Shown here: positions 1-64,000 of the stretch, in pieces
How positions within the stretch are numbered: position 1 is the first letter of the stretch
Layout: each line of letters opens with the position of its first letter
Source of the DNA: an uncultured Gemmatimonadaceae bacterium
Lineage (GTDB): Bacteria > Gemmatimonadota > Gemmatimonadetes > Gemmatimonadales > Gemmatimonadaceae
DNA: 64,000 nt
Assembly (NCBI GenBank): GCA_963781585.1
Contig: CAWAGQ010000006.1
Coordinates: forward strand, 416,001-480,000
Direction: 5' to 3'
Translations under genes and position numbers: made by a program
Notes under the pieces: generated by a model
What the model saw: only the letters and a program-made list of their open reading frames with translations
What the model was told of the DNA's origin: nothing
Databases searched by the model: none

Positions 1-1166
1 CAGAAGGTGCCGTTGCCAGCGTTCGGAAAGAAGTTGCCCTTCGTTTGCGGGACGCTGATCGAGAAGACCGTGCGTCCGGCGCAGGAGTCCTTTCCGGAGA
101 CGGCGCTGCCATAGTTGATGAACGTGCCGTTGGCCGCTGTGGGCGAGCCGTACCTGGCGGTGAAATAGGTATGACCGCCGCCTTGTTCACTCGCCTGGGC
201 GCCATAGTTATAGAAGAAACCGCTGCCGGCCGACGATCCCGCTGTGGGGTCCATATAAGGCTTGTTGTTGTTGAAGCTGGTGACTCCGCCATTGCCCCCG
301 GCGGCGGTGGCGGCATAGTTGTGGAAGTTGCCGTTCGCCGCCGTGGCAGTGCCGTCGAACGCCACGTCGCCGCCGTTCGCGTGGGGGACCGTCCCGCCCA
401 GGTTGTGGAACACGCCGTTGCCCGCGCTCGCGGTGACGTAAAACTGCGTGTTGCCGCCATCGCAACCGTCCAGCGTCCCGCCGGCGTTTGTGAACACGGC
501 ATTGGCCGCAGTCGCGGCATCGCGGAACACCGCGTTGCCGAACGTGTCACCCTTGTTCGCGGTGCTCGTGGAGCCGTAGACGGCGAACCGTGCGGTTCCG
601 CCCGATGAAGAGTCGCAGAAGCTCACCTCGCCGCCCACCGTACTGTCGTTCTTCGGCGGCGCGCCCTCGCCGGTCGTAATGGTGAATGAGGCGGAGCCGG
701 CGGTGGACGTGTCGTAGAAACCGATGACGCCCCCGCCAATGGCCGCGGGCGTGGCGGGACCAGAGACGTAGGAGACGCCGGGCCCTCCCGCGCTCGCCGA
801 GTTCCTGAACTTCAGCAGCACCTGCGCATAGTCCTGGGCGGCAGACGCGACGACGAAACGCTGCGGGTTGGGGGAGTCGGTCGACACTCCGGCACCCGTG
901 ATCGTGAGCGCCGGTACGGCGGCGTCGGGAGTGGTGAACGTGAACGTGTAGGGCGGTGCGTCGGCGGTAAACGCGATGCTCTCGACCGTGGCGTTACTGC
1001 TCGACGAAAAGACGATTCCCGTCCGGGAAGACGCGCCAAAGGTGGCGGTACTCGTGGGCACGCTGGCGGGGTTCCAGTTCGTCGCCGTGTTCCATTCGCC
1101 GGATGCTGGTTGCGTTCCCCAGGTGGAGTCTCCTGCGGCGGCGGACACTGATGGGCGATTGCTCAT
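1..1166 (-). CDS. Gly/Ala/Asn/Thr-rich beta-helix repeat protein (autotransporter passenger-like); 3' end runs off the window
   Basis: Absent from the ORF track because there is no stop in the window. Manual translation from ATG 1166 (GAGG/GGAG upstream) gives MSNRPSVSAAAGDSTWGTQPASGEWNTATNWNP..., then ~30-aa repeats of AxAxNxxFxNxGG (ATAANAVFTNAGG, ASAGNGVFHNLGG, ATAANGNFHNYAA, PTAANGTFINYGS). Confidence 0.75.
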   Translation of the reverse strand, partial: MSNRPSVSAAAGDSTWGTQPASGEWNTATNWNPASVPTSTATFGASSRTGIVFSSSSNATVESIAFTADAPPYTFTFTTPDAAVPALTITGAGVSTDSPNPQRFVVASAAQDYAQVLLKFRNSASAGGPGVSYVSGPATPAAIGGGVIGFYDTSTAGSASFTITTGEGAPPKNDSTVGGEVSFCDSSSGGTARFAVYGSTSTANKGDTFGNAVFRDAATAANAVFTNAGGTLDGCDGGNTQFYVTASAGNGVFHNLGGTVPHANGGDVAFDGTATAANGNFHNYAATAAGGNGGVTSFNNNKPYMDPTAGSSAGSGFFYNYGAQASEQGGGHTYFTARYGSPTAANGTFINYGSAVSGKDSCAGRTVFSISVPQTKGNFFPNAGNGTF

Positions 1167-1228
1167 GTTCTCCACCTCAGGCGATAAGGAGTTGAAAGGG
1201 AAAACTGCGGATCGCAACAAGCAGCGCC

Positions 1229-2404
1229 TCACCGCAGCAGGTCGAGCGCCGCCTCCTGCATCCGCCGCTGCGCTTCGGTTGCCGGGGTCGCGGTGTTGGT
1301 CGTGTTGAATACCGCGATCACCGAGAGCGTGCTCACCGGATCGAAGTAGTAGAACGACCGGAAGCCGGCCTGGCTTCCGGTATGGCCCAGAATGCGGTGG
1401 CCGTCGCGGTCGAGCACGAAGAACGCGAGCCCCATCCACTGGTGCGGTGCGGCCTCGTAGCTCTGCGACATCGGCTTCCCGGGTCGCCACATCTCCTCGA
1501 GACTCGACCGCGAGAGCACCACGTCGTACCGGGCCCGGGACATCCCTGGCAGGACGGCCCCGGTCAGGAAGGCCGTATACTTCACCAGATCGTTCACCGG
1601 TGCGTTCCAGGCGCCGTTAGGCGATGTGATCCCCGGATCGAAGTCGGCGCCGTTGTCCACCACCTGCGGCCGGCCCGCCGAATCCTTCCGGACGTAGTAG
1701 TTGTGTGACCGCTGGCCGGCCAGAAAATACGGCGTGCCGCGAAAATAGCTGCGGCTGAGGTCGAGCGGGGCAAAGATGTTCTTCTGGACGTACGCATCCC
1801 ACGGGTCGCCGGTGATCTGCTCGATGACGCGTGCCAGATAGATGAAGGCAGGGTTCGAATAGCTGTACCGGGATCCCGGCGGGAAGAGCAGTTCCTGGTA
1901 CGGCATCATGGCCACGAGCTGGTTCCAGGTCGTGGGCTCGAACGGTTCCCACGGCTTGCCATTGCCCCACGGCCAGGTGGGATTCTGGAATCCCGCGGTG
2001 TGCGACAGCAGCATGCGGATGGTGATGCTGTCGATCATGTTGTAGGGGTCGTGAATCTGCCGCAGCTCCGGCACCCAGCGCACGATCCGGTCGTCGAGCG
2101 AGAGCTTCCCGCGATCGCGAAGCTGCATGATCGAGATCGCAGTGAGCGACTTGGTGATCGAACCCCAGTGGAAGATCGTCTGGGAGTCGACGGCCGCGTG
2201 TGTCGCGCGGTCCGCGTCGCCGGTGTCGTAGCGGCCGATGACACGGCCGTTTTTCATGAGGACCACGCTGGCGCCCACCACCCTGTCGCTGTCGACGTAG
2301 GCCTGGAAGGTGTGCGTGAACGCGGCCCAGGTCGGCGGGGCCTGCGCGATGCCGATGGCGGGTGCGAGCGCGGCGAGCGCGGCGGCGCGATGGAGGGAGG
2401 TCAT
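1229..2404 (-). CDS. Secreted serine hydrolase, beta-lactamase/AmpC-like family
   Basis: SxxK (GSITK), YxN (YSN) and HTG motifs; N-terminal signal-peptide-like segment. Confidence 0.9.
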   Translation of the reverse strand: MTSLHRAAALAALAPAIGIAQAPPTWAAFTHTFQAYVDSDRVVGASVVLMKNGRVIGRYDTGDADRATHAAVDSQTIFHWGSITKSLTAISIMQLRDRGKLSLDDRIVRWVPELRQIHDPYNMIDSITIRMLLSHTAGFQNPTWPWGNGKPWEPFEPTTWNQLVAMMPYQELLFPPGSRYSYSNPAFIYLARVIEQITGDPWDAYVQKNIFAPLDLSRSYFRGTPYFLAGQRSHNYYVRKDSAGRPQVVDNGADFDPGITSPNGAWNAPVNDLVKYTAFLTGAVLPGMSRARYDVVLSRSSLEEMWRPGKPMSQSYEAAPHQWMGLAFFVLDRDGHRILGHTGSQAGFRSFYYFDPVSTLSVIAVFNTTNTATPATEAQRRMQEAALDLLR

Positions 2405-2431
2405 GGGAACCGACGGCGGGGGAGCACGCGG

Positions 2432-3957
2432 TCAGGAAACCACAGCGTGTTGCGTGGCCCAGAGCGCGGCGGCGGCCCGGGTCGAAACGCCGATTTTCGT
2501 ATAGATGTGCTGGATGTGATGATCGGCCGTCTTGGCGAGATGTTGAGCCGGTCGCCAATCTGCCGGGTCGTGAGTCCCCGTGCCGCGAGCTGCAGTACGT
2601 CGACCTCGCGACGGGAGAGCCCGCCCGGATTTTTCGGGCGTGGGCCGGTGCGCGCTTTCGGCTCGCCGTGGCCCGCGGACACGAGCACCGCGCGGCTCGC
2701 CCGCGGCTCGATCACGCCTGACGACGCAAGCCGGCGCAGTTCGGCCGCGGCCTGCTCGGCGGAAAACGGCGGCCGGTCGGCTCGTTCGGTGGTCATCCCC
2801 ACATAGATCTCGGTCGCGGCAAGGACACCCGCACCGGGATCGATCGCCGCGGCAAGCACGCGCTTGTGGTAGCCGGATCCATCGCTCTTTTCGTGGTGCG
2901 CGCTGGCGACCGGGTTCAGGGCGGCCAGTGCCGGCGAACGCCTCAGCATCTGCTCGGTCAGCATCGGGTGCAGCTCGACGCGGTCGAATTCCGCACGGGT
3001 GAGCGCCGCTGGCTTGTCCCAGATGGAGTTCGGCACGCCGGTGGTGCCGAAGTCGTGCAGGAGCGCAGCCCTGCGGAGCGAGGCGACGGCGTCGTCGCTG
3101 AAGCCGAGCAGCCGGGCCGCGTCGGCGGCGAGCTGCGCGCAGCGACGGCTGTGTCCCACCATGTACGGCGACTTGAGGTCGATGAAGTCCGCCGCCACCG
3201 CGAGCGCGTCGTCGAGCTGAGCGCCACTCAAGATGCGATGTGGTTTCGGCTCGAGGTCGAGGACGGCATCCCACGGCTCGGTCTTCTCGAGCCGGTCGAA
3301 CCAGCTGGAGCCATGCGCGAGAAACAGGTCCGCGAGGACCGGGTCGTACGTGCGGTCCCGGCGGTCGCGGACGGCGTCGAGCGCCCGGGCCGGCGAGAAG
3401 ATCCGGCCAATCGACTCCATGTCGTGGCTCAAGTGGACGATCCGCATCGGCAACGGGATCGCGTCACCGCGCGCATGGGCAGGATAGCCATTGCCGTTCC
3501 AGCGCTCGAAGGTGTAGCGCAGCGCCTCGCGAACGTCCGGGCCGAAGTCGAGGCGTTGCACCAGCATGTCGGCCACTTCGCATCCCGACGCGAAGTTGTG
3601 CACCGCCCACTCGCGCGCGGTCTGTTGAATCATCTGCACGATCTGGTCGCGCTGATCCTGGGGATGGCCGGCCGTCGCGTAGGCAATCACGTCGCGCATG
3701 ACCTCGGCCGGATTCGCGGCGTCGTGCACCAGCGTCTGGGCGCGAATCGCGATCTCGTCGCCGAATACCGTGGCTACCTCGTGGGCGTGACCGGTGCAAC
3801 CGATGTACCGGAGGAGCGCCACCCAGTAGGTGGTCTCGCGCACTCTCCGTTCGAACCCCGCGGCCTCGCACATCCACGTCGCGAGCAGGCACGATCTGAG
3901 CTGCGATTCCAGCGGCTGACCGAACGCGTTGTCCTGCGCCAGGGCCAGGGTGGCCAC
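2432..3957 (-). pseudogene. HD-domain phosphohydrolase fused to C-terminal LuxR HTH; 1-bp frameshift near 2535 (pseudogene or sequencing error)
   Basis: HD-type motifs (LLHDFG, HHEKSDGSGY) and LuxR start GLSRREVDVLQLAARG. The conserved HTH tail KTADHHIQHIYTKIGVSTRAAAALWA is in another frame ending at 2432. Confidence 0.8.
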
Positions 3958-3988
3958 GAATTCACCGAGACGAAGCGGCGGCGTGGAA

Positions 3989-4006
3989 ATAGGGAACTCT
4001 CCCGAT
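3989..4006. promoter_or_regulatory. Imperfect 18-bp palindrome ATAGGGAACTCTCCCGAT, putative operator
   Basis: AT.GGGA-N4-TCCC.AT dyad (12/18 positions symmetric) between the divergent HD-LuxR and binding-protein genes. Confidence 0.45.
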
Positions 4007-4108
4007 GCAGTGGCCTGCGGGCAGGCGCACCATGTATGCGACCAAAGCGCGCGTACCTAACGTCGCGCCGAGCGGATCCGGCAACGTACTTCCTGGAGGG
4101 GTGGACTC

Positions 4109-5224
4109 ATGACGGCATCAACGGCTCGACCAATCAGGGTGGGAGTTCTCGCGGACGAAACCGGTCCGCTCTCGTTCATCGGGCTCGCCAATGCCAACGT
4201 CGCCAGAATGGTCATTGCGGACATCAATGGCAAGGGTGGCCTGTTGGGGCGTCAGGTGGACCTCTTCCTCGAGGACAGCGCGACCGATGATTCGGTGGCC
4301 GCGGCCAGGGCGACGAAGCTGGTGGAGCACGACGACGTCGACGTGATCTTCGGCGGCATCTTCAGCTCCACGAGGCAGGCCATCAAGGGTCCGGCGGTCC
4401 GGAAGGGGAAGAAGCTGTACATCTATCCCGAGCAGTACGAGGGGCAGGAATGCGACCCGCTCATCTTCTGTACCGGCCCGGTGCCGGCGCAGCAGGTGGA
4501 CCCGTTCATTCCGTGGCTGATGCGGGAGACGGGAGCGAAAAAGTTCTACCTGCCGTCGGCGGACTACATCTGGCCGCGGGTGATGAACCGGAAGGTGCGC
4601 GGCGTGGTCGCGGCCAACGGCGGCGAGATCGTCGGAGAGGAGTACTTCCCTCTCGATCACGCGGACTACGGCGGGACGATCGCGAAGATCATGTCCAGCG
4701 GGACCGAGGTCGTGTTCAATACCACCGTTCCTCCCGGCGTCACGCCGTTCCTCGCGCAGCTTCATGACGCCGGCTTCGCGAAGCGTGGCGGGCACATCGT
4801 CTGCACGTACTTCGACGAGAACCTGCTGAACATGGTGCCCGCCGAGCACGCCGAGGGCATGTACAGTTGCCTCGACTACTACCAGGCCGTGAGCGATCCA
4901 TTCAGCAAGCGACTGCTCGAGCAGTACGACACGCTCTATCCCGGCAAGCCGCAGTTCACGGCCGGCAGTGCGTGTTCAGGTCTCTACCGGGGTCTCAGGC
5001 TCTGGGAGGCCGCGGTGCAGGAAGCCGGCTCGCTCGAGCAGCGCGATGTGATCAGCGCGCTGGACCACGCGAAGCTCGCCGAAGGGCCCGGCGGTCCCGC
5101 GGAAATGGTGCCGGGACAGCATCACGTTCGCATGAACATGTACATCGCCCAGGCCCACCACGGCCATTTCCGGATCATCAAGAGCCTCGGCGCCATGGAC
5201 CCCAGGGAGTACGTACAGGGGTGA
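4109..5224 (+). CDS. AmiC/UrtA-like substrate-binding protein (branched-chain amino acid/amide/urea family)
   Basis: INGKGGLLGRQV, YPEQYEG and DYIWPR motifs; GGAGG RBS; no signal peptide and no permease genes adjacent. Confidence 0.85.
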   Translation: MTASTARPIRVGVLADETGPLSFIGLANANVARMVIADINGKGGLLGRQVDLFLEDSATDDSVAAARATKLVEHDDVDVIFGGIFSSTRQAIKGPAVRKGKKLYIYPEQYEGQECDPLIFCTGPVPAQQVDPFIPWLMRETGAKKFYLPSADYIWPRVMNRKVRGVVAANGGEIVGEEYFPLDHADYGGTIAKIMSSGTEVVFNTTVPPGVTPFLAQLHDAGFAKRGGHIVCTYFDENLLNMVPAEHAEGMYSCLDYYQAVSDPFSKRLLEQYDTLYPGKPQFTAGSACSGLYRGLRLWEAAVQEAGSLEQRDVISALDHAKLAEGPGGPAEMVPGQHHVRMNMYIAQAHHGHFRIIKSLGAMDPREYVQG

Positions 5225-5300
5225 AGCACGGCAGACGTCGTCAGGTCAGGTTCGCAACCCAGTCGCGCAAGCGACGACCCTTCCCACACCGGAGAGAGCC

Positions 5301-5573
5301 ATGATACTCGCAACAACGACCGTCGAGGATTTCGACCGCTTCATGAAGATCTTCTCGACCACGGGCGCGGACAAGCGCAAACAGCACGGGTCCCGGGGCG
5401 CGCTGGTCTTTCGCGATCCCAATCAGGCGGACCGCGTATGGGCGATCTTCGACTGGGACGAGAAGGGCTGGCAGAGCTTCGTGTCGGATCCCGCGGTGCC
5501 GCCGATCATGAAGGAAGCGGGGCACAAGGAAAGGCCGCAGGCGTTGACGCTCGCTGGCGAGTGCGGGGCGTAG
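5301..5573 (+). CDS. Small hypothetical protein, probable dimeric alpha/beta barrel
   Basis: 90 aa with a VEDFDRF...VFRDPN...MKEAG pattern; GGAG RBS. Confidence 0.7.
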   Translation: MILATTTVEDFDRFMKIFSTTGADKRKQHGSRGALVFRDPNQADRVWAIFDWDEKGWQSFVSDPAVPPIMKEAGHKERPQALTLAGECGA

Positions 5574-5639
5574 TGGATGGGTCCGTGCGGGGCGGCGCGT
5601 GGTCGTCGCCCCGCCGGATGTTCCACGCGCCGCTGCCTC

Positions 5640-9173
<3,534 letters not shown>

Positions 9174-9201
9174 TCAGCATCGCCCGATTATCATCGTGGC
9201 T

Positions 9202-10701
9202 ATGACGGAACATGCGGTGGTGATAGCCGGAGGCGGTCCGACGGGGCTGATGTTGGCGGGCGAGCTGGCGTTGGCGGAGGTCGACGTCGCGATTGTCGAG
9301 CGGCGCGCCAGCCAGGAGCTCATCGGCTCGCGCTCGGGCGGTCTGCATTCACGCACCATCGAGATTCTCGATCAACGCGGAATCGCGGATCGGTTCCTCT
9401 CGCAGGGGCAGAGGGCTCAGGTCGCCGGGTTCGCCGCGACCCGCCTGGACATCAGCGACTTTCCCACCCGCCACCCCTACGGACTCGGGCTGTGGCAGAA
9501 CCACATCGAGCGGATATTGGCCGGCTGGGTCGGCGAGCTGGAGGTGACGTTCTATCGCGGACGTGAGGTGACGGGCTTCGCGCAGGACGACGCCGGCGTC
9601 GACATCCAGCTGTCCGATGGCCAGTCGCTACGGGCGCAATATCTCGTCGGGTGCGACGGAGGACGCAGCCTGGTCCGCAAGGCCGCCGGCATCGAGTTCC
9701 CCGGGTGGGATCCGACGACGAGCAGCCTGATCGCCGAGGTCGAGATGACCGGGAAGCCGGAATTGGGCATGCGCCGAGACGCTCGCGGCGTCTATGGCCT
9801 CGGTCGCGTGGAGTACGAGATCCGCAACGGTGAGGTGGTCTACAAGGATGAAGGGACGGTACGGGTCATGTTGACCGAAGAGCACGTCGGCGCCGCGACG
9901 GATCCCACCATCCAGGATCTCAGCGAGGGCCTCATCGCCGTCTACGGGTCCGATTACGGGATCCACAGCCCCACCTTCATCTCCCGGTTCACCGACATGA
10001 CCCGGCAAGCCGCGGCCTACCGCAAGGGACGGGTGCTGCTGGCCGGCGACGCGGCGCACGTGCATTCCCCGGTCGGCGGACAGGGCCTCAACACCGGCGT
10101 GCAGGATGCTGTGAACCTGGGATGGAAGCTGGCCCAGGTGGTCCACCGGACGGCGCCGGAAAGCCTGCTGGATACCTATCATGCCGAGCGCCACCCGGTC
10201 GCTGCCCGTGTGCTGCGCACCACGATGGCGCAGGTCGCGCTCATGCGCGCCGACGATCGCATCGAGGCGCTGCGCGACACCGTGTCCGAGTTGCTGAGCA
10301 TGGACGAGCCGCGCAAACGATTCGCCGCGATGATGTCCGGTCTGGACATCCACTACGACCTGGGCGAGGGACACCCTCTGCTCGGACGCCGTATGCCCGA
10401 TCTCGACCTGGTCACCGCCAACGGCCCGCTGCGGGTTTTCACGCTCCTGCACGACGCCCGGCCGGTGCTCCTCAACCTCGGCGAGCCCGGCGGCTTCGAC
10501 ATCACTCCATGGGCGGATCGGGTTCAGTTGACCGACGCCAGGTACGAAGGTACGTGGGAGCTTCCGGCGATCGGGGCGGTCATTGCTCCTACCGCGGTGT
10601 TGATTCGGCCTGACGGGTATGTGGCCTGGGTGGGAGACCTGGCCCAGCTGGGGCTCGTCGACGCGCTGACCACCTGGTTCGGACCGCCTGCTGCGGCGTA
10701 G
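9202..10701 (+). CDS. FAD-dependent monooxygenase (aromatic hydroxylase/Rox-like family)
   Basis: IAGGGPTG, VGCDGGRS, LAGDAAHVHSPVGGQGLNTG and LIRPDGYVAW motifs; start at MTEHAVV. Confidence 0.9.
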   Translation: MTEHAVVIAGGGPTGLMLAGELALAEVDVAIVERRASQELIGSRSGGLHSRTIEILDQRGIADRFLSQGQRAQVAGFAATRLDISDFPTRHPYGLGLWQNHIERILAGWVGELEVTFYRGREVTGFAQDDAGVDIQLSDGQSLRAQYLVGCDGGRSLVRKAAGIEFPGWDPTTSSLIAEVEMTGKPELGMRRDARGVYGLGRVEYEIRNGEVVYKDEGTVRVMLTEEHVGAATDPTIQDLSEGLIAVYGSDYGIHSPTFISRFTDMTRQAAAYRKGRVLLAGDAAHVHSPVGGQGLNTGVQDAVNLGWKLAQVVHRTAPESLLDTYHAERHPVAARVLRTTMAQVALMRADDRIEALRDTVSELLSMDEPRKRFAAMMSGLDIHYDLGEGHPLLGRRMPDLDLVTANGPLRVFTLLHDARPVLLNLGEPGGFDITPWADRVQLTDARYEGTWELPAIGAVIAPTAVLIRPDGYVAWVGDLAQLGLVDALTTWFGPPAAA

Positions 10702-10742
10702 CGAACCGAGGTCAAGCGGAATGCAGGCGATAGTTGATCGGT

Positions 10743-10804
10743 CGCTCCTATTGACCGTTGCAGGGAGAACGGTTATCGTCTCCCTGTAACAGGCAATAGG
10801 AGCG
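10743..10804 (+). promoter_or_regulatory. 26-bp inverted repeat covering a sigma70-like promoter and the RBS of the first PadR gene
   Basis: Arms 10743-10768 and 10779-10804 match 23/26. TTGACC (10751)-17 nt-TATCGT (10774); AGGAG at 10798-10802. Confidence 0.7.
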
Positions 10805-10808
10805 CACG

Positions 10809-11141
10809 GTGAGCCAGAGCAAGACCGATCTCCTGCAGGGCACGCTCGATCTCATCGTCCTCCGAATGCTCCGTGGACAGTCCGCGAACGGATGGGAGCT
10901 GACGCAATCCATCCAGGCCGTCACCAAAGGCGTTCTTGACATCAATTACGGGTCCATCTACCCTGCGCTCCGGCGTCTCGAGGCTCGTGGACTCGTCAAA
11001 GGCCGTTGGGCCACGTCCGAGAACAACCGGCGTGCGCGATTCTACGAGCTCACCGCGTCCGGCCGGAAGCAGCTCGAAACGGAGCGGCAGTCGTGGGAGC
11101 GCTTCGCGCATGCCCTCGGCCTCATCCTCGACCAGACCTGA
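10809..11141 (+). CDS. PadR-family transcriptional regulator (acidobacterial type)
   Basis: LLQGTLDLIVL, GSIYPALRRLE and SENNRRARFYELT motifs. Confidence 0.92.
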   Translation: MSQSKTDLLQGTLDLIVLRMLRGQSANGWELTQSIQAVTKGVLDINYGSIYPALRRLEARGLVKGRWATSENNRRARFYELTASGRKQLETERQSWERFAHALGLILDQT

Positions 11142-11146
11142 CGATC

Positions 11147-13795
11147 GTGCTGCGGGAGTTCGCCGCCCGCGCGCGGGCATTCCTGGCCCGGCGCCAGCGC
11201 GAAGCGGAGCTGCACCTGGAGCTGCAGGACCACCTGGAGCGGGAGATCGCGCGCAACCTCGACCGCGGTCTTCCGCCTGACGAGGCTCGCCGTGCCGCGC
11301 ACCTCGCCATCGGCAACCTGACGATCCATCACGAGGACGGTCGCGTCGCGACGACGGGCGTCTGGTTCGAGCAACTCTCGCAGGACGTCCGGTACGCCTC
11401 GCGCATGCTCCGCCGGAACCCGGCCTTCGCGCTCGTCGCCATCCTCTCGCTCGGCTTCGGCATCGGCGCCACGACGACGATGTTCAGCACGATCGACGCT
11501 CTCGACTTCCGCCCACTCCCGTTCCACGACCCGGATCGCCTCGTGTGGCTGGCCGAGGTGGCGCCGCCGACCGACGACATCTGCCCGGGATGCGGATCGC
11601 GAACGTCGCCGCCGACGGCGATCGACTGGCTCGCTCAGGCCCGATCGTACGCCGCTGTCGGAGTCATGTCGGAGTCGGCCGCTCCGTGGGTCCACGACGA
11701 CGCGATCGAGCTGCTCTCCGTGAACCAGGTCACGCCGGGGTTCTTCCGGCTCCTCGGGGTCGCGCTCGAGGTCGGTCGCGACTTCCTGCCTGGCGACACG
11801 CTGCCCGGCGCTCCCCCGGTCGTCGTCGCGACGCACGGCTTCTGGCGACAACGGCTCGCCGGCGAGGTGGCGGCCGTCGGGCGTCCCCTGCCGTCCTCCC
11901 TCGATGCGGGAACGGACGCGAGGCTCCGCGGCGCAATCGTCGTCGGCGTGCTGCCGGAAACCTTCCGCTTCGAATTGTCGCGTGATCGCCAGCTCTGGAC
12001 GCCGCTCCGGCTGCCGGCGACGTCGCCACGCACAGCGCGTTCGGTGACGGTGATCGCGCGCCTTCGGCCCGACGCGAGCATCCCCGCGGCCAACGCCGAG
12101 TTGCAGGTGCTGTTCGCGCGACTCGTCTCCACGTATCCATCACCGTACCAGTCGTGGGGCGCGCGCGTCGAGCCGCTGCGGGCGCGACTCGGCTGGGGCG
12201 CCGGCGGCAACCGCGGGCTGCTGCTCGGCATCACCGCGCTGGTGCTGCTCATTGCCGTCATGAATGTCGCGGGCCTGCTGGCGGGGCGCGCGTCGATGCG
12301 ACGACAGGAGTTCGCCATGCGGAGTGCATTCGGCGCGAATCGGCGACGGCTGCTCCGCCAGCTCCTCGTCGAGGGAACGAGCGTCGGGCTTGGCGGCGGA
12401 CTGGTTGGCGCGCTGATCGCGCTGTGGGGCATCCGCTTTTCGGCGCGGTGGTTCGGCATCGACAGCGGCGTCGCGATCATGGACCTTCGAGTCCTGGCGT
12501 TCGCGCTCGTGCTGTCGATCAGCGTCGGGATCGTCACGGCGTTCGGTCCCGCATTCCGCATCTCCCGGGTCGACCTGATCGGCGACCTCCGGGGCAAGGC
12601 TACGGCCTCGACTGACCGCCAAACCGGCATGGCATCGAGCGTGCTGATCATCACGCAGATCGCGGTCGGCCTCGTGCTCCTCACCGCTGCCGCCTCGCTG
12701 AGTGCCGACTTCCTGACGCTGCGATACACCGATCTCGGGTTCGACCCGTCGGGCCTCTATGAGACGTCCCTCTCCGGTCCGCGGCCGGCCGGTGGCGATG
12801 CCACTCCGTGGCGCGACGTGGCGGAGGCCGCGCGTGAGCGCGTCGCGTCCATCCCGGGGGTGCGCGCGGCGACGCTCCGCTACATTTCGGCGATGCACCC
12901 CGAAATCGTGCGCCCTGCCGCTGGCGGCGGCGTCGCGTCGGGGACGCCGGTGCTGACCGCGATCGACCCGGCGTATTTCGAGACCTGGGGGATGCGGCTC
13001 CGGCGCGGTCGCGCGTTCGGCCCCGGCGACGGCGCGGGCGCGGCGCGGGTTGCGATCGTCAACCGATCCGCCGCGGCCCGGTTCTGGCCGGGTCAGGACC
13101 CGCTGGGCCTCGTGGTCTTTGTCGGGGACAGCGGGGCACCAGGTGAATTGCTCACCGTGATCGGCGTGAGCGAGGACGCGGAGCGTCTCGAGATGGCGGA
13201 CCGTCACTGGTCGGTGGTCTACCGGCCGCTCGCGCAGGCGACGCTGTGGCACACCGCCGCGGTGCTCCAGGTCCGCATCGACGGTCGGGCCGATCGCGCG
13301 GCGCTGCTCGCGCTCGCGCAGTCACGCGTCCGGGAGGTCCTGCAGCGGCCCATCGATCCGTTCCGTTCGGTCGAGGCCCAGCTCGACGAGCGCCTGCGGC
13401 CGCGCCGGTTGAACGCCATCGCGCTCGACCTGTTCGCGGCATTCGGGCTCGCGCTCGCGGCGATGGGGATATACGGTGCGATCGCCGCTGCCGTGACACG
13501 GCGGACCCGCGAGATCGGTGTGCGCATTGCGTTAGGCGCAGCGCCCGGCGGAGTGTTGCGCCTTGTCGTCCGGCGCGGGCTCGCGCTGGCGGTGACCGGC
13601 GTGGCACTCGGATTGCTCGGCGCCGCCGCGATGTCGCACGTTCTGCGCTCCCTCGTCATCGGCACCGACGTCCTCGACCCGCGGGTGTTCGCGGCCGCGG
13701 CCGCGGTGATGATCCTGACGGCCGTGTCCGCCGCGTTGCTGCCGGCGCGTCGCGTGCTGCGCGTGGATCCCGTGGATGCGTTGCGCGCGGACTGA
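11147..13795 (+). CDS. Duplicated MacB/FtsX-type ABC permease (ADOP family)
   Basis: QDVRYASRMLRRNPAF, two FtsX halves (RRQEFAMRSAFGA; RTREIGVRIALGA), C-terminal VDPVDALRAD; GTG start just after PadR. Confidence 0.9.
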   Translation: MLREFAARARAFLARRQREAELHLELQDHLEREIARNLDRGLPPDEARRAAHLAIGNLTIHHEDGRVATTGVWFEQLSQDVRYASRMLRRNPAFALVAILSLGFGIGATTTMFSTIDALDFRPLPFHDPDRLVWLAEVAPPTDDICPGCGSRTSPPTAIDWLAQARSYAAVGVMSESAAPWVHDDAIELLSVNQVTPGFFRLLGVALEVGRDFLPGDTLPGAPPVVVATHGFWRQRLAGEVAAVGRPLPSSLDAGTDARLRGAIVVGVLPETFRFELSRDRQLWTPLRLPATSPRTARSVTVIARLRPDASIPAANAELQVLFARLVSTYPSPYQSWGARVEPLRARLGWGAGGNRGLLLGITALVLLIAVMNVAGLLAGRASMRRQEFAMRSAFGANRRRLLRQLLVEGTSVGLGGGLVGALIALWGIRFSARWFGIDSGVAIMDLRVLAFALVLSISVGIVTAFGPAFRISRVDLIGDLRGKATASTDRQTGMASSVLIITQIAVGLVLLTAAASLSADFLTLRYTDLGFDPSGLYETSLSGPRPAGGDATPWRDVAEAARERVASIPGVRAATLRYISAMHPEIVRPAAGGGVASGTPVLTAIDPAYFETWGMRLRRGRAFGPGDGAGAARVAIVNRSAAARFWPGQDPLGLVVFVGDSGAPGELLTVIGVSEDAERLEMADRHWSVVYRPLAQATLWHTAAVLQVRIDGRADRAALLALAQSRVREVLQRPIDPFRSVEAQLDERLRPRRLNAIALDLFAAFGLALAAMGIYGAIAAAVTRRTREIGVRIALGAAPGGVLRLVVRRGLALAVTGVALGLLGAAAMSHVLRSLVIGTDVLDPRVFAAAAAVMILTAVSAALLPARRVLRVDPVDALRAD

Positions 13796-14001
13796 TTGTT
13801 CTTGCGGAGGACGTCAGTGTCCAACCGTTGCGTTGGCGACACGCGGCTTTGACGCGCGAGAAAACGGACGAAATCGTGAACGCTCTGAGTCGAGATTCTC
13901 GCGTGTTCACAAGTCAGCATCCTGCCGTGGGGCCCCTCGCTGTCCGGCGACCGAACCGCGCCGGTCTTGACGATGCGCTCGACTGGACCAGACTTAGTCC
14001 G

Positions 14002-14028
14002 ATGAAAACCTGCAACATCCACGAAGCC
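14002..14028 (+). pseudogene. Remnant of a Phd/YefM-type antitoxin N-terminus
   Basis: MKTCNIHEA resembles the MKxVNIHEAK start of prevent-host-death antitoxins and follows GACT...AGTC dyad elements. Only 9 codons. Confidence 0.4.
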
Positions 14029-14276
14029 ACGAGGTCGGCCTGCGAGAGCGACAGGCAGGGCTGGTCGTTGAACGGCACCTTCGGGACCACCGGCGTTTTG
14101 GGCTTGCTGAGAGCGGCTAGGATCGAATCAGTTACCACGCTGTCCGAATCGACCGCGGCCTGCATGGCGGTGGCCTTCTGTGGGGACTTCGCGGTCGTGC
14201 TGCAACCCGTCGCGAGCCACAGGGCGGTGGCCGTGCTGGCGGTGAGCGCCGTGCGTGCGACTTGTAGGATCCACAT
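14025..14276 (-). pseudogene. Truncated lipoprotein, DUF3558-like
   Basis: GGAGG RBS, lipobox-like LATGC and QPCLSLSQADL motif; then runs head-on into the antitoxin remnant. Confidence 0.45.
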
Positions 14277-14967
14277 GGGGGCCTCCTGGCGCGTGTGGGT
14301 GCGGCCTAACGACGCTCGCCCCGTGGCCTTGCGGTGCCGCCGGGTGGTCCCCGCAGCGGCACACGGGGTCTCCTGAACATACGGTCAGCGTCGGCAGCCG
14401 AAAGGCGAGCAGACGCGCCAACCGCGGAGTGAAGCAGTACCAGACTGGTCCTGTCGGTCTGATTCTGCGCTAACCTCGCGTCCAGGGAGGCGGCGAGCCA
14501 GAAGGCTGGGACGAGACCTCGTCCCGAGCGCGGTCGAGGCGACCGTCAGGAGCCGGCGGCGATCCGGGCGCAGTTCGATGCGCCGATCGAGACCGACGTG
14601 CCGGCATTGGAGGTGAGGCTACGGAAGGACGGGATCGATTCGGTGGTGCGGTAGCCAGTCCCTACTCTGATGAAGGAACCAGCGCGCTGCCGGGTGGGGA
14701 CGCGCGTGGTCGTTGGCGTCGATGTGAGGCGACGCGTCGACGCAATTCGGGCAGCCGAGTTGCCAGCGGAGTCGTACGAATACGCAATCAGGCATTCCGG
14801 GCCAGCGTTCTGAAGTGCGCGGAACTGATGCGAGGTAGTCGAGGCGTCCCACTTCCGTGATACATGTACACGATGGCAGGCATCCTCCTGTGGAGCGACC
14901 GAATGCGTGTGCGTCCGCGATGTTCTACCGCGGCGTGCCCCGCAGTCGAACAGGAATTAGAGCGCTC

Positions 14968-15200
14968 ATGAAGGCCTCCGTCGTCGAGAAAAACGGCACT
15001 GGCAGCCTACGCGCCGCCCAAGCGCCTGATCCCACCCTCGCGCCTCGCGACGCCCTCGTGTGCGTGAAAGCTGCCAGCATCAACCCGCTGGACAGCATGG
15101 TACGCGATGACGAGTTCAGGTTGCTCCTCAGGTACAAGACGCCGTCTGTACTCGGACACGATCTCGTGGGCGTCGTGACGCGCGTTGGTGCCGGAGTGCC
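14968..15200 (+). pseudogene. N-terminal remnant of an NADP-dependent (MDR/zinc-ADH family) oxidoreductase
   Basis: VKAASINPLD...PSVLGHDLVGVVTRVGAGV GroES-like start; nucleotide-binding domain absent. Confidence 0.75.
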
Positions 15201-15502
15201 CGACTCCGTCGCATCGAGGCGCTCCGCAACAGCAGGCCAAGCGCGACCAGGATCGGTGCGAGCGTCGCCAACCCGACGAGACGCGAGAAGACCTTCACGC
15301 CGCGCGTACGGTCGAGGAGCGCCGACGACGGGACGTGCGGGTGGGCTCGGCCCGCTGCCGGCGATGGCTGAAGACGTGACGAAGCTGCCACTGCCGGTGT
15401 CCGGGCCGGCGGCGCGACGTTGTGCGTGGCGCCGATACGGGTGATGTTGCAAGGCGCCCGGAACGCCAGCATAGTCACAGAACCTGATCCTGAGTGGCCG
15501 GC

Positions 15503-16948
15503 ATGGACTCTGCAGTCGTCTTCGAACGGCTCACTCAGCATCGCGCGCTTGGCGGTTCGCCGCCCGAGGAGTTGTCATGGCTCGCCACGCGCGGCGCGCT
15601 GCGCGTGTACCACGCCGGCGACATCACGACACGCAAGCACGAGCCCGAGGAGTCGCTGCAGGTCGTGCTCTCCGGTCAGCTGGCGATCTACACCGACCGT
15701 GGCGCGGGAGCACGGAAGATCATCGCCTGGCGCGGCGGTGATGTGTGCGGGTTGATGCCGTACTCGAGAGGCGGCCGCCCACCGGGCGATACCGTCGCCG
15801 AGGAAACGACGGAAACGCTCGCGATTCCCCGTGACCTCCTGCCGGCGATGATCCGGGAGTGCCCCGGCGTCACCGCGACGCTGGTGCACGCCATGCTCGA
15901 TCGCGCGCGCCATCTAACGTCCAGCGAACTGCAGGACGAGAAACTGCTCTCGCTCGGCAAGCTGGCGGCCGGGCTCGCGCACGAGCTGAACAACCCCGCG
16001 TCGGCGGCCGCACGCAGCGCCAAGCTGCTGGCGCGGGGATTGACGCAGGCGACCGCAGCGGCGAGAGCCGTGGCGGGCGCACAACTCTCGGATGCCCAGC
16101 TCGCGGCAATCGACCTGGGGCATACGATCCCCGGGATGTCGGGATCGCACGCGCCGCAATCGCCGTTGGACCGCGCGGACCGCGAGGAGGCGATCGGCGG
16201 ATGGCTCGACTCCCACGGGTGCGACAACGACATCGCGGCGGTGCTGGCTGAAGCGGGCGTCGACCCGACGGCGCTCGACGCGGTGGCGGCCGTGCTGCAT
16301 GGTGGCGTCCTGCGTGCGGCGGTGCAGTGGATCGCCGCGGAGCACCTCGTCCGCACGCTGGCGCTCGACATCGAGACGTCGACGACGCGCGTGTACGATC
16401 TGGTCGCGGCGGTGAAGGGCTTCACGTACATGGACCACGCGCCGATGCCCGAAGCGGTCGACATCCGTCGCGGGATCGCCGACACACTGACCGTGCTCGG
16501 CGCCAGGGCGCGCGAGAAGTCCGTTTCCATCGAAGTCGACATCGCGACCGACCTCCCGCCCGTGCGCGGCATCGGTGCCGAACTCAATCAGGTGTGGGCG
16601 AACCTGCTCGACAACGCCCTCGATGCCGTGGCGGTGTCGGGGCGCGTGGTGGTGACGGCGAGTCGCACGCCGCAGCGCGTCGTCGTGCAGATCGTCGACG
16701 ACGGACCCGGTGTCCCTCCCGGGATTCAGGGTCGCATCTTTGATCCGTTCTTCACGACGAAGGAGGTGGGCCGCGGTGTCGGACTCGGCCTCGACATCGT
16801 TCGGCGACTGCTCCAGCGAAATGACGGCGAGATCGCGCTCGACTCGAGGCCGGGACGCACGGCGTTTCGCGTGAGCTTGCCGCTCGACACGACGTCGGGC
16901 CACGGTGTGGCGGCGATGGGATCGACACCCGCCGGAGGTGCCGGATGA
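15503..16948 (+). CDS. Sensor histidine kinase with N-terminal cNMP-binding-like domain
   Basis: H-box LAHELNNP, N-box NQVWANLLDNA, G boxes DDGPG, FDPFFTTK and GLGL. Confidence 0.9.
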   Translation: MDSAVVFERLTQHRALGGSPPEELSWLATRGALRVYHAGDITTRKHEPEESLQVVLSGQLAIYTDRGAGARKIIAWRGGDVCGLMPYSRGGRPPGDTVAEETTETLAIPRDLLPAMIRECPGVTATLVHAMLDRARHLTSSELQDEKLLSLGKLAAGLAHELNNPASAAARSAKLLARGLTQATAAARAVAGAQLSDAQLAAIDLGHTIPGMSGSHAPQSPLDRADREEAIGGWLDSHGCDNDIAAVLAEAGVDPTALDAVAAVLHGGVLRAAVQWIAAEHLVRTLALDIETSTTRVYDLVAAVKGFTYMDHAPMPEAVDIRRGIADTLTVLGARAREKSVSIEVDIATDLPPVRGIGAELNQVWANLLDNALDAVAVSGRVVVTASRTPQRVVVQIVDDGPGVPPGIQGRIFDPFFTTKEVGRGVGLGLDIVRRLLQRNDGEIALDSRPGRTAFRVSLPLDTTSGHGVAAMGSTPAGGAG

Positions 16949-17853
16949 TCTTTCGGATCGTCGAGTTTCCATCCGAGGGCACGACGTTGCGCGGACGACT
17001 GTATTCGCGGCCCGCACCCGTACGCGCCCAGCCAGTCGTGGTGATGGCGCATGGAACATCGGCCACGATCACCATGGTCGCCGACCGCTACGCCGAGGTC
17101 CTGCACGACGCCGGCTTCACGGTGCTGCTGTACGACCATCGCAACTTTGGCATCAGTGACGGCGAGCCGCGACAGGAGATCAATCCGTGGATTCAGGCGC
17201 GGGGCTATCGCGATGCGATCAGCTTTGCGGAGACGCTGGCCGGGGTCGATGCGTCGCGGATCGCACTCTGGGGCGACAGCGTGACCGCCGCGACGGTCAC
17301 GGTCATTGCGGCCGTGGACACGCGGGTCAGAGCGATCGTTGCACAGATTCCGTCGTTCGGGCGCGAGCCCGCACCCGAAGACCCCGACGGCTCCCTGTTC
17401 GCCGCGATGCGGGACACACTCCTCCACGGAGACGTCACCGGGTCGCCCGGGACGACGGTCGGTCCGCTCCCCGTGGTGTCATCCGATCAGCTGGGAACGC
17501 CGTCGTTGTTGACGCCGATTTCCGCGTTCCGCTGGTTCGTCGAGTATGGCGGGCGCCACGGCACGAACTGGCTCAACCGGGTCACGCGCGTCAGTCCCGC
17601 GACTCCGGTGGCGTTTCACGCCGGATTGTGCGCGCCGTACGTTCACACGCCAGCCCTCTTCATGATCGCCCCCGAGGACGAGATGCCGGGCGCCAATCCG
17701 GCTGTCTCGCGCCTGGCGTTTGACGCCGCGCGCGGACCGAAGGAGCTGTTCGAGATCGCGGGCGGCCACTTCGGGCTGCTGCACCATCCCGGCGCGCTGT
17801 TCGAACAGGCGTCGAGCGTTCAGCGCGACTTTCTCGTCCGCGTTCTCCGGTGA
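16945..17853 (+). CDS. Alpha/beta fold hydrolase
   Basis: VVMAHG, YDHRNFGISDGEPR, nucleophile elbow WGDSV, C-terminal GGHF; ATGA overlap with the kinase gene. Confidence 0.88.
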   Translation: MIFRIVEFPSEGTTLRGRLYSRPAPVRAQPVVVMAHGTSATITMVADRYAEVLHDAGFTVLLYDHRNFGISDGEPRQEINPWIQARGYRDAISFAETLAGVDASRIALWGDSVTAATVTVIAAVDTRVRAIVAQIPSFGREPAPEDPDGSLFAAMRDTLLHGDVTGSPGTTVGPLPVVSSDQLGTPSLLTPISAFRWFVEYGGRHGTNWLNRVTRVSPATPVAFHAGLCAPYVHTPALFMIAPEDEMPGANPAVSRLAFDAARGPKELFEIAGGHFGLLHHPGALFEQASSVQRDFLVRVLR

Positions 17854-17910
17854 ACTGCCGCGATCGGCGCGCGATCGGGACGACCGCACCTCAGCAGGGC
17901 GCGGCCCGCC

Positions 17911-18036
17911 GCCGGCACGTTTCGACCCGGTAACCGACTGTACTTCCTCAGCAACGCGTTGCGCCACTTCCCGGTCGGCCTGGAAGAAGTCGACGGCGGT
18001 CTCTTGTCCATCTTCGTCTGTCACGTGCTGCTTGCC
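17911..18036 (+). mobile_element. IS481-family transposase C-terminal remnant
   Basis: AGTFRPGNRLYFLSNALRHFPVGLEEVDGGLLSIFVCHVLLA resembles the VGLEEVDDG.WSIYF tail of IS481-type transposases. Confidence 0.65.
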
Positions 18037-18143
18037 CCCCCGGAGCGCGGCCGCGGCCACCTGGCAACCGTCCAGCCCCTCCGGGTGTCTGACAGACATC
18101 CGAAGATCTCAATAAGTGAGTGGTCGACACGTCCGGAGGCCGT

Positions 18144-18476
18144 ATGGGCACGGGATCCACCGACATCATTCGGGGCACCGCCGACATGCTGATCCTCCGG
18201 CTGCTCGCCATCCAGCCGATGCACGGCTATGGCATCGCGAAGTACGTCGAGCAACGGTCGAAGGAGGCGATCCGCATCCAGCCTGGCGCGCTGTACGCGT
18301 CGTTGAACCGACTCACCCGGCAAGGATGGATCCGGTCGTCGTGGAAGACCACGGACAACGGTCAGCGCGCCCGCTACTACACGCTGACGGCCGCCGGGTC
18401 GCGGCGCCTGGCCGAGGAGACCGCCAGCTGGCACCGGCTCGCGCGTGGCGTCGCCCTGATCCTCTCCGCCGATTAG
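18144..18476 (+). CDS. PadR-family transcriptional regulator
   Basis: IIRGTADMLIL, PMHGYGIA, GALYASLNRL and RARYYTLT motifs; GGAGG RBS. Confidence 0.92.
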   Translation: MGTGSTDIIRGTADMLILRLLAIQPMHGYGIAKYVEQRSKEAIRIQPGALYASLNRLTRQGWIRSSWKTTDNGQRARYYTLTAAGSRRLAEETASWHRLARGVALILSAD

Positions 18477-18486
18477 AGGAGGATTC

Positions 18487-21123
18487 ATGTGGCGATTCCT
18501 GGGCGACCTCGCCTTCCGGGCCCGCGCGATCTTCCGTCGCGCCGAAGCCGACCGGGAGCTGCGGGACGAGTTCGCACATCACCGCGCCATGCTGGTCGCC
18601 GAGCTGCGTGCGGCGGGCGCGGCGGCCGCGGACGCCGAGCGCGAGGCGGCACGGCGCATGGGAGGTGAGGCCGGCCAGCGCGAAACGGCGAGGGACGGGT
18701 GGGGCGTGTCGCCCGTGACCGAGTTCGTCGCCGACGTGCATTACGCACTCCGGCAGATGCGCCGGCAGCCGAGGTTCACCGCGATCGTGGTCCTGACCGT
18801 CGGACTCGGCATCGGCGCCACCGTCGCTCTCTCGAGCGTCGCCGACGCGGTCATCCTGCGCGCACTCCCGTACGCGAACGAGGATCGCATCCACGTCTTC
18901 TGGTCGGACTACAACTGGCGGGGCGACGAGTACGAGTTCCTGCGCGACCGGAAGGGCGTTTTCTCGGACCTCGCGGCCTTCTCGACCAACGACGATCCGT
19001 ACGTGGTGGACCCGCGGGCCTCGACTGGTGCCCGTCTTCTCCCGTTCGTCGTCACCACGCCGACGCTCTTCGACGTCCTCGGCGTGCGGCCGGAACTCGG
19101 GCCGGCAATGACTCCGGACGACGACCGCCCGCACGCGCCCCCGGTGATCGTCATCAGCCACGCGATGTGGCAGGACGATCTGGGTGGCGACCCGAACGTT
19201 ATCGGCCGGCCGATCTTCATCAGCGGGACGCCGGTCACGATCGTCGGCGTCATGCCGAAGGGGTTCTATTTTCCGACGCCAGAGTACCGGGCGTGGCGGC
19301 CCCTTCAGATCGACCCGGCGGGCCCGATGTACAGCGTGGGGTATCTGGTGCTGGTCGGCCGCACGCCCGCCGGGACGCCGCAGGTCCGGGTGGACGCCGA
19401 CGTCCGGCGCATGGCGCACGATCTCGGCCGGCGCTTCACGTACACGAAGTCATGGGACAAGACGCAGGACGCGCGCGTCACGACCGTGCATACGTACCTC
19501 CTCGGCGACGTCCGCAATCCCATCCTCCTCCTCCTGGCGGCCGTCGCGTTGCTCCTCGCGATCGCGTCGGCGAATGCCGCCGCGCTCGTCCTGGCGCGAA
19601 CCAGCGACCGGAGCCAGGAGATGGCGGTGCGAACGGCGATGGGCGCGGGCAGCTGGCGCCTCGTCAGGCAGGTCGGCGCCGAATCGCTCGTGCTCTCGCT
19701 CGCGGCGGCATGCATCGGCGCCGGCGTGGCCGAGGCCGGGTTCCGCTTGCTCGTGGCGCGGCTGCCGCTCGGGAACGGCGCAGGCGCGACGGTCACGCCG
19801 GGCCTCGCGGTGCCGGCAATCGCGTTCGCGCTGGCACTCGTGATCGCGTGCGCGATCTCGATCGCCCCGGCGCGTGGGCTGCTCAAGCGACGATTCGACC
19901 TCGCGCTTTCCCGCGAGCGGAGCGAAACCGGGCTGCGCCGCGGTGTGCGGCACGTCCATACCGCGATCATCGCGGGCCAGGTCACGCTCGCCATCATGCT
20001 TGCCGTGGGCGCCACGTTGCTCATCCGCTCGGTCGATCGCATCCGCGCGCTCGATCCAGGGTTCAACGCGCACGGCGTCGCCACGTTCACGCTCGTGACG
20101 CGCAGCGACGTCCCGAGCGAGGCAACGACGCAGTTCCTGCGCGAGGTCATCTCCCGCACCGCCGCCCTGCCCGGCGTCACCGCGGTGGGCATGACCAACC
20201 GGCTCCCGGTGCGCGACGGAGGATACCAGAGCGTCGTGACGGTCGAGGGGCGTCCCGATCTCGAGGGGGCGAACCGGCCGAACGCACTCTATCGAATCGT
20301 CTCGACAGGGTTTTTCCGCGCGATGGGAATGCGGATCGTCGAAGGCCGCGGGGTCGACTCGACCGACCTCGCGAACACGGTACCGGTCACGGTCGTGAGC
20401 GAGTCGTTTGCGCGTGCCATGTGGCCCGGGCAGAGCGCCATCGGGAGGCATGTTACGACGGGCTGGACCGGCACCATGGTGTCACGCGAGGTCGTGGGCG
20501 TGGCCCGCGAAACACGGATGACGAGCATGACCGGGGAGATCCCATTCGTGATGTTCGTACCGTTCGCGCAGTCCAACGGGCGACCCGGGAGTGTGCTGGT
20601 GGTGCGCGCGACGGGACCGGTTACCACGGTCATTCCCGCGGTGCGAATGGTCGTCGCCGAGCTCGATCCACTCGTCGCGGTCACGAACGTCGGGTCCATG
20701 GAGGACGTCGTGTCGACCGCCCTCGCCCAGCCGCTCCGGCTGCGGTTCTTCCTGGGCGTGTTCGCCGCGCTCGCGATTCTCCTCTCGGCCGTCGGCGTGT
20801 ACGGAACCGTGCGCTACGCGGTGGCGCGACGCCGCGCCGAGTTCGGGATCCAGATGGCGCTCGGCGCGTCGCCAGCGCGCGTGCTCTCGGGCGTGGTGCG
20901 GCAGGCGCTCACGCCGGTCGTGCTCGGCGCGCTCGCCGGCCTTGGCGGCACACTGCTCCTGTCGCGCGCGCTGCGCGCGTTCGTGTACGGCGTGGCGCCG
21001 ACCGATGCGACGAGCCTCGTCGTTGCGACGGGATCGCTGCTGGGGACCGCGATCGTGGCGGCACTGGTGCCGGCGCTCCAGGCGAGTCGTACAAGTCCCG
21101 CCGAGTCGCTGCGCGCGCAGTAG
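18487..21123 (+). CDS. Duplicated MacB/FtsX-type ABC permease (ADOP family)
   Basis: DVHYALRQMRRQPRFT, EMAVRTAMGA, EFGIQMALGA and PAESLRAQ; GAGGAGG RBS. Confidence 0.92.
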   Translation: MWRFLGDLAFRARAIFRRAEADRELRDEFAHHRAMLVAELRAAGAAAADAEREAARRMGGEAGQRETARDGWGVSPVTEFVADVHYALRQMRRQPRFTAIVVLTVGLGIGATVALSSVADAVILRALPYANEDRIHVFWSDYNWRGDEYEFLRDRKGVFSDLAAFSTNDDPYVVDPRASTGARLLPFVVTTPTLFDVLGVRPELGPAMTPDDDRPHAPPVIVISHAMWQDDLGGDPNVIGRPIFISGTPVTIVGVMPKGFYFPTPEYRAWRPLQIDPAGPMYSVGYLVLVGRTPAGTPQVRVDADVRRMAHDLGRRFTYTKSWDKTQDARVTTVHTYLLGDVRNPILLLLAAVALLLAIASANAAALVLARTSDRSQEMAVRTAMGAGSWRLVRQVGAESLVLSLAAACIGAGVAEAGFRLLVARLPLGNGAGATVTPGLAVPAIAFALALVIACAISIAPARGLLKRRFDLALSRERSETGLRRGVRHVHTAIIAGQVTLAIMLAVGATLLIRSVDRIRALDPGFNAHGVATFTLVTRSDVPSEATTQFLREVISRTAALPGVTAVGMTNRLPVRDGGYQSVVTVEGRPDLEGANRPNALYRIVSTGFFRAMGMRIVEGRGVDSTDLANTVPVTVVSESFARAMWPGQSAIGRHVTTGWTGTMVSREVVGVARETRMTSMTGEIPFVMFVPFAQSNGRPGSVLVVRATGPVTTVIPAVRMVVAELDPLVAVTNVGSMEDVVSTALAQPLRLRFFLGVFAALAILLSAVGVYGTVRYAVARRRAEFGIQMALGASPARVLSGVVRQALTPVVLGALAGLGGTLLLSRALRAFVYGVAPTDATSLVVATGSLLGTAIVAALVPALQASRTSPAESLRAQ

Positions 21124-21210
21124 GGCGCGCCCGCGCAAGAGGGCGCTCGGCCGCCGCTTCGGCCGGCCGACTGCGTTGTGGCCCGCCGACCGGCGGCCGC
21201 ATCGAGAATG

Positions 21211-21801
21211 TTACTGGATGGCTTGCCGGATGGTGAGCGGGACGAGTTGAATCTGTCGCGTAAGCGCGTACGCGGTCGGAAGGTCGCTGTCGCTGTATAC
21301 GAGGATGCGGCCGATGACGAACACCGAATTGCGCGTCGATGCAATCTGCTTCATCCCACTCGGCACCTGTCCTTTCCAACCCGGTCCCGTGATGAGATAT
21401 TCGCCCGCTTGCGTACCTGTGGTGCGTTTGCCGACGTAAGCGAAAACAGTGTTGTTCGGAGCGGTGAACTGCACGCTGTAATAGCGACCCGCCATCTCGG
21501 GCACATGCAGGACTTGCGGTCCATAGCTCAGGTCCAACACGCCGGCCGTAAGAAGCGTGTCGTGGTTCACGCCAGTGGTTGCCAATTTCGTGGCAGAGGC
21601 TGGCGGGTGGAGAGGATCCGCAAAAATCGCTTCCGGTTCGGTAGCGAGCGTATTGATCGGGATTGGACCTTCGAACCCTTTGGTGAGAACAGCCTTCTTG
21701 TATATGTTGAGCACAAGGCGCGGCAAGAAATAAATGATGAAGAACCATGCCGTGATCGCGACAGAACAGAATATGAGCAGATTTTCGTATCGCAATTTCA
21801 T
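21211..21801 (-). CDS. Membrane-anchored DUF1254-domain protein
   Basis: NHDTL...LDLSYGPQVLHVPEMAGRYYSVQF...YVGKRTTG...YLITGPGWKG; N-terminal TM; ATGA overlap with the upstream gene. Confidence 0.8.
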   Translation of the reverse strand: MKLRYENLLIFCSVAITAWFFIIYFLPRLVLNIYKKAVLTKGFEGPIPINTLATEPEAIFADPLHPPASATKLATTGVNHDTLLTAGVLDLSYGPQVLHVPEMAGRYYSVQFTAPNNTVFAYVGKRTTGTQAGEYLITGPGWKGQVPSGMKQIASTRNSVFVIGRILVYSDSDLPTAYALTRQIQLVPLTIRQAIQ

Positions 21802-22463
21802 TGTACTTTGACGACCGGCGGCACCGTATACTTGCCCTCGAGAACGGCCGCTCCAGGCATGTACGCGCGCAGCCAAAGTCTGAAGTTGCCCGTTGGCGCG
21901 GGTAGCCAGTTGGATTCATGCCCCGCCGGCGCGGTGTTCTGGATATGCACATCCACTGAGCCGTCCGCGTTTGCCACGAGGCCGGAGCGATCGCCGACGA
22001 GGTACCGATTGAGCGGATTCGCCACGAAGCGTTCTTTCTCGTCGGCCATGGTCAGCGACCAGAACGCGTCATTGGGCGGGAGCCCCTCCGACGGGAAGTG
22101 CATGATGTAATCGTGCCCTCCCGAGAGCGTGTGGCCCGCTCCATCTACGTTCGTCTTCCAGTACATCGCCTCTTGCGGCCCGCTTATCGGGCCGGGAAAT
22201 ATTCGGGTGCGCGCGGCCCGCATGAACATGCCGTTGCGCGACAGGCCGCACCCAAACGCGGTGACCCAGCCATTGATTCTCGCAAACTTGATCGTTGCGA
22301 CAATCTCAATCGTGACAACCGCCAGCCCGAACCCGACGAAGAAGCCTTGTATTAGAGCATTGCGCAGAGTCAGTGAATCGGCAAAGAGGAACCGTTTGAT
22401 GACGACATAGCTGCATACTGCGCCGATAAGCGTAATGAAACGTTTGTACGTTCTGTCGCTCAT
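21798..22463 (-). CDS. Membrane-anchored DUF1214-domain protein
   Basis: EAMY, PPNDAFWSLTM, NADGSVDV and NWLPAP.GNFRLWLRAY.P motifs; two N-terminal TM segments. Confidence 0.8.
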   Translation of the reverse strand: MSDRTYKRFITLIGAVCSYVVIKRFLFADSLTLRNALIQGFFVGFGLAVVTIEIVATIKFARINGWVTAFGCGLSRNGMFMRAARTRIFPGPISGPQEAMYWKTNVDGAGHTLSGGHDYIMHFPSEGLPPNDAFWSLTMADEKERFVANPLNRYLVGDRSGLVANADGSVDVHIQNTAPAGHESNWLPAPTGNFRLWLRAYMPGAAVLEGKYTVPPVVKVQ

Positions 22464-22570
22464 CCTGTTTCCTTGACTGCGACCACGTTGGCTTCGCGAA
22501 CAGGATACCTTCACCGCTATCGCGGTGGCCTGGAGCTCAATCAACGTGATAGTCAGAAGACTGCGAGCTC

Positions 22571-22707
22571 ATCGCAACCCGGTACTGCCGCCCTCCTGAT
22601 AACTTCCTCACAACGCCCCGCGCCGCAAGGTTGTAACCGGCGGCGCGGCGGCAGCCGGCGGTTGGACCGCGAGCGCTTCGCAACCCAGTCTGCACGTCGA
22701 GGGATTT
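22571..22707. repeat. Dispersed ~140-bp repeat, copy 1
   Basis: Aligns by eye with 38501-38639 in the same orientation (ATCGCAACCCGGTAC...TAACTTC...GCCGCAAG...TTGGAC...TCGCAACC...TCGAGGGATTT). Confidence 0.8.
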
Positions 22708-22889
22708 CGCGCCGAGCGCCGCGGACGGAGCACCAGGGTCGCACTGACCCGTTGATCTGGTCGGGAAGGTGATGCAGGTTCACTCGGACCAGGGATCGAG
22801 CGCCACACCGGGCGGTGGCCGTCCTGGATCGAACGTGGCCAAGCGGATCCGCCTAGGCCGATTGAATCCCTCGCCCCGCGGAGGTCGAG

Positions 22890-23360
22890 ATGCGTGGCAT
22901 TCCTGTTGTCTCCCTGGCGGTCGTTTGCTCTCTCACCGCTCCACCGCTCAGTGCTCAGGCATCCCCTTCCGTGGATGCCTGCCCGCTGGTCACCGCGGCG
23001 GAGGTCAGCGCGGTCCTCGGTATCACGTCACTGCCCGGCCGGCCTTTCCTCGGCAGTCACGTAACCTGCTACTTCGCGGCCGATACCGGCTACGCTACGA
23101 CGCCGTCAGTCAGCGTGAATGTGATGACGCCCGAGATGTTTCATAATCAGGGGCAGATGGGCGGTCCGCTGGCGTCGCATCCGCTGACGGGGTTGGGCGA
23201 CGAGGCCTTCTATATCAGTTCCGGGAACTATACCAAGGTGAGCGTCCTCAAGGGCGGGCGCGCATGCAGCGTGACGATCGTTCCGGGTGGGAAGGTGAAA
23301 GCCGCCCAGGTGCTGGACATGGAAAAATCGCTGGCGCAGAAGGCAGTGGCGCGGCTGTAG
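22890..23360 (+). CDS. Secreted DUF3558-like protein
   Basis: Signal peptide; DACPLVTAAEVSAVLG, TCYF and GLGDEAF motifs; GGAGG RBS. Confidence 0.75.
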   Translation: MRGIPVVSLAVVCSLTAPPLSAQASPSVDACPLVTAAEVSAVLGITSLPGRPFLGSHVTCYFAADTGYATTPSVSVNVMTPEMFHNQGQMGGPLASHPLTGLGDEAFYISSGNYTKVSVLKGGRACSVTIVPGGKVKAAQVLDMEKSLAQKAVARL

Positions 23361-23492
23361 CGACGAGGATGAGCGGGGCGCGATCGTAACATGGCGGCGA
23401 TGGAACCGTCCACTTCAGCCACCGATGATTCGCGCGCCCAATGAACGCGCCGCACAGTCCAGAGACCGTGCGGCGCGCGGTGCATCCGTCGG

Positions 23493-26400
23493 TCAGAAGT
23501 AGTACTTCAGTCCGACCTGCGCCTGGAACTGGAGCAGCAGGTTGGTCCCCGTGATCCCCAGCGATCCGAAGGTCGTGGGCACGCTGTAGAGGATCTTCCC
23601 GCTCGCCGCGTCGAAGCTGTTCGGCGTCAGCAGGTCGCGGCTCGCACCGAAGACGCCCATGTAGCGCCCCCACTTGCTGTTCAAGCCATTCAGCACGTTG
23701 AACAGGTTCACCTGAAGCTCGGCGCGCTGCGCCCCCGTCGTGGTGATGGATTTCGCGAGCTGGATGTCCATCCGGTTGAACCAGGGGAGGGTGCACGTGT
23801 TTCGCTGGATGATCTGCCCCACGTACTTCCCGACGCACGGGTAGGCCTTGAGGTAGCCCGCATAACGATCGCGGATCGCCTGCGCTTTCGTCGGGTCCGT
23901 CTCCGTCAGCGGGAGGTCCGTGGGCGCGAAGATGAACGGCCGGTCATTGAAGTTCGCGCCGTCGCCGTTCAGGTCGCCGCCCTGCTCGGGTCCCCACCGG
24001 TTCCCCGACTGGAAGCGCCAGAGCCCGCTCACGCGGATGTCCCACGGCAGCTGCGCGTTGCCCGAGATGACGATGACGTGGTTACGCACCGTCGCCGACG
24101 GTCCCCACGCCTTGTCGGTCGCGCCGACGCCGCCGATGTCGTTCGGCCCGTACGCACCGACCGTCGGATTGGTGAAGCCTTCCTTCGCCGTGCAGCAGGA
24201 ATAGGATGAGTTGTCATACGCCCGCGTGTACGTGTATGACACCCGCACCTGCGAGCCGCCACGGAAGATGCGCGTCAGTTCCGCCGTGCCCGCCAACGAC
24301 TGCGACTGGCCGTCGTTGTAGTTGGCGTAGATCTGGGCGAAATCGATGTTGAGCTCCGCATTCGGTGCCGTCGACGTCGCACTCGACGGGTTGAACACCG
24401 CCGCGGGCACGAAGACCTGCCGGTTCCCCTCGTTCGTCAGCGCGAACTGCGCGGGGCGCAGGTTCAGGTTGCGCACCGTGTACAGGCGGTACGAGCGCGA
24501 CCCCACGATGTCGACCGAGAGCTTGGTGTTCCCCGCGAAAAGGCGGTCATACCCGATGTTCGCCTTGAAGCTCTCGGGATACTGGAAGTTGTCCTTCCAG
24601 AAGGTGTACGTCGGCACCCCGGTTCCTGTCTGCCCGCCGGCGCAGGTGACCGGGTCGTTTTCCCCACCGGTGCTCCAGGAGGAGAACCCCGACACCGACG
24701 GCGGCGCGTCCGGGGCTCCGGTCGCGCTCGACCCGGCGCACGTGAGGCTCAGCACCGGGTGCACCGAGCTCGTCACGTTCCCGCCCACCACGTAAGGCAG
24801 CCGGCCGTAGAAGTACCCCATGCCGAAGCGCGCCACCGACCGCCCGTCGCCGTTCACGTCGTACGCCAGCGCGAGCCGCGGCGAGACGTTGTTCTTGTCG
24901 GTCGGCGCGTTGCCGGATTTCACGCCGAACGCGCGCTCGGCGTCGATCACCCGCTGCGGATTGTTGAGGAACGACTCGACGTCGTAGCGGACGCCGAGCG
25001 TCGCCGTGAGCTTCGGCGTCGGGCGCCACTCGTCCTGTGCGTAGACGGCGTACTCGCCGACGTTGAACTTCGAGAGTGGCACCGTGCCATCGATCGTCTC
25101 GCTGCGCGTGAAGGACGACGGCTTCCTGGCCGCGAAGTCGGCCAGCGACGCGAAGGTGTACGCGCCCGTCGTGTTGTCGATCGATCCGGTCGGCCCGATG
25201 AACGAGTTCTTGAGGTGCGAGTAGATGCCGCTCCCCCCGAACTTGAACGTGTGCCGCCCGGCCTCGAGCGTGAAGTTGTCGATCAGCTGGAGCTTCCGCT
25301 CCAGCAGGTCGTTGTTCAGCGAGACGAACGTGCCGCCGTAGCCGGCGCTCTGGCCGCCGCCGATGTTCGTCACGAACAGCGAGGGCCGCAGGTCGTGCCC
25401 GTTGCGCGGCCGGTCCTCGTCGGAGAACTGGAAGCGGAGCACGTTGAACGACCTCGCCCCCGTCACCGACTGGAGCTCGCCCACCAGCGACGACGACCGG
25501 TCGCCCAGGTTCTCCGCGCGCGCCTGCCCGTACGAGAAGTCGAAGCTCGGACTGAACAGGTTGTCGTTGTGGTGGTTCGCGTAGTTCTCCCGCAGCGAGA
25601 AGCGGTTGTTGCGATCGAGGTTCCAGTCGAGGCGGCCGAACAGCGTGATCACGTCGTTGGTCGTCTGGAAGTTGGAGTACTTCGCGGCCGCGTCGCCGAC
25701 GCCGTAGGTGCTCTGGAGGATGTCGATGAACTGTTGCAGGTTGTGTGCGCCCTCGGTATCCGGCGCCGGGTTGCCGTTGGCGTCCAGCTTGGAGAGGAAG
25801 TAGTCCGGGCGCAGCGGCAGCTGCGGTTCCCGGCGCCGCTGGCCGTCGAGCGAGACGAGGAAGAACGCCTTGTCACGCTTGATCGGCCCCGAGTAGCGGG
25901 CCGCGTATTGCGCCGAGCTGAAGTCGATCGCGGGCTTGCCGGCGAAGTCCTTCGCCGCGAACTGATTGCCGCTGTAGTTCGCGTACGCAGTCCCCTCAAA
26001 CGCGTTCGTGCCGCCGCGAGTCACCACGTTGACCACGCCGCCCGTGTAGTTCCCGTACTCGACGTCGAAACCATTGGTGATGATCTGGAACTCGCGGATC
26101 GATTCCAGCGAAAACTCGAACGGGATGCGCGAGCCGCCGCGGTTCTCGCCGAAGAAGGAGTTGTTGGCGTCGACGCCGTCGATCTGGACGTTGGTCTGCG
26201 ACGGACGCAGCCCGGCGATCGAGAACTGGCCACCGGTCGTCTTCTCGGGATTCGGGTCGACGAGGCCGGACAGGTTGATGAAGTCCGTGAAGTCACGGCC
26301 AAGCGACGGCAGCGTCTCGATCTCCTTCTGCGACACGCTCTGTGCCACCGAGGCATCGGTGACGTCGATCTCCGGCCGCGCATTCGCCTGCACCTGCACC

Positions 26401-26768
26401 CCCTGCAGCGCGACGGCCTGCTGCGCCATCGCGAAGTTCACCGTCGCCGTCTGCCCCACGATGACCGTGATGTTGCGCTGCGAATCCGCGGCGAACCCGA
26501 TCATCCGCGCCTGGACCGTGTACGTCCCCGGCGGCAGCAGAACGAGGGTGTACTGCCCGTCGCCGTTGGAGTGCGCGGAACGTTCGAAGCCCGTGTTGAT
26601 GTTGCGACCCGTGATCGTCGCATTCTCCAGCGGCGCGCCGCCCGGCCCCGTGATGAGCCCACGGATCGCGCCGGTCGTCGTGGCGTTCTGCGCCCCGACC
26701 GGGGCCGCGGCCAGCAGGGTCGCGACCATCAGCGCGGCCAGGCCGCCCATCGGCTGCCGGCTCGTCAT
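23493..26768 (-). CDS. TonB-dependent receptor with N-terminal carboxypeptidase regulatory-like domain (Oar type)
   Basis: Signal peptide, LPSLGRDF, IDGVDAN, YAQDEW, NNVSPR, C-terminal QVGLKYYF. Start 26768 (alternative 26774) overlaps the upstream stop. Confidence 0.92.
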   Translation of the reverse strand: MTSRQPMGGLAALMVATLLAAAPVGAQNATTTGAIRGLITGPGGAPLENATITGRNINTGFERSAHSNGDGQYTLVLLPPGTYTVQARMIGFAADSQRNITVIVGQTATVNFAMAQQAVALQGVQVQANARPEIDVTDASVAQSVSQKEIETLPSLGRDFTDFINLSGLVDPNPEKTTGGQFSIAGLRPSQTNVQIDGVDANNSFFGENRGGSRIPFEFSLESIREFQIITNGFDVEYGNYTGGVVNVVTRGGTNAFEGTAYANYSGNQFAAKDFAGKPAIDFSSAQYAARYSGPIKRDKAFFLVSLDGQRRREPQLPLRPDYFLSKLDANGNPAPDTEGAHNLQQFIDILQSTYGVGDAAAKYSNFQTTNDVITLFGRLDWNLDRNNRFSLRENYANHHNDNLFSPSFDFSYGQARAENLGDRSSSLVGELQSVTGARSFNVLRFQFSDEDRPRNGHDLRPSLFVTNIGGGQSAGYGGTFVSLNNDLLERKLQLIDNFTLEAGRHTFKFGGSGIYSHLKNSFIGPTGSIDNTTGAYTFASLADFAARKPSSFTRSETIDGTVPLSKFNVGEYAVYAQDEWRPTPKLTATLGVRYDVESFLNNPQRVIDAERAFGVKSGNAPTDKNNVSPRLALAYDVNGDGRSVARFGMGYFYGRLPYVVGGNVTSSVHPVLSLTCAGSSATGAPDAPPSVSGFSSWSTGGENDPVTCAGGQTGTGVPTYTFWKDNFQYPESFKANIGYDRLFAGNTKLSVDIVGSRSYRLYTVRNLNLRPAQFALTNEGNRQVFVPAAVFNPSSATSTAPNAELNIDFAQIYANYNDGQSQSLAGTAELTRIFRGGSQVRVSYTYTRAYDNSSYSCCTAKEGFTNPTVGAYGPNDIGGVGATDKAWGPSATVRNHVIVISGNAQLPWDIRVSGLWRFQSGNRWGPEQGGDLNGDGANFNDRPFIFAPTDLPLTETDPTKAQAIRDRYAGYLKAYPCVGKYVGQIIQRNTCTLPWFNRMDIQLAKSITTTGAQRAELQVNLFNVLNGLNSKWGRYMGVFGASRDLLTPNSFDAASGKILYSVPTTFGSLGITGTNLLLQFQAQVGLKYYF

Positions 26769-27817
26769 GGACATGCCACCTCCGTCGCCTCGCTCAGCGA
26801 GCGCGGGAACAGCTCGACGGGCGGGTTCGTGAACGCTTTCAGGATGCCGGTCCAGTCGTAGCACTTCCCGGCGGTGAAGGTCGTCTTGAGCGTGGTCGTG
26901 TCGGCCACCACGTGACTGTCGAAGCGCACCGCCACGGCACCGCTGCCGTCGTCGACCACCGCGTTGCGGCCGCCGCCCGTCGTGAAGACGTCGAGCAGCT
27001 TGCCGGCCTTGATCCGGATCAGCCGCCCCTGGAGGTTCGCGTGAATGTCGCTTCCCGCGTCCGCCGCGTCCTTGGACGTGACGTCCGCCGGCGCGAGCGG
27101 CGTGCCGGACTGGACCGAGTTGACCGTCACCGGGCTCAGCTCGAACTCGTTGTTGAACGCCGCCAGCGTCGCCGACACCTCGATCACGTCGCCGATCTGG
27201 AACGACGGTCCGGTCGGGCTGAACAGCTCGACGCCACCCGTCTCGTCCTCGATGTACGCCTGCCCCGTCGAGATCTGGTTCACCGTCGACGTCACCGTGC
27301 CGCGCACCGTGATGCGCGCGCCGAGCGACTGTTGCTCGGCGGCGGCAATGGTGATCACGCATCCCGTGCGCCCATCGAGCGTCACGAACTGCGTCTCCGA
27401 GATATAGATGCTGACCGACTTCGGGTTCTCGCAGAACGACACCACCGAGCCCATGCCGGTGGTGTCGACCCTGAGCCAGTGGGTGCCCGCAGGGAGGTCG
27501 GAGACGTCGAAGCGGCCGTCCACGCCGGAGTGGACGTCGCCACCCGCGAGTGCCGCCGACGTCCCGCGCACCTGCACGATCAGGTGCACGTTCGCCATGG
27601 CGCTGTCGCCCGCCGACGGATCGTAGAGACCGTTCTGGTCACGGTCCAGGAAGACGATCCCGTCCAGGCCACCGGTGCCGCTCACCGTGAACGGGCGCGC
27701 CGGCTTGATCGAGCACCCGGATGCGGTGCCCAGCGCCGCGAGCGCGATGCACGTCAGGATCAGCGGCCCGCGCCTCGCGCGCGACGGTCCGGATCCGGAG
27801 AGAGTCTGGTACCTCAT
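26765..27817 (-). CDS. Lipoprotein with an SdrD-B-like domain and one OB-fold tandem unit
   Basis: Lipobox-like ASGC; VFLDRDQNGLYD; ITIAAA...ITVRGTVT...AYIEDETGGVELF...GDVIEV...LFPRS. Confidence 0.8.
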   Translation of the reverse strand: MRYQTLSGSGPSRARRGPLILTCIALAALGTASGCSIKPARPFTVSGTGGLDGIVFLDRDQNGLYDPSAGDSAMANVHLIVQVRGTSAALAGGDVHSGVDGRFDVSDLPAGTHWLRVDTTGMGSVVSFCENPKSVSIYISETQFVTLDGRTGCVITIAAAEQQSLGARITVRGTVTSTVNQISTGQAYIEDETGGVELFSPTGPSFQIGDVIEVSATLAAFNNEFELSPVTVNSVQSGTPLAPADVTSKDAADAGSDIHANLQGRLIRIKAGKLLDVFTTGGGRNAVVDDGSGAVAVRFDSHVVADTTTLKTTFTAGKCYDWTGILKAFTNPPVELFPRSLSEATEVACP

Positions 27818-30312
27818 TTCTGCACCACGTCCGATGCACCTCTCGGCTTGAGTTCCGCGGCGCTTGGCGTGCCGAACGGCACCGCGATACCGGTGATGTC
27901 GTAATGCGTCCCCACGGTGAACAGCGACGCCGGCGGCGGGACGTGCCCCGTCGGCGCCGACATGAAGACCGTGAACGACGAGGCGTCAGGCGCCGTGACG
28001 GTGACGCTGTATGTCCCGCTCCCGCTGGGCGTGCCCACCGTGTTGACCGTCACGTCCCGAATCGTCACCAGCTGGCCTTCGTACGTTCGTGCGAGGAATT
28101 CCGCGCCCGTCACTACGCGCGGAGCCGGCGGCGCCCCGGATCCGAGCTTCGTCACCTTGATCGAATCGGTCGGCGTGATGTTGTTCGTGATCTCCTTCTC
28201 GTTGCTGAACGTCGTCATCTTGCCGTGGACCCGCACGGCGTCACCCGCCATGAGGCCGAGCGCGGCCGGCAGGTTGAAGATCAGCACGCCCCCCGTCGCA
28301 TCCTGGATGTACGAGTTGTCCGTGCGGAACGTCCCCTGTCCCGCCGTCACGATCCCTTCCACCGTGACGGTGTCGTTGTTGACCGCGCGCGCCGCCGCGA
28401 TCGTCACCAGGTTCGGGTTGGTGGAGACCACGTCCGCCGGCGAGCGCGGCTTCACTTCGGGCGTGAACGTCGTGCCGTTGGTCGAGAAGTTGAGCGCCGC
28501 GCCCGAGACGTCGTACGTCATCCCGACCTGCCAGAACGTGTTCGTGATCCCGACCGCGGCGTTGTCGATGCGAACCGTCAGATCGGTGCCGTCGGGGGCC
28601 GTCGCGAGGACGTTGTACGCGCCGCTCCCGCTTGGCGTGCCGACGCTGTTGACCACCAGGCCGGAGAGCCGCACGAACTGCCCGTCGTAGATCCTCGACG
28701 CGAGGTCAGGCCCCGTGACCGTGCGCGGCGACGGCGGGGTCGTCGTGCCGAGCCTCTCGATCAACGGCGGCGTCGAGGCGTTGAAGCGCGCGATCTCGTA
28801 CTCGTTGTTGAAGAACGAGACGACGCCGGTGACGCGGATACTGTCTCCCGGCACAAGTACCGTCGCGGTCGGGATGTTGAAGATATCGGCGCCGCCTGTC
28901 GGGTCGACGATATAGGCGCTCAGGTTCGTCGCCGTCGAGAGCTGGTAGACGCCGGTGCCGGCGTACACCACCCCCTCGACCGTCACCGTGTCGCCGGCGG
29001 CGTGCGTGCGCGCCTGCGCGATCGGGATCGCGACCGTGCCGACGGCCACGTCGGCGCTCGAGCGCGGCTTGAGCTGCGCCGTGCCGTTGAAGACGCCGTC
29101 GAGTCCCGTGACGTTGTACGCGTGCCCGACCTGCCAATACGAGATCGGGATGTCGATGTTGTTGGTGTTGCCGTTCCGGACCTGGAACCCCTCGGAGGCA
29201 TTCTGGCCCTGCAGGTTCACGTTATACGACGTGGCGCCGGTGGTGGCCGAGCTCAGGACCGTCGCCCCCTGAACGCTCACGAGCTGCCCCGCGAACGCTC
29301 CCGAAACGAGGTCGGCGATCGAGATCGGCTTGGCATCGGGAACCGGGCCGCTGCCGAGCTTCGTCACGCTCAGGGTTCCGCCGGAGGGCGCGACCACTTC
29401 GAGCTCGCCGTTGAAGACCGACGTGACGCCGATGACGCGCACCGTATCACCGGCCACGGTCCCGATCACCTGCGCGCCGAAGACCACGATGCCCGCCGTC
29501 TGGTCCTGAACGTAGAGGTTGTTGAAGCTCAGGAATCCGCCGTTGGACGTAGCCACGGCGACGAACGCGACGGTCGTGCCGACCGCGCTCGCACGCGACT
29601 CGGCCACCGTGGTAAGCAGGTTCCCCGTGAACTGCACCGCGACCGACTGCGTCGCGTTGGCGCCGACGGTTACGGTCCGCACCGTGCCGCCGACGATATC
29701 AATGGTCGGAATCGGCGTGATCACGACCGTATAGGTCCCCGGTCTCAATGTTGCGAACGTGAACTCGCCGCCGCTGCCCGTCGCCGTCGTCGCCTGAGGC
29801 TCCTGGGTCGTGTCGGAGGTGGCAAACAGCCGGACCGTCATGCCGGGCGCCGGGGTGTCGACGCCTGCGTCGTAGGTGCTGTTCGCGTTGTTGTCGCGGA
29901 ACAGCAACCCGCTGATGGTGCCGGGCTCGTACACATAGCGGAATTCCGAGCTGACCACGCCACCGCGGAAGGGAACCACGACTACCGGTGTCGGAGCACT
30001 CGCCAGCAACGCGCCAGCCGGTGCGGTGGCGGACAGGGCGGCACTGTAGCTCCCAGGGTCGACGTCGTCGAAGGTGGCGCTCCCGTCGCTGCCGAGCGTG
30101 GCCTGTCGAGCCGAACCGCCACCGACGGGGGTGAGGGTTACCTGGCCGCTGATCGCGAGGTCGCCGGTCGAGTAGGCGCCGGAGCCGTCGACATCGACGT
30201 ACGCGCGCACGGAGACCGTGACGGCCGTGCCGGTTGGAATCTTGTTATCATTGCAGCCGAACATGATGAGTGCGGCCACCGCGACGATGGCCGGTCGAGC
30301 CCTGCGACGCAT
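27814..30312 (-). CDS. Lipoprotein with two SdrD-B-like domains and three ~200-aa OB-fold tandem repeats
   Basis: Lipobox-like MFGC; YVDVDGSGAY and FRDNNANSTYD. Three units contain Y(V/I)xDxTxG and end in KPRSSADV, KPRSPADV and KPRGASDV. Confidence 0.8.
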   Translation of the reverse strand: MRRRARPAIVAVAALIMFGCNDNKIPTGTAVTVSVRAYVDVDGSGAYSTGDLAISGQVTLTPVGGGSARQATLGSDGSATFDDVDPGSYSAALSATAPAGALLASAPTPVVVVPFRGGVVSSEFRYVYEPGTISGLLFRDNNANSTYDAGVDTPAPGMTVRLFATSDTTQEPQATTATGSGGEFTFATLRPGTYTVVITPIPTIDIVGGTVRTVTVGANATQSVAVQFTGNLLTTVAESRASAVGTTVAFVAVATSNGGFLSFNNLYVQDQTAGIVVFGAQVIGTVAGDTVRVIGVTSVFNGELEVVAPSGGTLSVTKLGSGPVPDAKPISIADLVSGAFAGQLVSVQGATVLSSATTGATSYNVNLQGQNASEGFQVRNGNTNNIDIPISYWQVGHAYNVTGLDGVFNGTAQLKPRSSADVAVGTVAIPIAQARTHAAGDTVTVEGVVYAGTGVYQLSTATNLSAYIVDPTGGADIFNIPTATVLVPGDSIRVTGVVSFFNNEYEIARFNASTPPLIERLGTTTPPSPRTVTGPDLASRIYDGQFVRLSGLVVNSVGTPSGSGAYNVLATAPDGTDLTVRIDNAAVGITNTFWQVGMTYDVSGAALNFSTNGTTFTPEVKPRSPADVVSTNPNLVTIAAARAVNNDTVTVEGIVTAGQGTFRTDNSYIQDATGGVLIFNLPAALGLMAGDAVRVHGKMTTFSNEKEITNNITPTDSIKVTKLGSGAPPAPRVVTGAEFLARTYEGQLVTIRDVTVNTVGTPSGSGTYSVTVTAPDASSFTVFMSAPTGHVPPPASLFTVGTHYDITGIAVPFGTPSAAELKPRGASDVVQK

Positions 30313-30472
30313 CACGGCTCCTGCCTTGCGGATCATGGACGGGTTGCGAATCGAAGTCTTTCGGGCGAACGCGAGCCTAGATCCCACGGCAATGACTGTC
30401 AAGATGTCACCGCCGGGCGACCGCATCGTTCCCCGTTCGTTACCACGCGGATAAACCGAGGCTGAAGGCAAG

Positions 30473-31693
30473 GTGACGCTCCGTCAGTCCGTCACATTCG
30501 CGCTGCTGGTCGCCTTCGGCGTGTCCGCCTGCTCGCCCGGCGACAAGGCCACCGGCCCCCTGACCGCGCCCGTCATTTCGATTGCGGGTGTCACCGAGGG
30601 CGCGACCTACTCGGTTCCTGTGACGATTCACATCGATACCGACGTGGGATCGTGGGAGGCTACGCTCGACGGACAGCCGTTCACGTCTGGCGGTACCGTG
30701 CAGACCCCCGGGGACCACACGCTGTCGGTGACGGCGCACCTCTCGCTCGCCGTCGCAACTGTCGTCGTGCACTTCAGGATCCAGCCTCCAGCGGGCGGGG
30801 AACTGATCATCCGGATGTTCGACCTTGGGCCGAATGAGTTCGGCGGGGGTGGGGACGCCATCCTGATCACCGACTCCACCTCGGCGGGCATGGTGAGCGC
30901 CATGGTGGATGCCGGGCCGGCGGGCGCCGATGCGAGTGATCCCGGCTTGGTCTCGCGCCAGCTCGCGCAGCTCCACATCGACACGCTCGCGATCCTGCTG
31001 CTCACCCACGCCCACGGCGACCACTATGGCGGCATGGGGCCGATTCTCTCGAGCGTGCACGTGAAGCGGTTCCTGTACAACGGACAGATTCGCAGCCTGT
31101 CGTCCTACACGAGCGTGATCTCCCAGGCCGGCCTCGTCGCCGACAGCACCATCGTCGTCACGGCGACGCGCGACTACGACCTGGGATACGCGGCAACTCC
31201 CTCACACCTGAAAGTCCTCCCGCCGCTCGCGACGCACCTGGCCGAGGACACCGACGATGGCACTCTGCTGAACGACGGCTCGGTGGGGGCGCGTCTCTCA
31301 CTCGGCACGTTCTCGATGTTCCTCACCGGAGACAGCGAGGTCGCCGCGACGGAGCGCTGGCGCGCACAGTTCACGAGCCTCGTCCAGAACATCACCGTGC
31401 TGAAGGTCGGCCACCATGGTGCGAACAACGCCATCTTCGACAACGGCGTGAGCGGGACGTCGTCCTGGCTCGCGGTGACCGCACCGCGGGTGTCGATCAT
31501 CTCGGGGAACGGCACCACCCATCCGCGTATCAACGCGCTCAACAAGCTCCTGGGACAGCCCGGAAACCGGACGTACTGCACCAACGTGCACGGGAACATC
31601 ACAATCCGCGTGGCGCGCGATGGCAGTTACCGTGTGAGCGTGGCGAAGAACGCCGACCAGGACTGCGTGCCGGGGAGCGACGCGACGACCTGA
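30473..31693 (+). CDS. ComEC/Rec2-like metallo-beta-lactamase-fold lipoprotein (putative nuclease/phosphodiesterase)
   Basis: Lipobox VSAC, Ig-like N-terminal domain, THAHGDH, FLTGDSE, LKVGHHGA and HP motifs; no membrane competence domain. Confidence 0.85.
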   Translation: MTLRQSVTFALLVAFGVSACSPGDKATGPLTAPVISIAGVTEGATYSVPVTIHIDTDVGSWEATLDGQPFTSGGTVQTPGDHTLSVTAHLSLAVATVVVHFRIQPPAGGELIIRMFDLGPNEFGGGGDAILITDSTSAGMVSAMVDAGPAGADASDPGLVSRQLAQLHIDTLAILLLTHAHGDHYGGMGPILSSVHVKRFLYNGQIRSLSSYTSVISQAGLVADSTIVVTATRDYDLGYAATPSHLKVLPPLATHLAEDTDDGTLLNDGSVGARLSLGTFSMFLTGDSEVAATERWRAQFTSLVQNITVLKVGHHGANNAIFDNGVSGTSSWLAVTAPRVSIISGNGTTHPRINALNKLLGQPGNRTYCTNVHGNITIRVARDGSYRVSVAKNADQDCVPGSDATT

Positions 31694-31700
31694 TGGGTCA

Positions 31701-31766
31701 GTGCCACGCGGTGTCGTGCGCCCGACGACCACCGCGCCGAACGACCTCTGGATCGCAGACTTCAAC
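31701..31766 (+). mobile_element. IS481-family transposase core-domain remnant
   Basis: GVVRPTTTAPNDLWIADF resembles the PNDLWTADFKG first catalytic Asp motif; short. Confidence 0.55.
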
Positions 31767-31919
31767 CGGAGCGTATCGCACCACACGCTGCCACGAAACG
31801 CAACACCCCCGCGGGGCCCGGTGCCGGGCTCTGACCGGCAACTCATTCCCGCCAAGTCGCTTACCGATTCTCTGGTTGCACCGCTGAGCCGCAGGTACCT
31901 TGGACCGCCACGAGCATTC

Positions 31920-32275
31920 GTTGCGGCTCCCCTTCCTGCACTCGCTCCGTTCGCGGCTCCTCCTGCTCTTCGCCGCGCTCGCGGCTCGCGGGCTCGAGCT
32001 ACTACACGGCGGGACTCACCGACGCTCGCGGTGTGCGGATCTGGTCCGCGGGCAGTGACTCCACCGCACCCGATGTTGTCGACCGGCTGCCGATCATCCA
32101 TTCGCCGGTCCGGGATCTCGAGTCGAATCGCGTCGTCGGAGCACTCGCGCTGGCGCCGCGCCCCGCCGCGCTCTGGCCGCGTGATCTCTTCGCCCCGTCA
32201 TTCGGTCGAAGCGGGTGCGGCGTCATCATTGACCGAGCGTCGAATCTCGTCCTCCTCCCGGAAGCGTTGGGCTGA
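31920..32275 (+). pseudogene. Possible degraded sensor-kinase N-terminal fragments
   Basis: RLPFLHSLRSRLLLLFAALA followed, in another frame, by a Cache-like stretch (PVRD...VVGALAL...FGRSG.GVIID). Confidence 0.3.
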
Positions 32276-32354
32276 GCCGAAAACCGTGAGCCGCAACCCG
32301 GGTTGGCGGGAACCGACACCCTGTCACGCACCCCGACAGCGTCAAAGGCTCTGC

Positions 32355-32400
32355 CGCTAACCCATCCCTGCCTGCACGATCGAGCAGCGGCTGGTCAGGC
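32355..32400 (-). mobile_element. Short degenerate attC-like site
   Basis: Minus strand GCCTGAC just after the stop at 32410 and GTTAGCG at the far end; only 46 bp with poor arm pairing. Confidence 0.4.
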
Positions 32401-32409
32401 GACAGCTGG

Positions 32410-32781
32410 CTAGTAGGGCAAGTCGTCTGGTTGAAGGCCTACGTGATCAGGCTCAGGGTCGTGGTCGAACTGCACCGCCATGATATCAGTGCGGCCTTCA
32501 CGCATCGCCCTGGCGACCCGATGCCTGCCATCCATGACGGCACCGTCCGCCGCCAGAATGATCGGGAACGAGAGGTCCGCCTCGTCGATCAATGTCATGT
32601 GGTCAATGATAGTGCGCCAGGTGATGGGCTGATCATCGGAATGCCAGACCTCGTCGAGCTCGCGGATGTGACTGAGCGGGATCTGCTTGCGAGGAAAGTC
32701 ATTCGAGCGCTCCACCAACCGATCTACATCCCAGGCCAGCAGACCGCGAATCGACGGCCGGAAATAGTACTGTTTGCGCAC
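32410..32781 (-). CDS. Small ParB/sulfiredoxin-like domain protein
   Basis: ADLSFPIIL...VMDGRHR motif; cassette-like context. Confidence 0.75.
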   Translation of the reverse strand: MRKQYYFRPSIRGLLAWDVDRLVERSNDFPRKQIPLSHIRELDEVWHSDDQPITWRTIIDHMTLIDEADLSFPIILAADGAVMDGRHRVARAMREGRTDIMAVQFDHDPEPDHVGLQPDDLPY

Positions 32782-32859
32782 GGAAGAATCCGGGTAGGGG
32801 AGGTCGACGAGTCCAGTGGCTGGTGCCTAATGTATAGTCGACAAGCCGGGGCGCCGAAG

Positions 32860-33100
32860 GCGACCGGGGTGATTCGCGATGAACGGCAGCATCACCGCAT
32901 CCGCCATGCCGGCACCCGCACCAAAACCAATCAACTGCGAAGGCGTCGGGGGGTGCCACACGAGCACGAAGAACGCCGACGCCACACCGCGTTCGGCGCT
33001 CGCCGAGAGCACGCCGAGGATGACCGCAGCCGTCCGATGGTCAGTTGCCCGCCGGACCGCACGATCGACGACGAGGTGATGAATGATTGCCTTGGCCGCT
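32860..33100 (-). pseudogene. Fragment of a YhfC/PrsW-like intramembrane protease
   Basis: AVILGVLSASAERGV...LIGFGAGAGMADAV pattern; no proper start or end. Confidence 0.3.
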
Positions 33101-33141
33101 AGTCTCGGTTCATCTTCTTGAGGCCTAAACGAACTCTCCCC

Positions 33142-34095
33142 GTGCCCTCAATCTTCTGGGCATTCGTCGCGCTCGACGCAGCACTCCTCGTGATACTCGT
33201 CGTCCTGGGCGTCATGAGCCCGGCCACCCCCGATGGCGGCCCGGAGATGTCGCTCATCTTCTTCGTCGTCGTTCCCGCGGTACTCATCGGCGGCGCGGTG
33301 CTGCTGTTCCTCAAAGCCGGATCGCCGGTGTGGCGGATGGTCGCGTTGGTCATCGCGGCCGGTCCGGGTCTACTCCTGGCCGGCACGCGCCTTCGGAGTG
33401 CGATGATCGACTATCGAGTGCGCCAGAATGCGGAGGGAAGCGGCTATTTCTCCGGCCAACACCTGAAGCGCGCTGCTGCCGCCGTGGTTCGACGCGACGT
33501 GGCCACGCTTGCTGCGCTCGATAGAAGCATCGACGTCAACGCCAAGGGCGTGCGCGGCATGACGCTCATGGAGCTCGCGGTCACGCAGGCGCTCGATTCG
33601 TCGACGCCGGCACCGGCCGGTTCGACCTCACTGGACGTCGTGCACACCTTGCTCTCTCGCGGCGCCGATCCAAACGCCGGCGTGGAGATCGCCACGAAGC
33701 TGGCCGACAGCACGATTCTGTTGGCGCTCCTCGATGCGGGCGCCAAGCCCGGGTTCGCCAACGACCACGGCCCGGTCGCGTTCCAGTGGCTCAACGTCAT
33801 GCCGCTCGCGAATTTCACGGCGCTGCTCGATCACGGCCTCGACGTCAACCTGAGCGATGTATTCGGTACGCCGCTCGTCATCGCCGCGGCGGAAAACGAT
33901 CGCTGGAATTTCGTGCTGCTCCTCATCGACCGCGGCGCGGACGCATCTCGCGTCGCGCGCAACGGAACCCGGCTTGCCGACGTCGTGCAGAGCCGGATCG
34001 AATCGACGAGCGAACGGCCGCCGGAGATGAGCGCCGACATTGCGCGCGTGAAAGCGAGACTGACCGCACAGAAGCCGCACCCGACGCCGCGATGA
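33142..34095 (+). CDS. Membrane protein with ankyrin repeats
   Basis: Three N-terminal TM segments; LLSRGADPN, GTPLVIAA and LLIDRGAD; start uncertain (33118 or 33142). Confidence 0.8.
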   Translation: MPSIFWAFVALDAALLVILVVLGVMSPATPDGGPEMSLIFFVVVPAVLIGGAVLLFLKAGSPVWRMVALVIAAGPGLLLAGTRLRSAMIDYRVRQNAEGSGYFSGQHLKRAAAAVVRRDVATLAALDRSIDVNAKGVRGMTLMELAVTQALDSSTPAPAGSTSLDVVHTLLSRGADPNAGVEIATKLADSTILLALLDAGAKPGFANDHGPVAFQWLNVMPLANFTALLDHGLDVNLSDVFGTPLVIAAAENDRWNFVLLLIDRGADASRVARNGTRLADVVQSRIESTSERPPEMSADIARVKARLTAQKPHPTPR

Positions 34096-34832
34096 CATCG
34101 CCAGCGCCGATCGTCCACATCACGATCACCGGCCGTGGCGGCGGCATCACGTATCGCGAAGGCGACCATCGGATCGAGTTCGATTGGGAGTTCGCCATGT
34201 CGCCGGCCGTCGCGTTGATCTGGGGACCCCAGCGAGCCGAGTGGGACGGCCAGTATCCCTGGGCGCGCGGCCGGCAGGCGGCCATCTACGATATCGTCGG
34301 CGCCGAAATCGTTCGGCAAAAGGCATCGGGCGGCGCGTTCGAATACGATCTCGAGCTCGGACACCTGACGATCCTCAACGAGACCGGCGCGCGGGCGCGG
34401 GGCCTCTACGTGGACAGGAGCGCCGCGGCCGCCGAGGAGTTGCGCCGACACACGTCGGTGGACGCGCGTCTTGCCGCCGCCGAAGCGACGAACGACGTCG
34501 CGACGATCGGGGCTGTGCTCGCGCGTGAGATCCGGCGACTCTCGCGGCCCGAGGATGGGCTCGAGCGCGCCATGCGTCTGGCCGCGGCGCATCCCACCGA
34601 GGAGGTTCGTCAGGCGCTGCTCTGGGCGAGCTACAACGCGACCGCGTGCGCGCCGCGTTGCGCCGAGATGCTGTTGACGCTGACCGGTACCGCGTCCGAT
34701 CCGCGCGATCGGGACGTGCAGTCGATCCTTGGGCGGCTCGGGAAGCATTCGAGCGACTTCGATCGAAGCGAGGCGTTCGCAGCACTCTCGCGACGCGTCG
34801 GCATGGTGCTGGACCAGAGCGCGCGGGACTGA
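34092..34832 (+). CDS. Hypothetical protein
   Basis: ATGA-coupled to the ankyrin gene; GRGG.I.YREG...FDWEF...YPWA N-terminal domain plus helical C-terminus. Confidence 0.7.
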   Translation: MTSPAPIVHITITGRGGGITYREGDHRIEFDWEFAMSPAVALIWGPQRAEWDGQYPWARGRQAAIYDIVGAEIVRQKASGGAFEYDLELGHLTILNETGARARGLYVDRSAAAAEELRRHTSVDARLAAAEATNDVATIGAVLAREIRRLSRPEDGLERAMRLAAAHPTEEVRQALLWASYNATACAPRCAEMLLTLTGTASDPRDRDVQSILGRLGKHSSDFDRSEAFAALSRRVGMVLDQSARD

Positions 34833-34842
34833 CGGCGGGCCT

Positions 34843-34921
34843 CCCGAACGACGAATCGGGGAAGCTGCGCCCTGCCTCGCGACTCAGCGACGCTGCGAGC
34901 CTTCATCCGGTCGCGTTAGGG
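34843..34921 (+). mobile_element. attC-like site
   Basis: CCCGAAC...GTTAGGG ends with imperfectly complementary arms, 79 bp, 10 nt after a stop codon. Confidence 0.55.
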
Positions 34922-35012
34922 CGTTCACAAACGTCCCCCTGATGCGGCTGCACCGGTCTTGACGTCATGCGTGCCAGACTTCACATTGCCAAGTACTTTA
35001 TACAGTGGAGTG

Positions 35013-35594
35013 ATGACCCCGTTCGACATCCTGTTCATCGTTCTCTTCCTCGCCCTTGTCGGTAGCCTTCTCTACGCGACGGCGGCGGCCCTGGCCGGGC
35101 ATCGGTCCACTGCCGGCAAGCTGCTCCGACGCCTCGCCGTGGCGGTGATCGCCTACCTGGCGGTCGTCTATGCGGTGGCCCTGCTTTCGCCCGGGCAGGT
35201 GCTCGCCCTTGACGAGGACAAGTGCTCGGATGACTGGTGCATCGCGGTCAGTGCCGTGCGCGAGGTATCTGATTCATCTGAACGGCTGTACGACCTCACG
35301 TTCCGATTGTCGAGCCGCGCCCGACGCATTAGTCAGCGAGAGCGCGGGGTCGTGGTCTACATGCGTGACGCCCGCGGGCGCCGCTACGATGGGGGAAGTG
35401 GCCCCACCGACGCTCCGTTCGATGTGCGGCTCGGTCCGCAGGAAACCATGCTCACGCATCGGCGCTTCGTCTTGCCGCGCGAGGCGTCCGCGCGCGATGT
35501 GGTCATCACACGCGGCGGATTTCCATTTCCCGGCTGCTGCATCATCGGCGAAGCCACCGGCGTACTGCACCCCGCAACGATACGCGTGCCGTAG
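35013..35594 (+). CDS. Membrane protein with two TM helices and an Ig-like soluble domain
   Basis: GGAG RBS, hydrophobic N-terminus, C.DDWC motif. Confidence 0.7.
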   Translation: MTPFDILFIVLFLALVGSLLYATAAALAGHRSTAGKLLRRLAVAVIAYLAVVYAVALLSPGQVLALDEDKCSDDWCIAVSAVREVSDSSERLYDLTFRLSSRARRISQRERGVVVYMRDARGRRYDGGSGPTDAPFDVRLGPQETMLTHRRFVLPREASARDVVITRGGFPFPGCCIIGEATGVLHPATIRVP

Positions 35595-35606
35595 CTGTCG
35601 GCAGCG

Positions 35607-35666
35607 ACCTGGCGGATAGCGTTCTGCAGCCCACAGTTCGCGGCCGTGAGTAACGAGCCGTCATTG
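35607..35666 (-). mobile_element. Degenerate attC-like site downstream of the VOC gene
   Basis: Starts at the stop codon (CAATGAC) and ends GCAGAACGCTATCCGCCAGGT; 35604-35627 is 23/24 identical to 36088-36111. Confidence 0.55.
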
Positions 35667-36047
35667 GCCTTGAGGCGGCTGCCATAGCTCGACCTTGTTT
35701 CCTTCCGGATCAATCACCCAGGCGAACATTCCATACTCGGATTCGTCAATCTTCTCGAGCACCTTGCAGCCTTCTTCCTTCAGGACCTTGACCAGGGCGT
35801 GGAGGTCTGCCACCCGGTAGTTGACCATGAAGGACGCAGCGCTCGGAGCAAAGTGATCACTTTCCTGGGGGTCGATCAGCCAGGCAGTTGTGCCTGCAAC
35901 CGGCTTGCCCTCGGCGTCGGTCCAATCGAAGGCCGCTCCGCCCCAGGCCTGGACATCGATTCCCAGGTGCCGCTTATACCAAGCCTGCAGTGATGGAGCG
36001 TCTTTGGCCTTGAAGAAGATGCCGCCGATGCCAGTGACTCGTTTCAT
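35661..36047 (-). CDS. VOC/glyoxalase family protein
   Basis: RVTGIGGIFFK, FMVNYRV and YG.FAW..DPEGNKVELWQP motifs. Confidence 0.92.
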   Translation of the reverse strand: MKRVTGIGGIFFKAKDAPSLQAWYKRHLGIDVQAWGGAAFDWTDAEGKPVAGTTAWLIDPQESDHFAPSAASFMVNYRVADLHALVKVLKEEGCKVLEKIDESEYGMFAWVIDPEGNKVELWQPPQGQ

Positions 36048-36090
36048 GTGACCTCTGATGCGGGTGGCGGTGAGAGGTGTTTCTTCTGCG

Positions 36091-36195
36091 ACCTGACGGA
36101 TAGCGTTCTGCTGCAGCAGAACATCAACGATCGCCGCCGCGGGCGGCGGCTCCGCCCTACGGGCGCGTCTGGGGCGTGATGATCGGCCGTCAGCC
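36091..36195 (-). mobile_element. attC-like site
   Basis: Minus strand GGCTGAC...GCAGAACGCTATCC-GTCAGGT, 105 bp, directly upstream of the VOC gene. Confidence 0.55.
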
Positions 36196-36466
36196 GACGC
36201 CAGTGTCGTCGGAAGTAGCCGGCAGGATGTTCCGCGGACGGCGAACGGGACGCCGATTTCGGTGCAAGGTCTCGCGATTGGAATTCCTGCCGTGCGGTCG
36301 CGAACGACGCGTCGGCGATCTCCGGCTCCATCGCCACAGCGGGTAGGGGCGATTGTGGCATCGCCGCCGTCCGGCCTGCGTCAATCTCGATGGCTCGAAC
36401 AAGAAGGCGATCGGCGACATCCTCGGGTACGTCGTCGCCGCTCTGGAAAGAGGCAGTCGGAGTCAC
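36190..36466 (-). pseudogene. Degraded hypothetical cassette gene
   Basis: GGAGG RBS and GTG 36466, VADRLLVRAIEIDA helix. The TGA in the downstream attC end is in a different frame, suggesting a frameshift. Confidence 0.4.
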
Positions 36467-36501
36467 TGTGGGAATCCTCCAAGACTGCTGACGTTCGTGC
36501 G

Positions 36502-36593
36502 GCCTAACGTCGAGCTTCGCTGCGGCCGACTCGATTGGAGAGCGCGCAGCGCGCCCACAATAGCTCGGCTGGCTGCAGTAAGCAATGTCAGGC
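36502..36593 (-). mobile_element. attC site (best-preserved copy)
   Basis: Minus strand GCCTGAC...GTTAGGC, 92 bp, with pairing arms (CTGCAGCCAGCCGAG / TCGGCCGCAG) and a central GCGCGC-T-GCGCGC dyad. Confidence 0.7.
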
Positions 36594-36677
36594 CGTCGGC
36601 ACAGGCCTGAACCGCGGAAACCCCGGCTAAACAGGTCGCGTACGGGTACACCATCGGACTTCCACGGAGCGCCCCCT

Positions 36678-37055
36678 GTGAAGCAGAACGATCTGTTGAG
36701 TGTAACCTCGATACTGTCCGTGCTTCTGCTTGCCCTGCACATCTCGCAGGACATCGTCTTCGGCTTGGACCGGGCGGGGCTCAATCATCTTGTCGGCGTC
36801 GCAATCCTCCTCGTCGTTGTCTGCGGCGCCGTGCTGCTGCGAGAACGGCCATCGGGCAAGGTGATCATGCTACTTGGCGGCGTGATGGCTGCCGGGATGC
36901 TGCCCCTGCACATGCGGAATGGATTGCGCCCGGAGTTTCTCGAGAAGAGCGGCGCCCTGCTGTTCATCTGGACTCTCTATGTCCTCGGAGTGAATGGCGC
37001 GTTCTCGGTTATCCTCGCGGTCCAGGCGTTGCGCGGTCGGCGCGTCGCTTCGTGA
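36678..37055 (+). CDS. Four-TM membrane protein
   Basis: GGAG RBS, GTG start, four hydrophobic segments with two His residues. Confidence 0.7.
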   Translation: MKQNDLLSVTSILSVLLLALHISQDIVFGLDRAGLNHLVGVAILLVVVCGAVLLRERPSGKVIMLLGGVMAAGMLPLHMRNGLRPEFLEKSGALLFIWTLYVLGVNGAFSVILAVQALRGRRVAS

Positions 37056-37109
37056 CGAAGCGGCTTGACGGCGCGAGCTAGTTCCTTTCGCCCTGGCCGG
37101 ATCGGCGCG

Positions 37110-37517
37110 TCACCGTCCGTGGCTGGCGTCAAGAGCAGGAAGGCCACAATGAACACCTGCTGACTGCAGCTCCCGATTGATTCGGCGAATCAGCGGAAAC
37201 AGCTGGACGGAAGACGAAGACATGCTACACATGCGTGGTCCGGTGGTCTCAGGCCATGCCTTCCGAACCTCGATTAGCGATGGATTCTCGCCCGCGATGT
37301 ATCGGTCGAGGACGGACTGGTATCGCGAGTTTCCGCACTCGACGACGATATCGTTCACCACATCATTGAACCCTGGCGCTCTCGCCAGTGCCCAAACGAA
37401 GTCGTCGAGATCCTTCATTCCGGGCGCCCTGCTCATTGCCCGAAACAACGCGATGATCGCCGGAATCACTTCAGCGCTCGTTAGCCAGAAGCGAAGGGGT
37501 ATTCTGGTGACCGGCAA
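37110..37517 (-). pseudogene. Probable C-terminal fragment of an unknown gene
   Basis: Lower-GC, protein-like reading frame with no convincing RBS or start. Confidence 0.3.
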
Positions 37518-37563
37518 GTCGGGCGCACGCGCGGACCGCGTCGCCGGTGCGCTCGACCAATTG

Positions 37564-38121
<558 letters not shown>

Positions 38122-38214
38122 CTTGCGTGAGAGAATCCCGAAAGTGTAGCGGAGCAGACTATGGCTTGCCCGACCCTGCGCTTCTTCGACGCCTGCCAGC
38201 AGCAGAGCGCCTCG

Positions 38215-38403
38215 TTAGCCGGCGCTGGGCCGATACCTACGCATCCCGATTGCCGACACTAATCCAACGAGGAATGCAATCAGCATGATCCAGGTCGCCA
38301 GGTCCCGCTGTGCAGTCGCCAGCTGATACGCCGCGGCCAGCAGGCCAACGAGATTGCTTCCGAGCCACACATTCAGCACCGCAGCATGAGTGCCTGGCTT
38401 CAT
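38215..38403 (-). CDS. Small two-TM protein bracketed by attC half-sites
   Basis: GGAGG RBS. Stop TAA lies within GGCTAAC (38214-38220), and GTTAGCC (38430-38436) precedes the gene: typical cassette boundaries. Confidence 0.6.
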   Translation of the reverse strand: MKPGTHAAVLNVWLGSNLVGLLAAAYQLATAQRDLATWIMLIAFLVGLVSAIGMRRYRPSAG

Positions 38404-38500
38404 TGAAATGCCTCCGTGGCAGGTCGTCTGGCTAACCGGAACCGGACTGCAGATTGGCTGGCGGGGTTCTGCTGCGAAATTCGACCTGGACTGCACACCC

Positions 38501-38639
38501 ATCGCAACCCGGTACCGCCACCCTCTCGGTAACTTCGCCTCGAAGCTCCGTGCCGCAAGATGTTGTGCCCGGCGCCGCGGCGGCGGCCAGCGTTTGGACT
38601 GCCAGCGCCTCGCAACCTGGTCTGGATCTCGAGGGATTT
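38501..38639. repeat. Dispersed ~140-bp repeat, copy 2
   Basis: Diverged direct copy of 22571-22707. Confidence 0.8.
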
Positions 38640-38770
38640 GGGCCGCCCGAGGAGCTCATGGCCGCTTTCGCGAACGACTGGGCCGCCGACCGGACGAGTG
38701 AGGCCACCGCGCGCTCGCGGCCGCATGATATGAAACCAGACAGCCCTGTGAAGGCTATCAAACACGCCGG

Positions 38771-39169
38771 CTAGCCCAACTCATAGTTCAACGTCATGGG
38801 ATGCTCAGCCCCGTGCCCAACAGAGGACGTACCCTCGCCGCGCAGGTCCCGGAGCTCCCCCGTGCCGGAGCCTGGGATGACGACATAGGACTCCGTCGCC
38901 GCGCCGTTCTCGAATGTTCCTGTGCGTTGGAGCACGAAGCTGCCCGCTTTCCCTGCCACCTGCCCCACGATCCGCTCGACGCCCACGAACGTGGCCGAGC
39001 CGTCGCTACGGTACATCATCAGATATTGCACTTGTCCCGCGCCCGTGATATCGCCGGTGAACGTCTTTGTGACCGCGGCCCGGGTCAGCCTTGGCAGGTC
39101 CTGGCCCTCATCATAAGGCTTCTCGTCCCAGCTCCTGATAGTGAAGCGGCAGTTCGCAACGTTCTTCAT
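38771..39169 (-). CDS. DUF3224 family protein
   Basis: F.I.SWDE, KTFTGDI.G, GSFVLQ and VIPGSGTGEL..LRG motifs. Confidence 0.9.
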   Translation of the reverse strand: MKNVANCRFTIRSWDEKPYDEGQDLPRLTRAAVTKTFTGDITGAGQVQYLMMYRSDGSATFVGVERIVGQVAGKAGSFVLQRTGTFENGAATESYVVIPGSGTGELRDLRGEGTSSVGHGAEHPMTLNYELG

Positions 39170-39251
39170 GTTCTACACCTCGGCCGGGTGATCGGGAACA
39201 GGATGTGGAGGCGCCATCGCGGGCAGATGCCAGGTGCGAGTGGGTGGCGGT

Positions 39252-39337
39252 GCCTAACGCCCTGGGTTCGGCGGCGGCCGGATGAAATAGCAACGCCGCC
39301 GCAGGCCGCGCAAGCGCCGCCGGCCGATCCGCCTAAC
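39252..39337 (-). mobile_element. Partial attC-like site between two GTTAGGC cores
   Basis: Minus-strand GTTAGGC at 39331-39337 (contains the ankyrin stop) and at 39252-39258, with a GC-rich imperfect hairpin between them. Confidence 0.5.
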
Positions 39338-40628
39338 TCTCCGCGGCGCGGCGCATGAGCGCCCCGAACAGCTCGGGGTCCACCCGCACCCGGTCGTCGT
39401 CGATCCACTCCGCCTTCACCTCGGCGCCCGCCTCGGCGAGCATCCGCACCACCGACCGGTACCGCTCCTGGTCCTTCCTGCCTTCGACGAGCCAGGCATG
39501 GAGCGCCCAGACGAGTGGTGTCGTGCCGTAGACATCATCGATCACGTTGACCGGCGCCTGACGGTGGAGCAGCAGCTCGACGATCTCCACACGGCCCTCG
39601 TAGGCTGCGAGGTGGAGCGCAGTGCGATTCTCACCATCGTCCCGGACCTTCCACCCCGGATCGAACCCACGATCCAGAAAACAGGCCACGATGTCCCGGT
39701 GCTCGTACCAGACCGCCATCATCAGCGCGCCGCCGACCTCCTGCCGCCATGCGGGATCGGCCAGGCTTCGGCGTTCGTCGAACTGCCGCTCCACCAGGTC
39801 GAGGCGCCCGATACCCGCCGCTTCGTCCAGGCTGACTGCGACTCCCCGACGCGCCAGGTATTCACCGGCCTCGGGGCAGCCGTTCATGAGACAGGACTGA
39901 ACACTGCCAGGATCGATGCGGGCGCCGCGCTCGAGCAGCAGGTCGGCGAGATCGTTCTGCACGCCCGCGAGGCGTGGGTGCGCGCTCGTCATCGTGAGCC
40001 CGAACGTCGTCGCGCCCCCGCCATACACGTCGGCTTCGGCGTCCACCTCCGCACCGGCGTCGAGCAGGATGCGCGCGATCTCGACGATATTCGACGGCGT
40101 CTCCTGACGATAGTCCTCCACCCCGTTCGCGGAGATGTAGTGCAACAGCGTCGCGCGATGCTGCCGGCTGGAGCAGGCGTGCACGAGACCCGGGCTCTCA
40201 CGAAGAAGTCGTTCGAGCGTCGCCCGGTCGCCGGCGACGATGGCATCGGCCGCCTCCTCGAAGGCGGAGACCGGCGTCCGTGCACCGCCGAGTGCCTCGA
40301 TATGGTGTGCCAGCCTGGGCCAGCTCTCGAAGCCGTGCGCGCGCGCGATGACGAACTGCGCCTGCGCGAGAGCGCATCCAGCGGCGAGACGCTCGCGCGC
40401 GAAGCCAGCTACCTGATCGGTGTATCGCTCGGCAGCGCGGACGTGCGGCGCCCGACCACTGTCCGACTGGAGCTCGAGCAGGTCGCGAACCCAGCGCGCG
40501 GCCCACGCCCGAATGGCCGCGGGGTCCGCGGAACTGCACGCCTTGACGAGGTCCTTCGCCCGCTTCCGGTAGTGGTGCAGATCGGGGCGCGGCGGAAGCG
40601 GCAGGACGTCCTGCGGGTTGGGATACAT
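39333..40628 (-). CDS. Ankyrin repeat protein with N-terminal LP.RP.L..YRK.AK.L / AQF.IAR.HGF.SW domain
   Basis: Multiple ankyrin repeats (TLLHY, LLDAGAEVD, TALHLAA, TPLVWA); AAGGAG RBS. Confidence 0.9.
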   Translation of the reverse strand: MYPNPQDVLPLPPRPDLHHYRKRAKDLVKACSSADPAAIRAWAARWVRDLLELQSDSGRAPHVRAAERYTDQVAGFARERLAAGCALAQAQFVIARAHGFESWPRLAHHIEALGGARTPVSAFEEAADAIVAGDRATLERLLRESPGLVHACSSRQHRATLLHYISANGVEDYRQETPSNIVEIARILLDAGAEVDAEADVYGGGATTFGLTMTSAHPRLAGVQNDLADLLLERGARIDPGSVQSCLMNGCPEAGEYLARRGVAVSLDEAAGIGRLDLVERQFDERRSLADPAWRQEVGGALMMAVWYEHRDIVACFLDRGFDPGWKVRDDGENRTALHLAAYEGRVEIVELLLHRQAPVNVIDDVYGTTPLVWALHAWLVEGRKDQERYRSVVRMLAEAGAEVKAEWIDDDRVRVDPELFGALMRRAAES

Positions 40629-40644
40629 ACGAATCTCCTTTCAT

Positions 40645-40740
40645 GGCGCCTGGAGTCCGCACTCGTCAGGCTGAAAGAAGGTTCGCGATGTGCAACGCAG
40701 CTGTGGGTGGGCACGGCCCTTTCCGCGGACTGGATGCGCC
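40645..40740 (-). ncRNA. Candidate structured 5' leader RNA of the ankyrin gene
   Basis: Minus strand GGCGC..AGTCCGC pairs with GCGGACT..GCGCC, closing a ~65-nt interior, between the promoter and the RBS. Confidence 0.45.
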
Positions 40741-40754
40741 CCTCGCGCGCCCGT

Positions 40755-40783
40755 AGTATGTCACGCGCGGGGGCGCTCGGCAA
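40755..40783 (-). promoter_or_regulatory. Sigma70-like promoter
   Basis: TTGCCG-17 nt-CATACT on the minus strand. Confidence 0.5.
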
Positions 40784-40876
40784 CGGGAATGGCGCGGGGC
40801 GGTGGGGTGTGTTGCTGAGCCTGTTCCGGTCGCGGCAGTTGGCTACGAGGCGGGGAGTAGAGGCGGCAGCGCCACC

Positions 40877-41653
40877 CTAGTACCGCAGGATCAGTGGAAG
40901 CCCGGGGCGCAAGTCCCACGTCTGCCCGCGACGACCGCCGTCGAGCTCTACCACCAGATGGGGGCTGTTCGCCTCCTCGAAGCGTACCAGCTCCGGTGCC
41001 AGCTCGGCTGCCCGGGGGCGCTGGTTGGGTTGGCCGCGGATGAGGACGCGCGTGATGCGCCGCGCACCCATCGGATGACGGAACAGGTCTGGCTGGCTGC
41101 TCCTGTAACGCCCGAGCCAGGAGGTCACCGCGGCGTAGTCAGGTACGATAAACATGTCTACAGCCAGTGACTCCTCGGGCTGGCGCAGAAGGACGTAGGC
41201 GGTGCCCGGACGCAGCCGGTCAGCCGAATCGAGGCGGAAGGGGATTCCCAGGTCGGCCGGTGTGCCCCTCAGAAAATGGAGGCCGACACCGACCGGACTC
41301 GCACCGGACTGACGCCACGCTGCGGCGCGAGCGAAGTCCGCCGCATCGAGGCGGTGCAGCGAGTCAACGGCAACTGAAGAGTCGACCCAGAGAAGCTCGA
41401 GATACGCGTTCTCGAAAAACACCGCCATGGAGGCGGTGCCCTGGCCGTCGTGCCGCGAGACGCTCGTGTCGACCACGAGGCCGACGTGACGAAGGGCCTC
41501 GACTGCGGAATCCGCCCCGGGCGGCACGACCAGGTAGACATGATCGAGCTCGATCAGGGGAGACTGTGCAGCGATCGCGGTTGGCGAACCGCCGCCGACC
41601 GTCAGAACCGCCGCGGTGGACAGAGCCCGTCTGATTCCATGGGTGACGTTCAT
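40877..41653 (-). CDS. Secreted VOC/glyoxalase-like domain protein
   Basis: Signal peptide; LDHVYL and H.GQGTAS...FFENAYLELLW motifs; GGAG RBS. Confidence 0.8.
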   Translation of the reverse strand: MNVTHGIRRALSTAAVLTVGGGSPTAIAAQSPLIELDHVYLVVPPGADSAVEALRHVGLVVDTSVSRHDGQGTASMAVFFENAYLELLWVDSSVAVDSLHRLDAADFARAAAWRQSGASPVGVGLHFLRGTPADLGIPFRLDSADRLRPGTAYVLLRQPEESLAVDMFIVPDYAAVTSWLGRYRSSQPDLFRHPMGARRITRVLIRGQPNQRPRAAELAPELVRFEEANSPHLVVELDGGRRGQTWDLRPGLPLILRY

Positions 41654-41669
41654 TCCTGCTCCTCTCGCT

Positions 41670-41715
41670 GCCTAACGCACCTGGTTTGACCTGCGAGGTG
41701 CTGCCACGCAATGTG
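41670..41715 (-). mobile_element. attC right-arm remnant
   Basis: Minus strand CTCGCAGGTCAAACCAGGTGC-GTTAGGC ends 16 nt before the ATG; left arm not found. Confidence 0.45.
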
Positions 41716-41937
41716 CCTGCGCACGGCGCCGAACGGAACCGGGGCTCCTGCCGGGGTCATCCGCGCGACAGCTGCGAGCCCCACGCGGCGGCGCACAGGC
41801 TGAAGGCCACTCCGGCGGTTTTCGGACTACGGATCGTGCTCGCGCTTTGATCCACTGCCATGACGGACCGCCTGGTGTGACCCGTCCACATGCCACGGGG
41901 TCCACCTGAGTAACGACGCACGCCAGCCAGCAGTCGA

Positions 41938-43431
41938 ATGACAATCTCTTCACTCGGCGCGACGGGAGGCCAGGTGGGCATACGCGCCGGAATCACCGTC
42001 GTCTTCTTCATCTTCCTCGCCATCGTCGCGCCACGCCTCCCGGCGCAAGTGGTCGAGCGACCGATCGCCTTCGACTCCGCCGGGCGCGTCATGACGATCT
42101 CGCCGCCGCTCGCCGCGCGGCTGCAACTCGCGGCGCCGCTGTGGCCCGTCACGGGCGATTTCGTGGAAGCGCGCCTGTTCGATCGCGGCAACGACACCTT
42201 CGTGATCGCCGTCCAGCGGGCGCAGGGCGCGATCGAGCGCTACGAGCTTTCCGCCGCGGCGCAGGAGACGCTGCGCAGCGCGGTGACCACCGCCATGCGG
42301 CGCACAGGCTCGCTCACGACCGGCGAGCGTCCGGACGAGATCTCGCAACCGGCCAGGGGTCGGCTTGTGCGCGACCAGGTCGTGCTCTCGCTCGTTCTCT
42401 ACGGCCCGGCGCTCGCGGCGCTCACCCACGATGCAACCGCCGGCGGCGCGCTCTATCTGGCGTCCGTCGGCGCCACGTTCTTCACCGCCGCGCAGATCGC
42501 GAAGAATCGCCCGGTCTCGAAGGCGCAGAACCACATGGCGACCAACGGTGCCTGGCGCGGCGCCCTGATCGCCCGCGGCCTTCTGTACGTCGCCAAGGGC
42601 GGCGAGCGCGCGAGCAGTGACGCGACGGCGGTCAGCCTCCTGCTCGGCGGCATCGGCGGGACCATCCTCGGCTTTCACGCGGGACGCGCCCTCACCGACG
42701 GAGAAGCGCACGGCGCCACCGTGGGATCCACGCTCGCGGCGCTGACGTCCGCCGGAATCATCGGCGCGGCCGGAGGCTTCAATCACGCGAGCGTGGGCGT
42801 GGAGCGACCGTTCGGGACCTCACATCGATATCCCGCACAGGTGGCGGCGATCACCGGCGCGGCGCTGGTGGGCTTTCCCCTCGGCCTGCATCACGTGCGC
42901 CGTGCGCCCTACAGCATCACGTCGGGGGACGCCGCGGTTCTCACCGCGTCCTATGCAGTCGGTGTACTGAGCGCATCAACGTTCGTCGTGGATGGCGATC
43001 CCTCCAATGAAGCAGTCGCTGCCGTGCTCACCGCTGGACTCCTCGCCGGCGCGGTGATTGGGGAGATGGACCTGGTCAAGCCCTACGATTTCACCGAGAG
43101 CCAGGGATGGCTCATGCAGCTCGGCGCCGCGGCCGGCGGACTCATGGGACTCGCGATTCCCGTTGCCGCCAAGTCAGAGTCGTCGGCGCTGAACGTAGGG
43201 GCCGCCGCGCTGGGAGCGGCGGCGGGACTGGCCATCACGAGATCTCTCCTCGATCCTGCACGAGGCATGCAACGCGAGTCGCCCAACGCTGGAGCAACCG
43301 CATCGCGAGGCGCGGCAACATCCGCGGTGGCTTCGCGGGTCGCGGTCGCGCTGCATCCGGAAAGCCTCGCGATCCTCCTCGCGCGGCCCGGGGCGAACGT
43401 CACGGTACCGCTGCTGAGCGCGCGCTGGTAA
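41938..43431 (+). CDS. Multi-pass Gly/Ala-rich membrane protein
   Basis: Signal-like segment, soluble N-terminal domain, then many glycine-zipper-like hydrophobic helices; start uncertain. Confidence 0.75.
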   Translation: MTISSLGATGGQVGIRAGITVVFFIFLAIVAPRLPAQVVERPIAFDSAGRVMTISPPLAARLQLAAPLWPVTGDFVEARLFDRGNDTFVIAVQRAQGAIERYELSAAAQETLRSAVTTAMRRTGSLTTGERPDEISQPARGRLVRDQVVLSLVLYGPALAALTHDATAGGALYLASVGATFFTAAQIAKNRPVSKAQNHMATNGAWRGALIARGLLYVAKGGERASSDATAVSLLLGGIGGTILGFHAGRALTDGEAHGATVGSTLAALTSAGIIGAAGGFNHASVGVERPFGTSHRYPAQVAAITGAALVGFPLGLHHVRRAPYSITSGDAAVLTASYAVGVLSASTFVVDGDPSNEAVAAVLTAGLLAGAVIGEMDLVKPYDFTESQGWLMQLGAAAGGLMGLAIPVAAKSESSALNVGAAALGAAAGLAITRSLLDPARGMQRESPNAGATASRGAATSAVASRVAVALHPESLAILLARPGANVTVPLLSARW

Positions 43432-43547
43432 GCGGGCCGCAGGCATCGCCGGCGCGTGTCGGCCGCCGCCTCCGGCTCAGGATCCGTCAGGGTACGTTAT
43501 ACGAGGGCAACAGCCGCGGTGGTCGAGCCAGAACGATGGAGTCGTCG

Positions 43548-44318
43548 ATGAACTCGAACCGCACCACCGACGGGAACGTGAGTACGGGTCACGTCTTCTT
43601 CGCCGTGACCATGATTGGGCTCGGGATCCTCGGCCTGGTCAAAGGCGACTTCCCGTCGATCTGGGTGCCGGTGCCGAAGGCGGTGCCCGCACGCGCGGCA
43701 CTGATCTACGCCACCGCGGTCATCTCGCTGGCCTGTGGTGTCGGGCTGCTCTGGCGGCGAACGGCTGCGGTCGCCGCGCGCGTGCTGCTCGTGTATCTCC
43801 TGGCCTGGCTCCTTCTATTGAAGGTGCCCCACATGCTGGTCGCGTTTGCCGTGGACACCTGGTGGGCCGCCTGCAAGCTGGCGGTGATGGCAGCGGGCGC
43901 CTGGATCATCTACGTCCGGTTCGACGGTGAGCGTGACGGCGGGCGCTTCCGTTTTGCCCGCGGTGAAAGTGGCGTGCGCATCGCGAGGCTTCTCTACGGC
44001 GTGGCGCTGATTCCGTTCGGGCTGGCCCACTTCATCTACCTGCAGCAGACGGCCGTGCTCGTGCCCGGGTGGCTGCTCTTTTCCGGGAATACGTGGGGGT
44101 ACTTCACCGGCTGCGCGTTCGTGGCGGCGGGCCTCGCGATCGTCGTCGGCGTGTGGGCACGACTGGCGGCGGTGCTCGCGGCCGTGCAGGTGGGGCTGTT
44201 CACGCTCATCGTGTGGGTGCCCGTCGTCGCGGCCGGCCCCAACTCGTACCAATGGCAGGAGTTCGTGACCTCGTGGGCGATCACGGCCGGCGCCTGGATG
44301 ATCGCGGACTCCTACTAG
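43548..44318 (+). CDS. DoxX-like membrane protein
   Basis: Duplicated TM bundle (ARLLYG.ALIPFGLAHF...LVP.WL...W.YFTG); GGAG RBS before ATG 43548. Confidence 0.8.
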   Translation: MNSNRTTDGNVSTGHVFFAVTMIGLGILGLVKGDFPSIWVPVPKAVPARAALIYATAVISLACGVGLLWRRTAAVAARVLLVYLLAWLLLLKVPHMLVAFAVDTWWAACKLAVMAAGAWIIYVRFDGERDGGRFRFARGESGVRIARLLYGVALIPFGLAHFIYLQQTAVLVPGWLLFSGNTWGYFTGCAFVAAGLAIVVGVWARLAAVLAAVQVGLFTLIVWVPVVAAGPNSYQWQEFVTSWAITAGAWMIADSY

Positions 44319-44404
44319 GCCCCGGCTCGCCCGGCGATGGATGCCAGGGGGTCTGCCCTGCGGCAAACCCAGGCTCTCCGGCCGCTTCATGCTGTCCCCG
44401 GCGT

Positions 44405-46171
44405 CTACTCGGGCGGCGCAATGTCGTCCAGTTGGTCGAATCGCAGGTTGCTCACGCCCTCACCCCGACCGGCTTGCTTCGATCGGCCAAGCCAGAGATA
44501 GGTCTGCCCCGATGTCCAGCGCGCGCGCTGCCAGGCTCGCTCCACGATCACGCCGGCGCGCGGCACCTCCTCCTCGTTGATGAAGAACGGCGGCGGCACC
44601 TCGGTGAGGAGACGGCCGCGCGCGCCGGGTGCTCCCGGCATTCGCGCGCGCTGCAACTGGATCTCCGACGTGCTTCCCGCGAGATGGACGGGCAGAAACG
44701 GGATCCAGTTGCTCGGCACCGTGGTGCCGGCGACGTACCGGATTGCCGCCGTGCCCGCGGGAACAAACGGCGGCGGTGGCGGCGTGCCGATGTCGAGCTC
44801 GTCGCCGCGCACACCGGCGCCGGCGGCCGATGGCACGACCTTCTCCACCGCCCACACCATCTTCGCCGCCTCGTCGCGCAGGAAATTGACCTTTTCGATC
44901 GGGTCGCTCTCCAGCATCTGGGCGATCGAGGAGGCCAGATAGAACCTGCTCGACGCCGATGCGGCGCCGCCGCGATCGGTATTCTGGAACATCGCCCATC
45001 GGTGCCAGGTGGTGCCTTCGCTCCGGCCGGCCGGCCGGATCAGCGTCTCCACGCCGAACACGTCGGTTACCACGATGCCCTCTACGCTGCACAGGGTATT
45101 GAACGGCATTGGAAATGGAAGCATGAACCAGTCGTTCGAGTAGATCAGCCCGAACTCCGCGAAGACCAGGTGCAGGAGTCCCGTCGGTGACACGCCGATC
45201 GCGCCGAAGTCCGTCTGGTTCTCCTCCATCTGCCAGAAGCGCGGATTGGGCATGCCCTTGAAGCTGAGTGGCGCCGGAATGAACGACGACAGAACCTCGG
45301 CGTCGGGCGGGGCGGTCGGCGTCGTTTCCCCGTCCGCGATCATCGCCTGGCGCGAGTCCAGATCGAACGAGTACCAGTCGATGTGGCCCTGATAGTACTC
45401 GTCGGCCAGAAGGACGCTCTGCTGCCCGGCCGGCGTCGCGAGGCTGAATCCGTACTCGAGCTGCCGCGTCTTCCAGGCATTCTCGGCCGGCAATGACGGC
45501 TGGCTGTAGGTCCGCGCGAACCACGCGAGCAGGGGCGCCGCGAGGTCATCCAGGGCTGTCTTGTCCGCGCCTGCGATCGTGCCCTCGGCATCGAGCCACT
45601 CGCGAAAACGCGTGAGCGCGGGATTCACGCCCGGCGTGGTCATGTCGCGGTACATCGCGTAGCCGTTCCACCACCGCGTTCTGGCCGCGCCGTAGAGCTG
45701 CGTTCCGCTGTAGTCGTTAGGCTCGGGAGCGAAAACGAGCGGATACTGCGCGATCAGCGCGTCCCGGTGCGCGGAGACGAGCGCGGCACCGAGTTTCCAG
45801 TACGACCGCGCGAGTTCGACGGCGAGCCCGAGGTCGCCGATGAGCATTTCGCGCTCGACGCGCGTCTCGATCGGGATCGTGTCGTCGTAACTCTGGACCG
45901 GCCCGGATCCGATCAACGCGCGGTCGACGTGCTGCTGCACGCTCAGGATTCGCGCGCCGATCGGCGTCGCGGCGTCCTCGCCCTGAAACTCGCCCATCTG
46001 CCACTGCCGCGTGAGCAGCCACATCGGGTCGCGCACCTCGGCGCGCAGGCTCCGGGTGAAGTCGGTGCTGCGCGGACTGGCCTCGAGCCGGTTGAACGCG
46101 GTCACCGTCGGGAGGCGGAACTCCGCCTCGTAGACGCTTTCGAGTGTGGCGATGGGAATGGCTGCGGTCAT
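44405..46171 (-). CDS. Uncharacterised 588-aa protein (last gene of the giant operon)
   Basis: Protein-like composition with Trp-rich blocks (DPMWLLTRQWQMGEFQGED, GMPNPRFWQME, YSNDWF); no signal peptide; 7 nt from the upstream gene. Confidence 0.88.
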   Translation of the reverse strand: MTAAIPIATLESVYEAEFRLPTVTAFNRLEASPRSTDFTRSLRAEVRDPMWLLTRQWQMGEFQGEDAATPIGARILSVQQHVDRALIGSGPVQSYDDTIPIETRVEREMLIGDLGLAVELARSYWKLGAALVSAHRDALIAQYPLVFAPEPNDYSGTQLYGAARTRWWNGYAMYRDMTTPGVNPALTRFREWLDAEGTIAGADKTALDDLAAPLLAWFARTYSQPSLPAENAWKTRQLEYGFSLATPAGQQSVLLADEYYQGHIDWYSFDLDSRQAMIADGETTPTAPPDAEVLSSFIPAPLSFKGMPNPRFWQMEENQTDFGAIGVSPTGLLHLVFAEFGLIYSNDWFMLPFPMPFNTLCSVEGIVVTDVFGVETLIRPAGRSEGTTWHRWAMFQNTDRGGAASASSRFYLASSIAQMLESDPIEKVNFLRDEAAKMVWAVEKVVPSAAGAGVRGDELDIGTPPPPPFVPAGTAAIRYVAGTTVPSNWIPFLPVHLAGSTSEIQLQRARMPGAPGARGRLLTEVPPPFFINEEEVPRAGVIVERAWQRARWTSGQTYLWLGRSKQAGRGEGVSNLRFDQLDDIAPPE

Positions 46172-46178
46172 CGCGACC

Positions 46179-49100
46179 TCAGGTCAGGTTCGGATTGACG
46201 TAAAACGTCGTCAGCAGGGGCATCGCCGAGAGGTTGAGCCGATAATCCAGCGAGACGTTGAGCGCGAACTGCTGGAACTCCGCTATCACCGCCGGCAGAA
46301 GAACACCGAGCTCCGGGTTGGCCGCCCGCTGGTCGAGCAGCAGCGGCTCCACGGCGCGCATCTTCGCCCGGCGGAGGGTGTCGTTGAGGATTCCGACCAG
46401 CGCGTCCCAGCTCCAATGACCGGTCATTTCCGGAGGCACGGCGAGCAACAGCGCCTGCGGCGGCATGGCGTTCGGCCGATTGTAGTTGAAGGCCACACCG
46501 GTGCTCTGGTCCCGGGCCGGAATAGTCTCCGTCCACGAATCCACGAGAACACCGCTGCGCAGGGAACCGGCGGTGTACGCTGCGTCGCCGTGGGTGACGA
46601 TCGACAGGGTATCGCTGGCGATGTCGTACGGCTCGCCGGTGGCGGGATCGGTGTCGGGAAGCCCAACGGCGAGCCAACTGTCCCGGGGGCGATAGGGAAG
46701 CTGCACCGCGCTCAGGTCGAGCGACGACGCGAACAGCGTTTCACGCAACAGGCGGATGCGTTCCCAGGCCGCGATCCTGGGGCGCACGTATGCGACGCCG
46801 CGAATCCACTCGTCTTCAGGTGTCGGCATCGCGAGCGTGTTCACGGCGTGATCGACGAGCTGCCCGTGATCGGCGTGCGATTGCATCAGCTCGCTCTCGT
46901 TGTCCAACGCGAATGCCGGGATCACCGGGAACGCGTCGCCGAGGATGGCTTTGCACGCGTCGCTCGCCAGGCCGACCGCCTTCTCGTTCGCGTCCGTGGC
47001 GGCGATGTCGGCGTCGGTGAGCGCCTTGTCGCTCGCCGCCCGGCGGGTGGCTGCTGCGTTCGCGGCGTCGATCGCCTGCGACACGAGCGCCAGCTTCGAG
47101 CCGTCGCGGGTGACGTCCTGGGTGCGCGGAAACGCATCGGCAAGGCCAAAGGCGGCCAGGTGAATCAACTGCTCCTGCAGCAGCAGCATGTCGCTCGACG
47201 CGAACGTGAACGCGAGATCGGTGACGTCGGCGTCCTGCGCGCGAATCTCGTCGAACGCCTGGCCGAGCGTCGTGACATTCACGGCGCCGATCGAGGCGGT
47301 GAACGGCAGCCCGCGGATCGTCGAGAGCACGCCGTCGATCTGCGTCTGCAGCGCGGCGGCCCGCGCGCGCAGCTCGGCAAACACGGATCCGGAGTCCGGC
47401 GTTCCCCCCTGCGTGGTGGAGGTGTGGTAGTCGCGCGCGTCGAGCGGACGGGAGTCGTGGAGCACTCGCTGCAGCGCGAGCATCAGCGGCATCACCTCGG
47501 CCATGCTCAGCCTGGATGGATCGCCGGTGGGCGCGCCGAAGTCGATCTGCACGCGCGCGGTCTCGTCGAGTCCGTGGTCGGCGCGATAGCGCCAGGCGAC
47601 GCGCGTCTCGATCTCCGAGGCTCCGGTGCGCCCGCCGTCGCCCGTGGCGGCGTCGGTCCCGAGGATCGAGATCAGGTCGATGGGCTGGAGTGCGAGGTCG
47701 GCGGCCGACATCGTCGCCGGGTTCACGAGTGTTTCGTCGTCCTGCCGCTCGGACACCTGCATGACGAAGTGATTCGGGGCGCCGAGGACGGCTCCGAGCC
47801 ACTGATTCACTCCCGGCTCGAGCGAGGCGCGTGGCGTCATCGGCACTGGCCACGCCGCGGCCGCGGGATCGCCGGGATCGAGCCGCGTGAAATGAACCGC
47901 GACGCGCTGCGTGAACGTGAACCGGCTGCTGCGCGGCGTCCTGACGACGTCGAGCTGCGGGGGCACCTGCGCGTCCTTGATCGAGCCGAGCACCGCGCCC
48001 GCGCGATCGAAGTTGGACTGCACCATCTGATACGCGCTTTCGGCCAGCAGGAGATCGTTGACGGCATCGAGGGTGTCGGCGATGCGGTCGCGCTCCGCGT
48101 TGAGCGCGGCCAGACGGGGCGCGGTCAGGACGGTTGCGTCGGCGCCGGTAATCGCCGCCCAGTTCGGCGACGCGGTCGCGGCGAGCGTCAGGCCGTTGAC
48201 GACGTCGTAGGTGTCGACCGTTTCCTGCGCCCCGCCGGCGTCTCCGCCCGCGATGCGCATTCGCCGAATCGGAAACGCGACCCGGATGTCGAAGAGCAGG
48301 CCGTTCAGCACCTGGAGCGACGCGTCGGCCGAGGCGCGGTCGTGGATGCCGCGCTCGAACTGATAGCCAAGCAGCGCTTCCACTGCCTGGCCGTTGCGCA
48401 TCCCCTCGAGAATGAACATCGCCCGGCGGACCCGCTCCGAGGTGAGGTTCACCGCCATGACGTCGGGGTTGGTGTCGGTCGCGTGGCTCATGTACCCGGC
48501 GCGCAGCACGGCGGCGGCGGTCGCGTGATTGATCGACGGCGCGTGGACGAACCCGCCGTTGTCGGTGTATTCGCGCAGCGGCGTGCCCCTGGGTGAACGG
48601 AGCTTGTCGGGGACGTCCTGCACTGCGGCGAACGAAGCCGACGGTCGCACGTTCTCCACCCAGCCGAACCCGCCAAGATAGGATCCGGGATTTCTGGTGG
48701 CGCCGCGCGCGGGGGGAACGCCGCGCAGCGTCTCGAGCCTGCCCTTGAAGAGCGCCGTCTGCCACGCGTCGAGCCGGTAGGTGCACGCATCCACATGCTC
48801 GGTGAAGCATCGCTCCAGGCGTGCGGTCGACCGACTGGCGAGCGAGTCGATGGATTCCCGCATCTGATCGAGGAACGCCGTCTCGCTGAGTGAAACGGTC
48901 GGCAGCAGGAGGTAGTCGGCGACGCGGAACGACTTGTACGGGCTGGCTGGGTCGATTGCGCCCACGGGGGCGCGCAGCACTTCCCATCGCGTGAGATCTC
49001 CGCCGGGTCGCACGTTGTGGAACGTGCTGGCGAGGGTCGTTGCCTTCGCGTCGACGCCCCGGCCCTTCATCCACAGGACCGCGCTCTTGTGGAGCTGCAG

Positions 49101-51758
49101 AATGAGGGCGTGTCGCGCCTGGAGATAGAGCAGCGCCGTCGGCACCGGCGCGCCGCCGAAGTTCTGGGCCGACAGCGCATCGACCGACGTCGCGTCGCGC
49201 AGCCAGTGGAGATAGTTCTGGTGCGCAACGGTGTCGTACTCGCGGATCGGGTCCGTCTCGGACAACGGGACGCCGTCGATGAGATTGGCCGCGTCGAGCG
49301 ACGTCGTGAAATTCTGGAAGACGAGCTTGGTGAGCTCGAACAGGTTGCCCGTCAGGCCGGGGGCGGCCGGCAACCCTGCCCAGCTTCGCAGGAGATTGGT
49401 GACGTTGACGCCGCGGAGCCCCGCGGCGATGACCCGGTCGGATTCGGCGCCGCCGGCCTCGAAGTTCACGAGGTTGGCGAGATACTCCAGCGTGTAGGCA
49501 ATCCGCTGCGCGAAGGTGACAGACCCGGGCTGGAGCCCGAGCACGTTGAGGAGCATGTCATCGGCGGCCAGACCCGGCTTGCCGGCGAACGCGAGCTGCG
49601 GAATGATGGCAGTCCAGATCGCGTCGAAGTACTGAAGGAGCTTGTAGAGCATCGGTCGAAACGGATCGGACTTCGCGGAGACGGCGGTCTCCTTCCACCT
49701 CACGAAATCGCTCGTCAGGAGGATACCGTACGGCTGATCGCCGATGCGGATGGCCGAGAGCGGCCCGCGACCGGTGACGTTGGCGACGAAGAAGTCGCGG
49801 AGCCGATCGCGTCCCGATTCGCTCACCAGCGGGTCCAACAGGGTGTCGAAGTAGTAGCCGAGCGTCGCGGGATAGAGCGCGGCGTTCATCGCCACCGCGT
49901 CGCTGTAGTCCGTGTTGTCACTGTTGAAGACGAACTGCAGTGTCTCGTAGGAGACACCGAGCCCGTCGGCGAGCAGCCTGCCGTCGGTGGTTGAGGCGGG
50001 GGTAAAGAGCGGGACGTCGAGGCCGGTGACCTCCTGCGTGTGCGTGAGCAGGTCGTTGACGGAGTACCCCGATCCGTCGCCGTCGGTGTTGTTGGTGGCG
50101 GTGCCCTGGGCCAGAAGCGACAGGCCCTTTGGCGAATGCTGATGGTTCGACAGCAGTGTCTCGAGCGCCTCGCCGCCCGACGCCGCGGAGCGCGACGCCA
50201 TCACCCCGAGCACAAGGATCCTGTCGAAGCCGGATTGGAGCTGCGCCGGGGTGATGGGGATGCGAAAGCCCATTCCCAGGCTCACGGCGCGGTCGAAGTT
50301 GGACGCCCAGTCGTAGTTCGGGCCAAACGTGAGTTGGCCATCGACCGTGACGAACGAATCCTCGTTGTCCGCCTGGTCGGCGTCCGCGGCGAGGTCGAGC
50401 GGCTCGGGTCCGAGCATCAGCTCGTCCGGGATCACGTTGCCCACGACCTCCTTCACGATCGTGCCGCCGGTGTACAGGATCGCCACGAACCGGTCGGGGA
50501 GCACGTTGGAGCGCGGCGCGCGCGACCATGAGCTGGTGCTGGTGAGGTCGTGCGGCGGAAAGGTGAGATCGTCGGTAGTGGCCAGGGTGCTGAGCGCGGA
50601 CCAGTTGGTCGGCCGCGTTTGTCTCGCCACCCACGCCGAGCGCGATGGGCCGAAGAGCGCGGCGAAGTTCTTCCACGTTTCGGTCTTGCGGGAGCCCTTG
50701 CCGCTGTCGGTGTCCTTTTCGATGCCGAAGATCGATCGCCAGTACTCTTCGCCGGCGGCGACCTCCCGGTCGGTGAGCTCGTTCTCGTGCGTATGAACGG
50801 CGATGTCATCGGGATAGACGCGAAGCCACAGCTCGGGCGACGGCACCGGCGCAACCGCTCCCACGGCGAGAGCGCCTGCCGGTGCAACGCCCGGCGGGCC
50901 CGCCGCCGGACTTCCGGCTGGAATTCCACCCGGAGGCGGCGGCTGGCTGACGAACCGCGTCTCGATGCGTACCGGCAGGAGGAGGAACGGGGTCGTGTCC
51001 GGCATCTGCGCGACGGCCGACCGGGGATGTGGGTCGACGTAGATACCGGTGATCGTGTCGTGCAGCGCCCCGGTGGTCGCCTTCCACGACCCCTTGGTCT
51101 TGGCATACTGCGCGTTCAGCGCCGCGAGCCGTTCCCGAATCTGGTCCGGCGTGGGTCCGGCCGCGCCCTTGAGGGCGCCGATCTCCGCCTGGTTGTCGTC
51201 GATCGCCTGACGCGTGTCACTCGTTTGCGCGACGATCTTCTGCAGCGCCTTGCGCGCTGCGGCCGCCGCTTGCTCGATTGCGGCCTGATTGTCGGTGGCG
51301 GCCGCCAGCGACCCCGTCGTATCGGCGATCTGTGCGCGCGTGGACTCGATCGAGGCCTCGAGGGAATCCGCCAGCGTGCGGTCCTTGGGCCGGGCGGTTT
51401 GCGCGAGCGCGATGCGACTCTCGAGCTGGTCGAGCGCTGCGCGAAGCGCGGTGAGCGACTGCTGCAGGAACGTGATGCGTTGCCTGCCGGCGTCCACGCT
51501 GCCGATCGCGGCGCGCGCCGACTGCTCGGCGGCCGACAGCGAGCGCAGGGTGGACTCCAGCTGCGCGATCTCGGCGCGTCGAGCCGTAACTTCGGCGGGG
51601 TCGGGCGGGCCGAGCTTGCCGCCGGCCTGCTGACTCTTGCGGAGCGCGGCGGTGTCACGCGAGATCTGCGTCCGCAACGCGTACATGCGCTGCCCGAGAT
51701 CATCGCGCTGCGCGCGGAGTCGGTCGATTACCGGCAGGTGGTCGTCGAGGGTAGCCAT
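46179..51758 (-). CDS. Uncharacterised 1859-aa protein with N-terminal coiled coil
   Basis: About 240-aa heptad-rich N-terminus, then LLPVRIETRF, RVYPDDI, YRLDAW, LGYQFER and PPQALLLAVPP blocks. Confidence 0.9.
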   Translation of the reverse strand: MATLDDHLPVIDRLRAQRDDLGQRMYALRTQISRDTAALRKSQQAGGKLGPPDPAEVTARRAEIAQLESTLRSLSAAEQSARAAIGSVDAGRQRITFLQQSLTALRAALDQLESRIALAQTARPKDRTLADSLEASIESTRAQIADTTGSLAAATDNQAAIEQAAAAARKALQKIVAQTSDTRQAIDDNQAEIGALKGAAGPTPDQIRERLAALNAQYAKTKGSWKATTGALHDTITGIYVDPHPRSAVAQMPDTTPFLLLPVRIETRFVSQPPPPGGIPAGSPAAGPPGVAPAGALAVGAVAPVPSPELWLRVYPDDIAVHTHENELTDREVAAGEEYWRSIFGIEKDTDSGKGSRKTETWKNFAALFGPSRSAWVARQTRPTNWSALSTLATTDDLTFPPHDLTSTSSWSRAPRSNVLPDRFVAILYTGGTIVKEVVGNVIPDELMLGPEPLDLAADADQADNEDSFVTVDGQLTFGPNYDWASNFDRAVSLGMGFRIPITPAQLQSGFDRILVLGVMASRSAASGGEALETLLSNHQHSPKGLSLLAQGTATNNTDGDGSGYSVNDLLTHTQEVTGLDVPLFTPASTTDGRLLADGLGVSYETLQFVFNSDNTDYSDAVAMNAALYPATLGYYFDTLLDPLVSESGRDRLRDFFVANVTGRGPLSAIRIGDQPYGILLTSDFVRWKETAVSAKSDPFRPMLYKLLQYFDAIWTAIIPQLAFAGKPGLAADDMLLNVLGLQPGSVTFAQRIAYTLEYLANLVNFEAGGAESDRVIAAGLRGVNVTNLLRSWAGLPAAPGLTGNLFELTKLVFQNFTTSLDAANLIDGVPLSETDPIREYDTVAHQNYLHWLRDATSVDALSAQNFGGAPVPTALLYLQARHALILQLHKSAVLWMKGRGVDAKATTLASTFHNVRPGGDLTRWEVLRAPVGAIDPASPYKSFRVADYLLLPTVSLSETAFLDQMRESIDSLASRSTARLERCFTEHVDACTYRLDAWQTALFKGRLETLRGVPPARGATRNPGSYLGGFGWVENVRPSASFAAVQDVPDKLRSPRGTPLREYTDNGGFVHAPSINHATAAAVLRAGYMSHATDTNPDVMAVNLTSERVRRAMFILEGMRNGQAVEALLGYQFERGIHDRASADASLQVLNGLLFDIRVAFPIRRMRIAGGDAGGAQETVDTYDVVNGLTLAATASPNWAAITGADATVLTAPRLAALNAERDRIADTLDAVNDLLLAESAYQMVQSNFDRAGAVLGSIKDAQVPPQLDVVRTPRSSRFTFTQRVAVHFTRLDPGDPAAAAWPVPMTPRASLEPGVNQWLGAVLGAPNHFVMQVSERQDDETLVNPATMSAADLALQPIDLISILGTDAATGDGGRTGASEIETRVAWRYRADHGLDETARVQIDFGAPTGDPSRLSMAEVMPLMLALQRVLHDSRPLDARDYHTSTTQGGTPDSGSVFAELRARAAALQTQIDGVLSTIRGLPFTASIGAVNVTTLGQAFDEIRAQDADVTDLAFTFASSDMLLLQEQLIHLAAFGLADAFPRTQDVTRDGSKLALVSQAIDAANAAATRRAASDKALTDADIAATDANEKAVGLASDACKAILGDAFPVIPAFALDNESELMQSHADHGQLVDHAVNTLAMPTPEDEWIRGVAYVRPRIAAWERIRLLRETLFASSLDLSAVQLPYRPRDSWLAVGLPDTDPATGEPYDIASDTLSIVTHGDAAYTAGSLRSGVLVDSWTETIPARDQSTGVAFNYNRPNAMPPQALLLAVPPEMTGHWSWDALVGILNDTLRRAKMRAVEPLLLDQRAANPELGVLLPAVIAEFQQFALNVSLDYRLNLSAMPLLTTFYVNPNLT

Positions 51759-51764
51759 GGCCGG

Positions 51765-54700
51765 TCAGAGCGATGCCAGCATCTCGGACGCGTGGACCGC
51801 GACCATGCTGGGCTCCTGAAAGAGAACGTACGCCATGTTCGCCGAGCTGGTGGCCCACTTGTCCGGCGAATTGTCGGTGGGCGAGAAGCCGGTGGGGTGC
51901 GGGCTTGCGGTGATGAAGTCGGGGTTGGGGGCGGGGAAGTTGGTCCAGGCCAGGTCGTTCCACGAAACCCCATCCGAGCCGGGATCGTAGCTGATGTCCA
52001 TGCCGAAACGGGGCTCGCCCGGTACCTCCTGAATCACGAAGAACCACCCCAGCGTGTCGGTCGCAAGAAAGCCCGGGCTCGGATCGTCGCCGCGCGCCTG
52101 TCGCGCGGTGAGATCGAAGCCGAAGAACTTGATGTCGGGCGCGATGTCGGCGCGGTAGAGTGGGAACAGGAGCTCCTGCGTGAATTCGGCGCCCGTCAGG
52201 TCGAGATCGATGACCGGTACACCGCCGCTGCCGGCGATCGCTTTCTGTGCGAAGACCACGGAATTGGGGTAGCGCTTGAGCAGGTCGCCGCGCACCACGA
52301 GCACGATCTGCGACGTGTCGCCCTGCGCGTCGCGGTTGTTGTGGGTGCCGAGGCGGGAGTTGCGCGTCCAGGTGTGGATGGGCGTGATGTCCTTGTGCTC
52401 TTCGGCCAACTGCGCGGGCGTCTTCCCCGTGCTCGGCTCCACCAGTCCGCTCACGTCCCAGAACTGGCGGAAGTAGCTTCCGCGCTCGTCGGTCGGAAAC
52501 TCGCTCCACAGCAGCGTGCGTCCCATCTCGTAGTTGAGGCCGACCATGTACGACTCGATCACCGGCTCGTTGGTCTCGAGCAGCGAGATCGTGTTGGGTG
52601 GGATCAGCTTGAGGTTGGCGACGAGGAATTCGTCGGACTGCCCGGTGAGCTTCTTGTACATCGGCTCGTCGAAGTCGGGATAGGCCATCGCCTCGACGAG
52701 CGGCTCGGACGGCACGGTCCACGGCACGTTCCGGATCTTTATCATTCGCGAGAGGCGGGTGCCGTGGGCCATCCGCGGCTCGAGAGCCACGGTGAGCCTG
52801 GCCTGCGCGTTCGACAGCGAATACGCGGTCGGCGGCGGAAGCTCGGGAGGCGCCAGCGCGGCGATCTGCGACAGCCCGGTCACCGCGGACCTGAAGTTCT
52901 GCGCCTCTTTGCTCTCGCCATTCGCGCCGCCGGGCGTGGCGCTCGGCGCAGTGGCTTCGGCGAGCAATCGCACGTTGAAGTCCGGTCGCGCCGGCACGGT
53001 CGCCAGAACCGTGTCGGCCGTGGCCGGATTGGAGACGAGGGTGGACTCCTCGTGCGCCGCGGCGGCCGCCTGAGACCTTCTCGCCACCGTCGCCACGACC
53101 GCGGCGCCCACTACCGCCGCGAGCAGGGCGGCGCCGACTCCGGCCGTCGCCAGCAGCACGATCACGATCAGCACGACAAGCAGGATGAGAATCAGCAACC
53201 CCAGCCGGGACATCGGTGGAACGGTCGTGCCGGCGGGCGGCGTGACGGCACCGCCCAGATCGGTGGTCGTGGGAAGTCCGGCGGGCGTCGGCCGTGGCGG
53301 CGCGGCGGTGAGCGTTCCGTCGTTGAGGCCATCGACCACGCTGGTGAAGTTGTCGGCGGTGATTCCCGTTCGGCGCGCGAACGGACCACGCGGTCGCATG
53401 AAACGTCGGAACGCGGCCGACAGCGCAGCTACGGGCAGGCGGCTCACGGTCAACTGATGGAAGAGCGTGGTCGGGCTTCCCATCACCCGTGGCAGCACGG
53501 CGCGGCTGATGGCGACCAGTTGCGTCGTCGGCAGCTTCCGGAACGTGGCGGTGAAGAGCGGCGTGGCGAAGGCGATTGCGGCCTTGGCGTTGCGGATGGC
53601 GCGGTTGGCCTGATTCACCTTGTCGACCTGTTGCCAGGCCGACTTCATGTAGCGGTCCTGATTCTCCTGGATAACGAGCGACCCGACCCCAGCCATGGTG
53701 CGCGTGCGCGGATCCCGGTTCAACTCATCCAGCCACCGGTCCTGCGTGATGTCGAGGAGAATCACGTCCTCCGGATGCTGCCGCACGTGGTTCTTGCCGT
53801 AGAGCGGCATCGTGACGATCGGATCCTGTGCCGTGTCCGCGGCGGTCTGCTCGCCCAGGTTCACGACGTCCTCCAGCGCGGCCTGGAAGTCATTGCTTGC
53901 CGGCGGATCGGGGAAGACGGTGGAGACCGTGGTGGGCGCCTTGAGCGCGGCCTCGAGGCCGAGGATCGGCGGGCTGGTGGCCGGGATCGGTCCCGAGCCG
54001 TCGGCTTTGACGAAACCGGGCGCCGAGCAATCCATGTCGCGGATGCCGACGCGTGGATCCATCGGCCGTGGCACGAGGAGGTTGGCCAGCGACTCGAAGT
54101 CCTCGTTCTCTCCGGTGCGGAAATACCACTCGAAGTAGACGGGCATCTCGGCGGCGGTGCCGTCGGCCGCCCACGCGGGCTGCTGCGCGTCGACGGTGTC
54201 GGTGGCCTGGCCCAATCCGGCGAGACGACCGGTCTCGAAGGTCGGGACGACGAACGCGGTGTACGCCGTGTTGGGCTTGAGGTGCCGCGGACTCATCAGC
54301 CGAGAGTACAGGCCGTCCGGGTCGGTCGTGATCGTGGTGTTGAGCGAGTTCAGGAACCTCTCGTAGGTGCTCAAATCACTGTCAGGGAGGTCGACGTTGC
54401 TGTGGACGTGTGCCCACATCCACAGCTCGTTCGCCGGCGGCATCGCTGTGCGGTCCTTGACGTTGATCGACGGCAGGGGGACGCGGCGCTGGGTGCGCTC
54501 GAACTCGTCGTCCTCGAGGACGAGCAGCGCCACCCACGGACGCAGGCGCTCGCCCGACGCCTGAGCCGGCGTGTACCGCCAGCTGAAGTCTTCATCGTAG
54601 AACTCGATGAACGCGAGGTAGTTCGGCTCGAAGTCCGTGATCCAGTTGAGCGGCTCGGTGCGAACGATCATGTCGCGGTTGATGCCGATGATGTCACCCG

Positions 54701-54881
54701 GACCGATGAGCGCGAAGTTCTTCGAGACGTCGGTGGCGTTCGCCTTGAGCGCGACCGGCACGGTCGCACGCTCCCTGGTGTGGACGGTGCCGCTGCCGAG
54801 GTCGTCGGCGTCGGTGATGTTCGCCGACATCCCGCGACGCGCCCACGAGTGGAACTGGTATCGCGCGACTTCGATCGTCAT
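51765..54881 (-). CDS. Uncharacterised 1038-aa protein with an internal 40-aa hydrophobic segment
   Basis: FSWRYTP, PWVALLVL, SRLMSPR, FPTDERGSYFRQFWD and RGDLLKRYP blocks; ATGA overlap with the upstream gene. Confidence 0.9.
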   Translation of the reverse strand: MTIEVARYQFHSWARRGMSANITDADDLGSGTVHTRERATVPVALKANATDVSKNFALIGPGDIIGINRDMIVRTEPLNWITDFEPNYLAFIEFYDEDFSWRYTPAQASGERLRPWVALLVLEDDEFERTQRRVPLPSINVKDRTAMPPANELWMWAHVHSNVDLPDSDLSTYERFLNSLNTTITTDPDGLYSRLMSPRHLKPNTAYTAFVVPTFETGRLAGLGQATDTVDAQQPAWAADGTAAEMPVYFEWYFRTGENEDFESLANLLVPRPMDPRVGIRDMDCSAPGFVKADGSGPIPATSPPILGLEAALKAPTTVSTVFPDPPASNDFQAALEDVVNLGEQTAADTAQDPIVTMPLYGKNHVRQHPEDVILLDITQDRWLDELNRDPRTRTMAGVGSLVIQENQDRYMKSAWQQVDKVNQANRAIRNAKAAIAFATPLFTATFRKLPTTQLVAISRAVLPRVMGSPTTLFHQLTVSRLPVAALSAAFRRFMRPRGPFARRTGITADNFTSVVDGLNDGTLTAAPPRPTPAGLPTTTDLGGAVTPPAGTTVPPMSRLGLLILILLVVLIVIVLLATAGVGAALLAAVVGAAVVATVARRSQAAAAAHEESTLVSNPATADTVLATVPARPDFNVRLLAEATAPSATPGGANGESKEAQNFRSAVTGLSQIAALAPPELPPPTAYSLSNAQARLTVALEPRMAHGTRLSRMIKIRNVPWTVPSEPLVEAMAYPDFDEPMYKKLTGQSDEFLVANLKLIPPNTISLLETNEPVIESYMVGLNYEMGRTLLWSEFPTDERGSYFRQFWDVSGLVEPSTGKTPAQLAEEHKDITPIHTWTRNSRLGTHNNRDAQGDTSQIVLVVRGDLLKRYPNSVVFAQKAIAGSGGVPVIDLDLTGAEFTQELLFPLYRADIAPDIKFFGFDLTARQARGDDPSPGFLATDTLGWFFVIQEVPGEPRFGMDISYDPGSDGVSWNDLAWTNFPAPNPDFITASPHPTGFSPTDNSPDKWATSSANMAYVLFQEPSMVAVHASEMLASL

Positions 54882-57800
54882 ACGGTGCTGACCTCGAGCG
54901 TGGAAACGACCTGCACCTTCCCCCTGAGCTCCGGCCGGGACGCGATCAGCGATTCGTAGTGCTGCTGTGCTTCGGCGTACGATCCGGCCACCATGCCCGC
55001 CGCAAAGGGCGTGAGCGTGCTGACGGTTGCCACCATGTACTGCTCGGCATCGACGTCGACACCGGCCGGCGCGAGCACCGACTGCCGTGAGTTCCGGTGG
55101 GACAGGGGCGAGTTCGCCGCGGCGGCGTTCTGCCGGGCAAGACCGAACCGCGTCTTGCCGAGCGGCCGGCGGCCGGCGAACACCGGCTGCTTCGCCCGCA
55201 GGTACGAGATCTCATAATCCACGTCCCGGCTTACCGGCGGAGTCGTGGCGAGATTGGCCGTCCCGGTGAGCTGGATGCCGCTGTCCAGCATCTCGAACGA
55301 CGGCCGGCTGAGCTTCTCGCTGTCGCTCATCTCGGTGAACTGCGCGACTGCGAAGCGATCCTGCACCGGCGTCGTATCCAGCGATGTCGGTCCGCTGTGT
55401 ACGCCGGTGAGCGTGAATCGGGTGTCGTCCTGCGGAACCTGCTCCCCGATCTTGTCGATGGTGTAGTCGAGGGGCACCGCCGACTCGCTGAACGCCAGTG
55501 TGCCGAACGGGTGGATGATGACCGCGCTGCCGGCGTTCTTGATCTGCTTGACGGTGACGTGGAGGTGGTTGTTGTCGGGAATCGTCGCACGCCAGTTGCG
55601 GTCGTCGTCGAGCTGCGCGATCAGCAGCGCCCTCACGTCGACCTTTTCCCTGGGCAGCTGGTCGGGATCGTCGCCCCACGTCTCGTGGAAGCGGATGGTG
55701 ACGTCGAAGAAGAGGATCGAGAAGCTGGCCTTGCCCTGCACGTCCCACGGCGTCGGACCAGCCAGTTGGCCGTGGAGACGGAGACTCATGATGTTCGTGG
55801 AGCCCCGCCGCAGCGCCAGCCCCGCGTCCAGATCCGCGATGAACCGGAACGGCGTGAACTGGAAGAGCACGTCGAACCCGATGAATCCGTAGAGGCTGAA
55901 TCCGCACGCCGCAGCGTAGAGCTCCGCTCGCGCGCCGAACTGCACCGTGTTCGACGTCACCGCGAAGTAGCAGGCAATGGTGAGACGCGGGTTGTCGCCG
56001 CTCAACAGCGCGAGCGTGAGCCGCGTCATGTTCTGGAGATCCGGGGGCGCGTCCTTGAATGCCGGATGGAAGCCCCCCACGCTCAGCACGAACATCGGCG
56101 TGTCGCCCCAATTGATGCGGAGCGCCATGTCGCCGGTGAGCGTGAAGATGAGCAGCTTCGAATCGAACAGGCTCGCGTCGAACGAGATGTACTTGTTCCC
56201 GAAGTCGACGACGCCCAGGAAGTTCACCTGAATGAGCAGGATCGGCTCGTCGGGATCGGGGAGCGCCGCCCGCAGCACCCCCAGGATCGCGAACATCGGG
56301 TTCGGAATGTCGAGCAGGAGTCCAAGCTCCAGCGTCAGAATGGACCCCGCCCATCCGATCTCGGCCATCGGCCCGAGCAGGAAGTGTCCCTCGGCGATCG
56401 GGAAGATCTGTTTGAGATCGCTGACGATGCGGGTGATGTTGGCGACGACGTCTTGCGGGAAGAGCACACTGTTGAGCGCCCCCGTCTTCACGCCGGCGCG
56501 CAACACGTCGATCCGCACCGTCCGGCTGAGCCCGAGCAGCCCGCCAACGCCGTTCAGCGAGAAGCCGAATCCCAGCTGGATCGGCGTGAACTCGGCGGTG
56601 ATGATGATGAGGAGCGAGAACCCGTTGCTCCCGTCGGGCATCTTCGTGTCGATCAATCCCACGGCCTTGAGCGAGAACAGATCCTGGAACTCCAGCTCCA
56701 GCGCGCCGATGTACTCGCCCTTGTCGGTGTCGATGTAGAGGAAGCCCGCGCCCTTGATTCCGCCGGCGTCGATCGAGAGTCCGACCCCGTTCGGCGGCTT
56801 GAAGTCGAAGTCGAGCTGCGTGGAGCCGCCGATGTTTCCGCTGTTGTCGCTCGGGAAGCTGAACCGCGCCGTGAGACCCATGTTCTGCACCACGGCGGTG
56901 AGCGGACCGAGCGCCGCCTTGATATCGGCGCCGAGCGAAATGGGCAGTTCGGTGACACCGGCGGCGTTCTGGCCGATCTTGAGCGTGAGGGTCAGGCCCT
57001 CGATCGAAACGGGACCGAGCTCGATGTGGACGGGCAGCTGAATCTCGAGCGCGCTGCTGCCCTGGAAGTAGAATCCGCGCGTGCTCGACACACCCATGAG
57101 GATTCCGAAATCGGCCTCGATCTTCGTGCCGGGAAGGATCCTGGCGAGGAATCCGTCGCCTTTCGTCGCGTCGATGACGATGCTGCCGCCGGTGATCTCT
57201 CCTTCGAGTGTGAGTTGGCTGGTCGCGTTGGTGCCGTTCCACGTGAGGTCCACGCCCGCCTCGAGGCGCAGCGACGCCATCTCGACGCGCCCGGCGCCGG
57301 CCTGGCCGAGCAGGATGATCGTGCTCTGGCCCGGCGGCGGATTGGCGATCCAGCGGCCGAAGATCTTGCCCTGGATCGTACCGGCGGCCGGCGGAATGAT
57401 CGTCACGTCCAGTGCCGGCGACAGCGCGACGCCCGCCTCCAACGGCACCTGCGCGTTGACGCCGAACACGGCGCTCCACTGTTCGCGCGTCACTGTGTAC
57501 GAGCCGCCGACGGTGAACAGGTACTTGAGCAGGAGCTGGAGGCCCGGTGGCACCATGTCGGTCCTGGCCGACAGCTCGAAGAACAGTACGTCGAGCGTGT
57601 GCGGCGTGACGCCGGTGTCGAGCACCACCGGCATGCCGAGCGCCAGCATCACCTTGTTGAGCTTGTCCAGCAGCGCGGCGCCGTCGAAGTCGTCGTTCCC
57701 CCAGCCATACAGCGCGCGCAGCTGCTCGAGCGGATTGCTGAACGTCTTCGTCAGCCCGTCGACATGGAACGCCTTCCGGATGTACGGCGGATTGACGGGA

Positions 57801-58309
57801 TTCGTGGAGCCGACGTTCTGCGGGCTGCGCTCGATGACGCCGAACAATTCCAGCACCGCCGCCGCCGCGGGCGCCACACTCTCGACGTAGTTGACCAACA
57901 GGTAGTTGATCAGGTTCACGCTGAGATTGGCGACGAAGTCGCCGATGTCGATCGCGGGGAAGCTGCCGTGCGCGGTATCGATCGCGTGCGCGATGGCGTC
58001 GATGTCCCCGATCAGCTCGACGATCTGCTGGGTGAGATCGATCGCGGTGCCGATCGCGGCGCCCTCGTCGTCGGCGTCGATCTGCTGGATGAGCGTCTCG
58101 ATCAGCCCCGGAACCGCCTCGAGCCGGGAGATCGCGTCGGTCAGCGCCGTCTGGAACTGCGGATTGCTGGCGAGCGATTCCGGGAACTGGATGCCGAGCT
58201 CGGCGAACAGCTCCAGAATCTGGCCGCTGCCGATACGCTCCTCGAGTGGCTTGATGACCTTCGCCAGCTCGAGCGCGATGACTTCCAGTGTCCCGGTCTG
58301 ATTGTTCAC
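54878..58309 (-). CDS. DUF6603-like large beta-strand-rich protein
   Basis: Helical N-terminus, then long runs of amphipathic beta strands with QLGFGFSLNGVGGLLGL, SVGGFHP, VQFGA and GPTPW (recalled as DUF6603-type; not searched). Confidence 0.8.
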   Translation of the reverse strand: MNNQTGTLEVIALELAKVIKPLEERIGSGQILELFAELGIQFPESLASNPQFQTALTDAISRLEAVPGLIETLIQQIDADDEGAAIGTAIDLTQQIVELIGDIDAIAHAIDTAHGSFPAIDIGDFVANLSVNLINYLLVNYVESVAPAAAAVLELFGVIERSPQNVGSTNPVNPPYIRKAFHVDGLTKTFSNPLEQLRALYGWGNDDFDGAALLDKLNKVMLALGMPVVLDTGVTPHTLDVLFFELSARTDMVPPGLQLLLKYLFTVGGSYTVTREQWSAVFGVNAQVPLEAGVALSPALDVTIIPPAAGTIQGKIFGRWIANPPPGQSTIILLGQAGAGRVEMASLRLEAGVDLTWNGTNATSQLTLEGEITGGSIVIDATKGDGFLARILPGTKIEADFGILMGVSSTRGFYFQGSSALEIQLPVHIELGPVSIEGLTLTLKIGQNAAGVTELPISLGADIKAALGPLTAVVQNMGLTARFSFPSDNSGNIGGSTQLDFDFKPPNGVGLSIDAGGIKGAGFLYIDTDKGEYIGALELEFQDLFSLKAVGLIDTKMPDGSNGFSLLIIITAEFTPIQLGFGFSLNGVGGLLGLSRTVRIDVLRAGVKTGALNSVLFPQDVVANITRIVSDLKQIFPIAEGHFLLGPMAEIGWAGSILTLELGLLLDIPNPMFAILGVLRAALPDPDEPILLIQVNFLGVVDFGNKYISFDASLFDSKLLIFTLTGDMALRINWGDTPMFVLSVGGFHPAFKDAPPDLQNMTRLTLALLSGDNPRLTIACYFAVTSNTVQFGARAELYAAACGFSLYGFIGFDVLFQFTPFRFIADLDAGLALRRGSTNIMSLRLHGQLAGPTPWDVQGKASFSILFFDVTIRFHETWGDDPDQLPREKVDVRALLIAQLDDDRNWRATIPDNNHLHVTVKQIKNAGSAVIIHPFGTLAFSESAVPLDYTIDKIGEQVPQDDTRFTLTGVHSGPTSLDTTPVQDRFAVAQFTEMSDSEKLSRPSFEMLDSGIQLTGTANLATTPPVSRDVDYEISYLRAKQPVFAGRRPLGKTRFGLARQNAAAANSPLSHRNSRQSVLAPAGVDVDAEQYMVATVSTLTPFAAGMVAGSYAEAQQHYESLIASRPELRGKVQVVSTLEVSTV

Positions 58310-58319
58310 GCGTCACCCA

Positions 58320-59756
58320 TCAAACGGTCTGTACTGATTCGTGCACCCGCGCGTCCGGGCCGGCGTCTCCCGCGGCCGCCCGCTCCAGCATCTCCTCCAC
58401 CGACGTGATCCCGCTCACGAGATGGAGAAGCGGTACGGTGTTCGCTGCGACCGCGGCCGCGAGCGCCGCGCTCCCCTGCTCCTGCAGCACCACCGACATT
58501 CGCAGTACGACATTCGCCGGCGACACGTCCGCGATCTCCGGCGGAATGCGATGTCCGGGCTCGCGCGCGCTCTTGATGAAGTGCCCGGTGAACGCGGGCC
58601 CCTGGTACCGATGCCAGGCGACCTTCACCTGGCGATTGTCATTGAGCAGCCGGTTGATCTCATCACCGTGTTCGCGGAACATCGCGAGCGCCGCGCGCCC
58701 GACCTCCAGGGTGTCCAGCACTCTCACGATGTCGTCGAGGTGGTCGGGACCGGGCGCCTGAAGCGGCTCGGCGACCGAAGCGCTGCCGAGCGGGATGGTT
58801 CCCGGGGTGCCGGAATTGATGATCGTGATCCCCATCGCCGCCGTGACGTCGGTGATGATGTTCGCAAAGCTGTCATTGGTATTCGTGTTGACGCCCCAGC
58901 ACAGCCCGACCACCACGTTCTGGTCGTTGACCAGCGCCGAGCCGGAGTCGCCGAACCACTGGAAATGGTCGAAGCCGGCATCGGGAGCGATGTGGATCTG
59001 GTTCGCGCGGGCCGGAATCTGCTTGGCCGGATTTCCGGCGGTCGGCCCCTTCGGGTCGGTAACCGTGCCGGTCGTGAGGCCGGTGGTGCGCCCGCGCTTC
59101 ATCACGTGGTCGCCCGGCGCCACGGTCGACCCGCCGGCGTTCAGCGTCGCCGCGCCGAGAATCAGACCGATGTCGATGATCTCGTTCATGAACCCCGGTG
59201 CGCCGGTGATGCGCGCGATGGCGCAGTCGACCAGTCCGTTGTTGAGCGAGTTCACGACCACGCCCACGATGTTACCCTTGCAGCAGCAGCAACACGAGAT
59301 CGTCGACTGTCCGATCTTCTCGCCGTTCGACGCGCCGCCCGCCATCATCACGTGGTGGTTGCTCAACATGACGATCGAGCCGTCGCTGTCGAGCCGGGCG
59401 ATGCATCCCATCGTGCCGACCTCGCTCGACGAGTCGTTACCGATCTGGATGCCGCCGAGGAGGGGGCGGTACCTGCCATCGTCGTCGGCGAGCGTCGGTA
59501 CGGGCTCCACGAGCACGTCGGTCTTCACGCCAAGGACCTCGACGGGAATCACTTTCTTCCGCGGCAGTTCGTTCGCCGGGAGTTTCTTCTCCACATAGAC
59601 GCGGAAGACGATTTGCTCGGTCGGTTTGCCCGCGGTCTCCTTGAGCCCGACCGAGACGTGGCGCACGCCGGGATATGCCATCAACTGCTCGCGCGCCTTC
59701 GGCAGCAGCGCCGAAAGCCGGGTGAACTCGGCTACCCGTTCGTGTCGCGGTCTCAT
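58320..59756 (-). CDS. Trypsin-like (Nal1-type) serine protease with CCCCC motif and helical C-terminal domain
   Basis: Triad SNHHV / DCAIA / GDSGS, KRGRTTGLT, N-terminal YPGV..V.VG...RVYV.KK domain; ATGA start at 59756. Confidence 0.88.
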   Translation of the reverse strand: MRPRHERVAEFTRLSALLPKAREQLMAYPGVRHVSVGLKETAGKPTEQIVFRVYVEKKLPANELPRKKVIPVEVLGVKTDVLVEPVPTLADDDGRYRPLLGGIQIGNDSSSEVGTMGCIARLDSDGSIVMLSNHHVMMAGGASNGEKIGQSTISCCCCCKGNIVGVVVNSLNNGLVDCAIARITGAPGFMNEIIDIGLILGAATLNAGGSTVAPGDHVMKRGRTTGLTTGTVTDPKGPTAGNPAKQIPARANQIHIAPDAGFDHFQWFGDSGSALVNDQNVVVGLCWGVNTNTNDSFANIITDVTAAMGITIINSGTPGTIPLGSASVAEPLQAPGPDHLDDIVRVLDTLEVGRAALAMFREHGDEINRLLNDNRQVKVAWHRYQGPAFTGHFIKSAREPGHRIPPEIADVSPANVVLRMSVVLQEQGSAALAAAVAANTVPLLHLVSGITSVEEMLERAAAGDAGPDARVHESVQTV

Positions 59757-60163
59757 CGTGCACCCCCCGCCAGGGTTCCGGCACGAATCCGCGCGAACAG
59801 GTCGGAGAGACTGGCACACTCGCTGGCCGCTGCCAGCACCGGGGACGCGTACCGCCCTACCGTAGCCGCCAGCTCGCGGCTTCCGCTCTGCTGCAGCGCG
59901 TCGGCCATGCGGAGCAACAGCCGCTCGAGCGACACCCCGTCGAACTCCTTGCGTACCGGCGTGTGCTCGTCGAATCCGCTGTCCATCGCCGAGGTGAGGA
60001 ACTGCGGACCATGGTTGCGCTGCCACGCCACCATCACCCCGCGGTTGTTGTTCACCAGGCGATTCACCTCGTCCACGTGCGACATGATCACGCCCAGGAT
60101 CTCGCGTCCCGGCGGCGACGCGTTCAGCTCCTCCTCGAAGTACTCGAGTTTGCGCATCGTCAT
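59753..60163 (-). CDS. 136-aa protein paralogous to the C-terminal domain of the adjacent protease
   Basis: ATGA overlaps at both ends; HVDEVNRLVNNNRGVMVAWQRNHGPQF vs HGDEINRLLNDNRQVKVAWHRYQGPAF. Confidence 0.85.
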   Translation of the reverse strand: MTMRKLEYFEEELNASPPGREILGVIMSHVDEVNRLVNNNRGVMVAWQRNHGPQFLTSAMDSGFDEHTPVRKEFDGVSLERLLLRMADALQQSGSRELAATVGRYASPVLAAASECASLSDLFARIRAGTLAGGAR

Positions 60164-60834
60164 ACCGGTTGTGGTGCGGTATCGGAGTACAGCCAGATGC
60201 CGGTGGTCGCGTCGACCACGTGGCGCATGTGGTTGCGCGCGTCGGGGTGAATGTTGGCCATCGCCGCGTAGCCTTCGGCGGCCATCTCGATACCGCGCGT
60301 CTGAATGATCCAGACGTTGCGCGGGCTGTAGTGCCGGGTGTGGTGGGTGACGAGGTAGGCGATGATCTGCTTCGCCGACTTCGGCGGCACCGGTCCGGTC
60401 AGCTCGAGCTGCTTGAGCGCATTGTAGAAGTCGACGTCGGGCTCGGCGTCGGGCAGACCGACGAACCGTTCGCCGAGGTTGCGAAGCTGCCGCTCCTCCT
60501 CCGGTGCGCTGGGGAAAGGCGCGATCGGCCGCGCGCCCGCCGCCCACGGCGAGGTGATCTTGTAGACGATCGCCGTCCGTGGATTCACCACCGTGTCCAC
60601 GCTCTTGATGTTCGGGAAGCGCGGCCGCCCGCCTCGGGCCGTGATTTCGTCGAGCCGGTCGAGGTGCAGACGCGGGTGCGTCTCGTCCTTGCGCCAGTGG
60701 CGTTCATCCTCGGCCGACGTCCTGAGGAAGGGAACGAATGTGCGCTCGACCGTCGCCGGCGGCGCGGTGATGGCCTCCGGCTTCACCTCGAAGCCCAGGG
60801 TGCGCGTCGCGCGCTCGATGGCAGGGTTGGTCAT
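60160..60834 (-). CDS. Hypothetical protein with PepSY-like C-terminus
   Basis: In-operon ORF with a VWII...VVDATTG.WL tail. Confidence 0.7.
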   Translation of the reverse strand: MTNPAIERATRTLGFEVKPEAITAPPATVERTFVPFLRTSAEDERHWRKDETHPRLHLDRLDEITARGGRPRFPNIKSVDTVVNPRTAIVYKITSPWAAGARPIAPFPSAPEEERQLRNLGERFVGLPDAEPDVDFYNALKQLELTGPVPPKSAKQIIAYLVTHHTRHYSPRNVWIIQTRGIEMAAEGYAAMANIHPDARNHMRHVVDATTGIWLYSDTAPQPV

Positions 60835-60844
60835 GGTCGATCGG

Positions 60845-62809
60845 CTACGGATTCACGTCCCAGATGTCGAGCGCATCGGCGCCGACGAAGTCACAGCCGT
60901 GCTCGGCCGCGTCCGTCACCGAGCAGTTCGCAGCCACCAGCCCGGCGCCCACGTATCCGCCGGCGATCAGTCCCGACGACGAGCTGCTCGAGAACGCCGT
61001 GCCCGTCTTGTACTGGCAGTGCGAGATGTGGCACTTGGAGCCGGCGGTCCCCGGCATCTGCGAGCCAAGGTCGTAGACCTCGGCGGTAAAGTCGACGCGA
61101 TCGCCCGACTCGGCGATCCACCCCGCGTTCGTGAAGTTGTCCTTCGCGACACTGCCCACGAAGAAATCCCAGCGTCCGGTCGCCGGATCCACCACGCATT
61201 CGTACTCCTGCGTCGTCCCGACTACGGGGAACCCGGGGTCGTTGTGGATGGTGTTGTGGTAGTCCGCGGGATTCGGTCCCGCCTGGACTTCGTACTTGAG
61301 ATACTGGACGACCGCCGCCGCGCCGCTGCTGCGCCGCCGCGTGATGCCGATCTGCCCCCACTTCGTGATATCGCCCTTGGTCACCCCCGTCCACACTGTG
61401 GTGAACGCCTCGTAGGTTGCCGTGCCCTCGCAGGGCAGATTCATCGGGAAGGTGTCGATCGTCGCCTTGCAGCCGAGCAGCCGGGGGACGTGCTTGCTCG
61501 CCCCGGCGTACCAGCGCGGCCCGCCGGCGATACGCGGCGCGCACGACGAGCTGCTCGAGCGGCTTGATGATGATCGGACCGACGAGCTCGACGACGCACT
61601 GGATGAGGAACTGCTTGACGAAGACGAGCTGACGGACGACGACGAGCTGCTCGGCGATGCACTGCTGGACGACGAGGCGACCGCCGACCCCGCGGCGCTG
61701 CTCGACGAACTCCCGGGAAGTTCCGCCGCGGCGCTCGAGCTGCTGCCGCAGTTGCTCGACGGAATGCCGAGCCCGGTGCCTGCGTCGCCTGCGATCCTGA
61801 TGCCCATCGCCGCGAGCACGGTCCCGATGTGATTGGCGACGCCACGGTTCCGTGTGCCGCGGTCGGCGCCCCACAGCAGGCCGACGACCTTGCCGTCGCT
61901 GTTGACGATCACCGATCCCGAGTCCCCGAAGTAGGCAAACCTGGGGAACCCGGGCAGGGGATTGATCAGGATCTGACTTCCCTCATACAGCACGTCGACC
62001 ACGGTGCCGCGCGTGAGCCGCGTGGCCGACCCGCGCTTGCGCACCTCTGAGAAACAGACGGCCTGCGCCACCCCGGTCAGCGCTCCGATGTCCACCACCT
62101 GGTTCAGGGTACCACCCGCCGTCACGCCGCTCACCGCGTCGCCGTCGAGCTGCACGATCGCACAATCGACCTGCGTCGTCTTCTGCGAGCGCAGCACCGC
62201 GCCGATCTCGTTGAAGGTGCAGCAACAGCAGCAGGTGATATGTCGCGGCTGCCCCACCTTCACGCCGTTGCAGGCAAAGCTCGTCGGCGCGCCCGACGCC
62301 GCGGACCCACTCGATGCCGAACCGGCGCCGACGTTGAACTCCGTGCCGGCGCACGCGATGTGCTGGCTCGTCAGCGCCACCATCGTCCCGTCGGTCGTCT
62401 GCGCGAGACAGCCGATCGTCCCCATGCCGCGGGTATTGTCGCCCTCGAACTTCGCCGTGCGGAGCTGCGATCCCCCCTGGAGCGGCCGGTACTTGGTGGT
62501 GTCGCGATTCGGCGCGAACGCGACCAGCGAGCTCGAGGACATCGCCTCGAGGGCGGGTGCGACGATCACGTCCGTGCGTACGCCGAACACGTCGGCCGGC
62601 ACGCGATACGAAACAGGAAGAACCGCGGCGTCGAGCTTCTCGGCGACGTACACGCGATACGCCAGCTCGGGCACCAGCTCGCCCCGGATTTCGCGCGCAC
62701 CCACACCGACACTCAGTACGCCGGGATAGCGCGACAGGATCGCCGACGCCTCGTCGTATCGGTCGACCAGCTGCTGCTGCCGGTTGAGGACCTCGCGATC
62801 GATCGGCAT
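60845..62809 (-). CDS. Trypsin-like protease (CCCCC motif) + poly-Ser linker + glutamic-peptidase-like (G1/neprosin fold) domain
   Basis: Triad TSQHI / DCAIV / GDSGS; Ser-rich linker; C-terminal VWTGV...WGQIG...FTAEV...QMPG. Confidence 0.85.
   Translation of the reverse strand: MPIDREVLNRQQQLVDRYDEASAILSRYPGVLSVGVGAREIRGELVPELAYRVYVAEKLDAAVLPVSYRVPADVFGVRTDVIVAPALEAMSSSSLVAFAPNRDTTKYRPLQGGSQLRTAKFEGDNTRGMGTIGCLAQTTDGTMVALTSQHIACAGTEFNVGAGSASSGSAASGAPTSFACNGVKVGQPRHITCCCCCTFNEIGAVLRSQKTTQVDCAIVQLDGDAVSGVTAGGTLNQVVDIGALTGVAQAVCFSEVRKRGSATRLTRGTVVDVLYEGSQILINPLPGFPRFAYFGDSGSVIVNSDGKVVGLLWGADRGTRNRGVANHIGTVLAAMGIRIAGDAGTGLGIPSSNCGSSSSAAAELPGSSSSSAAGSAVASSSSSASPSSSSSSVSSSSSSSSSSSASSSSSVRSSSSRSSSSSCAPRIAGGPRWYAGASKHVPRLLGCKATIDTFPMNLPCEGTATYEAFTTVWTGVTKGDITKWGQIGITRRRSSGAAAVVQYLKYEVQAGPNPADYHNTIHNDPGFPVVGTTQEYECVVDPATGRWDFFVGSVAKDNFTNAGWIAESGDRVDFTAEVYDLGSQMPGTAGSKCHISHCQYKTGTAFSSSSSSGLIAGGYVGAGLVAANCSVTDAAEHGCDFVGADALDIWDVNP
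61541..61760 (-). repeat. Low-complexity poly-serine coding tract
   Basis: About 70 aa dominated by Ser, encoded by mixed TCG/AGC/TCC/TCA codons. Confidence 0.9.
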
Positions 62810-62812
62810 CGC

Positions 62813-64000
62813 TCAGGCCGTTGTCCCGATAACGATCCGCCGTCGGCTGTACGAACGCATGTTCGTCTCGATCAGCGCGTCGCGACAGGTGTACCCGACG
62901 GCCTCCACGCTTCGCATCACCGCGTCGAGGATCTCGCCGTTGTGGTAGTCGGCTGCCGTCTCGAACAGGCACACGCGCGGCCGGTAGTGCCGCACGAGGA
63001 ATCGCATGTTCGGTTCGGCGAGCTGCGCGTCCCATGAGCAGTAGCCGTGGCTCAGCCCGAGGGCTACCAGCACGTCGGCGTGCTCGGGGAGATTCGCGTG
63101 GGCGAGGTGCTTCTCCTCGATTTGCTCCCACCGCCGCCCGGGATACTCGGCGCGCAGCCGGGCGATGATCGCCGGATCGATGTCGAAACCGAAGACGCGG
63201 TCGTGGCGATAGTACTCGTTGAGCGGCGAAAAGCCGCAGTAGGCCTCGAAGATCCGGTCGTCCGGCCGCAGCAGCGGACCCAGATGGTCCATGATCATGC
63301 TGCCGCGGTCGGATGGCGCGGTGAGGTAGCTCCACTTGTCCTCGACGCGCGGCGGGCGCGCGACCGCGACCAGGCTCAGCCCCGCGTCGAGGTGGAGCGT
63401 CGTCACTTCGATGCCGCGCGTACGGAGCGACTGCATCGTCCACGACACACCGCAGTTCGGATTCGTAGAGTCGTGAAACAGCACGACGCCGTCCGACATC
63501 AACGTCGAGTAATTGTCGAAGTCGCGCAGACTCTGCTGGTGCGTGTGCGCGCCGTCGATGACCACCAGCCCGACATACCGGCCTTGCGTCATGTCGCGCA
63601 CCGCGTCCAGCGCGTCGTCGGAGCGCATTTTGAAATGCCGAATCCACGGCGCAAGGCCAAAGAGACCGAACCACTTCTCGACTTCCGTGGAGTGCTCCCA
63701 GTGACCGCGCCCGTCCCAGGCCGGATCACCGCTGCCGGCATACGACGGATCGATGAAGATCACCTGTCCGTGCCCGTTGTCCTGCAGCCCACGAGCGACG
63801 CAGAGCGGCGAGAATCCGCGGGCCGAGCCGATGACCACGGCGAAATCGGGGCGGAGGTTGCGCGCCATACTATAGTAGAGCCAGCCGAACCCGAGATCGC
63901 CGCTGCCGGTGTTCTGCGACAGGGGCTCGGCGTACGCCACCGCCTTTTCGATGAACTCGTTCAGGGACAACGCGGCGCGTGTTGAGGCGCTGTGCTTCCC
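62813..64000 (-). CDS. Protein with two class I SAM-methyltransferase-like domains; frame open to the window edge (possible TTG start at 63970)
   Basis: IGSARGFS, IDGAH and VLFHD (Methyltransf_24-like), then EAYCG...GFDID; no in-frame stop between 63970 and 64000. Confidence 0.8.
   Translation of the reverse strand, partial: GKHSASTRAALSLNEFIEKAVAYAEPLSQNTGSGDLGFGWLYYSMARNLRPDFAVVIGSARGFSPLCVARGLQDNGHGQVIFIDPSYAGSGDPAWDGRGHWEHSTEVEKWFGLFGLAPWIRHFKMRSDDALDAVRDMTQGRYVGLVVIDGAHTHQQSLRDFDNYSTLMSDGVVLFHDSTNPNCGVSWTMQSLRTRGIEVTTLHLDAGLSLVAVARPPRVEDKWSYLTAPSDRGSMIMDHLGPLLRPDDRIFEAYCGFSPLNEYYRHDRVFGFDIDPAIIARLRAEYPGRRWEQIEEKHLAHANLPEHADVLVALGLSHGYCSWDAQLAEPNMRFLVRHYRPRVCLFETAADYHNGEILDAVMRSVEAVGYTCRDALIETNMRSYSRRRIVIGTTA

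Follow-up and report, generated by a model that had tools for sequence, protein, structure and literature searches.

A core of four adjacent genes, here called A to D, is conserved and, as judged from sequence comparison, moves between genomes as a unit, forming together with an enzyme gene a modular five-part system. The slot upstream of A evidently holds one interchangeable hydrolase, represented in the DNA analysed here by a pair of S1 proteases and a free copy of a C-terminal domain (CTD), and the enzyme gene appears to be exchanged together with the first ~400-450 codons of A. Because the conserved cassette stands mostly behind an interchangeable hydrolase, it looks like an undescribed enzyme-deploying machine. 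The reading we prefer, with a probability of roughly 0.4 given the sequences and structure models, is that the cassette encodes a Sec-independent, membrane-active complex that would bring a swappable hydrolase, as a folded effector, to a membrane or through it.

The window, i.e., the whole 64,000-nt stretch of DNA that was analysed, has 67% G+C. The nine tightly joined minus-strand genes of the first-pass annotation are all found as open reading frames at positions 44405-64000, with junctions between -4 and 10 nt (3, 10, -4, -4, 10, -4, 6 and 7 nt in transcription order). The features referred to below are:

62813-64000, minus strand: methyltransferase ORF, open at the window end
60845-62809, minus strand: 654-aa second S1 protease paralogue (protease, Ser-rich linker and a C-terminal domain of no family)
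60160-60834, minus strand: 224-aa protein of no family, lineage-specific
59753-60163, minus strand: 136-aa stand-alone CTD copy, by CTD HMM match
58320-59756, minus strand: 478-aa S1 (trypsin-fold, Nal1-like) serine protease with CTD, the variable-slot enzyme
58323-58754, minus strand: CTD of the 478-aa protease, ~117 aa, by iterated HMM
54878-58309, minus strand: core gene A, DUF6603 (PF20248), 1143 aa, GTG start
56960-58309, minus strand: variable N-terminal module of protein A (residues 1 to ~450), a proposed enzyme-specific adaptor
51765-54881, minus strand: core gene B, 1038 aa, no family and no known fold
53079-53216, minus strand: hydrophobic helical hairpin of gene B, residues ~556-601, from hydropathy and AlphaFold
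46179-51758, minus strand: core gene C, 1859 aa, with an N-terminal coiled coil at residues ~14-230
44405-46171, minus strand: core gene D, 588 aa, no family

Third-position G+C is 0.85-0.90 in seven frames and 0.76 in the stop-to-stop frame covering both the protease and the 136-aa gene, and the four large proteins have homologues across phyla at 30-77% identity, all of which speaks for real genes. By inspection, a charged n-region leading into a hydrophobic core is absent from all eight complete N-termini, in agreement with the earlier statement that signal peptides are missing; protein A, for example, begins MNNQTGTLEVIALELAKVIK, where no hydrophobic core follows a charged start. The DUF6603 label also holds: PF20248 matches protein A over the whole profile at residues 427-997, with 447.4 bits against a cutoff of 27 (8e-134). 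The first-pass annotation knew of no assigned function for DUF6603 clusters, and indeed Pfam, NCBIfam, PADLOC, PHROGs, the PDB sequences and the searched literature gave no characterised system that matches it.

Among 185,579 species genomes, at least 598 matches to the search pattern yielded at least 551 confirmed relatives of the cassette; 77 of these loci, mostly with 10 kb on each flank, form the comparison set. Gene A is present in all 77, and the order A-B-C-D is kept in nearly all of them, across more than 10 bacterial phyla. B lies directly downstream of A in 70 of the 72 loci that leave it at least 1 kb of space; of the two exceptions, one (L022) has A and B fused in a single ORF. C comes after B in 62 of the 65 loci with enough space, and the other three comprise a fusion and two loci of permuted order. 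Among the 54 loci whose gene C is complete, D is next to it in 52; in the two exceptions gene C is broken and gene D is found further on. The median gaps between core genes in the related loci are 2, 9 and 5 nt. On the tree of protein B the phyla are intermixed, and the cassette is carried on plasmids of Gemmatirosa, Streptomyces (where it is flanked by recombinases) and the archaeon Salinigranum. The carriers, mostly soil and sediment lineages, include Haloferacaceae, Streptomyces, Nocardia and Anaerolineae. Gene order among homologues is where the first-pass annotation had proposed to look, and the related loci do combine a conserved four-gene order with a variable upstream cargo.

The content of the upstream slot was counted, using crude ORF calling, wherever at least 2.5 kb of sequence was available ahead of gene A (65 loci). 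Thirteen loci have an S1 protease with CTD, 10 an S8 protease with CTD, 10 an M64-like enzyme, five a PhoD-like phosphatase, three a PLD enzyme and one a protein of family c8; the remainder are 13 classed as 'other' and 10 without a called gene, so that under this crude calling 23 of the 65, including all five Pedobacter loci, show no recognised slot enzyme. The PhoD-like phosphatase also occupies the slot on a haloarchaeal plasmid, and in one locus (L060) a galactose-oxidase-like protein lies upstream. Slot enzymes are large folded proteins of 470-1000 aa with intact catalytic motifs (HExxH in 11/11, two HKD motifs in 3/3, GDSG in 37/38), and no signal peptides were seen at their N-termini in the related loci. 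The type of enzyme changes at least 14 times on the 59-row tree of protein B, where the sisters L011 and L030 are 0.1-0.18 apart and carry S8 and PLD, respectively.

In the window the slot is filled by S1 proteases. Both match the whole profile of phrog_20754 ('protease'), the 478-aa protein at 1e-34 with GDSGS at residue 269 and the 654-aa protein at 2.9e-27 with GDSGS at residue 295 and CCCCC at residue 193, and since the His and Asp motifs are visible in both, the trypsin triads reported earlier are borne out. The catalytic Ser motif is shared with Nal1-like proteases, which are of the same type, yet scores in the window stay below the Pfam gathering scores (Nal1_C, 15.9 vs 26.1 bits for the 478-aa protease; Trypsin_2, 18.2 vs 27.6 bits). 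Related proteases in L003 and L020 pass the Nal1_C cutoff, and NAL1_N gives weak, sub-cutoff matches in L046 and L003. The named relative, plant NAL1, is reported to be an intracellular, cage-forming protease (PMC12012508). The literature searched gave no link between Nal1-like proteases and a four-gene cassette. Tandem arrays of two to four S1 paralogues are common in related loci. The 654-aa paralogue is without the CTD; its last 251 aa, after the poly-Ser run, had been labelled a peptidase, a label that finds no match in Pfam or the PDB.

The CTD itself appears to be a new domain of ~117 aa common to the S1 and S8 proteases. With an iterated HMM it is found in 28 of the 77 loci, solely on S1 or S8 proteases or standing alone, and in the 5.8-billion set it occurs in 28 longer proteins, all of them subtilases or S1-like; it has no PDB or Pfam match and belongs to no named family, which sets these enzymes further apart from Nal1-like proteases. 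The 136-aa protein of the window matches the CTD HMM at 1.3e-39, and its gene has ATGA overlaps at both ends. CTD-bearing genes mostly end 3 nt within the start of A, which speaks for translational coupling. The M64, PhoD and PLD versions of the slot are without the CTD.

The exchange seems to extend into gene A. When locus pairs are matched for a core identity of 0.55-0.70, the N-terminal module of A is ~20% identical in pairs with different enzyme classes and 30-32% identical in pairs of the same class, whereas the C-terminus is equally similar in both (0.40 vs 0.41), noting that locus pairs are not phylogenetically independent. Sliding windows along A place the break in identity near residues 400-500. 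It is thus the first ~400-450 residues of A that, by this comparison, vary with enzyme class, and the core that does not.

The AlphaFold model of protein A (pLDDT 80.9, pTM 0.55) consists of a helical bundle at residues 7-155 and then ~40 long up-down strands between residues 228 and 878, which agrees with the beta-strand-rich protein noted earlier. The strands are amphipathic, a property that would also fit a soluble beta-sandwich or solenoid. Foldseek returns weak matches to giant beta-barrels (SlpA/SDBC, LptD, ushers, porins and SprA), with probabilities of 0.54-0.98, TM-scores of 0.09-0.28 and identities of 6-11%; we note that such matches may simply reflect long beta-meanders. Homologues of A number 1793 among 8000 scored candidates.

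Protein B is modelled with pLDDT 81.7, and its model has no Foldseek match at E<=0.001 in the PDB or BFVD. The hydrophobic hairpin proposed earlier is seen both in hydropathy, with a peak of 3.7, and in the model, where two helices span residues 557-577 and 581-617. Of 53 homologues, 42 have a segment like it and 11 lack one. For protein C the coiled coil at residues ~14-230 appears in the searches only as SMC/Rad50-type noise (NCBIfam and PADLOC, the latter as coiled-coil matches to JetC, LmuB and DruC at E 2e-4 to 7e-3), so that the earlier call stands in that form only. None of its 1321 homologues is named or has a meaningful Pfam domain, and a haloarchaeal one contains an inserted halo_surf_dom. 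A profile search with protein D finds 5372 representative proteins at E<=0.001, of which 2219 at E<=1e-30, and some homologues of D have Laminin_G_3, LTD or HHH_3 additions. None of A-D has a PHROG match, and no conserved P-loop is found in any of the four core families.

If the cassette is a membrane-active carrier of hydrolases, its parts could be assigned as follows. The N-terminal module of A, i.e., the helical bundle and the first beta subdomain, would hold or control the enzyme, and in the protease versions the ~117-aa CTD may mediate this. The membrane-active part would be the amphipathic beta-sheet core of A together with the hydrophobic helical hairpin of B. C and D are candidates for an outer or target-binding part, since their homologues sometimes come with lectin-like, lamin-tail and haloarchaeal surface domains. 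The logic would be that of a toxin-complex or polymorphic-effector system built from unrelated parts. A bolder form of this reading, which we consider doubtful, is a new class of Sec-independent export or delivery machine common to many bacterial phyla and haloarchaea, in which a giant beta-barrel-like DUF6603 protein would keep an interchangeable folded hydrolase on its exchangeable N-terminal module and pass it to or through the membrane without an ATPase, and the four giants would have new folds. As a separate observation that speaks against delivery, PhoD-like and M64-like enzymes and the large folded slot proteins differ from classic translocated toxins, and NAL1, the named relative of the S1 proteases, is reported to be intracellular.

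The closest analogy in outline is with the Tc (ABC) toxin complexes of Photorhabdus and Yersinia, giant adjacent proteins without signal peptides whose enzymatic payload is exchanged by recombination. The cassette likewise has giant adjacent signal-less proteins, a variable enzymatic payload and a patchy horizontal spread, and its large beta-sheet and membrane-penetrating component are predicted. Tc complexes are marked by the Pfam families VRP1, SpvB, TcdB_toxin_mid and RHS, however, and Pfam and NCBIfam find no TcA, SpvB, TcdB-mid or RHS family in the nine proteins; the Foldseek match of A to RhsA is at rank 41 with probability 0.05. The Tc payload is the C-terminal hypervariable region of TcC inside its cocoon, whereas here it would be a separate large upstream hydrolase gene, with the N-terminal third of A variable. 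Further differences are the lack of a known fold for protein B and the presence of the cassette in archaea. T6SS and extracellular contractile injection systems also combine a conserved apparatus with effectors, PLD enzymes and proteases among them, that are swapped with an adaptor part. The cassette resembles them in its conserved multi-gene core, its neighbouring PLD or protease effector and the adaptor-like part exchanged with it, but no sheath, tube, baseplate, spike, VgrG or PAAR is found in the cluster or in 96 upstream proteins of related loci, and it has no ATPase. Conserved immunity-like genes beside the enzymes were not recognised in the related loci, nor was any lysis cassette, secretion ATPase or release gene seen.

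Giant barrels, specifically Deinococcus SlpA/SDBC (8agd), LptD, the FimD/PapC ushers and T9SS SprA, are the best Foldseek matches of A, and in SlpA a helical stalk at the N-terminus precedes a huge beta structure of up-down strands, the same succession as in the model of A. Against an outer-membrane barrel, A has no signal peptide by inspection and low TM-scores, and its family also occurs in Actinomycetota, Anaerolineae and haloarchaea, the last of which, to our knowledge, have no outer membrane. A bacterial gasdermin-protease system would have a gasdermin-family pore protein beside the protease, and none is found in Pfam scans of the window and of upstream proteins of related loci.

The main rival to delivery is an intracellular conflict system (anti-phage or abortive-infection), in which an inner-membrane sensor or scaffold would release the swappable effector (protease, PLD-type nuclease or lipase, or phosphoesterase) upon infection and thereby kill or arrest the cell. 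A swappable effector before a conserved core is typical of defence systems, and Lamassu, CBASS and Avs have interchangeable effector domains; the cassette shares with them one core with different hydrolytic effectors and a mobile, patchy spread. The lack of signal peptides, the rampant horizontal transfer with plasmid or recombinase contexts, the occurrence of S1 proteases of this family in phage genomes (phrog_20754) and the reported intracellular action of NAL1-type proteases (PMC12012508) all fit as well. Of the 134 ORFs found upstream in 38 loci, PADLOC matches 7, three of them ABC-ATPase look-alikes, and by raw count true defence-type neighbours occur on the upstream flank of at most 3 of the 38 loci (an REase_I fragment in L022, PDC-S14 in L027 and PDC-S01 in L039). 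The 5027 models of PADLOC-DB v2 match the four proteins with coiled-coil noise only, and no conserved P-loop, NTPase, nuclease, nucleotide-signalling enzyme or other sensor-type domain was found. Homologues of C and D carry accessory domains of an extracellular kind (Laminin_G_3, LTD, halo_surf_dom), and a 14-kb core would be very large for such a system. We consider defence unlikely, but a serious contender.

The same surface-type domains would suit a cellulosome-like platform for display or scavenging, an envelope-anchored scaffold whose docked enzymes, with the CTD as a dockerin-like part, obtain nutrients from soil polymers or prey. Subtilases, trypsin-like and M64 proteases, PhoD-like phosphatases and PLD enzymes are secreted by many soil bacteria for nutrient acquisition, which are the classes seen in the slot, to which the galactose-oxidase-like protein of L060 can be added; a docking-type domain is common to two unrelated protease folds, and the carriers are mostly from soil or sediment. 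Yet system proteins lack a Sec or Tat signal, so that another export route would be required; Pfam scans of the window and of upstream proteins of related loci find no cohesin, dockerin, SLH or sortase-type anchor; a single enzyme per cassette would make for a limited range of scavenging activities; and the M64, PhoD and PLD versions dispense with the CTD. Such a platform seems distinctly improbable. The first-pass annotation suggested a protease-matured, membrane- or lipid-interacting assembly, with a nanocompartment among its options; in this version the giant subunits would be matured by cuts from dedicated proteases. The gene order and variable cargo that it proposed to check, its beta-rich protein and its hairpin have held up, and tight gene coupling and the predominance of proteases among recognised enzymes (serine proteases in 23 of 65 loci and M64 in 10 more) agree with maturation. 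But close relatives have PhoD-like enzymes (5 loci and the haloarchaeal plasmid) or PLD (3 loci) in the same slot, and with M64, PhoD-like and PLD sharing it through at least 14 changes of type, 'protease-matured' does not fit the family while 'carries a swappable hydrolase' does. A nanocompartment receives no support: Pfam and NCBIfam scans of the nine proteins find no encapsulin, BMC or other shell family, Foldseek finds no HK97-fold or BMC-domain shell for the models of A and B, and we know of no shell protein that resembles the giant non-repetitive A-D. This explanation is very improbable.

Under either the delivery or the defence reading, DUF6603 and three unnamed families would gain a role. 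From Gemmatimonadota to haloarchaea, at least 551 of the 185,579 species genomes share this block of ~14 kb of tightly coupled genes, and protein D alone accounts for thousands of sequence clusters, while the cassette has no annotated function, solved relative or paper in the literature searched. The swappable hydrolase and its matching, exchangeable DUF6603 module give a concrete hypothesis for how such a machine may be loaded. If the cassette delivers or exports proteins, it would represent a new class among the few machines for protein translocation; if it serves defence, it would do so with no sensor or NTPase of a known kind.

The first genes of the cluster include two lineage-specific ones. 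The 224-aa protein, earlier called PepSY-like, has no match in Pfam, NCBIfam, PADLOC, the PDB or PHROGs that would bear out that name, and its gene recurs in 1 of 77 loci (L045). The methyltransferase label is confirmed by Methyltransf_24 at 7.7e-17, and this gene, also lineage-specific, is found in 2 of 77 loci (L001 and L045), where it forms the C-terminal half of a single 855- or 828-aa ORF with a Mannosyl_trans3 glycosyltransferase domain. Cultured and harmless carriers of the cassette include Gemmatirosa kalamazoonensis KBS708, Pedobacter heparinus, Dyadobacter endophyticus, Algoriphagus iocasae and Salinigranum marinum.

The block at the end of the window consists of nine ORFs on the minus strand (44405-64000), given here in order of transcription:

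62813-64000, minus: methyltransferase ORF, open at the window end
60845-62809, minus: S1 protease, 654 aa
60160-60834, minus: 224-aa protein
59753-60163, minus: 136-aa protein
58320-59756, minus: S1 protease, 478 aa
54878-58309, minus: A, DUF6603 protein, 1143 aa
51765-54881, minus: B, 1038 aa
46179-51758, minus: C, 1859 aa
44405-46171, minus: D, 588 aa

The junctions between successive genes are 3, 10, -4, -4, 10, -4, 6 and 7 nt. No sigma-70-like promoter was found within the block, and its terminator-like sites are not enriched (11, compared with 8.3 ± 3.1 in shuffles). In a window of ~67% G+C, third-position G+C is 0.85-0.90 in seven frames of the block and 0.76 for the stop-to-stop frame across the protease and 136-aa genes. 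ORF calling bore out the gene sizes of the first-pass annotation, and Pfam agrees with its DUF6603 label for A and places the ORF truncated by the window end in Methyltransf_24, consistent with the methyltransferase label. The two predicted proteases both carry GDSGS and match phrog_20754 ('protease') across the full profile (1e-34 and 3e-27); their Pfam matches are weak. Two other labels have to be dropped: the 'PepSY-like' 224-aa protein has no family match in Pfam or NCBIfam, and the tail of the 654-aa protein, described as a fused peptidase, has none in Pfam or the PDB. This C-terminal domain, of 215 aa and no family, is separated from the protease part by a Ser-rich linker of ~80 residues with SSSS runs (~61480-61780, minus). 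An antisense frame over the linker region (61416-61832) has a high third-position G+C, which we take to be a side effect of composition.

The nearest DUF6603 homologues come from named Gemmatimonadaceae. The cassette of A, B, C and D is widely distributed. A search of one-genome-per-species contigs with a DUF6603 protein alignment gave at least 598 pattern matches, at least 551 of them confirmed, from which we compared 77 distinct loci with 10-kb flanks (numbered L001 onward). Using tblastn with the window proteins, A was found in 77/77, B in 74, C in 66 and D in 57. Where the contig leaves at least 1 kb, B follows A in 70 of 72 loci; where it leaves at least 4.5 kb, C comes next in 62 of 65. 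Of 54 loci with a complete C, 52 have D after it, and the remaining two have a broken C with D at a greater distance. Median gaps within the cassette are 2, 9 and 5 nt. Thus the four-gene order that the first-pass annotation thought might be conserved beneath variable upstream cargo is kept in nearly all loci, and the upstream gene does vary. Among the exceptions, A and B are fused into a single 2232-aa ORF in L022 (10001-16699), and L016 and L066 are permuted, with C-D upstream of enzyme and A; B comes after A in L016 and was not found in the 4.6 kb after A in L066. In four loci from Algoriphagus and Limnohabitans (L071-L073 and L076) A is lengthened to ~2205 aa by an N-terminal extension of 1060 aa that belongs to no family, and L049 and L054 each have two DUF6603 paralogues.

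The phyla represented include Gemmatimonadota, Acidobacteriota, Bacteroidota, Ignavibacteriota, Chloroflexota, Actinomycetota, Verrucomicrobiota, Pseudomonadota and Myxococcota, and they are intermixed in the tree of B. A plasmid of Gemmatirosa kalamazoonensis KBS708 carries a complete cassette with three S1 paralogues, a Streptomyces europaeiscabiei plasmid has the cassette between tyrosine recombinases, and a plasmid of the haloarchaeon Salinigranum marinum (L078, 10309-29945) has the whole system, a PhoD-like enzyme followed by A, B, C and D. Searching 50,697 phage records for A by tblastn gave no match. Profile searches with D matched 5372 representative proteins, and for C, 8000 scored candidates yielded 1321 homologues, none of them named.

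The gene ending at or near the start of A, which we call the slot, differs between loci.

Slot genes where at least 2.5 kb is available upstream of A (65 loci), from crude ORF calling and Pfam:
S1 protease with the shared C-terminal domain (CTD): 13/65
S8 subtilase with the same CTD: 10/65
M64-like metalloprotease: 10/65
PhoD-like phosphatase: 5/65
PLD enzyme: 3/65
unknown family c8: 1/65
something else ('other'): 13/65
no gene called on the strand of A ('none'): 10/65

Among the last two classes are L001 and L045, which by tblastn are arranged like the window, and L024, L054 and L069, with an S1 protease slightly further from A; with the same crude ORF calling, no slot enzyme was seen in the five Pedobacter loci. 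The catalytic motifs of the slot enzymes are intact (HExxH in 11/11, two HKD motifs in 3/3, GDSG in 37/38). By inspection of N-termini, none of the recognised S1, S8, M64-like, PhoD-like or PLD slot enzymes has a signal peptide; one is present on the neighbour of A in L034, which was classed as 'other'. Enzyme class changes at least 14 times over the 59 rows of the B tree, fewer than in shuffles (mean 18.9, 0/200 as low), and close sisters can differ, as with L011 (S8) and L030 (PLD). Genes further upstream are unrelated housekeeping or mobile-element genes. The methyltransferase occurs in only 2/77 loci and the 224-aa gene in 1/77. In the two closest relatives (L001, 2626-5193; L045, 3097-5583) the methyltransferase is the C-terminal half of one ORF with a Mannosyl_trans3 glycosyltransferase domain, so the window ORF probably has the same glycosyltransferase-methyltransferase form and continues beyond the window.

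In the window, the CTD forms the last ~117 residues of the 478-aa protease, and the neighbouring 136-aa protein is a homologue of it. By iterated HMM it occurs in 28/77 loci, always either as a protein by itself or as the C-terminal part of an S1 or S8 protease, and the genes that carry it mostly stop 3 nt into A. In a set of 5.8 billion proteins, all 28 longer proteins with the CTD are subtilases or S1-like. It has no Pfam or PDB relative, and neither phmmer nor the CTD HMM found it or another common docking domain on the M64, PhoD or PLD enzymes. Seven loci (L003, L004, L006, L012, L025, L038, L051) have tandem arrays of three or four S1 paralogues upstream of A, laid out as a short paralogue without the CTD and then two or three with it. 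Both window proteases also contain a run of five cysteines at an equivalent place, between the catalytic His and Asp:

59290-59304, minus: CCCCC, residues 155-159 of the 478-aa protease
62231-62245, minus: CCCCC, residues 193-197 of the 654-aa protease

Among 38 related proteases this run is confined to the window and its nearest relatives L001 and L045; those of L023, L039 and L075 have three or four consecutive Cys.

The exchange of enzymes extends into A itself, as seen by comparing 53 complete A proteins.

Mean identity of A for pairs with a core (residues 380-1000) 55-70% identical, same enzyme class (n=142) vs different class (n=56); pairs are not independent, so their counts overstate the evidence for co-variation:
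residues 1-155: 30% vs 20%
residues 156-379: 32% vs 20%
C-terminus: 41% vs 40%

Despite this non-independence, the individual breakpoints are plain in the alignments. Sliding-window identity breaks near residues 400-500: A of L011 and L030 are 11-37% identical before ~450, 74-92% through most of the core and 56-92% across the whole stretch past ~500, and the window and L002 show the same pattern. Since identity drops before the breakpoint when the enzyme class differs, the exchanged unit is, as read from these alignments, the enzyme gene together with the 5' third of A. The exchanged part lies outside the Pfam DUF6603 domain.

In the AlphaFold model of A (pLDDT 80.9, pTM 0.55), a helical bundle (residues 7-155) leads through a mixed region into ~40 long up-down strands that extend to residue 878 and are amphipathic (mean hydropathy 2.6 on one face, -0.8 on the other). 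Foldseek places very large beta-barrels at the top of its list (Deinococcus SDBC, LptD, ushers, porins and SprA), with probabilities up to 0.98 but TM-scores of only 0.09-0.28. We therefore describe A as a giant beta-meander, perhaps barrel-like, rather than as a member of a barrel family; an outer-membrane barrel was rejected because inspection shows no signal peptide and the cassette occurs in archaea. The model of B (pLDDT 81.7) is beta-rich towards the N-terminus and alpha/beta towards the C-terminus, and its long helices include those of a hydrophobic hairpin (557-577 and 581-617); 42/53 B homologues have a hydrophobic segment, and Foldseek gave nothing at E≤0.001 in the PDB or BFVD (viral structures). 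Some D homologues have added Laminin_G_3, lamin-tail or HHH_3 domains, and the ~400-aa N-terminal extensions seen on some D homologues had no match within the loci. In L078, C has an inserted NF045517 haloarchaeal surface domain and D two lamin-tail domains. No significant match to a solved structure came from sequence searches with A-D, the CTD, the protease or the C-terminal domain of the 654-aa protein. The ESM Atlas has no structure model for C or D; it gave no usable match for D, and only clusters of hypothetical proteins for C. B, C and D are mutually unrelated in profile-profile comparison. Literature searches, with most subscription journals outside their scope, found no paper naming 'DUF6603' or 'PF20248', and broader searches gave no relevant paper.

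At the level of sequence, the comparison of loci shows a mobile five-part system: a conserved four-protein core, a swappable hydrolase and an enzyme-linked exchangeable module in A. Our preferred reading, to which we give a probability of roughly 0.4, is an effector-carrying, Sec-independent complex that resembles a toxin complex in its logic but is built of unrelated parts. The slot enzyme would dock on the N-terminal module of A, C and D would face outward, and the sheet of A together with the hairpin of B would act on a membrane. In setting the system against Tc toxins, T6SS/eCIS, cellulosomes and gasdermin systems, we relied on what is generally known of these and on the negative family scans here. 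A gasdermin-type system was rejected, as the Pfam scans gave no gasdermin.

The main rival, a defence system with swappable effectors, is a possibility of some substance, as the absence of signal peptides, the mobility of the cassette and the swapping of effectors would all suit it. However, no sensor or NTPase is present, no family of A-D has a conserved Walker A motif, A-D matched nothing in PADLOC or PHROGs, defence-type neighbours are few on the upstream flank, and the accessory domains are of extracellular type. A surface platform displaying the enzymes is unlikely, and the protease-matured assembly proposed in the first-pass annotation is more doubtful still; the nanocompartment it also suggested was rejected, as the Pfam and NCBIfam scans gave no shell family.

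Outside this block the genes of the window are ordinary and include a beta-lactamase-fold protein, a beta-galactosidase, PadR with MacB/FtsX permeases and a TonB-dependent receptor. MacB/FtsX-type permease genes occur twice (10940-13795 and 18120-21123), the second preceded by the PadR regulator. On the minus strand at 23493-30483, the TonB-dependent receptor with CarboxypepD_reg adjoins an 889-aa protein with SdrD_B and DUF5689, where gene boundaries are uncertain because the long frames 26765-27985 and 27814-30483 overlap. Two ankyrin-repeat proteins are encoded at 33103-34095 and 39333-40640.

Follow-up and report, generated by a model that had tools for sequence, protein, structure and literature searches.

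The window analysed here, a stretch of 64,000 nucleotides from an uncultured Gemmatimonadaceae bacterium, raises the question why two protease genes each encode five consecutive cysteines, and what such a run may do in an enzyme. The first-pass annotation had described the runs as lying between the catalytic His and Asp of two paralogous proteases, and both were indeed found there on the minus strand:

58320..59756, minus strand: prot1, a NAL1/alpha-lytic-type serine protease of 478 aa starting with MRPRHERV
59352-59354, 59226-59228 and 58944-58946, minus strand: His135, Asp177 and Ser271, the catalytic triad of prot1, in the motifs NHHV, VDCA and GDSGS
59241..59318, minus strand: beta hairpin of prot1, aa 147-172, with strands 147-156 and 159-172 (DSSP on the AF2 model; nucleotide coordinates converted from residue numbers)
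59280..59294, minus strand: cysteine run 1, C155-C159 of prot1, TGT TGC TGC TGC TGC (ORF translation and reverse complement)
60845..62809, minus strand: prot2, a paralogous protease of 654 aa with the protease part at aa 1-350
62219..62233, minus strand: cysteine run 2, C193-C197 of prot2, TGC TGC TGT TGC TGC (ORF translation and reverse complement)

The translation reads ...GQSTISCCCCCKGNIVG... around run 1 (ORF 58320-59756, minus strand) and ...GQPRHITCCCCCTFNEIG... around run 2 (ORF 60845-62809, minus strand). According to the reverse-complemented codons, TGT is codon 1 of run 1 and codon 3 of run 2 and is therefore placed differently in each, as had been claimed. Over about 367 columns the two proteases are 35% identical (E 3e-52), and their cysteine runs co-align. 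Run 1 is flanked by H135 and D177, run 2 by H150 and D215 of the prot2 triad (H150, D215, S297 by residue count on the translation; H/D/S columns confirmed in the alignment). When the whole 5.7-Mb genome was translated in six frames (ORFs of 150 aa or more, together 5.2 million residues with 1.7% Cys), only prot1 and prot2 contained runs of five or more cysteines, versus a chance expectation of about 0.008 such runs calculated from the composition. To our knowledge, five-cysteine runs are extremely rare in enzymes.

Both proteins belong to the PA clan of proteases. In the AF2 model of prot1 (mean pLDDT 89.5), aa 1-85 form an N-terminal alpha/beta domain, about aa 95-315 the protease domain and aa 336-478 a helical C-terminal domain, and the double beta-barrel of this clan was recognised by AF2, VIA and Foldseek. 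With VIA the best superposition of the protease domain was obtained for alpha-lytic protease (Z 25.2, rmsd 1.8 A over 184 of 198 residues), followed by NAL1 (Z 22.9), and the top Foldseek matches were NAL1 as well (E 2e-15, probability 1.00). Furthermore, prot1 matches phrog_20754, annotated as 'protease', with an E-value of 1e-34. Its catalytic residues follow in the order His/Asp/Ser with a GDSG-type nucleophile motif; the triad columns are H/D/S in prot2, too, and in 227 of the 242 aligned domains. In prot2 the protease part is followed by a mostly-Ser linker of about 60 aa and a beta jelly-roll (aa 422-654; pLDDT 90.7), for which neprosin and scytalidoglutamic peptidase were the best fold matches; for this domain a profile detected no sequence match in the PDB, and Pfam gave none up to E 1. 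A search of NCBIfam returned nothing meaningful.

NAL1 is known as a D3 hexameric cage with an ATP-binding N-terminal domain. The N-terminal alpha/beta segment, the S1-type double barrel and the His/Asp/Ser triad are common to the rice protein NARROW LEAF 1 (NAL1; PDB 7y77, 8pmm, 8pmg and others) and prot1. While prot1 as a single sequence found no match among PDB sequences, profile A1 matched the NAL1 chains (E 3.1e-22) in two stretches covering the N-terminal and protease domains, positions 35-139 and 191-307 aligning to 7y77_A 86-208 and 281-417, including the GTLG...NHHV motif. Thereby H135 of prot1 aligns with H234 of NAL1, and NAL1 has Ala at the position of C118 in the present family. 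On the Pfam family Nal1_C (PF25819) prot1 scored 16.5 bits (E 0.0048), which is below the cut-off of 26.1 and outside formal membership, and prot2 has no Nal1 match in Pfam (PF25819 or PF25608), but many homologues carry precomputed matches to one of these two families. The proteins also differ in their setting: NAL1 is a nuclear/cytoplasmic regulator of plants, the present proteases are subunits of a bacterial gene cassette. Alpha-lytic protease and the streptogrisins (S1E), despite the good superposition (Z 25, rmsd 1.8 A), differ in being secreted, in having pro-regions and in their spaced disulfides, and we know of no Cys-rich hairpin tip in them. In contrast, no export signal or signal peptide is visible in the window proteases, so that stable disulfides would be unusual if these proteins stay cytoplasmic.

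In the AF2 model, DSSP assigns the two-residue turn of the prot1 hairpin to C157 and C158, which places run 1 at the hairpin tip. The tip is modelled less confidently than the rest of the protein, with a mean pLDDT of 78 for aa 151-160 (89.5 overall). At least three cysteines occur at this beta4-beta5 hairpin tip in 210 of 237 aligned domains; 209 of these 210 loops contain a vicinal CC and 202 a CxxC. Counted per position in 231 aligned domains, Cys was present 217 times at C159, 197 times at C158, 164 times at C157, 137 times at C156, 84 times at C155 and 112 times at position 161, the final two cysteines of the run being 85-94% conserved. The cluster is retained throughout a family that comprises at least 1,804 protein clusters from Gemmatimonadota, Chloroflexota, Bacteroidota, Cyanobacteria and Acidobacteriota. 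In a tree computed with the loop columns left out, two or more loop cysteines occur in 237 of 277 domains, with about 10 changes of state.

Among orthologues of 55-80% identity, 28 of 29 keep exactly CCCCC and the remaining one has six cysteines, encoded by a mixture of TGT and TGC with synonymous changes. This bears out the earlier view that the motif is selected rather than slipped; slippage as the origin of the runs was rejected because of the conservation and codon evidence. The alignment of homologues gave a divided answer on the run itself. The cysteine cluster is conserved family-wide, but its length of exactly five is not, since distant members have runs of 2 to 6 and interrupted patterns, e.g. 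CCCxC or CCxCCxC. The selected unit is thus a cluster of 3-6 cysteines (vicinal CC and CxxC) at the hairpin tip and not five in a row. In one related genome (G283) a complete cassette contains three proteases with Cys-free hairpins and an intact catalytic triad, indicating that at least one lineage can do without the cluster. Co-located paralogues differ by no more than one cysteine in all 21 loci (from 0,0,0 up to 6,5; Spearman 0.64), a co-variation that is no more than suggestive, as these loci are related to one another. In the literature we found no description of the hairpin under consecutive cysteines or polycysteine combined with proteases or bacteria, nor under NAL1 combined with bacteria or prokaryotes.

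The proteases are embedded in a conserved set of genes:

44405..46171, minus strand: orf588, a cassette protein also present in loci L020 and L038
46179..51758, minus strand: orf1859, cassette core protein (synteny)
51765..54881, minus strand: orf1038, cassette core protein (synteny)
54878..58309, minus strand: DUF6603 giant protein of 1143 aa, encoded immediately downstream of prot1 (PF20248, E 8e-134)
59753..60160, minus strand: orf135, a stand-alone paralogue of the C-terminal helical domain of prot1
60160..60834, minus strand: orf224, conserved in the closest related locus L002 (70% identity)
62813..63970, minus strand: Methyltransf_24 methyltransferase, upstream of prot2 (Pfam E 7e-17)

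Related loci were located with the 30-sequence alignment A2. A link between the cysteine run and DUF6603 clusters had been anticipated and was substantiated: in 38 of 43 genome and metagenome loci with a Cys-rich protease, the core genes (DUF6603, orf1038 and orf1859) lie beside it, and this adjacency extends across distant taxa. The DUF6603 gene follows directly downstream of the protease in syntenic order in 15 of 20 genome loci. The stop codon of orf135 overlaps the start codon of prot1, and orf135 cross-matches the C-terminal domain of prot1 in tblastn across loci as well as positions 330-455 of profile A1 (E 8.8e-31). The methyltransferase gene was seen in two Gemmatimonadaceae loci only (L002 and L003, 71-74% identity) and is therefore placed outside the cassette core. 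Midway along orf1038 lies a hydrophobic stretch of about 40 aa, where the Kyte-Doolittle score over 19 residues peaks at 3.71 (about aa 552-583); judging from its hydropathy it is probably a membrane anchor, so that the cassette is probably membrane-associated. The Cys-rich proteases are best explained as accessory subunits of this membrane-associated DUF6603 giant-protein cassette. Annotation of the other members yielded little: Pfam up to E 1 gave nothing for orf1038, orf588 and orf224, orf224 had no family matches, and the N-terminal region of orf1859 showed weak coiled-coil-type matches only. PADLOC reported no defence system save weak coiled-coil noise on orf1859, the ESM Atlas returned DUF6603 alone for the DUF6603 protein, and a literature search on 'DUF6603' found no papers.

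The cysteine runs are best explained as the local form of a conserved thiol cluster at the hairpin tip that may act as a metal-thiolate or disulfide clasp, likely between subunits, a reading to which we assign a probability of roughly 0.45. Its conservation across hundreds of cassette-linked proteases suggests that the cluster is probably a clasp and not an accident, and a metal or redox role is plausible. The protruding hairpin would be stiffened by the thiolates, arranged as a compact metal-thiolate site (Zn, Fe-S or Cu) or joined in several disulfides. Most probably such a clasp would join the hairpins of adjacent protease subunits, either in homo-oligomers or between prot1 and prot2, in a NAL1-like cage; the metal or redox state might then govern whether the proteases assemble and are thereby active, and the five-cysteine run would be a register-tolerant version of the clasp.

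NAL1 provides a precedent for an inter-subunit position. In NAL1, strand 264-271, located between H234 and D291, pairs across a two-fold axis and forms the trimer-trimer contact, activity depends on the hexamer, and intermolecular disulfides have been reported (PMC12012508). The main text of that article mentions no cysteine cluster or zinc ('cysteine' and 'zinc' both 0 occurrences; PMC12012508). The His-to-Asp hairpin of NAL1 is not alignable by sequence with the prot1 family, and the profile alignment skips exactly this segment; equivalence to strand 264-271 therefore rests on topology and not on residue alignment.

The cysteine run marks a conserved structural element of a large bacterial protease family, the part of the widespread DUF6603 cassette that is most readily recognised as an enzyme. 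A metal or redox clasp, if true, would provide an experimental handle on the DUF6603 machine and a new type of regulatory site for chymotrypsin-fold proteases and for relatives of the crop-yield protease NAL1. In a more specific and rather doubtful version, adjacent hairpin tips would jointly bind one metal-sulfur cluster (Fe-S or multinuclear Zn/Cu thiolate) placed on a symmetry axis within a cage like that of NAL1, so that metal or redox state would turn the DUF6603-machine proteases on or off; if true, this would be a previously undescribed gating of a chymotrypsin-fold protease.

Alternatively it might be that the cluster works within a single chain as a redox switch, vicinal-Cys or CxxC disulfides of one hairpin being made and broken with the redox state, altering its conformation and gating the nearby His and Asp allosterically without any subunit contact. 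The nearly universal CC and CxxC patterns (209 and 202 of 210 loops) and the location between the catalytic His and Asp are compatible with such a switch, as is the topology, since by strand order, not by residue-level superposition, the hairpin occupies the place of the 70-80 loop of chymotrypsin-fold proteases, a metal-binding and allosteric loop that connects the two strands between His and Asp. In trypsin and the coagulation proteases this loop binds Ca2+ and has stabilising and allosteric roles, its ligands however being carboxylates and carbonyls instead of the thiol cluster of the window proteases. Nevertheless we regard an intramolecular switch as unlikely, because 3-6 cysteines exceed the needs of a simple switch, the similar cysteine counts of paralogues at the same locus fit a shared site better, and the Cys-free proteases of G283 retain their catalytic triad.

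An acylation site, suggested among other roles by the first-pass annotation, is much less probable. The cysteine string would here be S-acylated or otherwise modified and would hold the protease at the membrane near an anchored cassette protein; cysteine strings are acylation sites in eukaryotic proteins, and the hydrophobic stretch of orf1038 and the probable membrane association of the cassette would suit such a role. However, Pfam detected no acyltransferase in the cluster, neither Pfam nor synteny revealed a modifying enzyme conserved in the cassette, the methyltransferase being restricted to its two loci, and we know of no bacterial S-palmitoylation machinery for internal cysteine strings.

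Still more remote is the proposed cross-linking tag, by which disulfides from the hairpin would covalently tether the proteases to DUF6603, orf1038 or orf1859. It has the tight genetic linkage in its favour (cassette core in 38 of 43 loci with Cys-rich proteases) but finds hardly any partner residues: not a single Cys column reaches 70% conservation among the 13 DUF6603 or the 9 orf1038 orthologues, and the 4,628 residues of the four large proteins include only 7 cysteines, 1-3 each. For orf1859 and orf588 just 2 and 1 orthologues, respectively, were long enough to judge. The lack of conserved cysteines in the giant partners argues against a tether to them, and for DUF6603 and orf1038 it fits a self-contained cysteine site. 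Finally, the least probable reading, in which the run has no function at protein level and is either a slippage or low-complexity accident or a Cys-codon pause sensing cysteine supply, as in mycobacterial polycysteine short ORFs reported in a preprint to be cysteine-responsive attenuators (bioRxiv 10.1101/834739), is largely refuted by the orthologue, position and codon data, namely one structural position across phyla, interrupted patterns, synonymous changes and few losses on the tree, and the run lies inside a long gene and not in a leader.

For the clasp reading, functional analogies exist in proteins of unrelated fold: in the Rad50 zinc hook (CxxC) and the IgG2 hinge (CCxxCxxC) two-fold-related segments are joined by a shared Zn or a disulfide ladder. 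Within the PA clan, HCV NS3 and picornavirus 2A have a structural Zn site built of cysteines away from the catalytic centre, but there the ligands come from two separate loops (CxC plus Cys/His) elsewhere in the fold and include no vicinal poly-Cys. It counts against the clasp that 3 or 5 cysteines do not correspond to any of the canonical motifs for Zn(Cys)4 or Fe-S sites. Compared with a zinc knuckle, the Cys-rich loops offer a CxxC in 202 of 210 cases and the run at the hairpin turn, with one hairpin per chain; the second knuckle of a Cys4 site would need another subunit.

One homologue (P0095) is annotated by JGI as a Streptolysin S/TOMM precursor. TOMM systems consist of a short leader-core peptide with a SagBCD-type operon. 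This identity was rejected, the present proteins being 450-650 aa long with a protease fold and Pfam showing no SagBCD-type cyclodehydratase or dehydrogenase in the cluster; the name probably derives from the cysteine run alone.

The two 15-nucleotide intervals picked out in the first-pass annotation, read on the reverse complement, each consist of exactly five cysteine codons. They lie in two paralogous protease genes, here called prot1 and prot2:

58320-59756, minus strand: prot1, 478 aa from MRPRHERV, holds GQSTISCCCCCKGNIVG
59294-59280, minus strand: Cys run 1 (prot1), codons TGT TGC TGC TGC TGC
59753-60160, minus strand: orf135, 135 aa, stand-alone paralogue of the helical C-terminal domain of prot1
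60845-62809, minus strand: prot2, 654 aa, holds GQPRHITCCCCCTFNEIG
62233-62219, minus strand: Cys run 2 (prot2), codons TGC TGC TGT TGC TGC
62813-63970, minus strand: Methyltransf_24 gene, just upstream of prot2

Both proteins share 35% identity across the first ~350 residues (E 3e-52), and their Cys runs align with each other. When every six-frame ORF of 150 aa or longer in the 5.7-Mb host genome (67% GC) was scanned (5.2 million residues, 1.7% Cys), these two were the only runs of five or more cysteines. From composition, about 0.008 such runs would be expected by chance genome-wide (arithmetic on the Cys frequency). A tblastn search of the host genome with the prot1 protease domain found only the prot1 and prot2 copies, and a profile search added one further distant protease on contig C15.

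Although prot1 and prot2 themselves remain below the Pfam cut-off (Nal1_C, 16.5 bits, and Trypsin_2, 18.2 bits, respectively), the rice protein NARROW LEAF 1 (NAL1) is homologous to these bacterial proteases by profile and fold. A profile of 112 homologues (A1) matched the NAL1 chains in the PDB (E 3e-22) over profile positions 35-139 and, separately, 190-307, leaving out the His-to-Asp segment. Furthermore, both proteins match PHROGs family 20754 ("protease"; E 1e-34 and 3e-27 for prot1 and prot2). With the AF2 model of prot1 (mean pLDDT 89.5, pTM 0.71) Foldseek returned NAL1 as top match (E 2e-15), followed by alpha-lytic protease and streptogrisins. VIA-align superimposed the model on alpha-lytic protease over 184 residues (Z 25.2, rmsd 1.8 A) and on NAL1 over 227 residues (Z 22.9). 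The catalytic triad of prot1 is H135, D177 and S271, and the triad columns are H/D/S in 227 of 242 aligned domains, prot2 among them. prot1 and prot2 belong to the PA clan, whose features were present as far as tested. The fold matches and the intact triad therefore indicate that prot1 and prot2 encode apparently active serine proteases of the NAL1/alpha-lytic type. The C-terminal domain of prot1 (aa ~336-478) is helical, and its stand-alone paralogue orf135 might serve in docking or regulation. At the Bacteroidota loci L009-L011 a separate copy of the helical domain likewise lies directly upstream of the gene for protease plus domain.

DSSP assigned strands to residues 147-156 and 159-172 of the prot1 model. 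C155 and C156 close the first strand, C157 and C158 form the two-residue turn and C159 opens the return strand. By strand order, the model places the Cys run in the hairpin that follows the catalytic His and precedes the catalytic Asp, a position which we take to correspond to the 70-80 calcium loop of trypsin-like enzymes. Within the protease domain, model confidence is lowest at this hairpin tip (pLDDT 78 for aa 151-160, below the remainder of the model).

A word-indexed protein search with prot1 gave 147 matches at E <=0.001, and an exhaustive search with prot2 gave 1,804 cluster representatives at E <=0.001, 566 of these at E <=1e-10. Among 120 of the 147 prot1 matches the longest Cys run was 5 in 48 proteins, 4 in 25, 3 in 30, 2 in 13 and 6 in one; three short proteins (297-310 aa, 60-64% query coverage) had none and were taken to be fragments. 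Close homologues (P0002-P0030, 55-80% identity) retain the run, with CCCCC in 28 of 29 and CCCCCC in the other. Across the matches listed, run length varied from 2 to 6, apart from the three presumed fragments.

In the loop, i.e. the hairpin segment from GQP to (I/V)G, the 242 aligned domains contain 0 (8 domains), 1 (14), 2 (5), 3 (26), 4 (70), 5 (106), 6 (12) or 7 (1) cysteines. By column (231 domains; prot1 numbering) Cys occurs 217 times at C159, 197 at C158, 164 at C157, 137 at C156, 84 at C155 and 112 at position 161. Outside the loop, Cys is found at C118 in 186 and at C178 in 161 of the 231, with Ala, Val and Gly as alternates, as is typical of buried positions. At least three cysteines were present in 210 of 237 loops, 209 of these 210 containing CC and 202 CxxC; the most frequent patterns were CCCCC (58), CCCxC (40), CCCCxC (28) and CCCC (16). 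Orthologous loci encode the same cysteines by differing mixes of TGT and TGC. In a midpoint-rooted FastTree of 277 domains, calculated with the loop columns excluded, 237 domains have at least two loop cysteines and 40 have at most one; parsimony required about 10 changes of loop state, and CCCCC occurs in several separate clades. Loop conservation, codon mixes and tree therefore show that the Cys cluster is under protein-level selection. The earlier view that the run looks selected rather than slipped was supported by retention of the five in 28 of 29 proteins at 55-80% identity (six Cys in the other) with TGT/TGC differences. Judged from the alignments, several forms of the cluster are tolerated, and exactly five in a row is the one that became fixed in the orthologue groups of prot1 and prot2.

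The minus-strand gene order is Methyltransf_24 methyltransferase, prot2, orf224, orf135, prot1, DUF6603 (PF20248, E 8e-134), orf1038, orf1859 and orf588, with mostly overlapping or nearly abutting junctions. DUF6603, then orf1038 and orf1859, directly follow the protease gene at 15 of 20 genome loci from Gemmatimonadota, Chloroflexota, Bacteroidota, Cyanobacteria, Acidobacteriota and Planctomycetota. After addition of 28 metagenome loci, cassette core genes were found at 38 of 43 loci with a protease of at least three loop cysteines; four of the remaining five are cut by contig ends, the last being L018. Synteny confirms that this core is conserved, and the 38 loci bear out the suggested link between Cys run and DUF6603 clusters. 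DUF6603 is sporadic in the phylum (7 of 301 genomes). The A1 profile matched in 112 of 301 genomes, the matches being mostly distant proteases; three unpublished genomes (G182, G057, G097) enter this tally and support no other statement here. Two genes for ankyrin-repeat proteins (33118-34095, plus strand; 39333-40628, minus strand) are located a few kb past the cassette end.

Six loci have Cys-poor loops: L012, L014, L052 and L021 without cassette genes, L066 on a 3.7-kb contig, and L038 (G283:C2:698001-718000). The latter, from the same family as the window genome, carries the full cassette of DUF6603, orf1038, orf1859 and orf588, and its three tandem proteases have zero hairpin cysteines and longer or different loops. 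This locus clearly contradicts an obligatory role of the Cys cluster and provides a natural Cys-free comparison set. Thirteen further, more distant proteases of the phylum have 0-1 Cys in the loop, as does a homologue from Aeropyrum coil-shaped virus. This viral 'putative serine protease' (ORF 25-326; HE681887.1 10493-11473) is Cys-free and homologous to the N-terminal half of the protease family (33% identity, E 8e-9).

NAL1 is described as a D3 hexameric cage, in which a strand (aa 264-271) between H234 and D291 pairs with the N-terminal strand of the two-fold-related subunit; intermolecular disulfides may reinforce this contact, and the hexamer is needed for a catalytically competent His loop (PMC12012508). 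This strand and the bacterial hairpin share the His-to-Asp segment by topology, in a region that has no sequence-level alignment. Because of this shared segment we tentatively favour, with a probability of roughly 0.45, a self-contained thiol cluster whose cysteines would bind metal or form disulfides, stiffen the hairpin and most probably clasp the hairpins of neighbouring protease subunits together; assembly and activity would then be tied to metal or redox state. A Cys-rich hairpin is absent from the main text of the NAL1 description (PMC12012508), and the literature searched yielded no account of a Cys-rich protease hairpin. The Cys counts of paralogues within one locus differ by at most 1 in all 21 loci with at least two proteases (0,0,0 to 6,5; Spearman 0.64, or 0.47 minus two Cys-poor loci). 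This agreement weakly supports the clasp and is only suggestive, since the loci are mutually related. The clasp is weakened by the odd Cys counts, which match no canonical site, by G283, which shows that the cluster can be lost, and by the low confidence of the hairpin tip, where NAL1 is unaligned.

If the thiols acted within one subunit, the hairpin would be an intramolecular redox switch, which appears unlikely. A lipidation patch formed by the run has a distinctly smaller chance.

Cross-linking to the large complex had also been proposed. The four large cassette proteins (44405-58309, minus strand) are poor in cysteine (DUF6603 2/1143, orf1038 1/1038, orf1859 3/1859, orf588 1/588; at most 0.17% each versus 0.86% genome-wide), a level of <=0.2% being found in 12% of the large ORFs of the host genome. 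Alignments of 13 DUF6603 and 9 orf1038 orthologues contain no conserved Cys column, which argues against a disulfide tether to, or a metal site shared with, these two proteins; coverage of orf1859 and orf588 orthologues was too sparse for a judgement. A tether to the giant proteins is very improbable overall. Slippage or a translational pause, finally, can hardly account for a Cys cluster under protein-level selection.

The central part of orf1038 (51765-54881, minus strand) contains a strongly hydrophobic stretch of ~40 residues (aa ~552-596; Kyte-Doolittle 19-residue mean up to 3.71), which suggests a membrane hairpin. The DUF6603 cassette is therefore probably membrane-associated. By-eye inspection of the protease and cassette N-termini revealed no signal peptides.

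In prot2, a ~60-residue linker of nearly all Ser (aa ~355-420; ~61550-61750, minus strand) precedes the C-terminal domain. Cytoplasmic heptosyltransferases decorate Ser-rich autotransporters, and by analogy the linker may be glycosylated. A gene of this family and the Methyltransf_24 gene (62813-63970) both lie just upstream:

L001 2185-3348, minus strand: GT9 (heptosyltransferase-family) gene, just upstream

The C-terminal domain (aa 422-654; 60848-61546, minus strand) had no PDB or Pfam match at sequence level and was confidently modelled as a beta jelly roll (pLDDT 90.7, pTM 0.88). Among PDB folds, two glutamic peptidases ranked highest, namely neprosin (E 1.4e-7, TMq 0.62-0.64) and scytalidoglutamic peptidase; GH16 glucanases and lectins came next. 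In the alignment of this domain family (A3) Q65 and E86 are invariant and E40 and E156 nearly so. Fold matches and conserved Q/E residues indicate that the domain could act either as an additional peptidase, of the glutamic type, or as a binding module. Other proteins carry this domain behind N-termini of the glycosyltransferase-like, amidase-like and Ig-repeat kinds.
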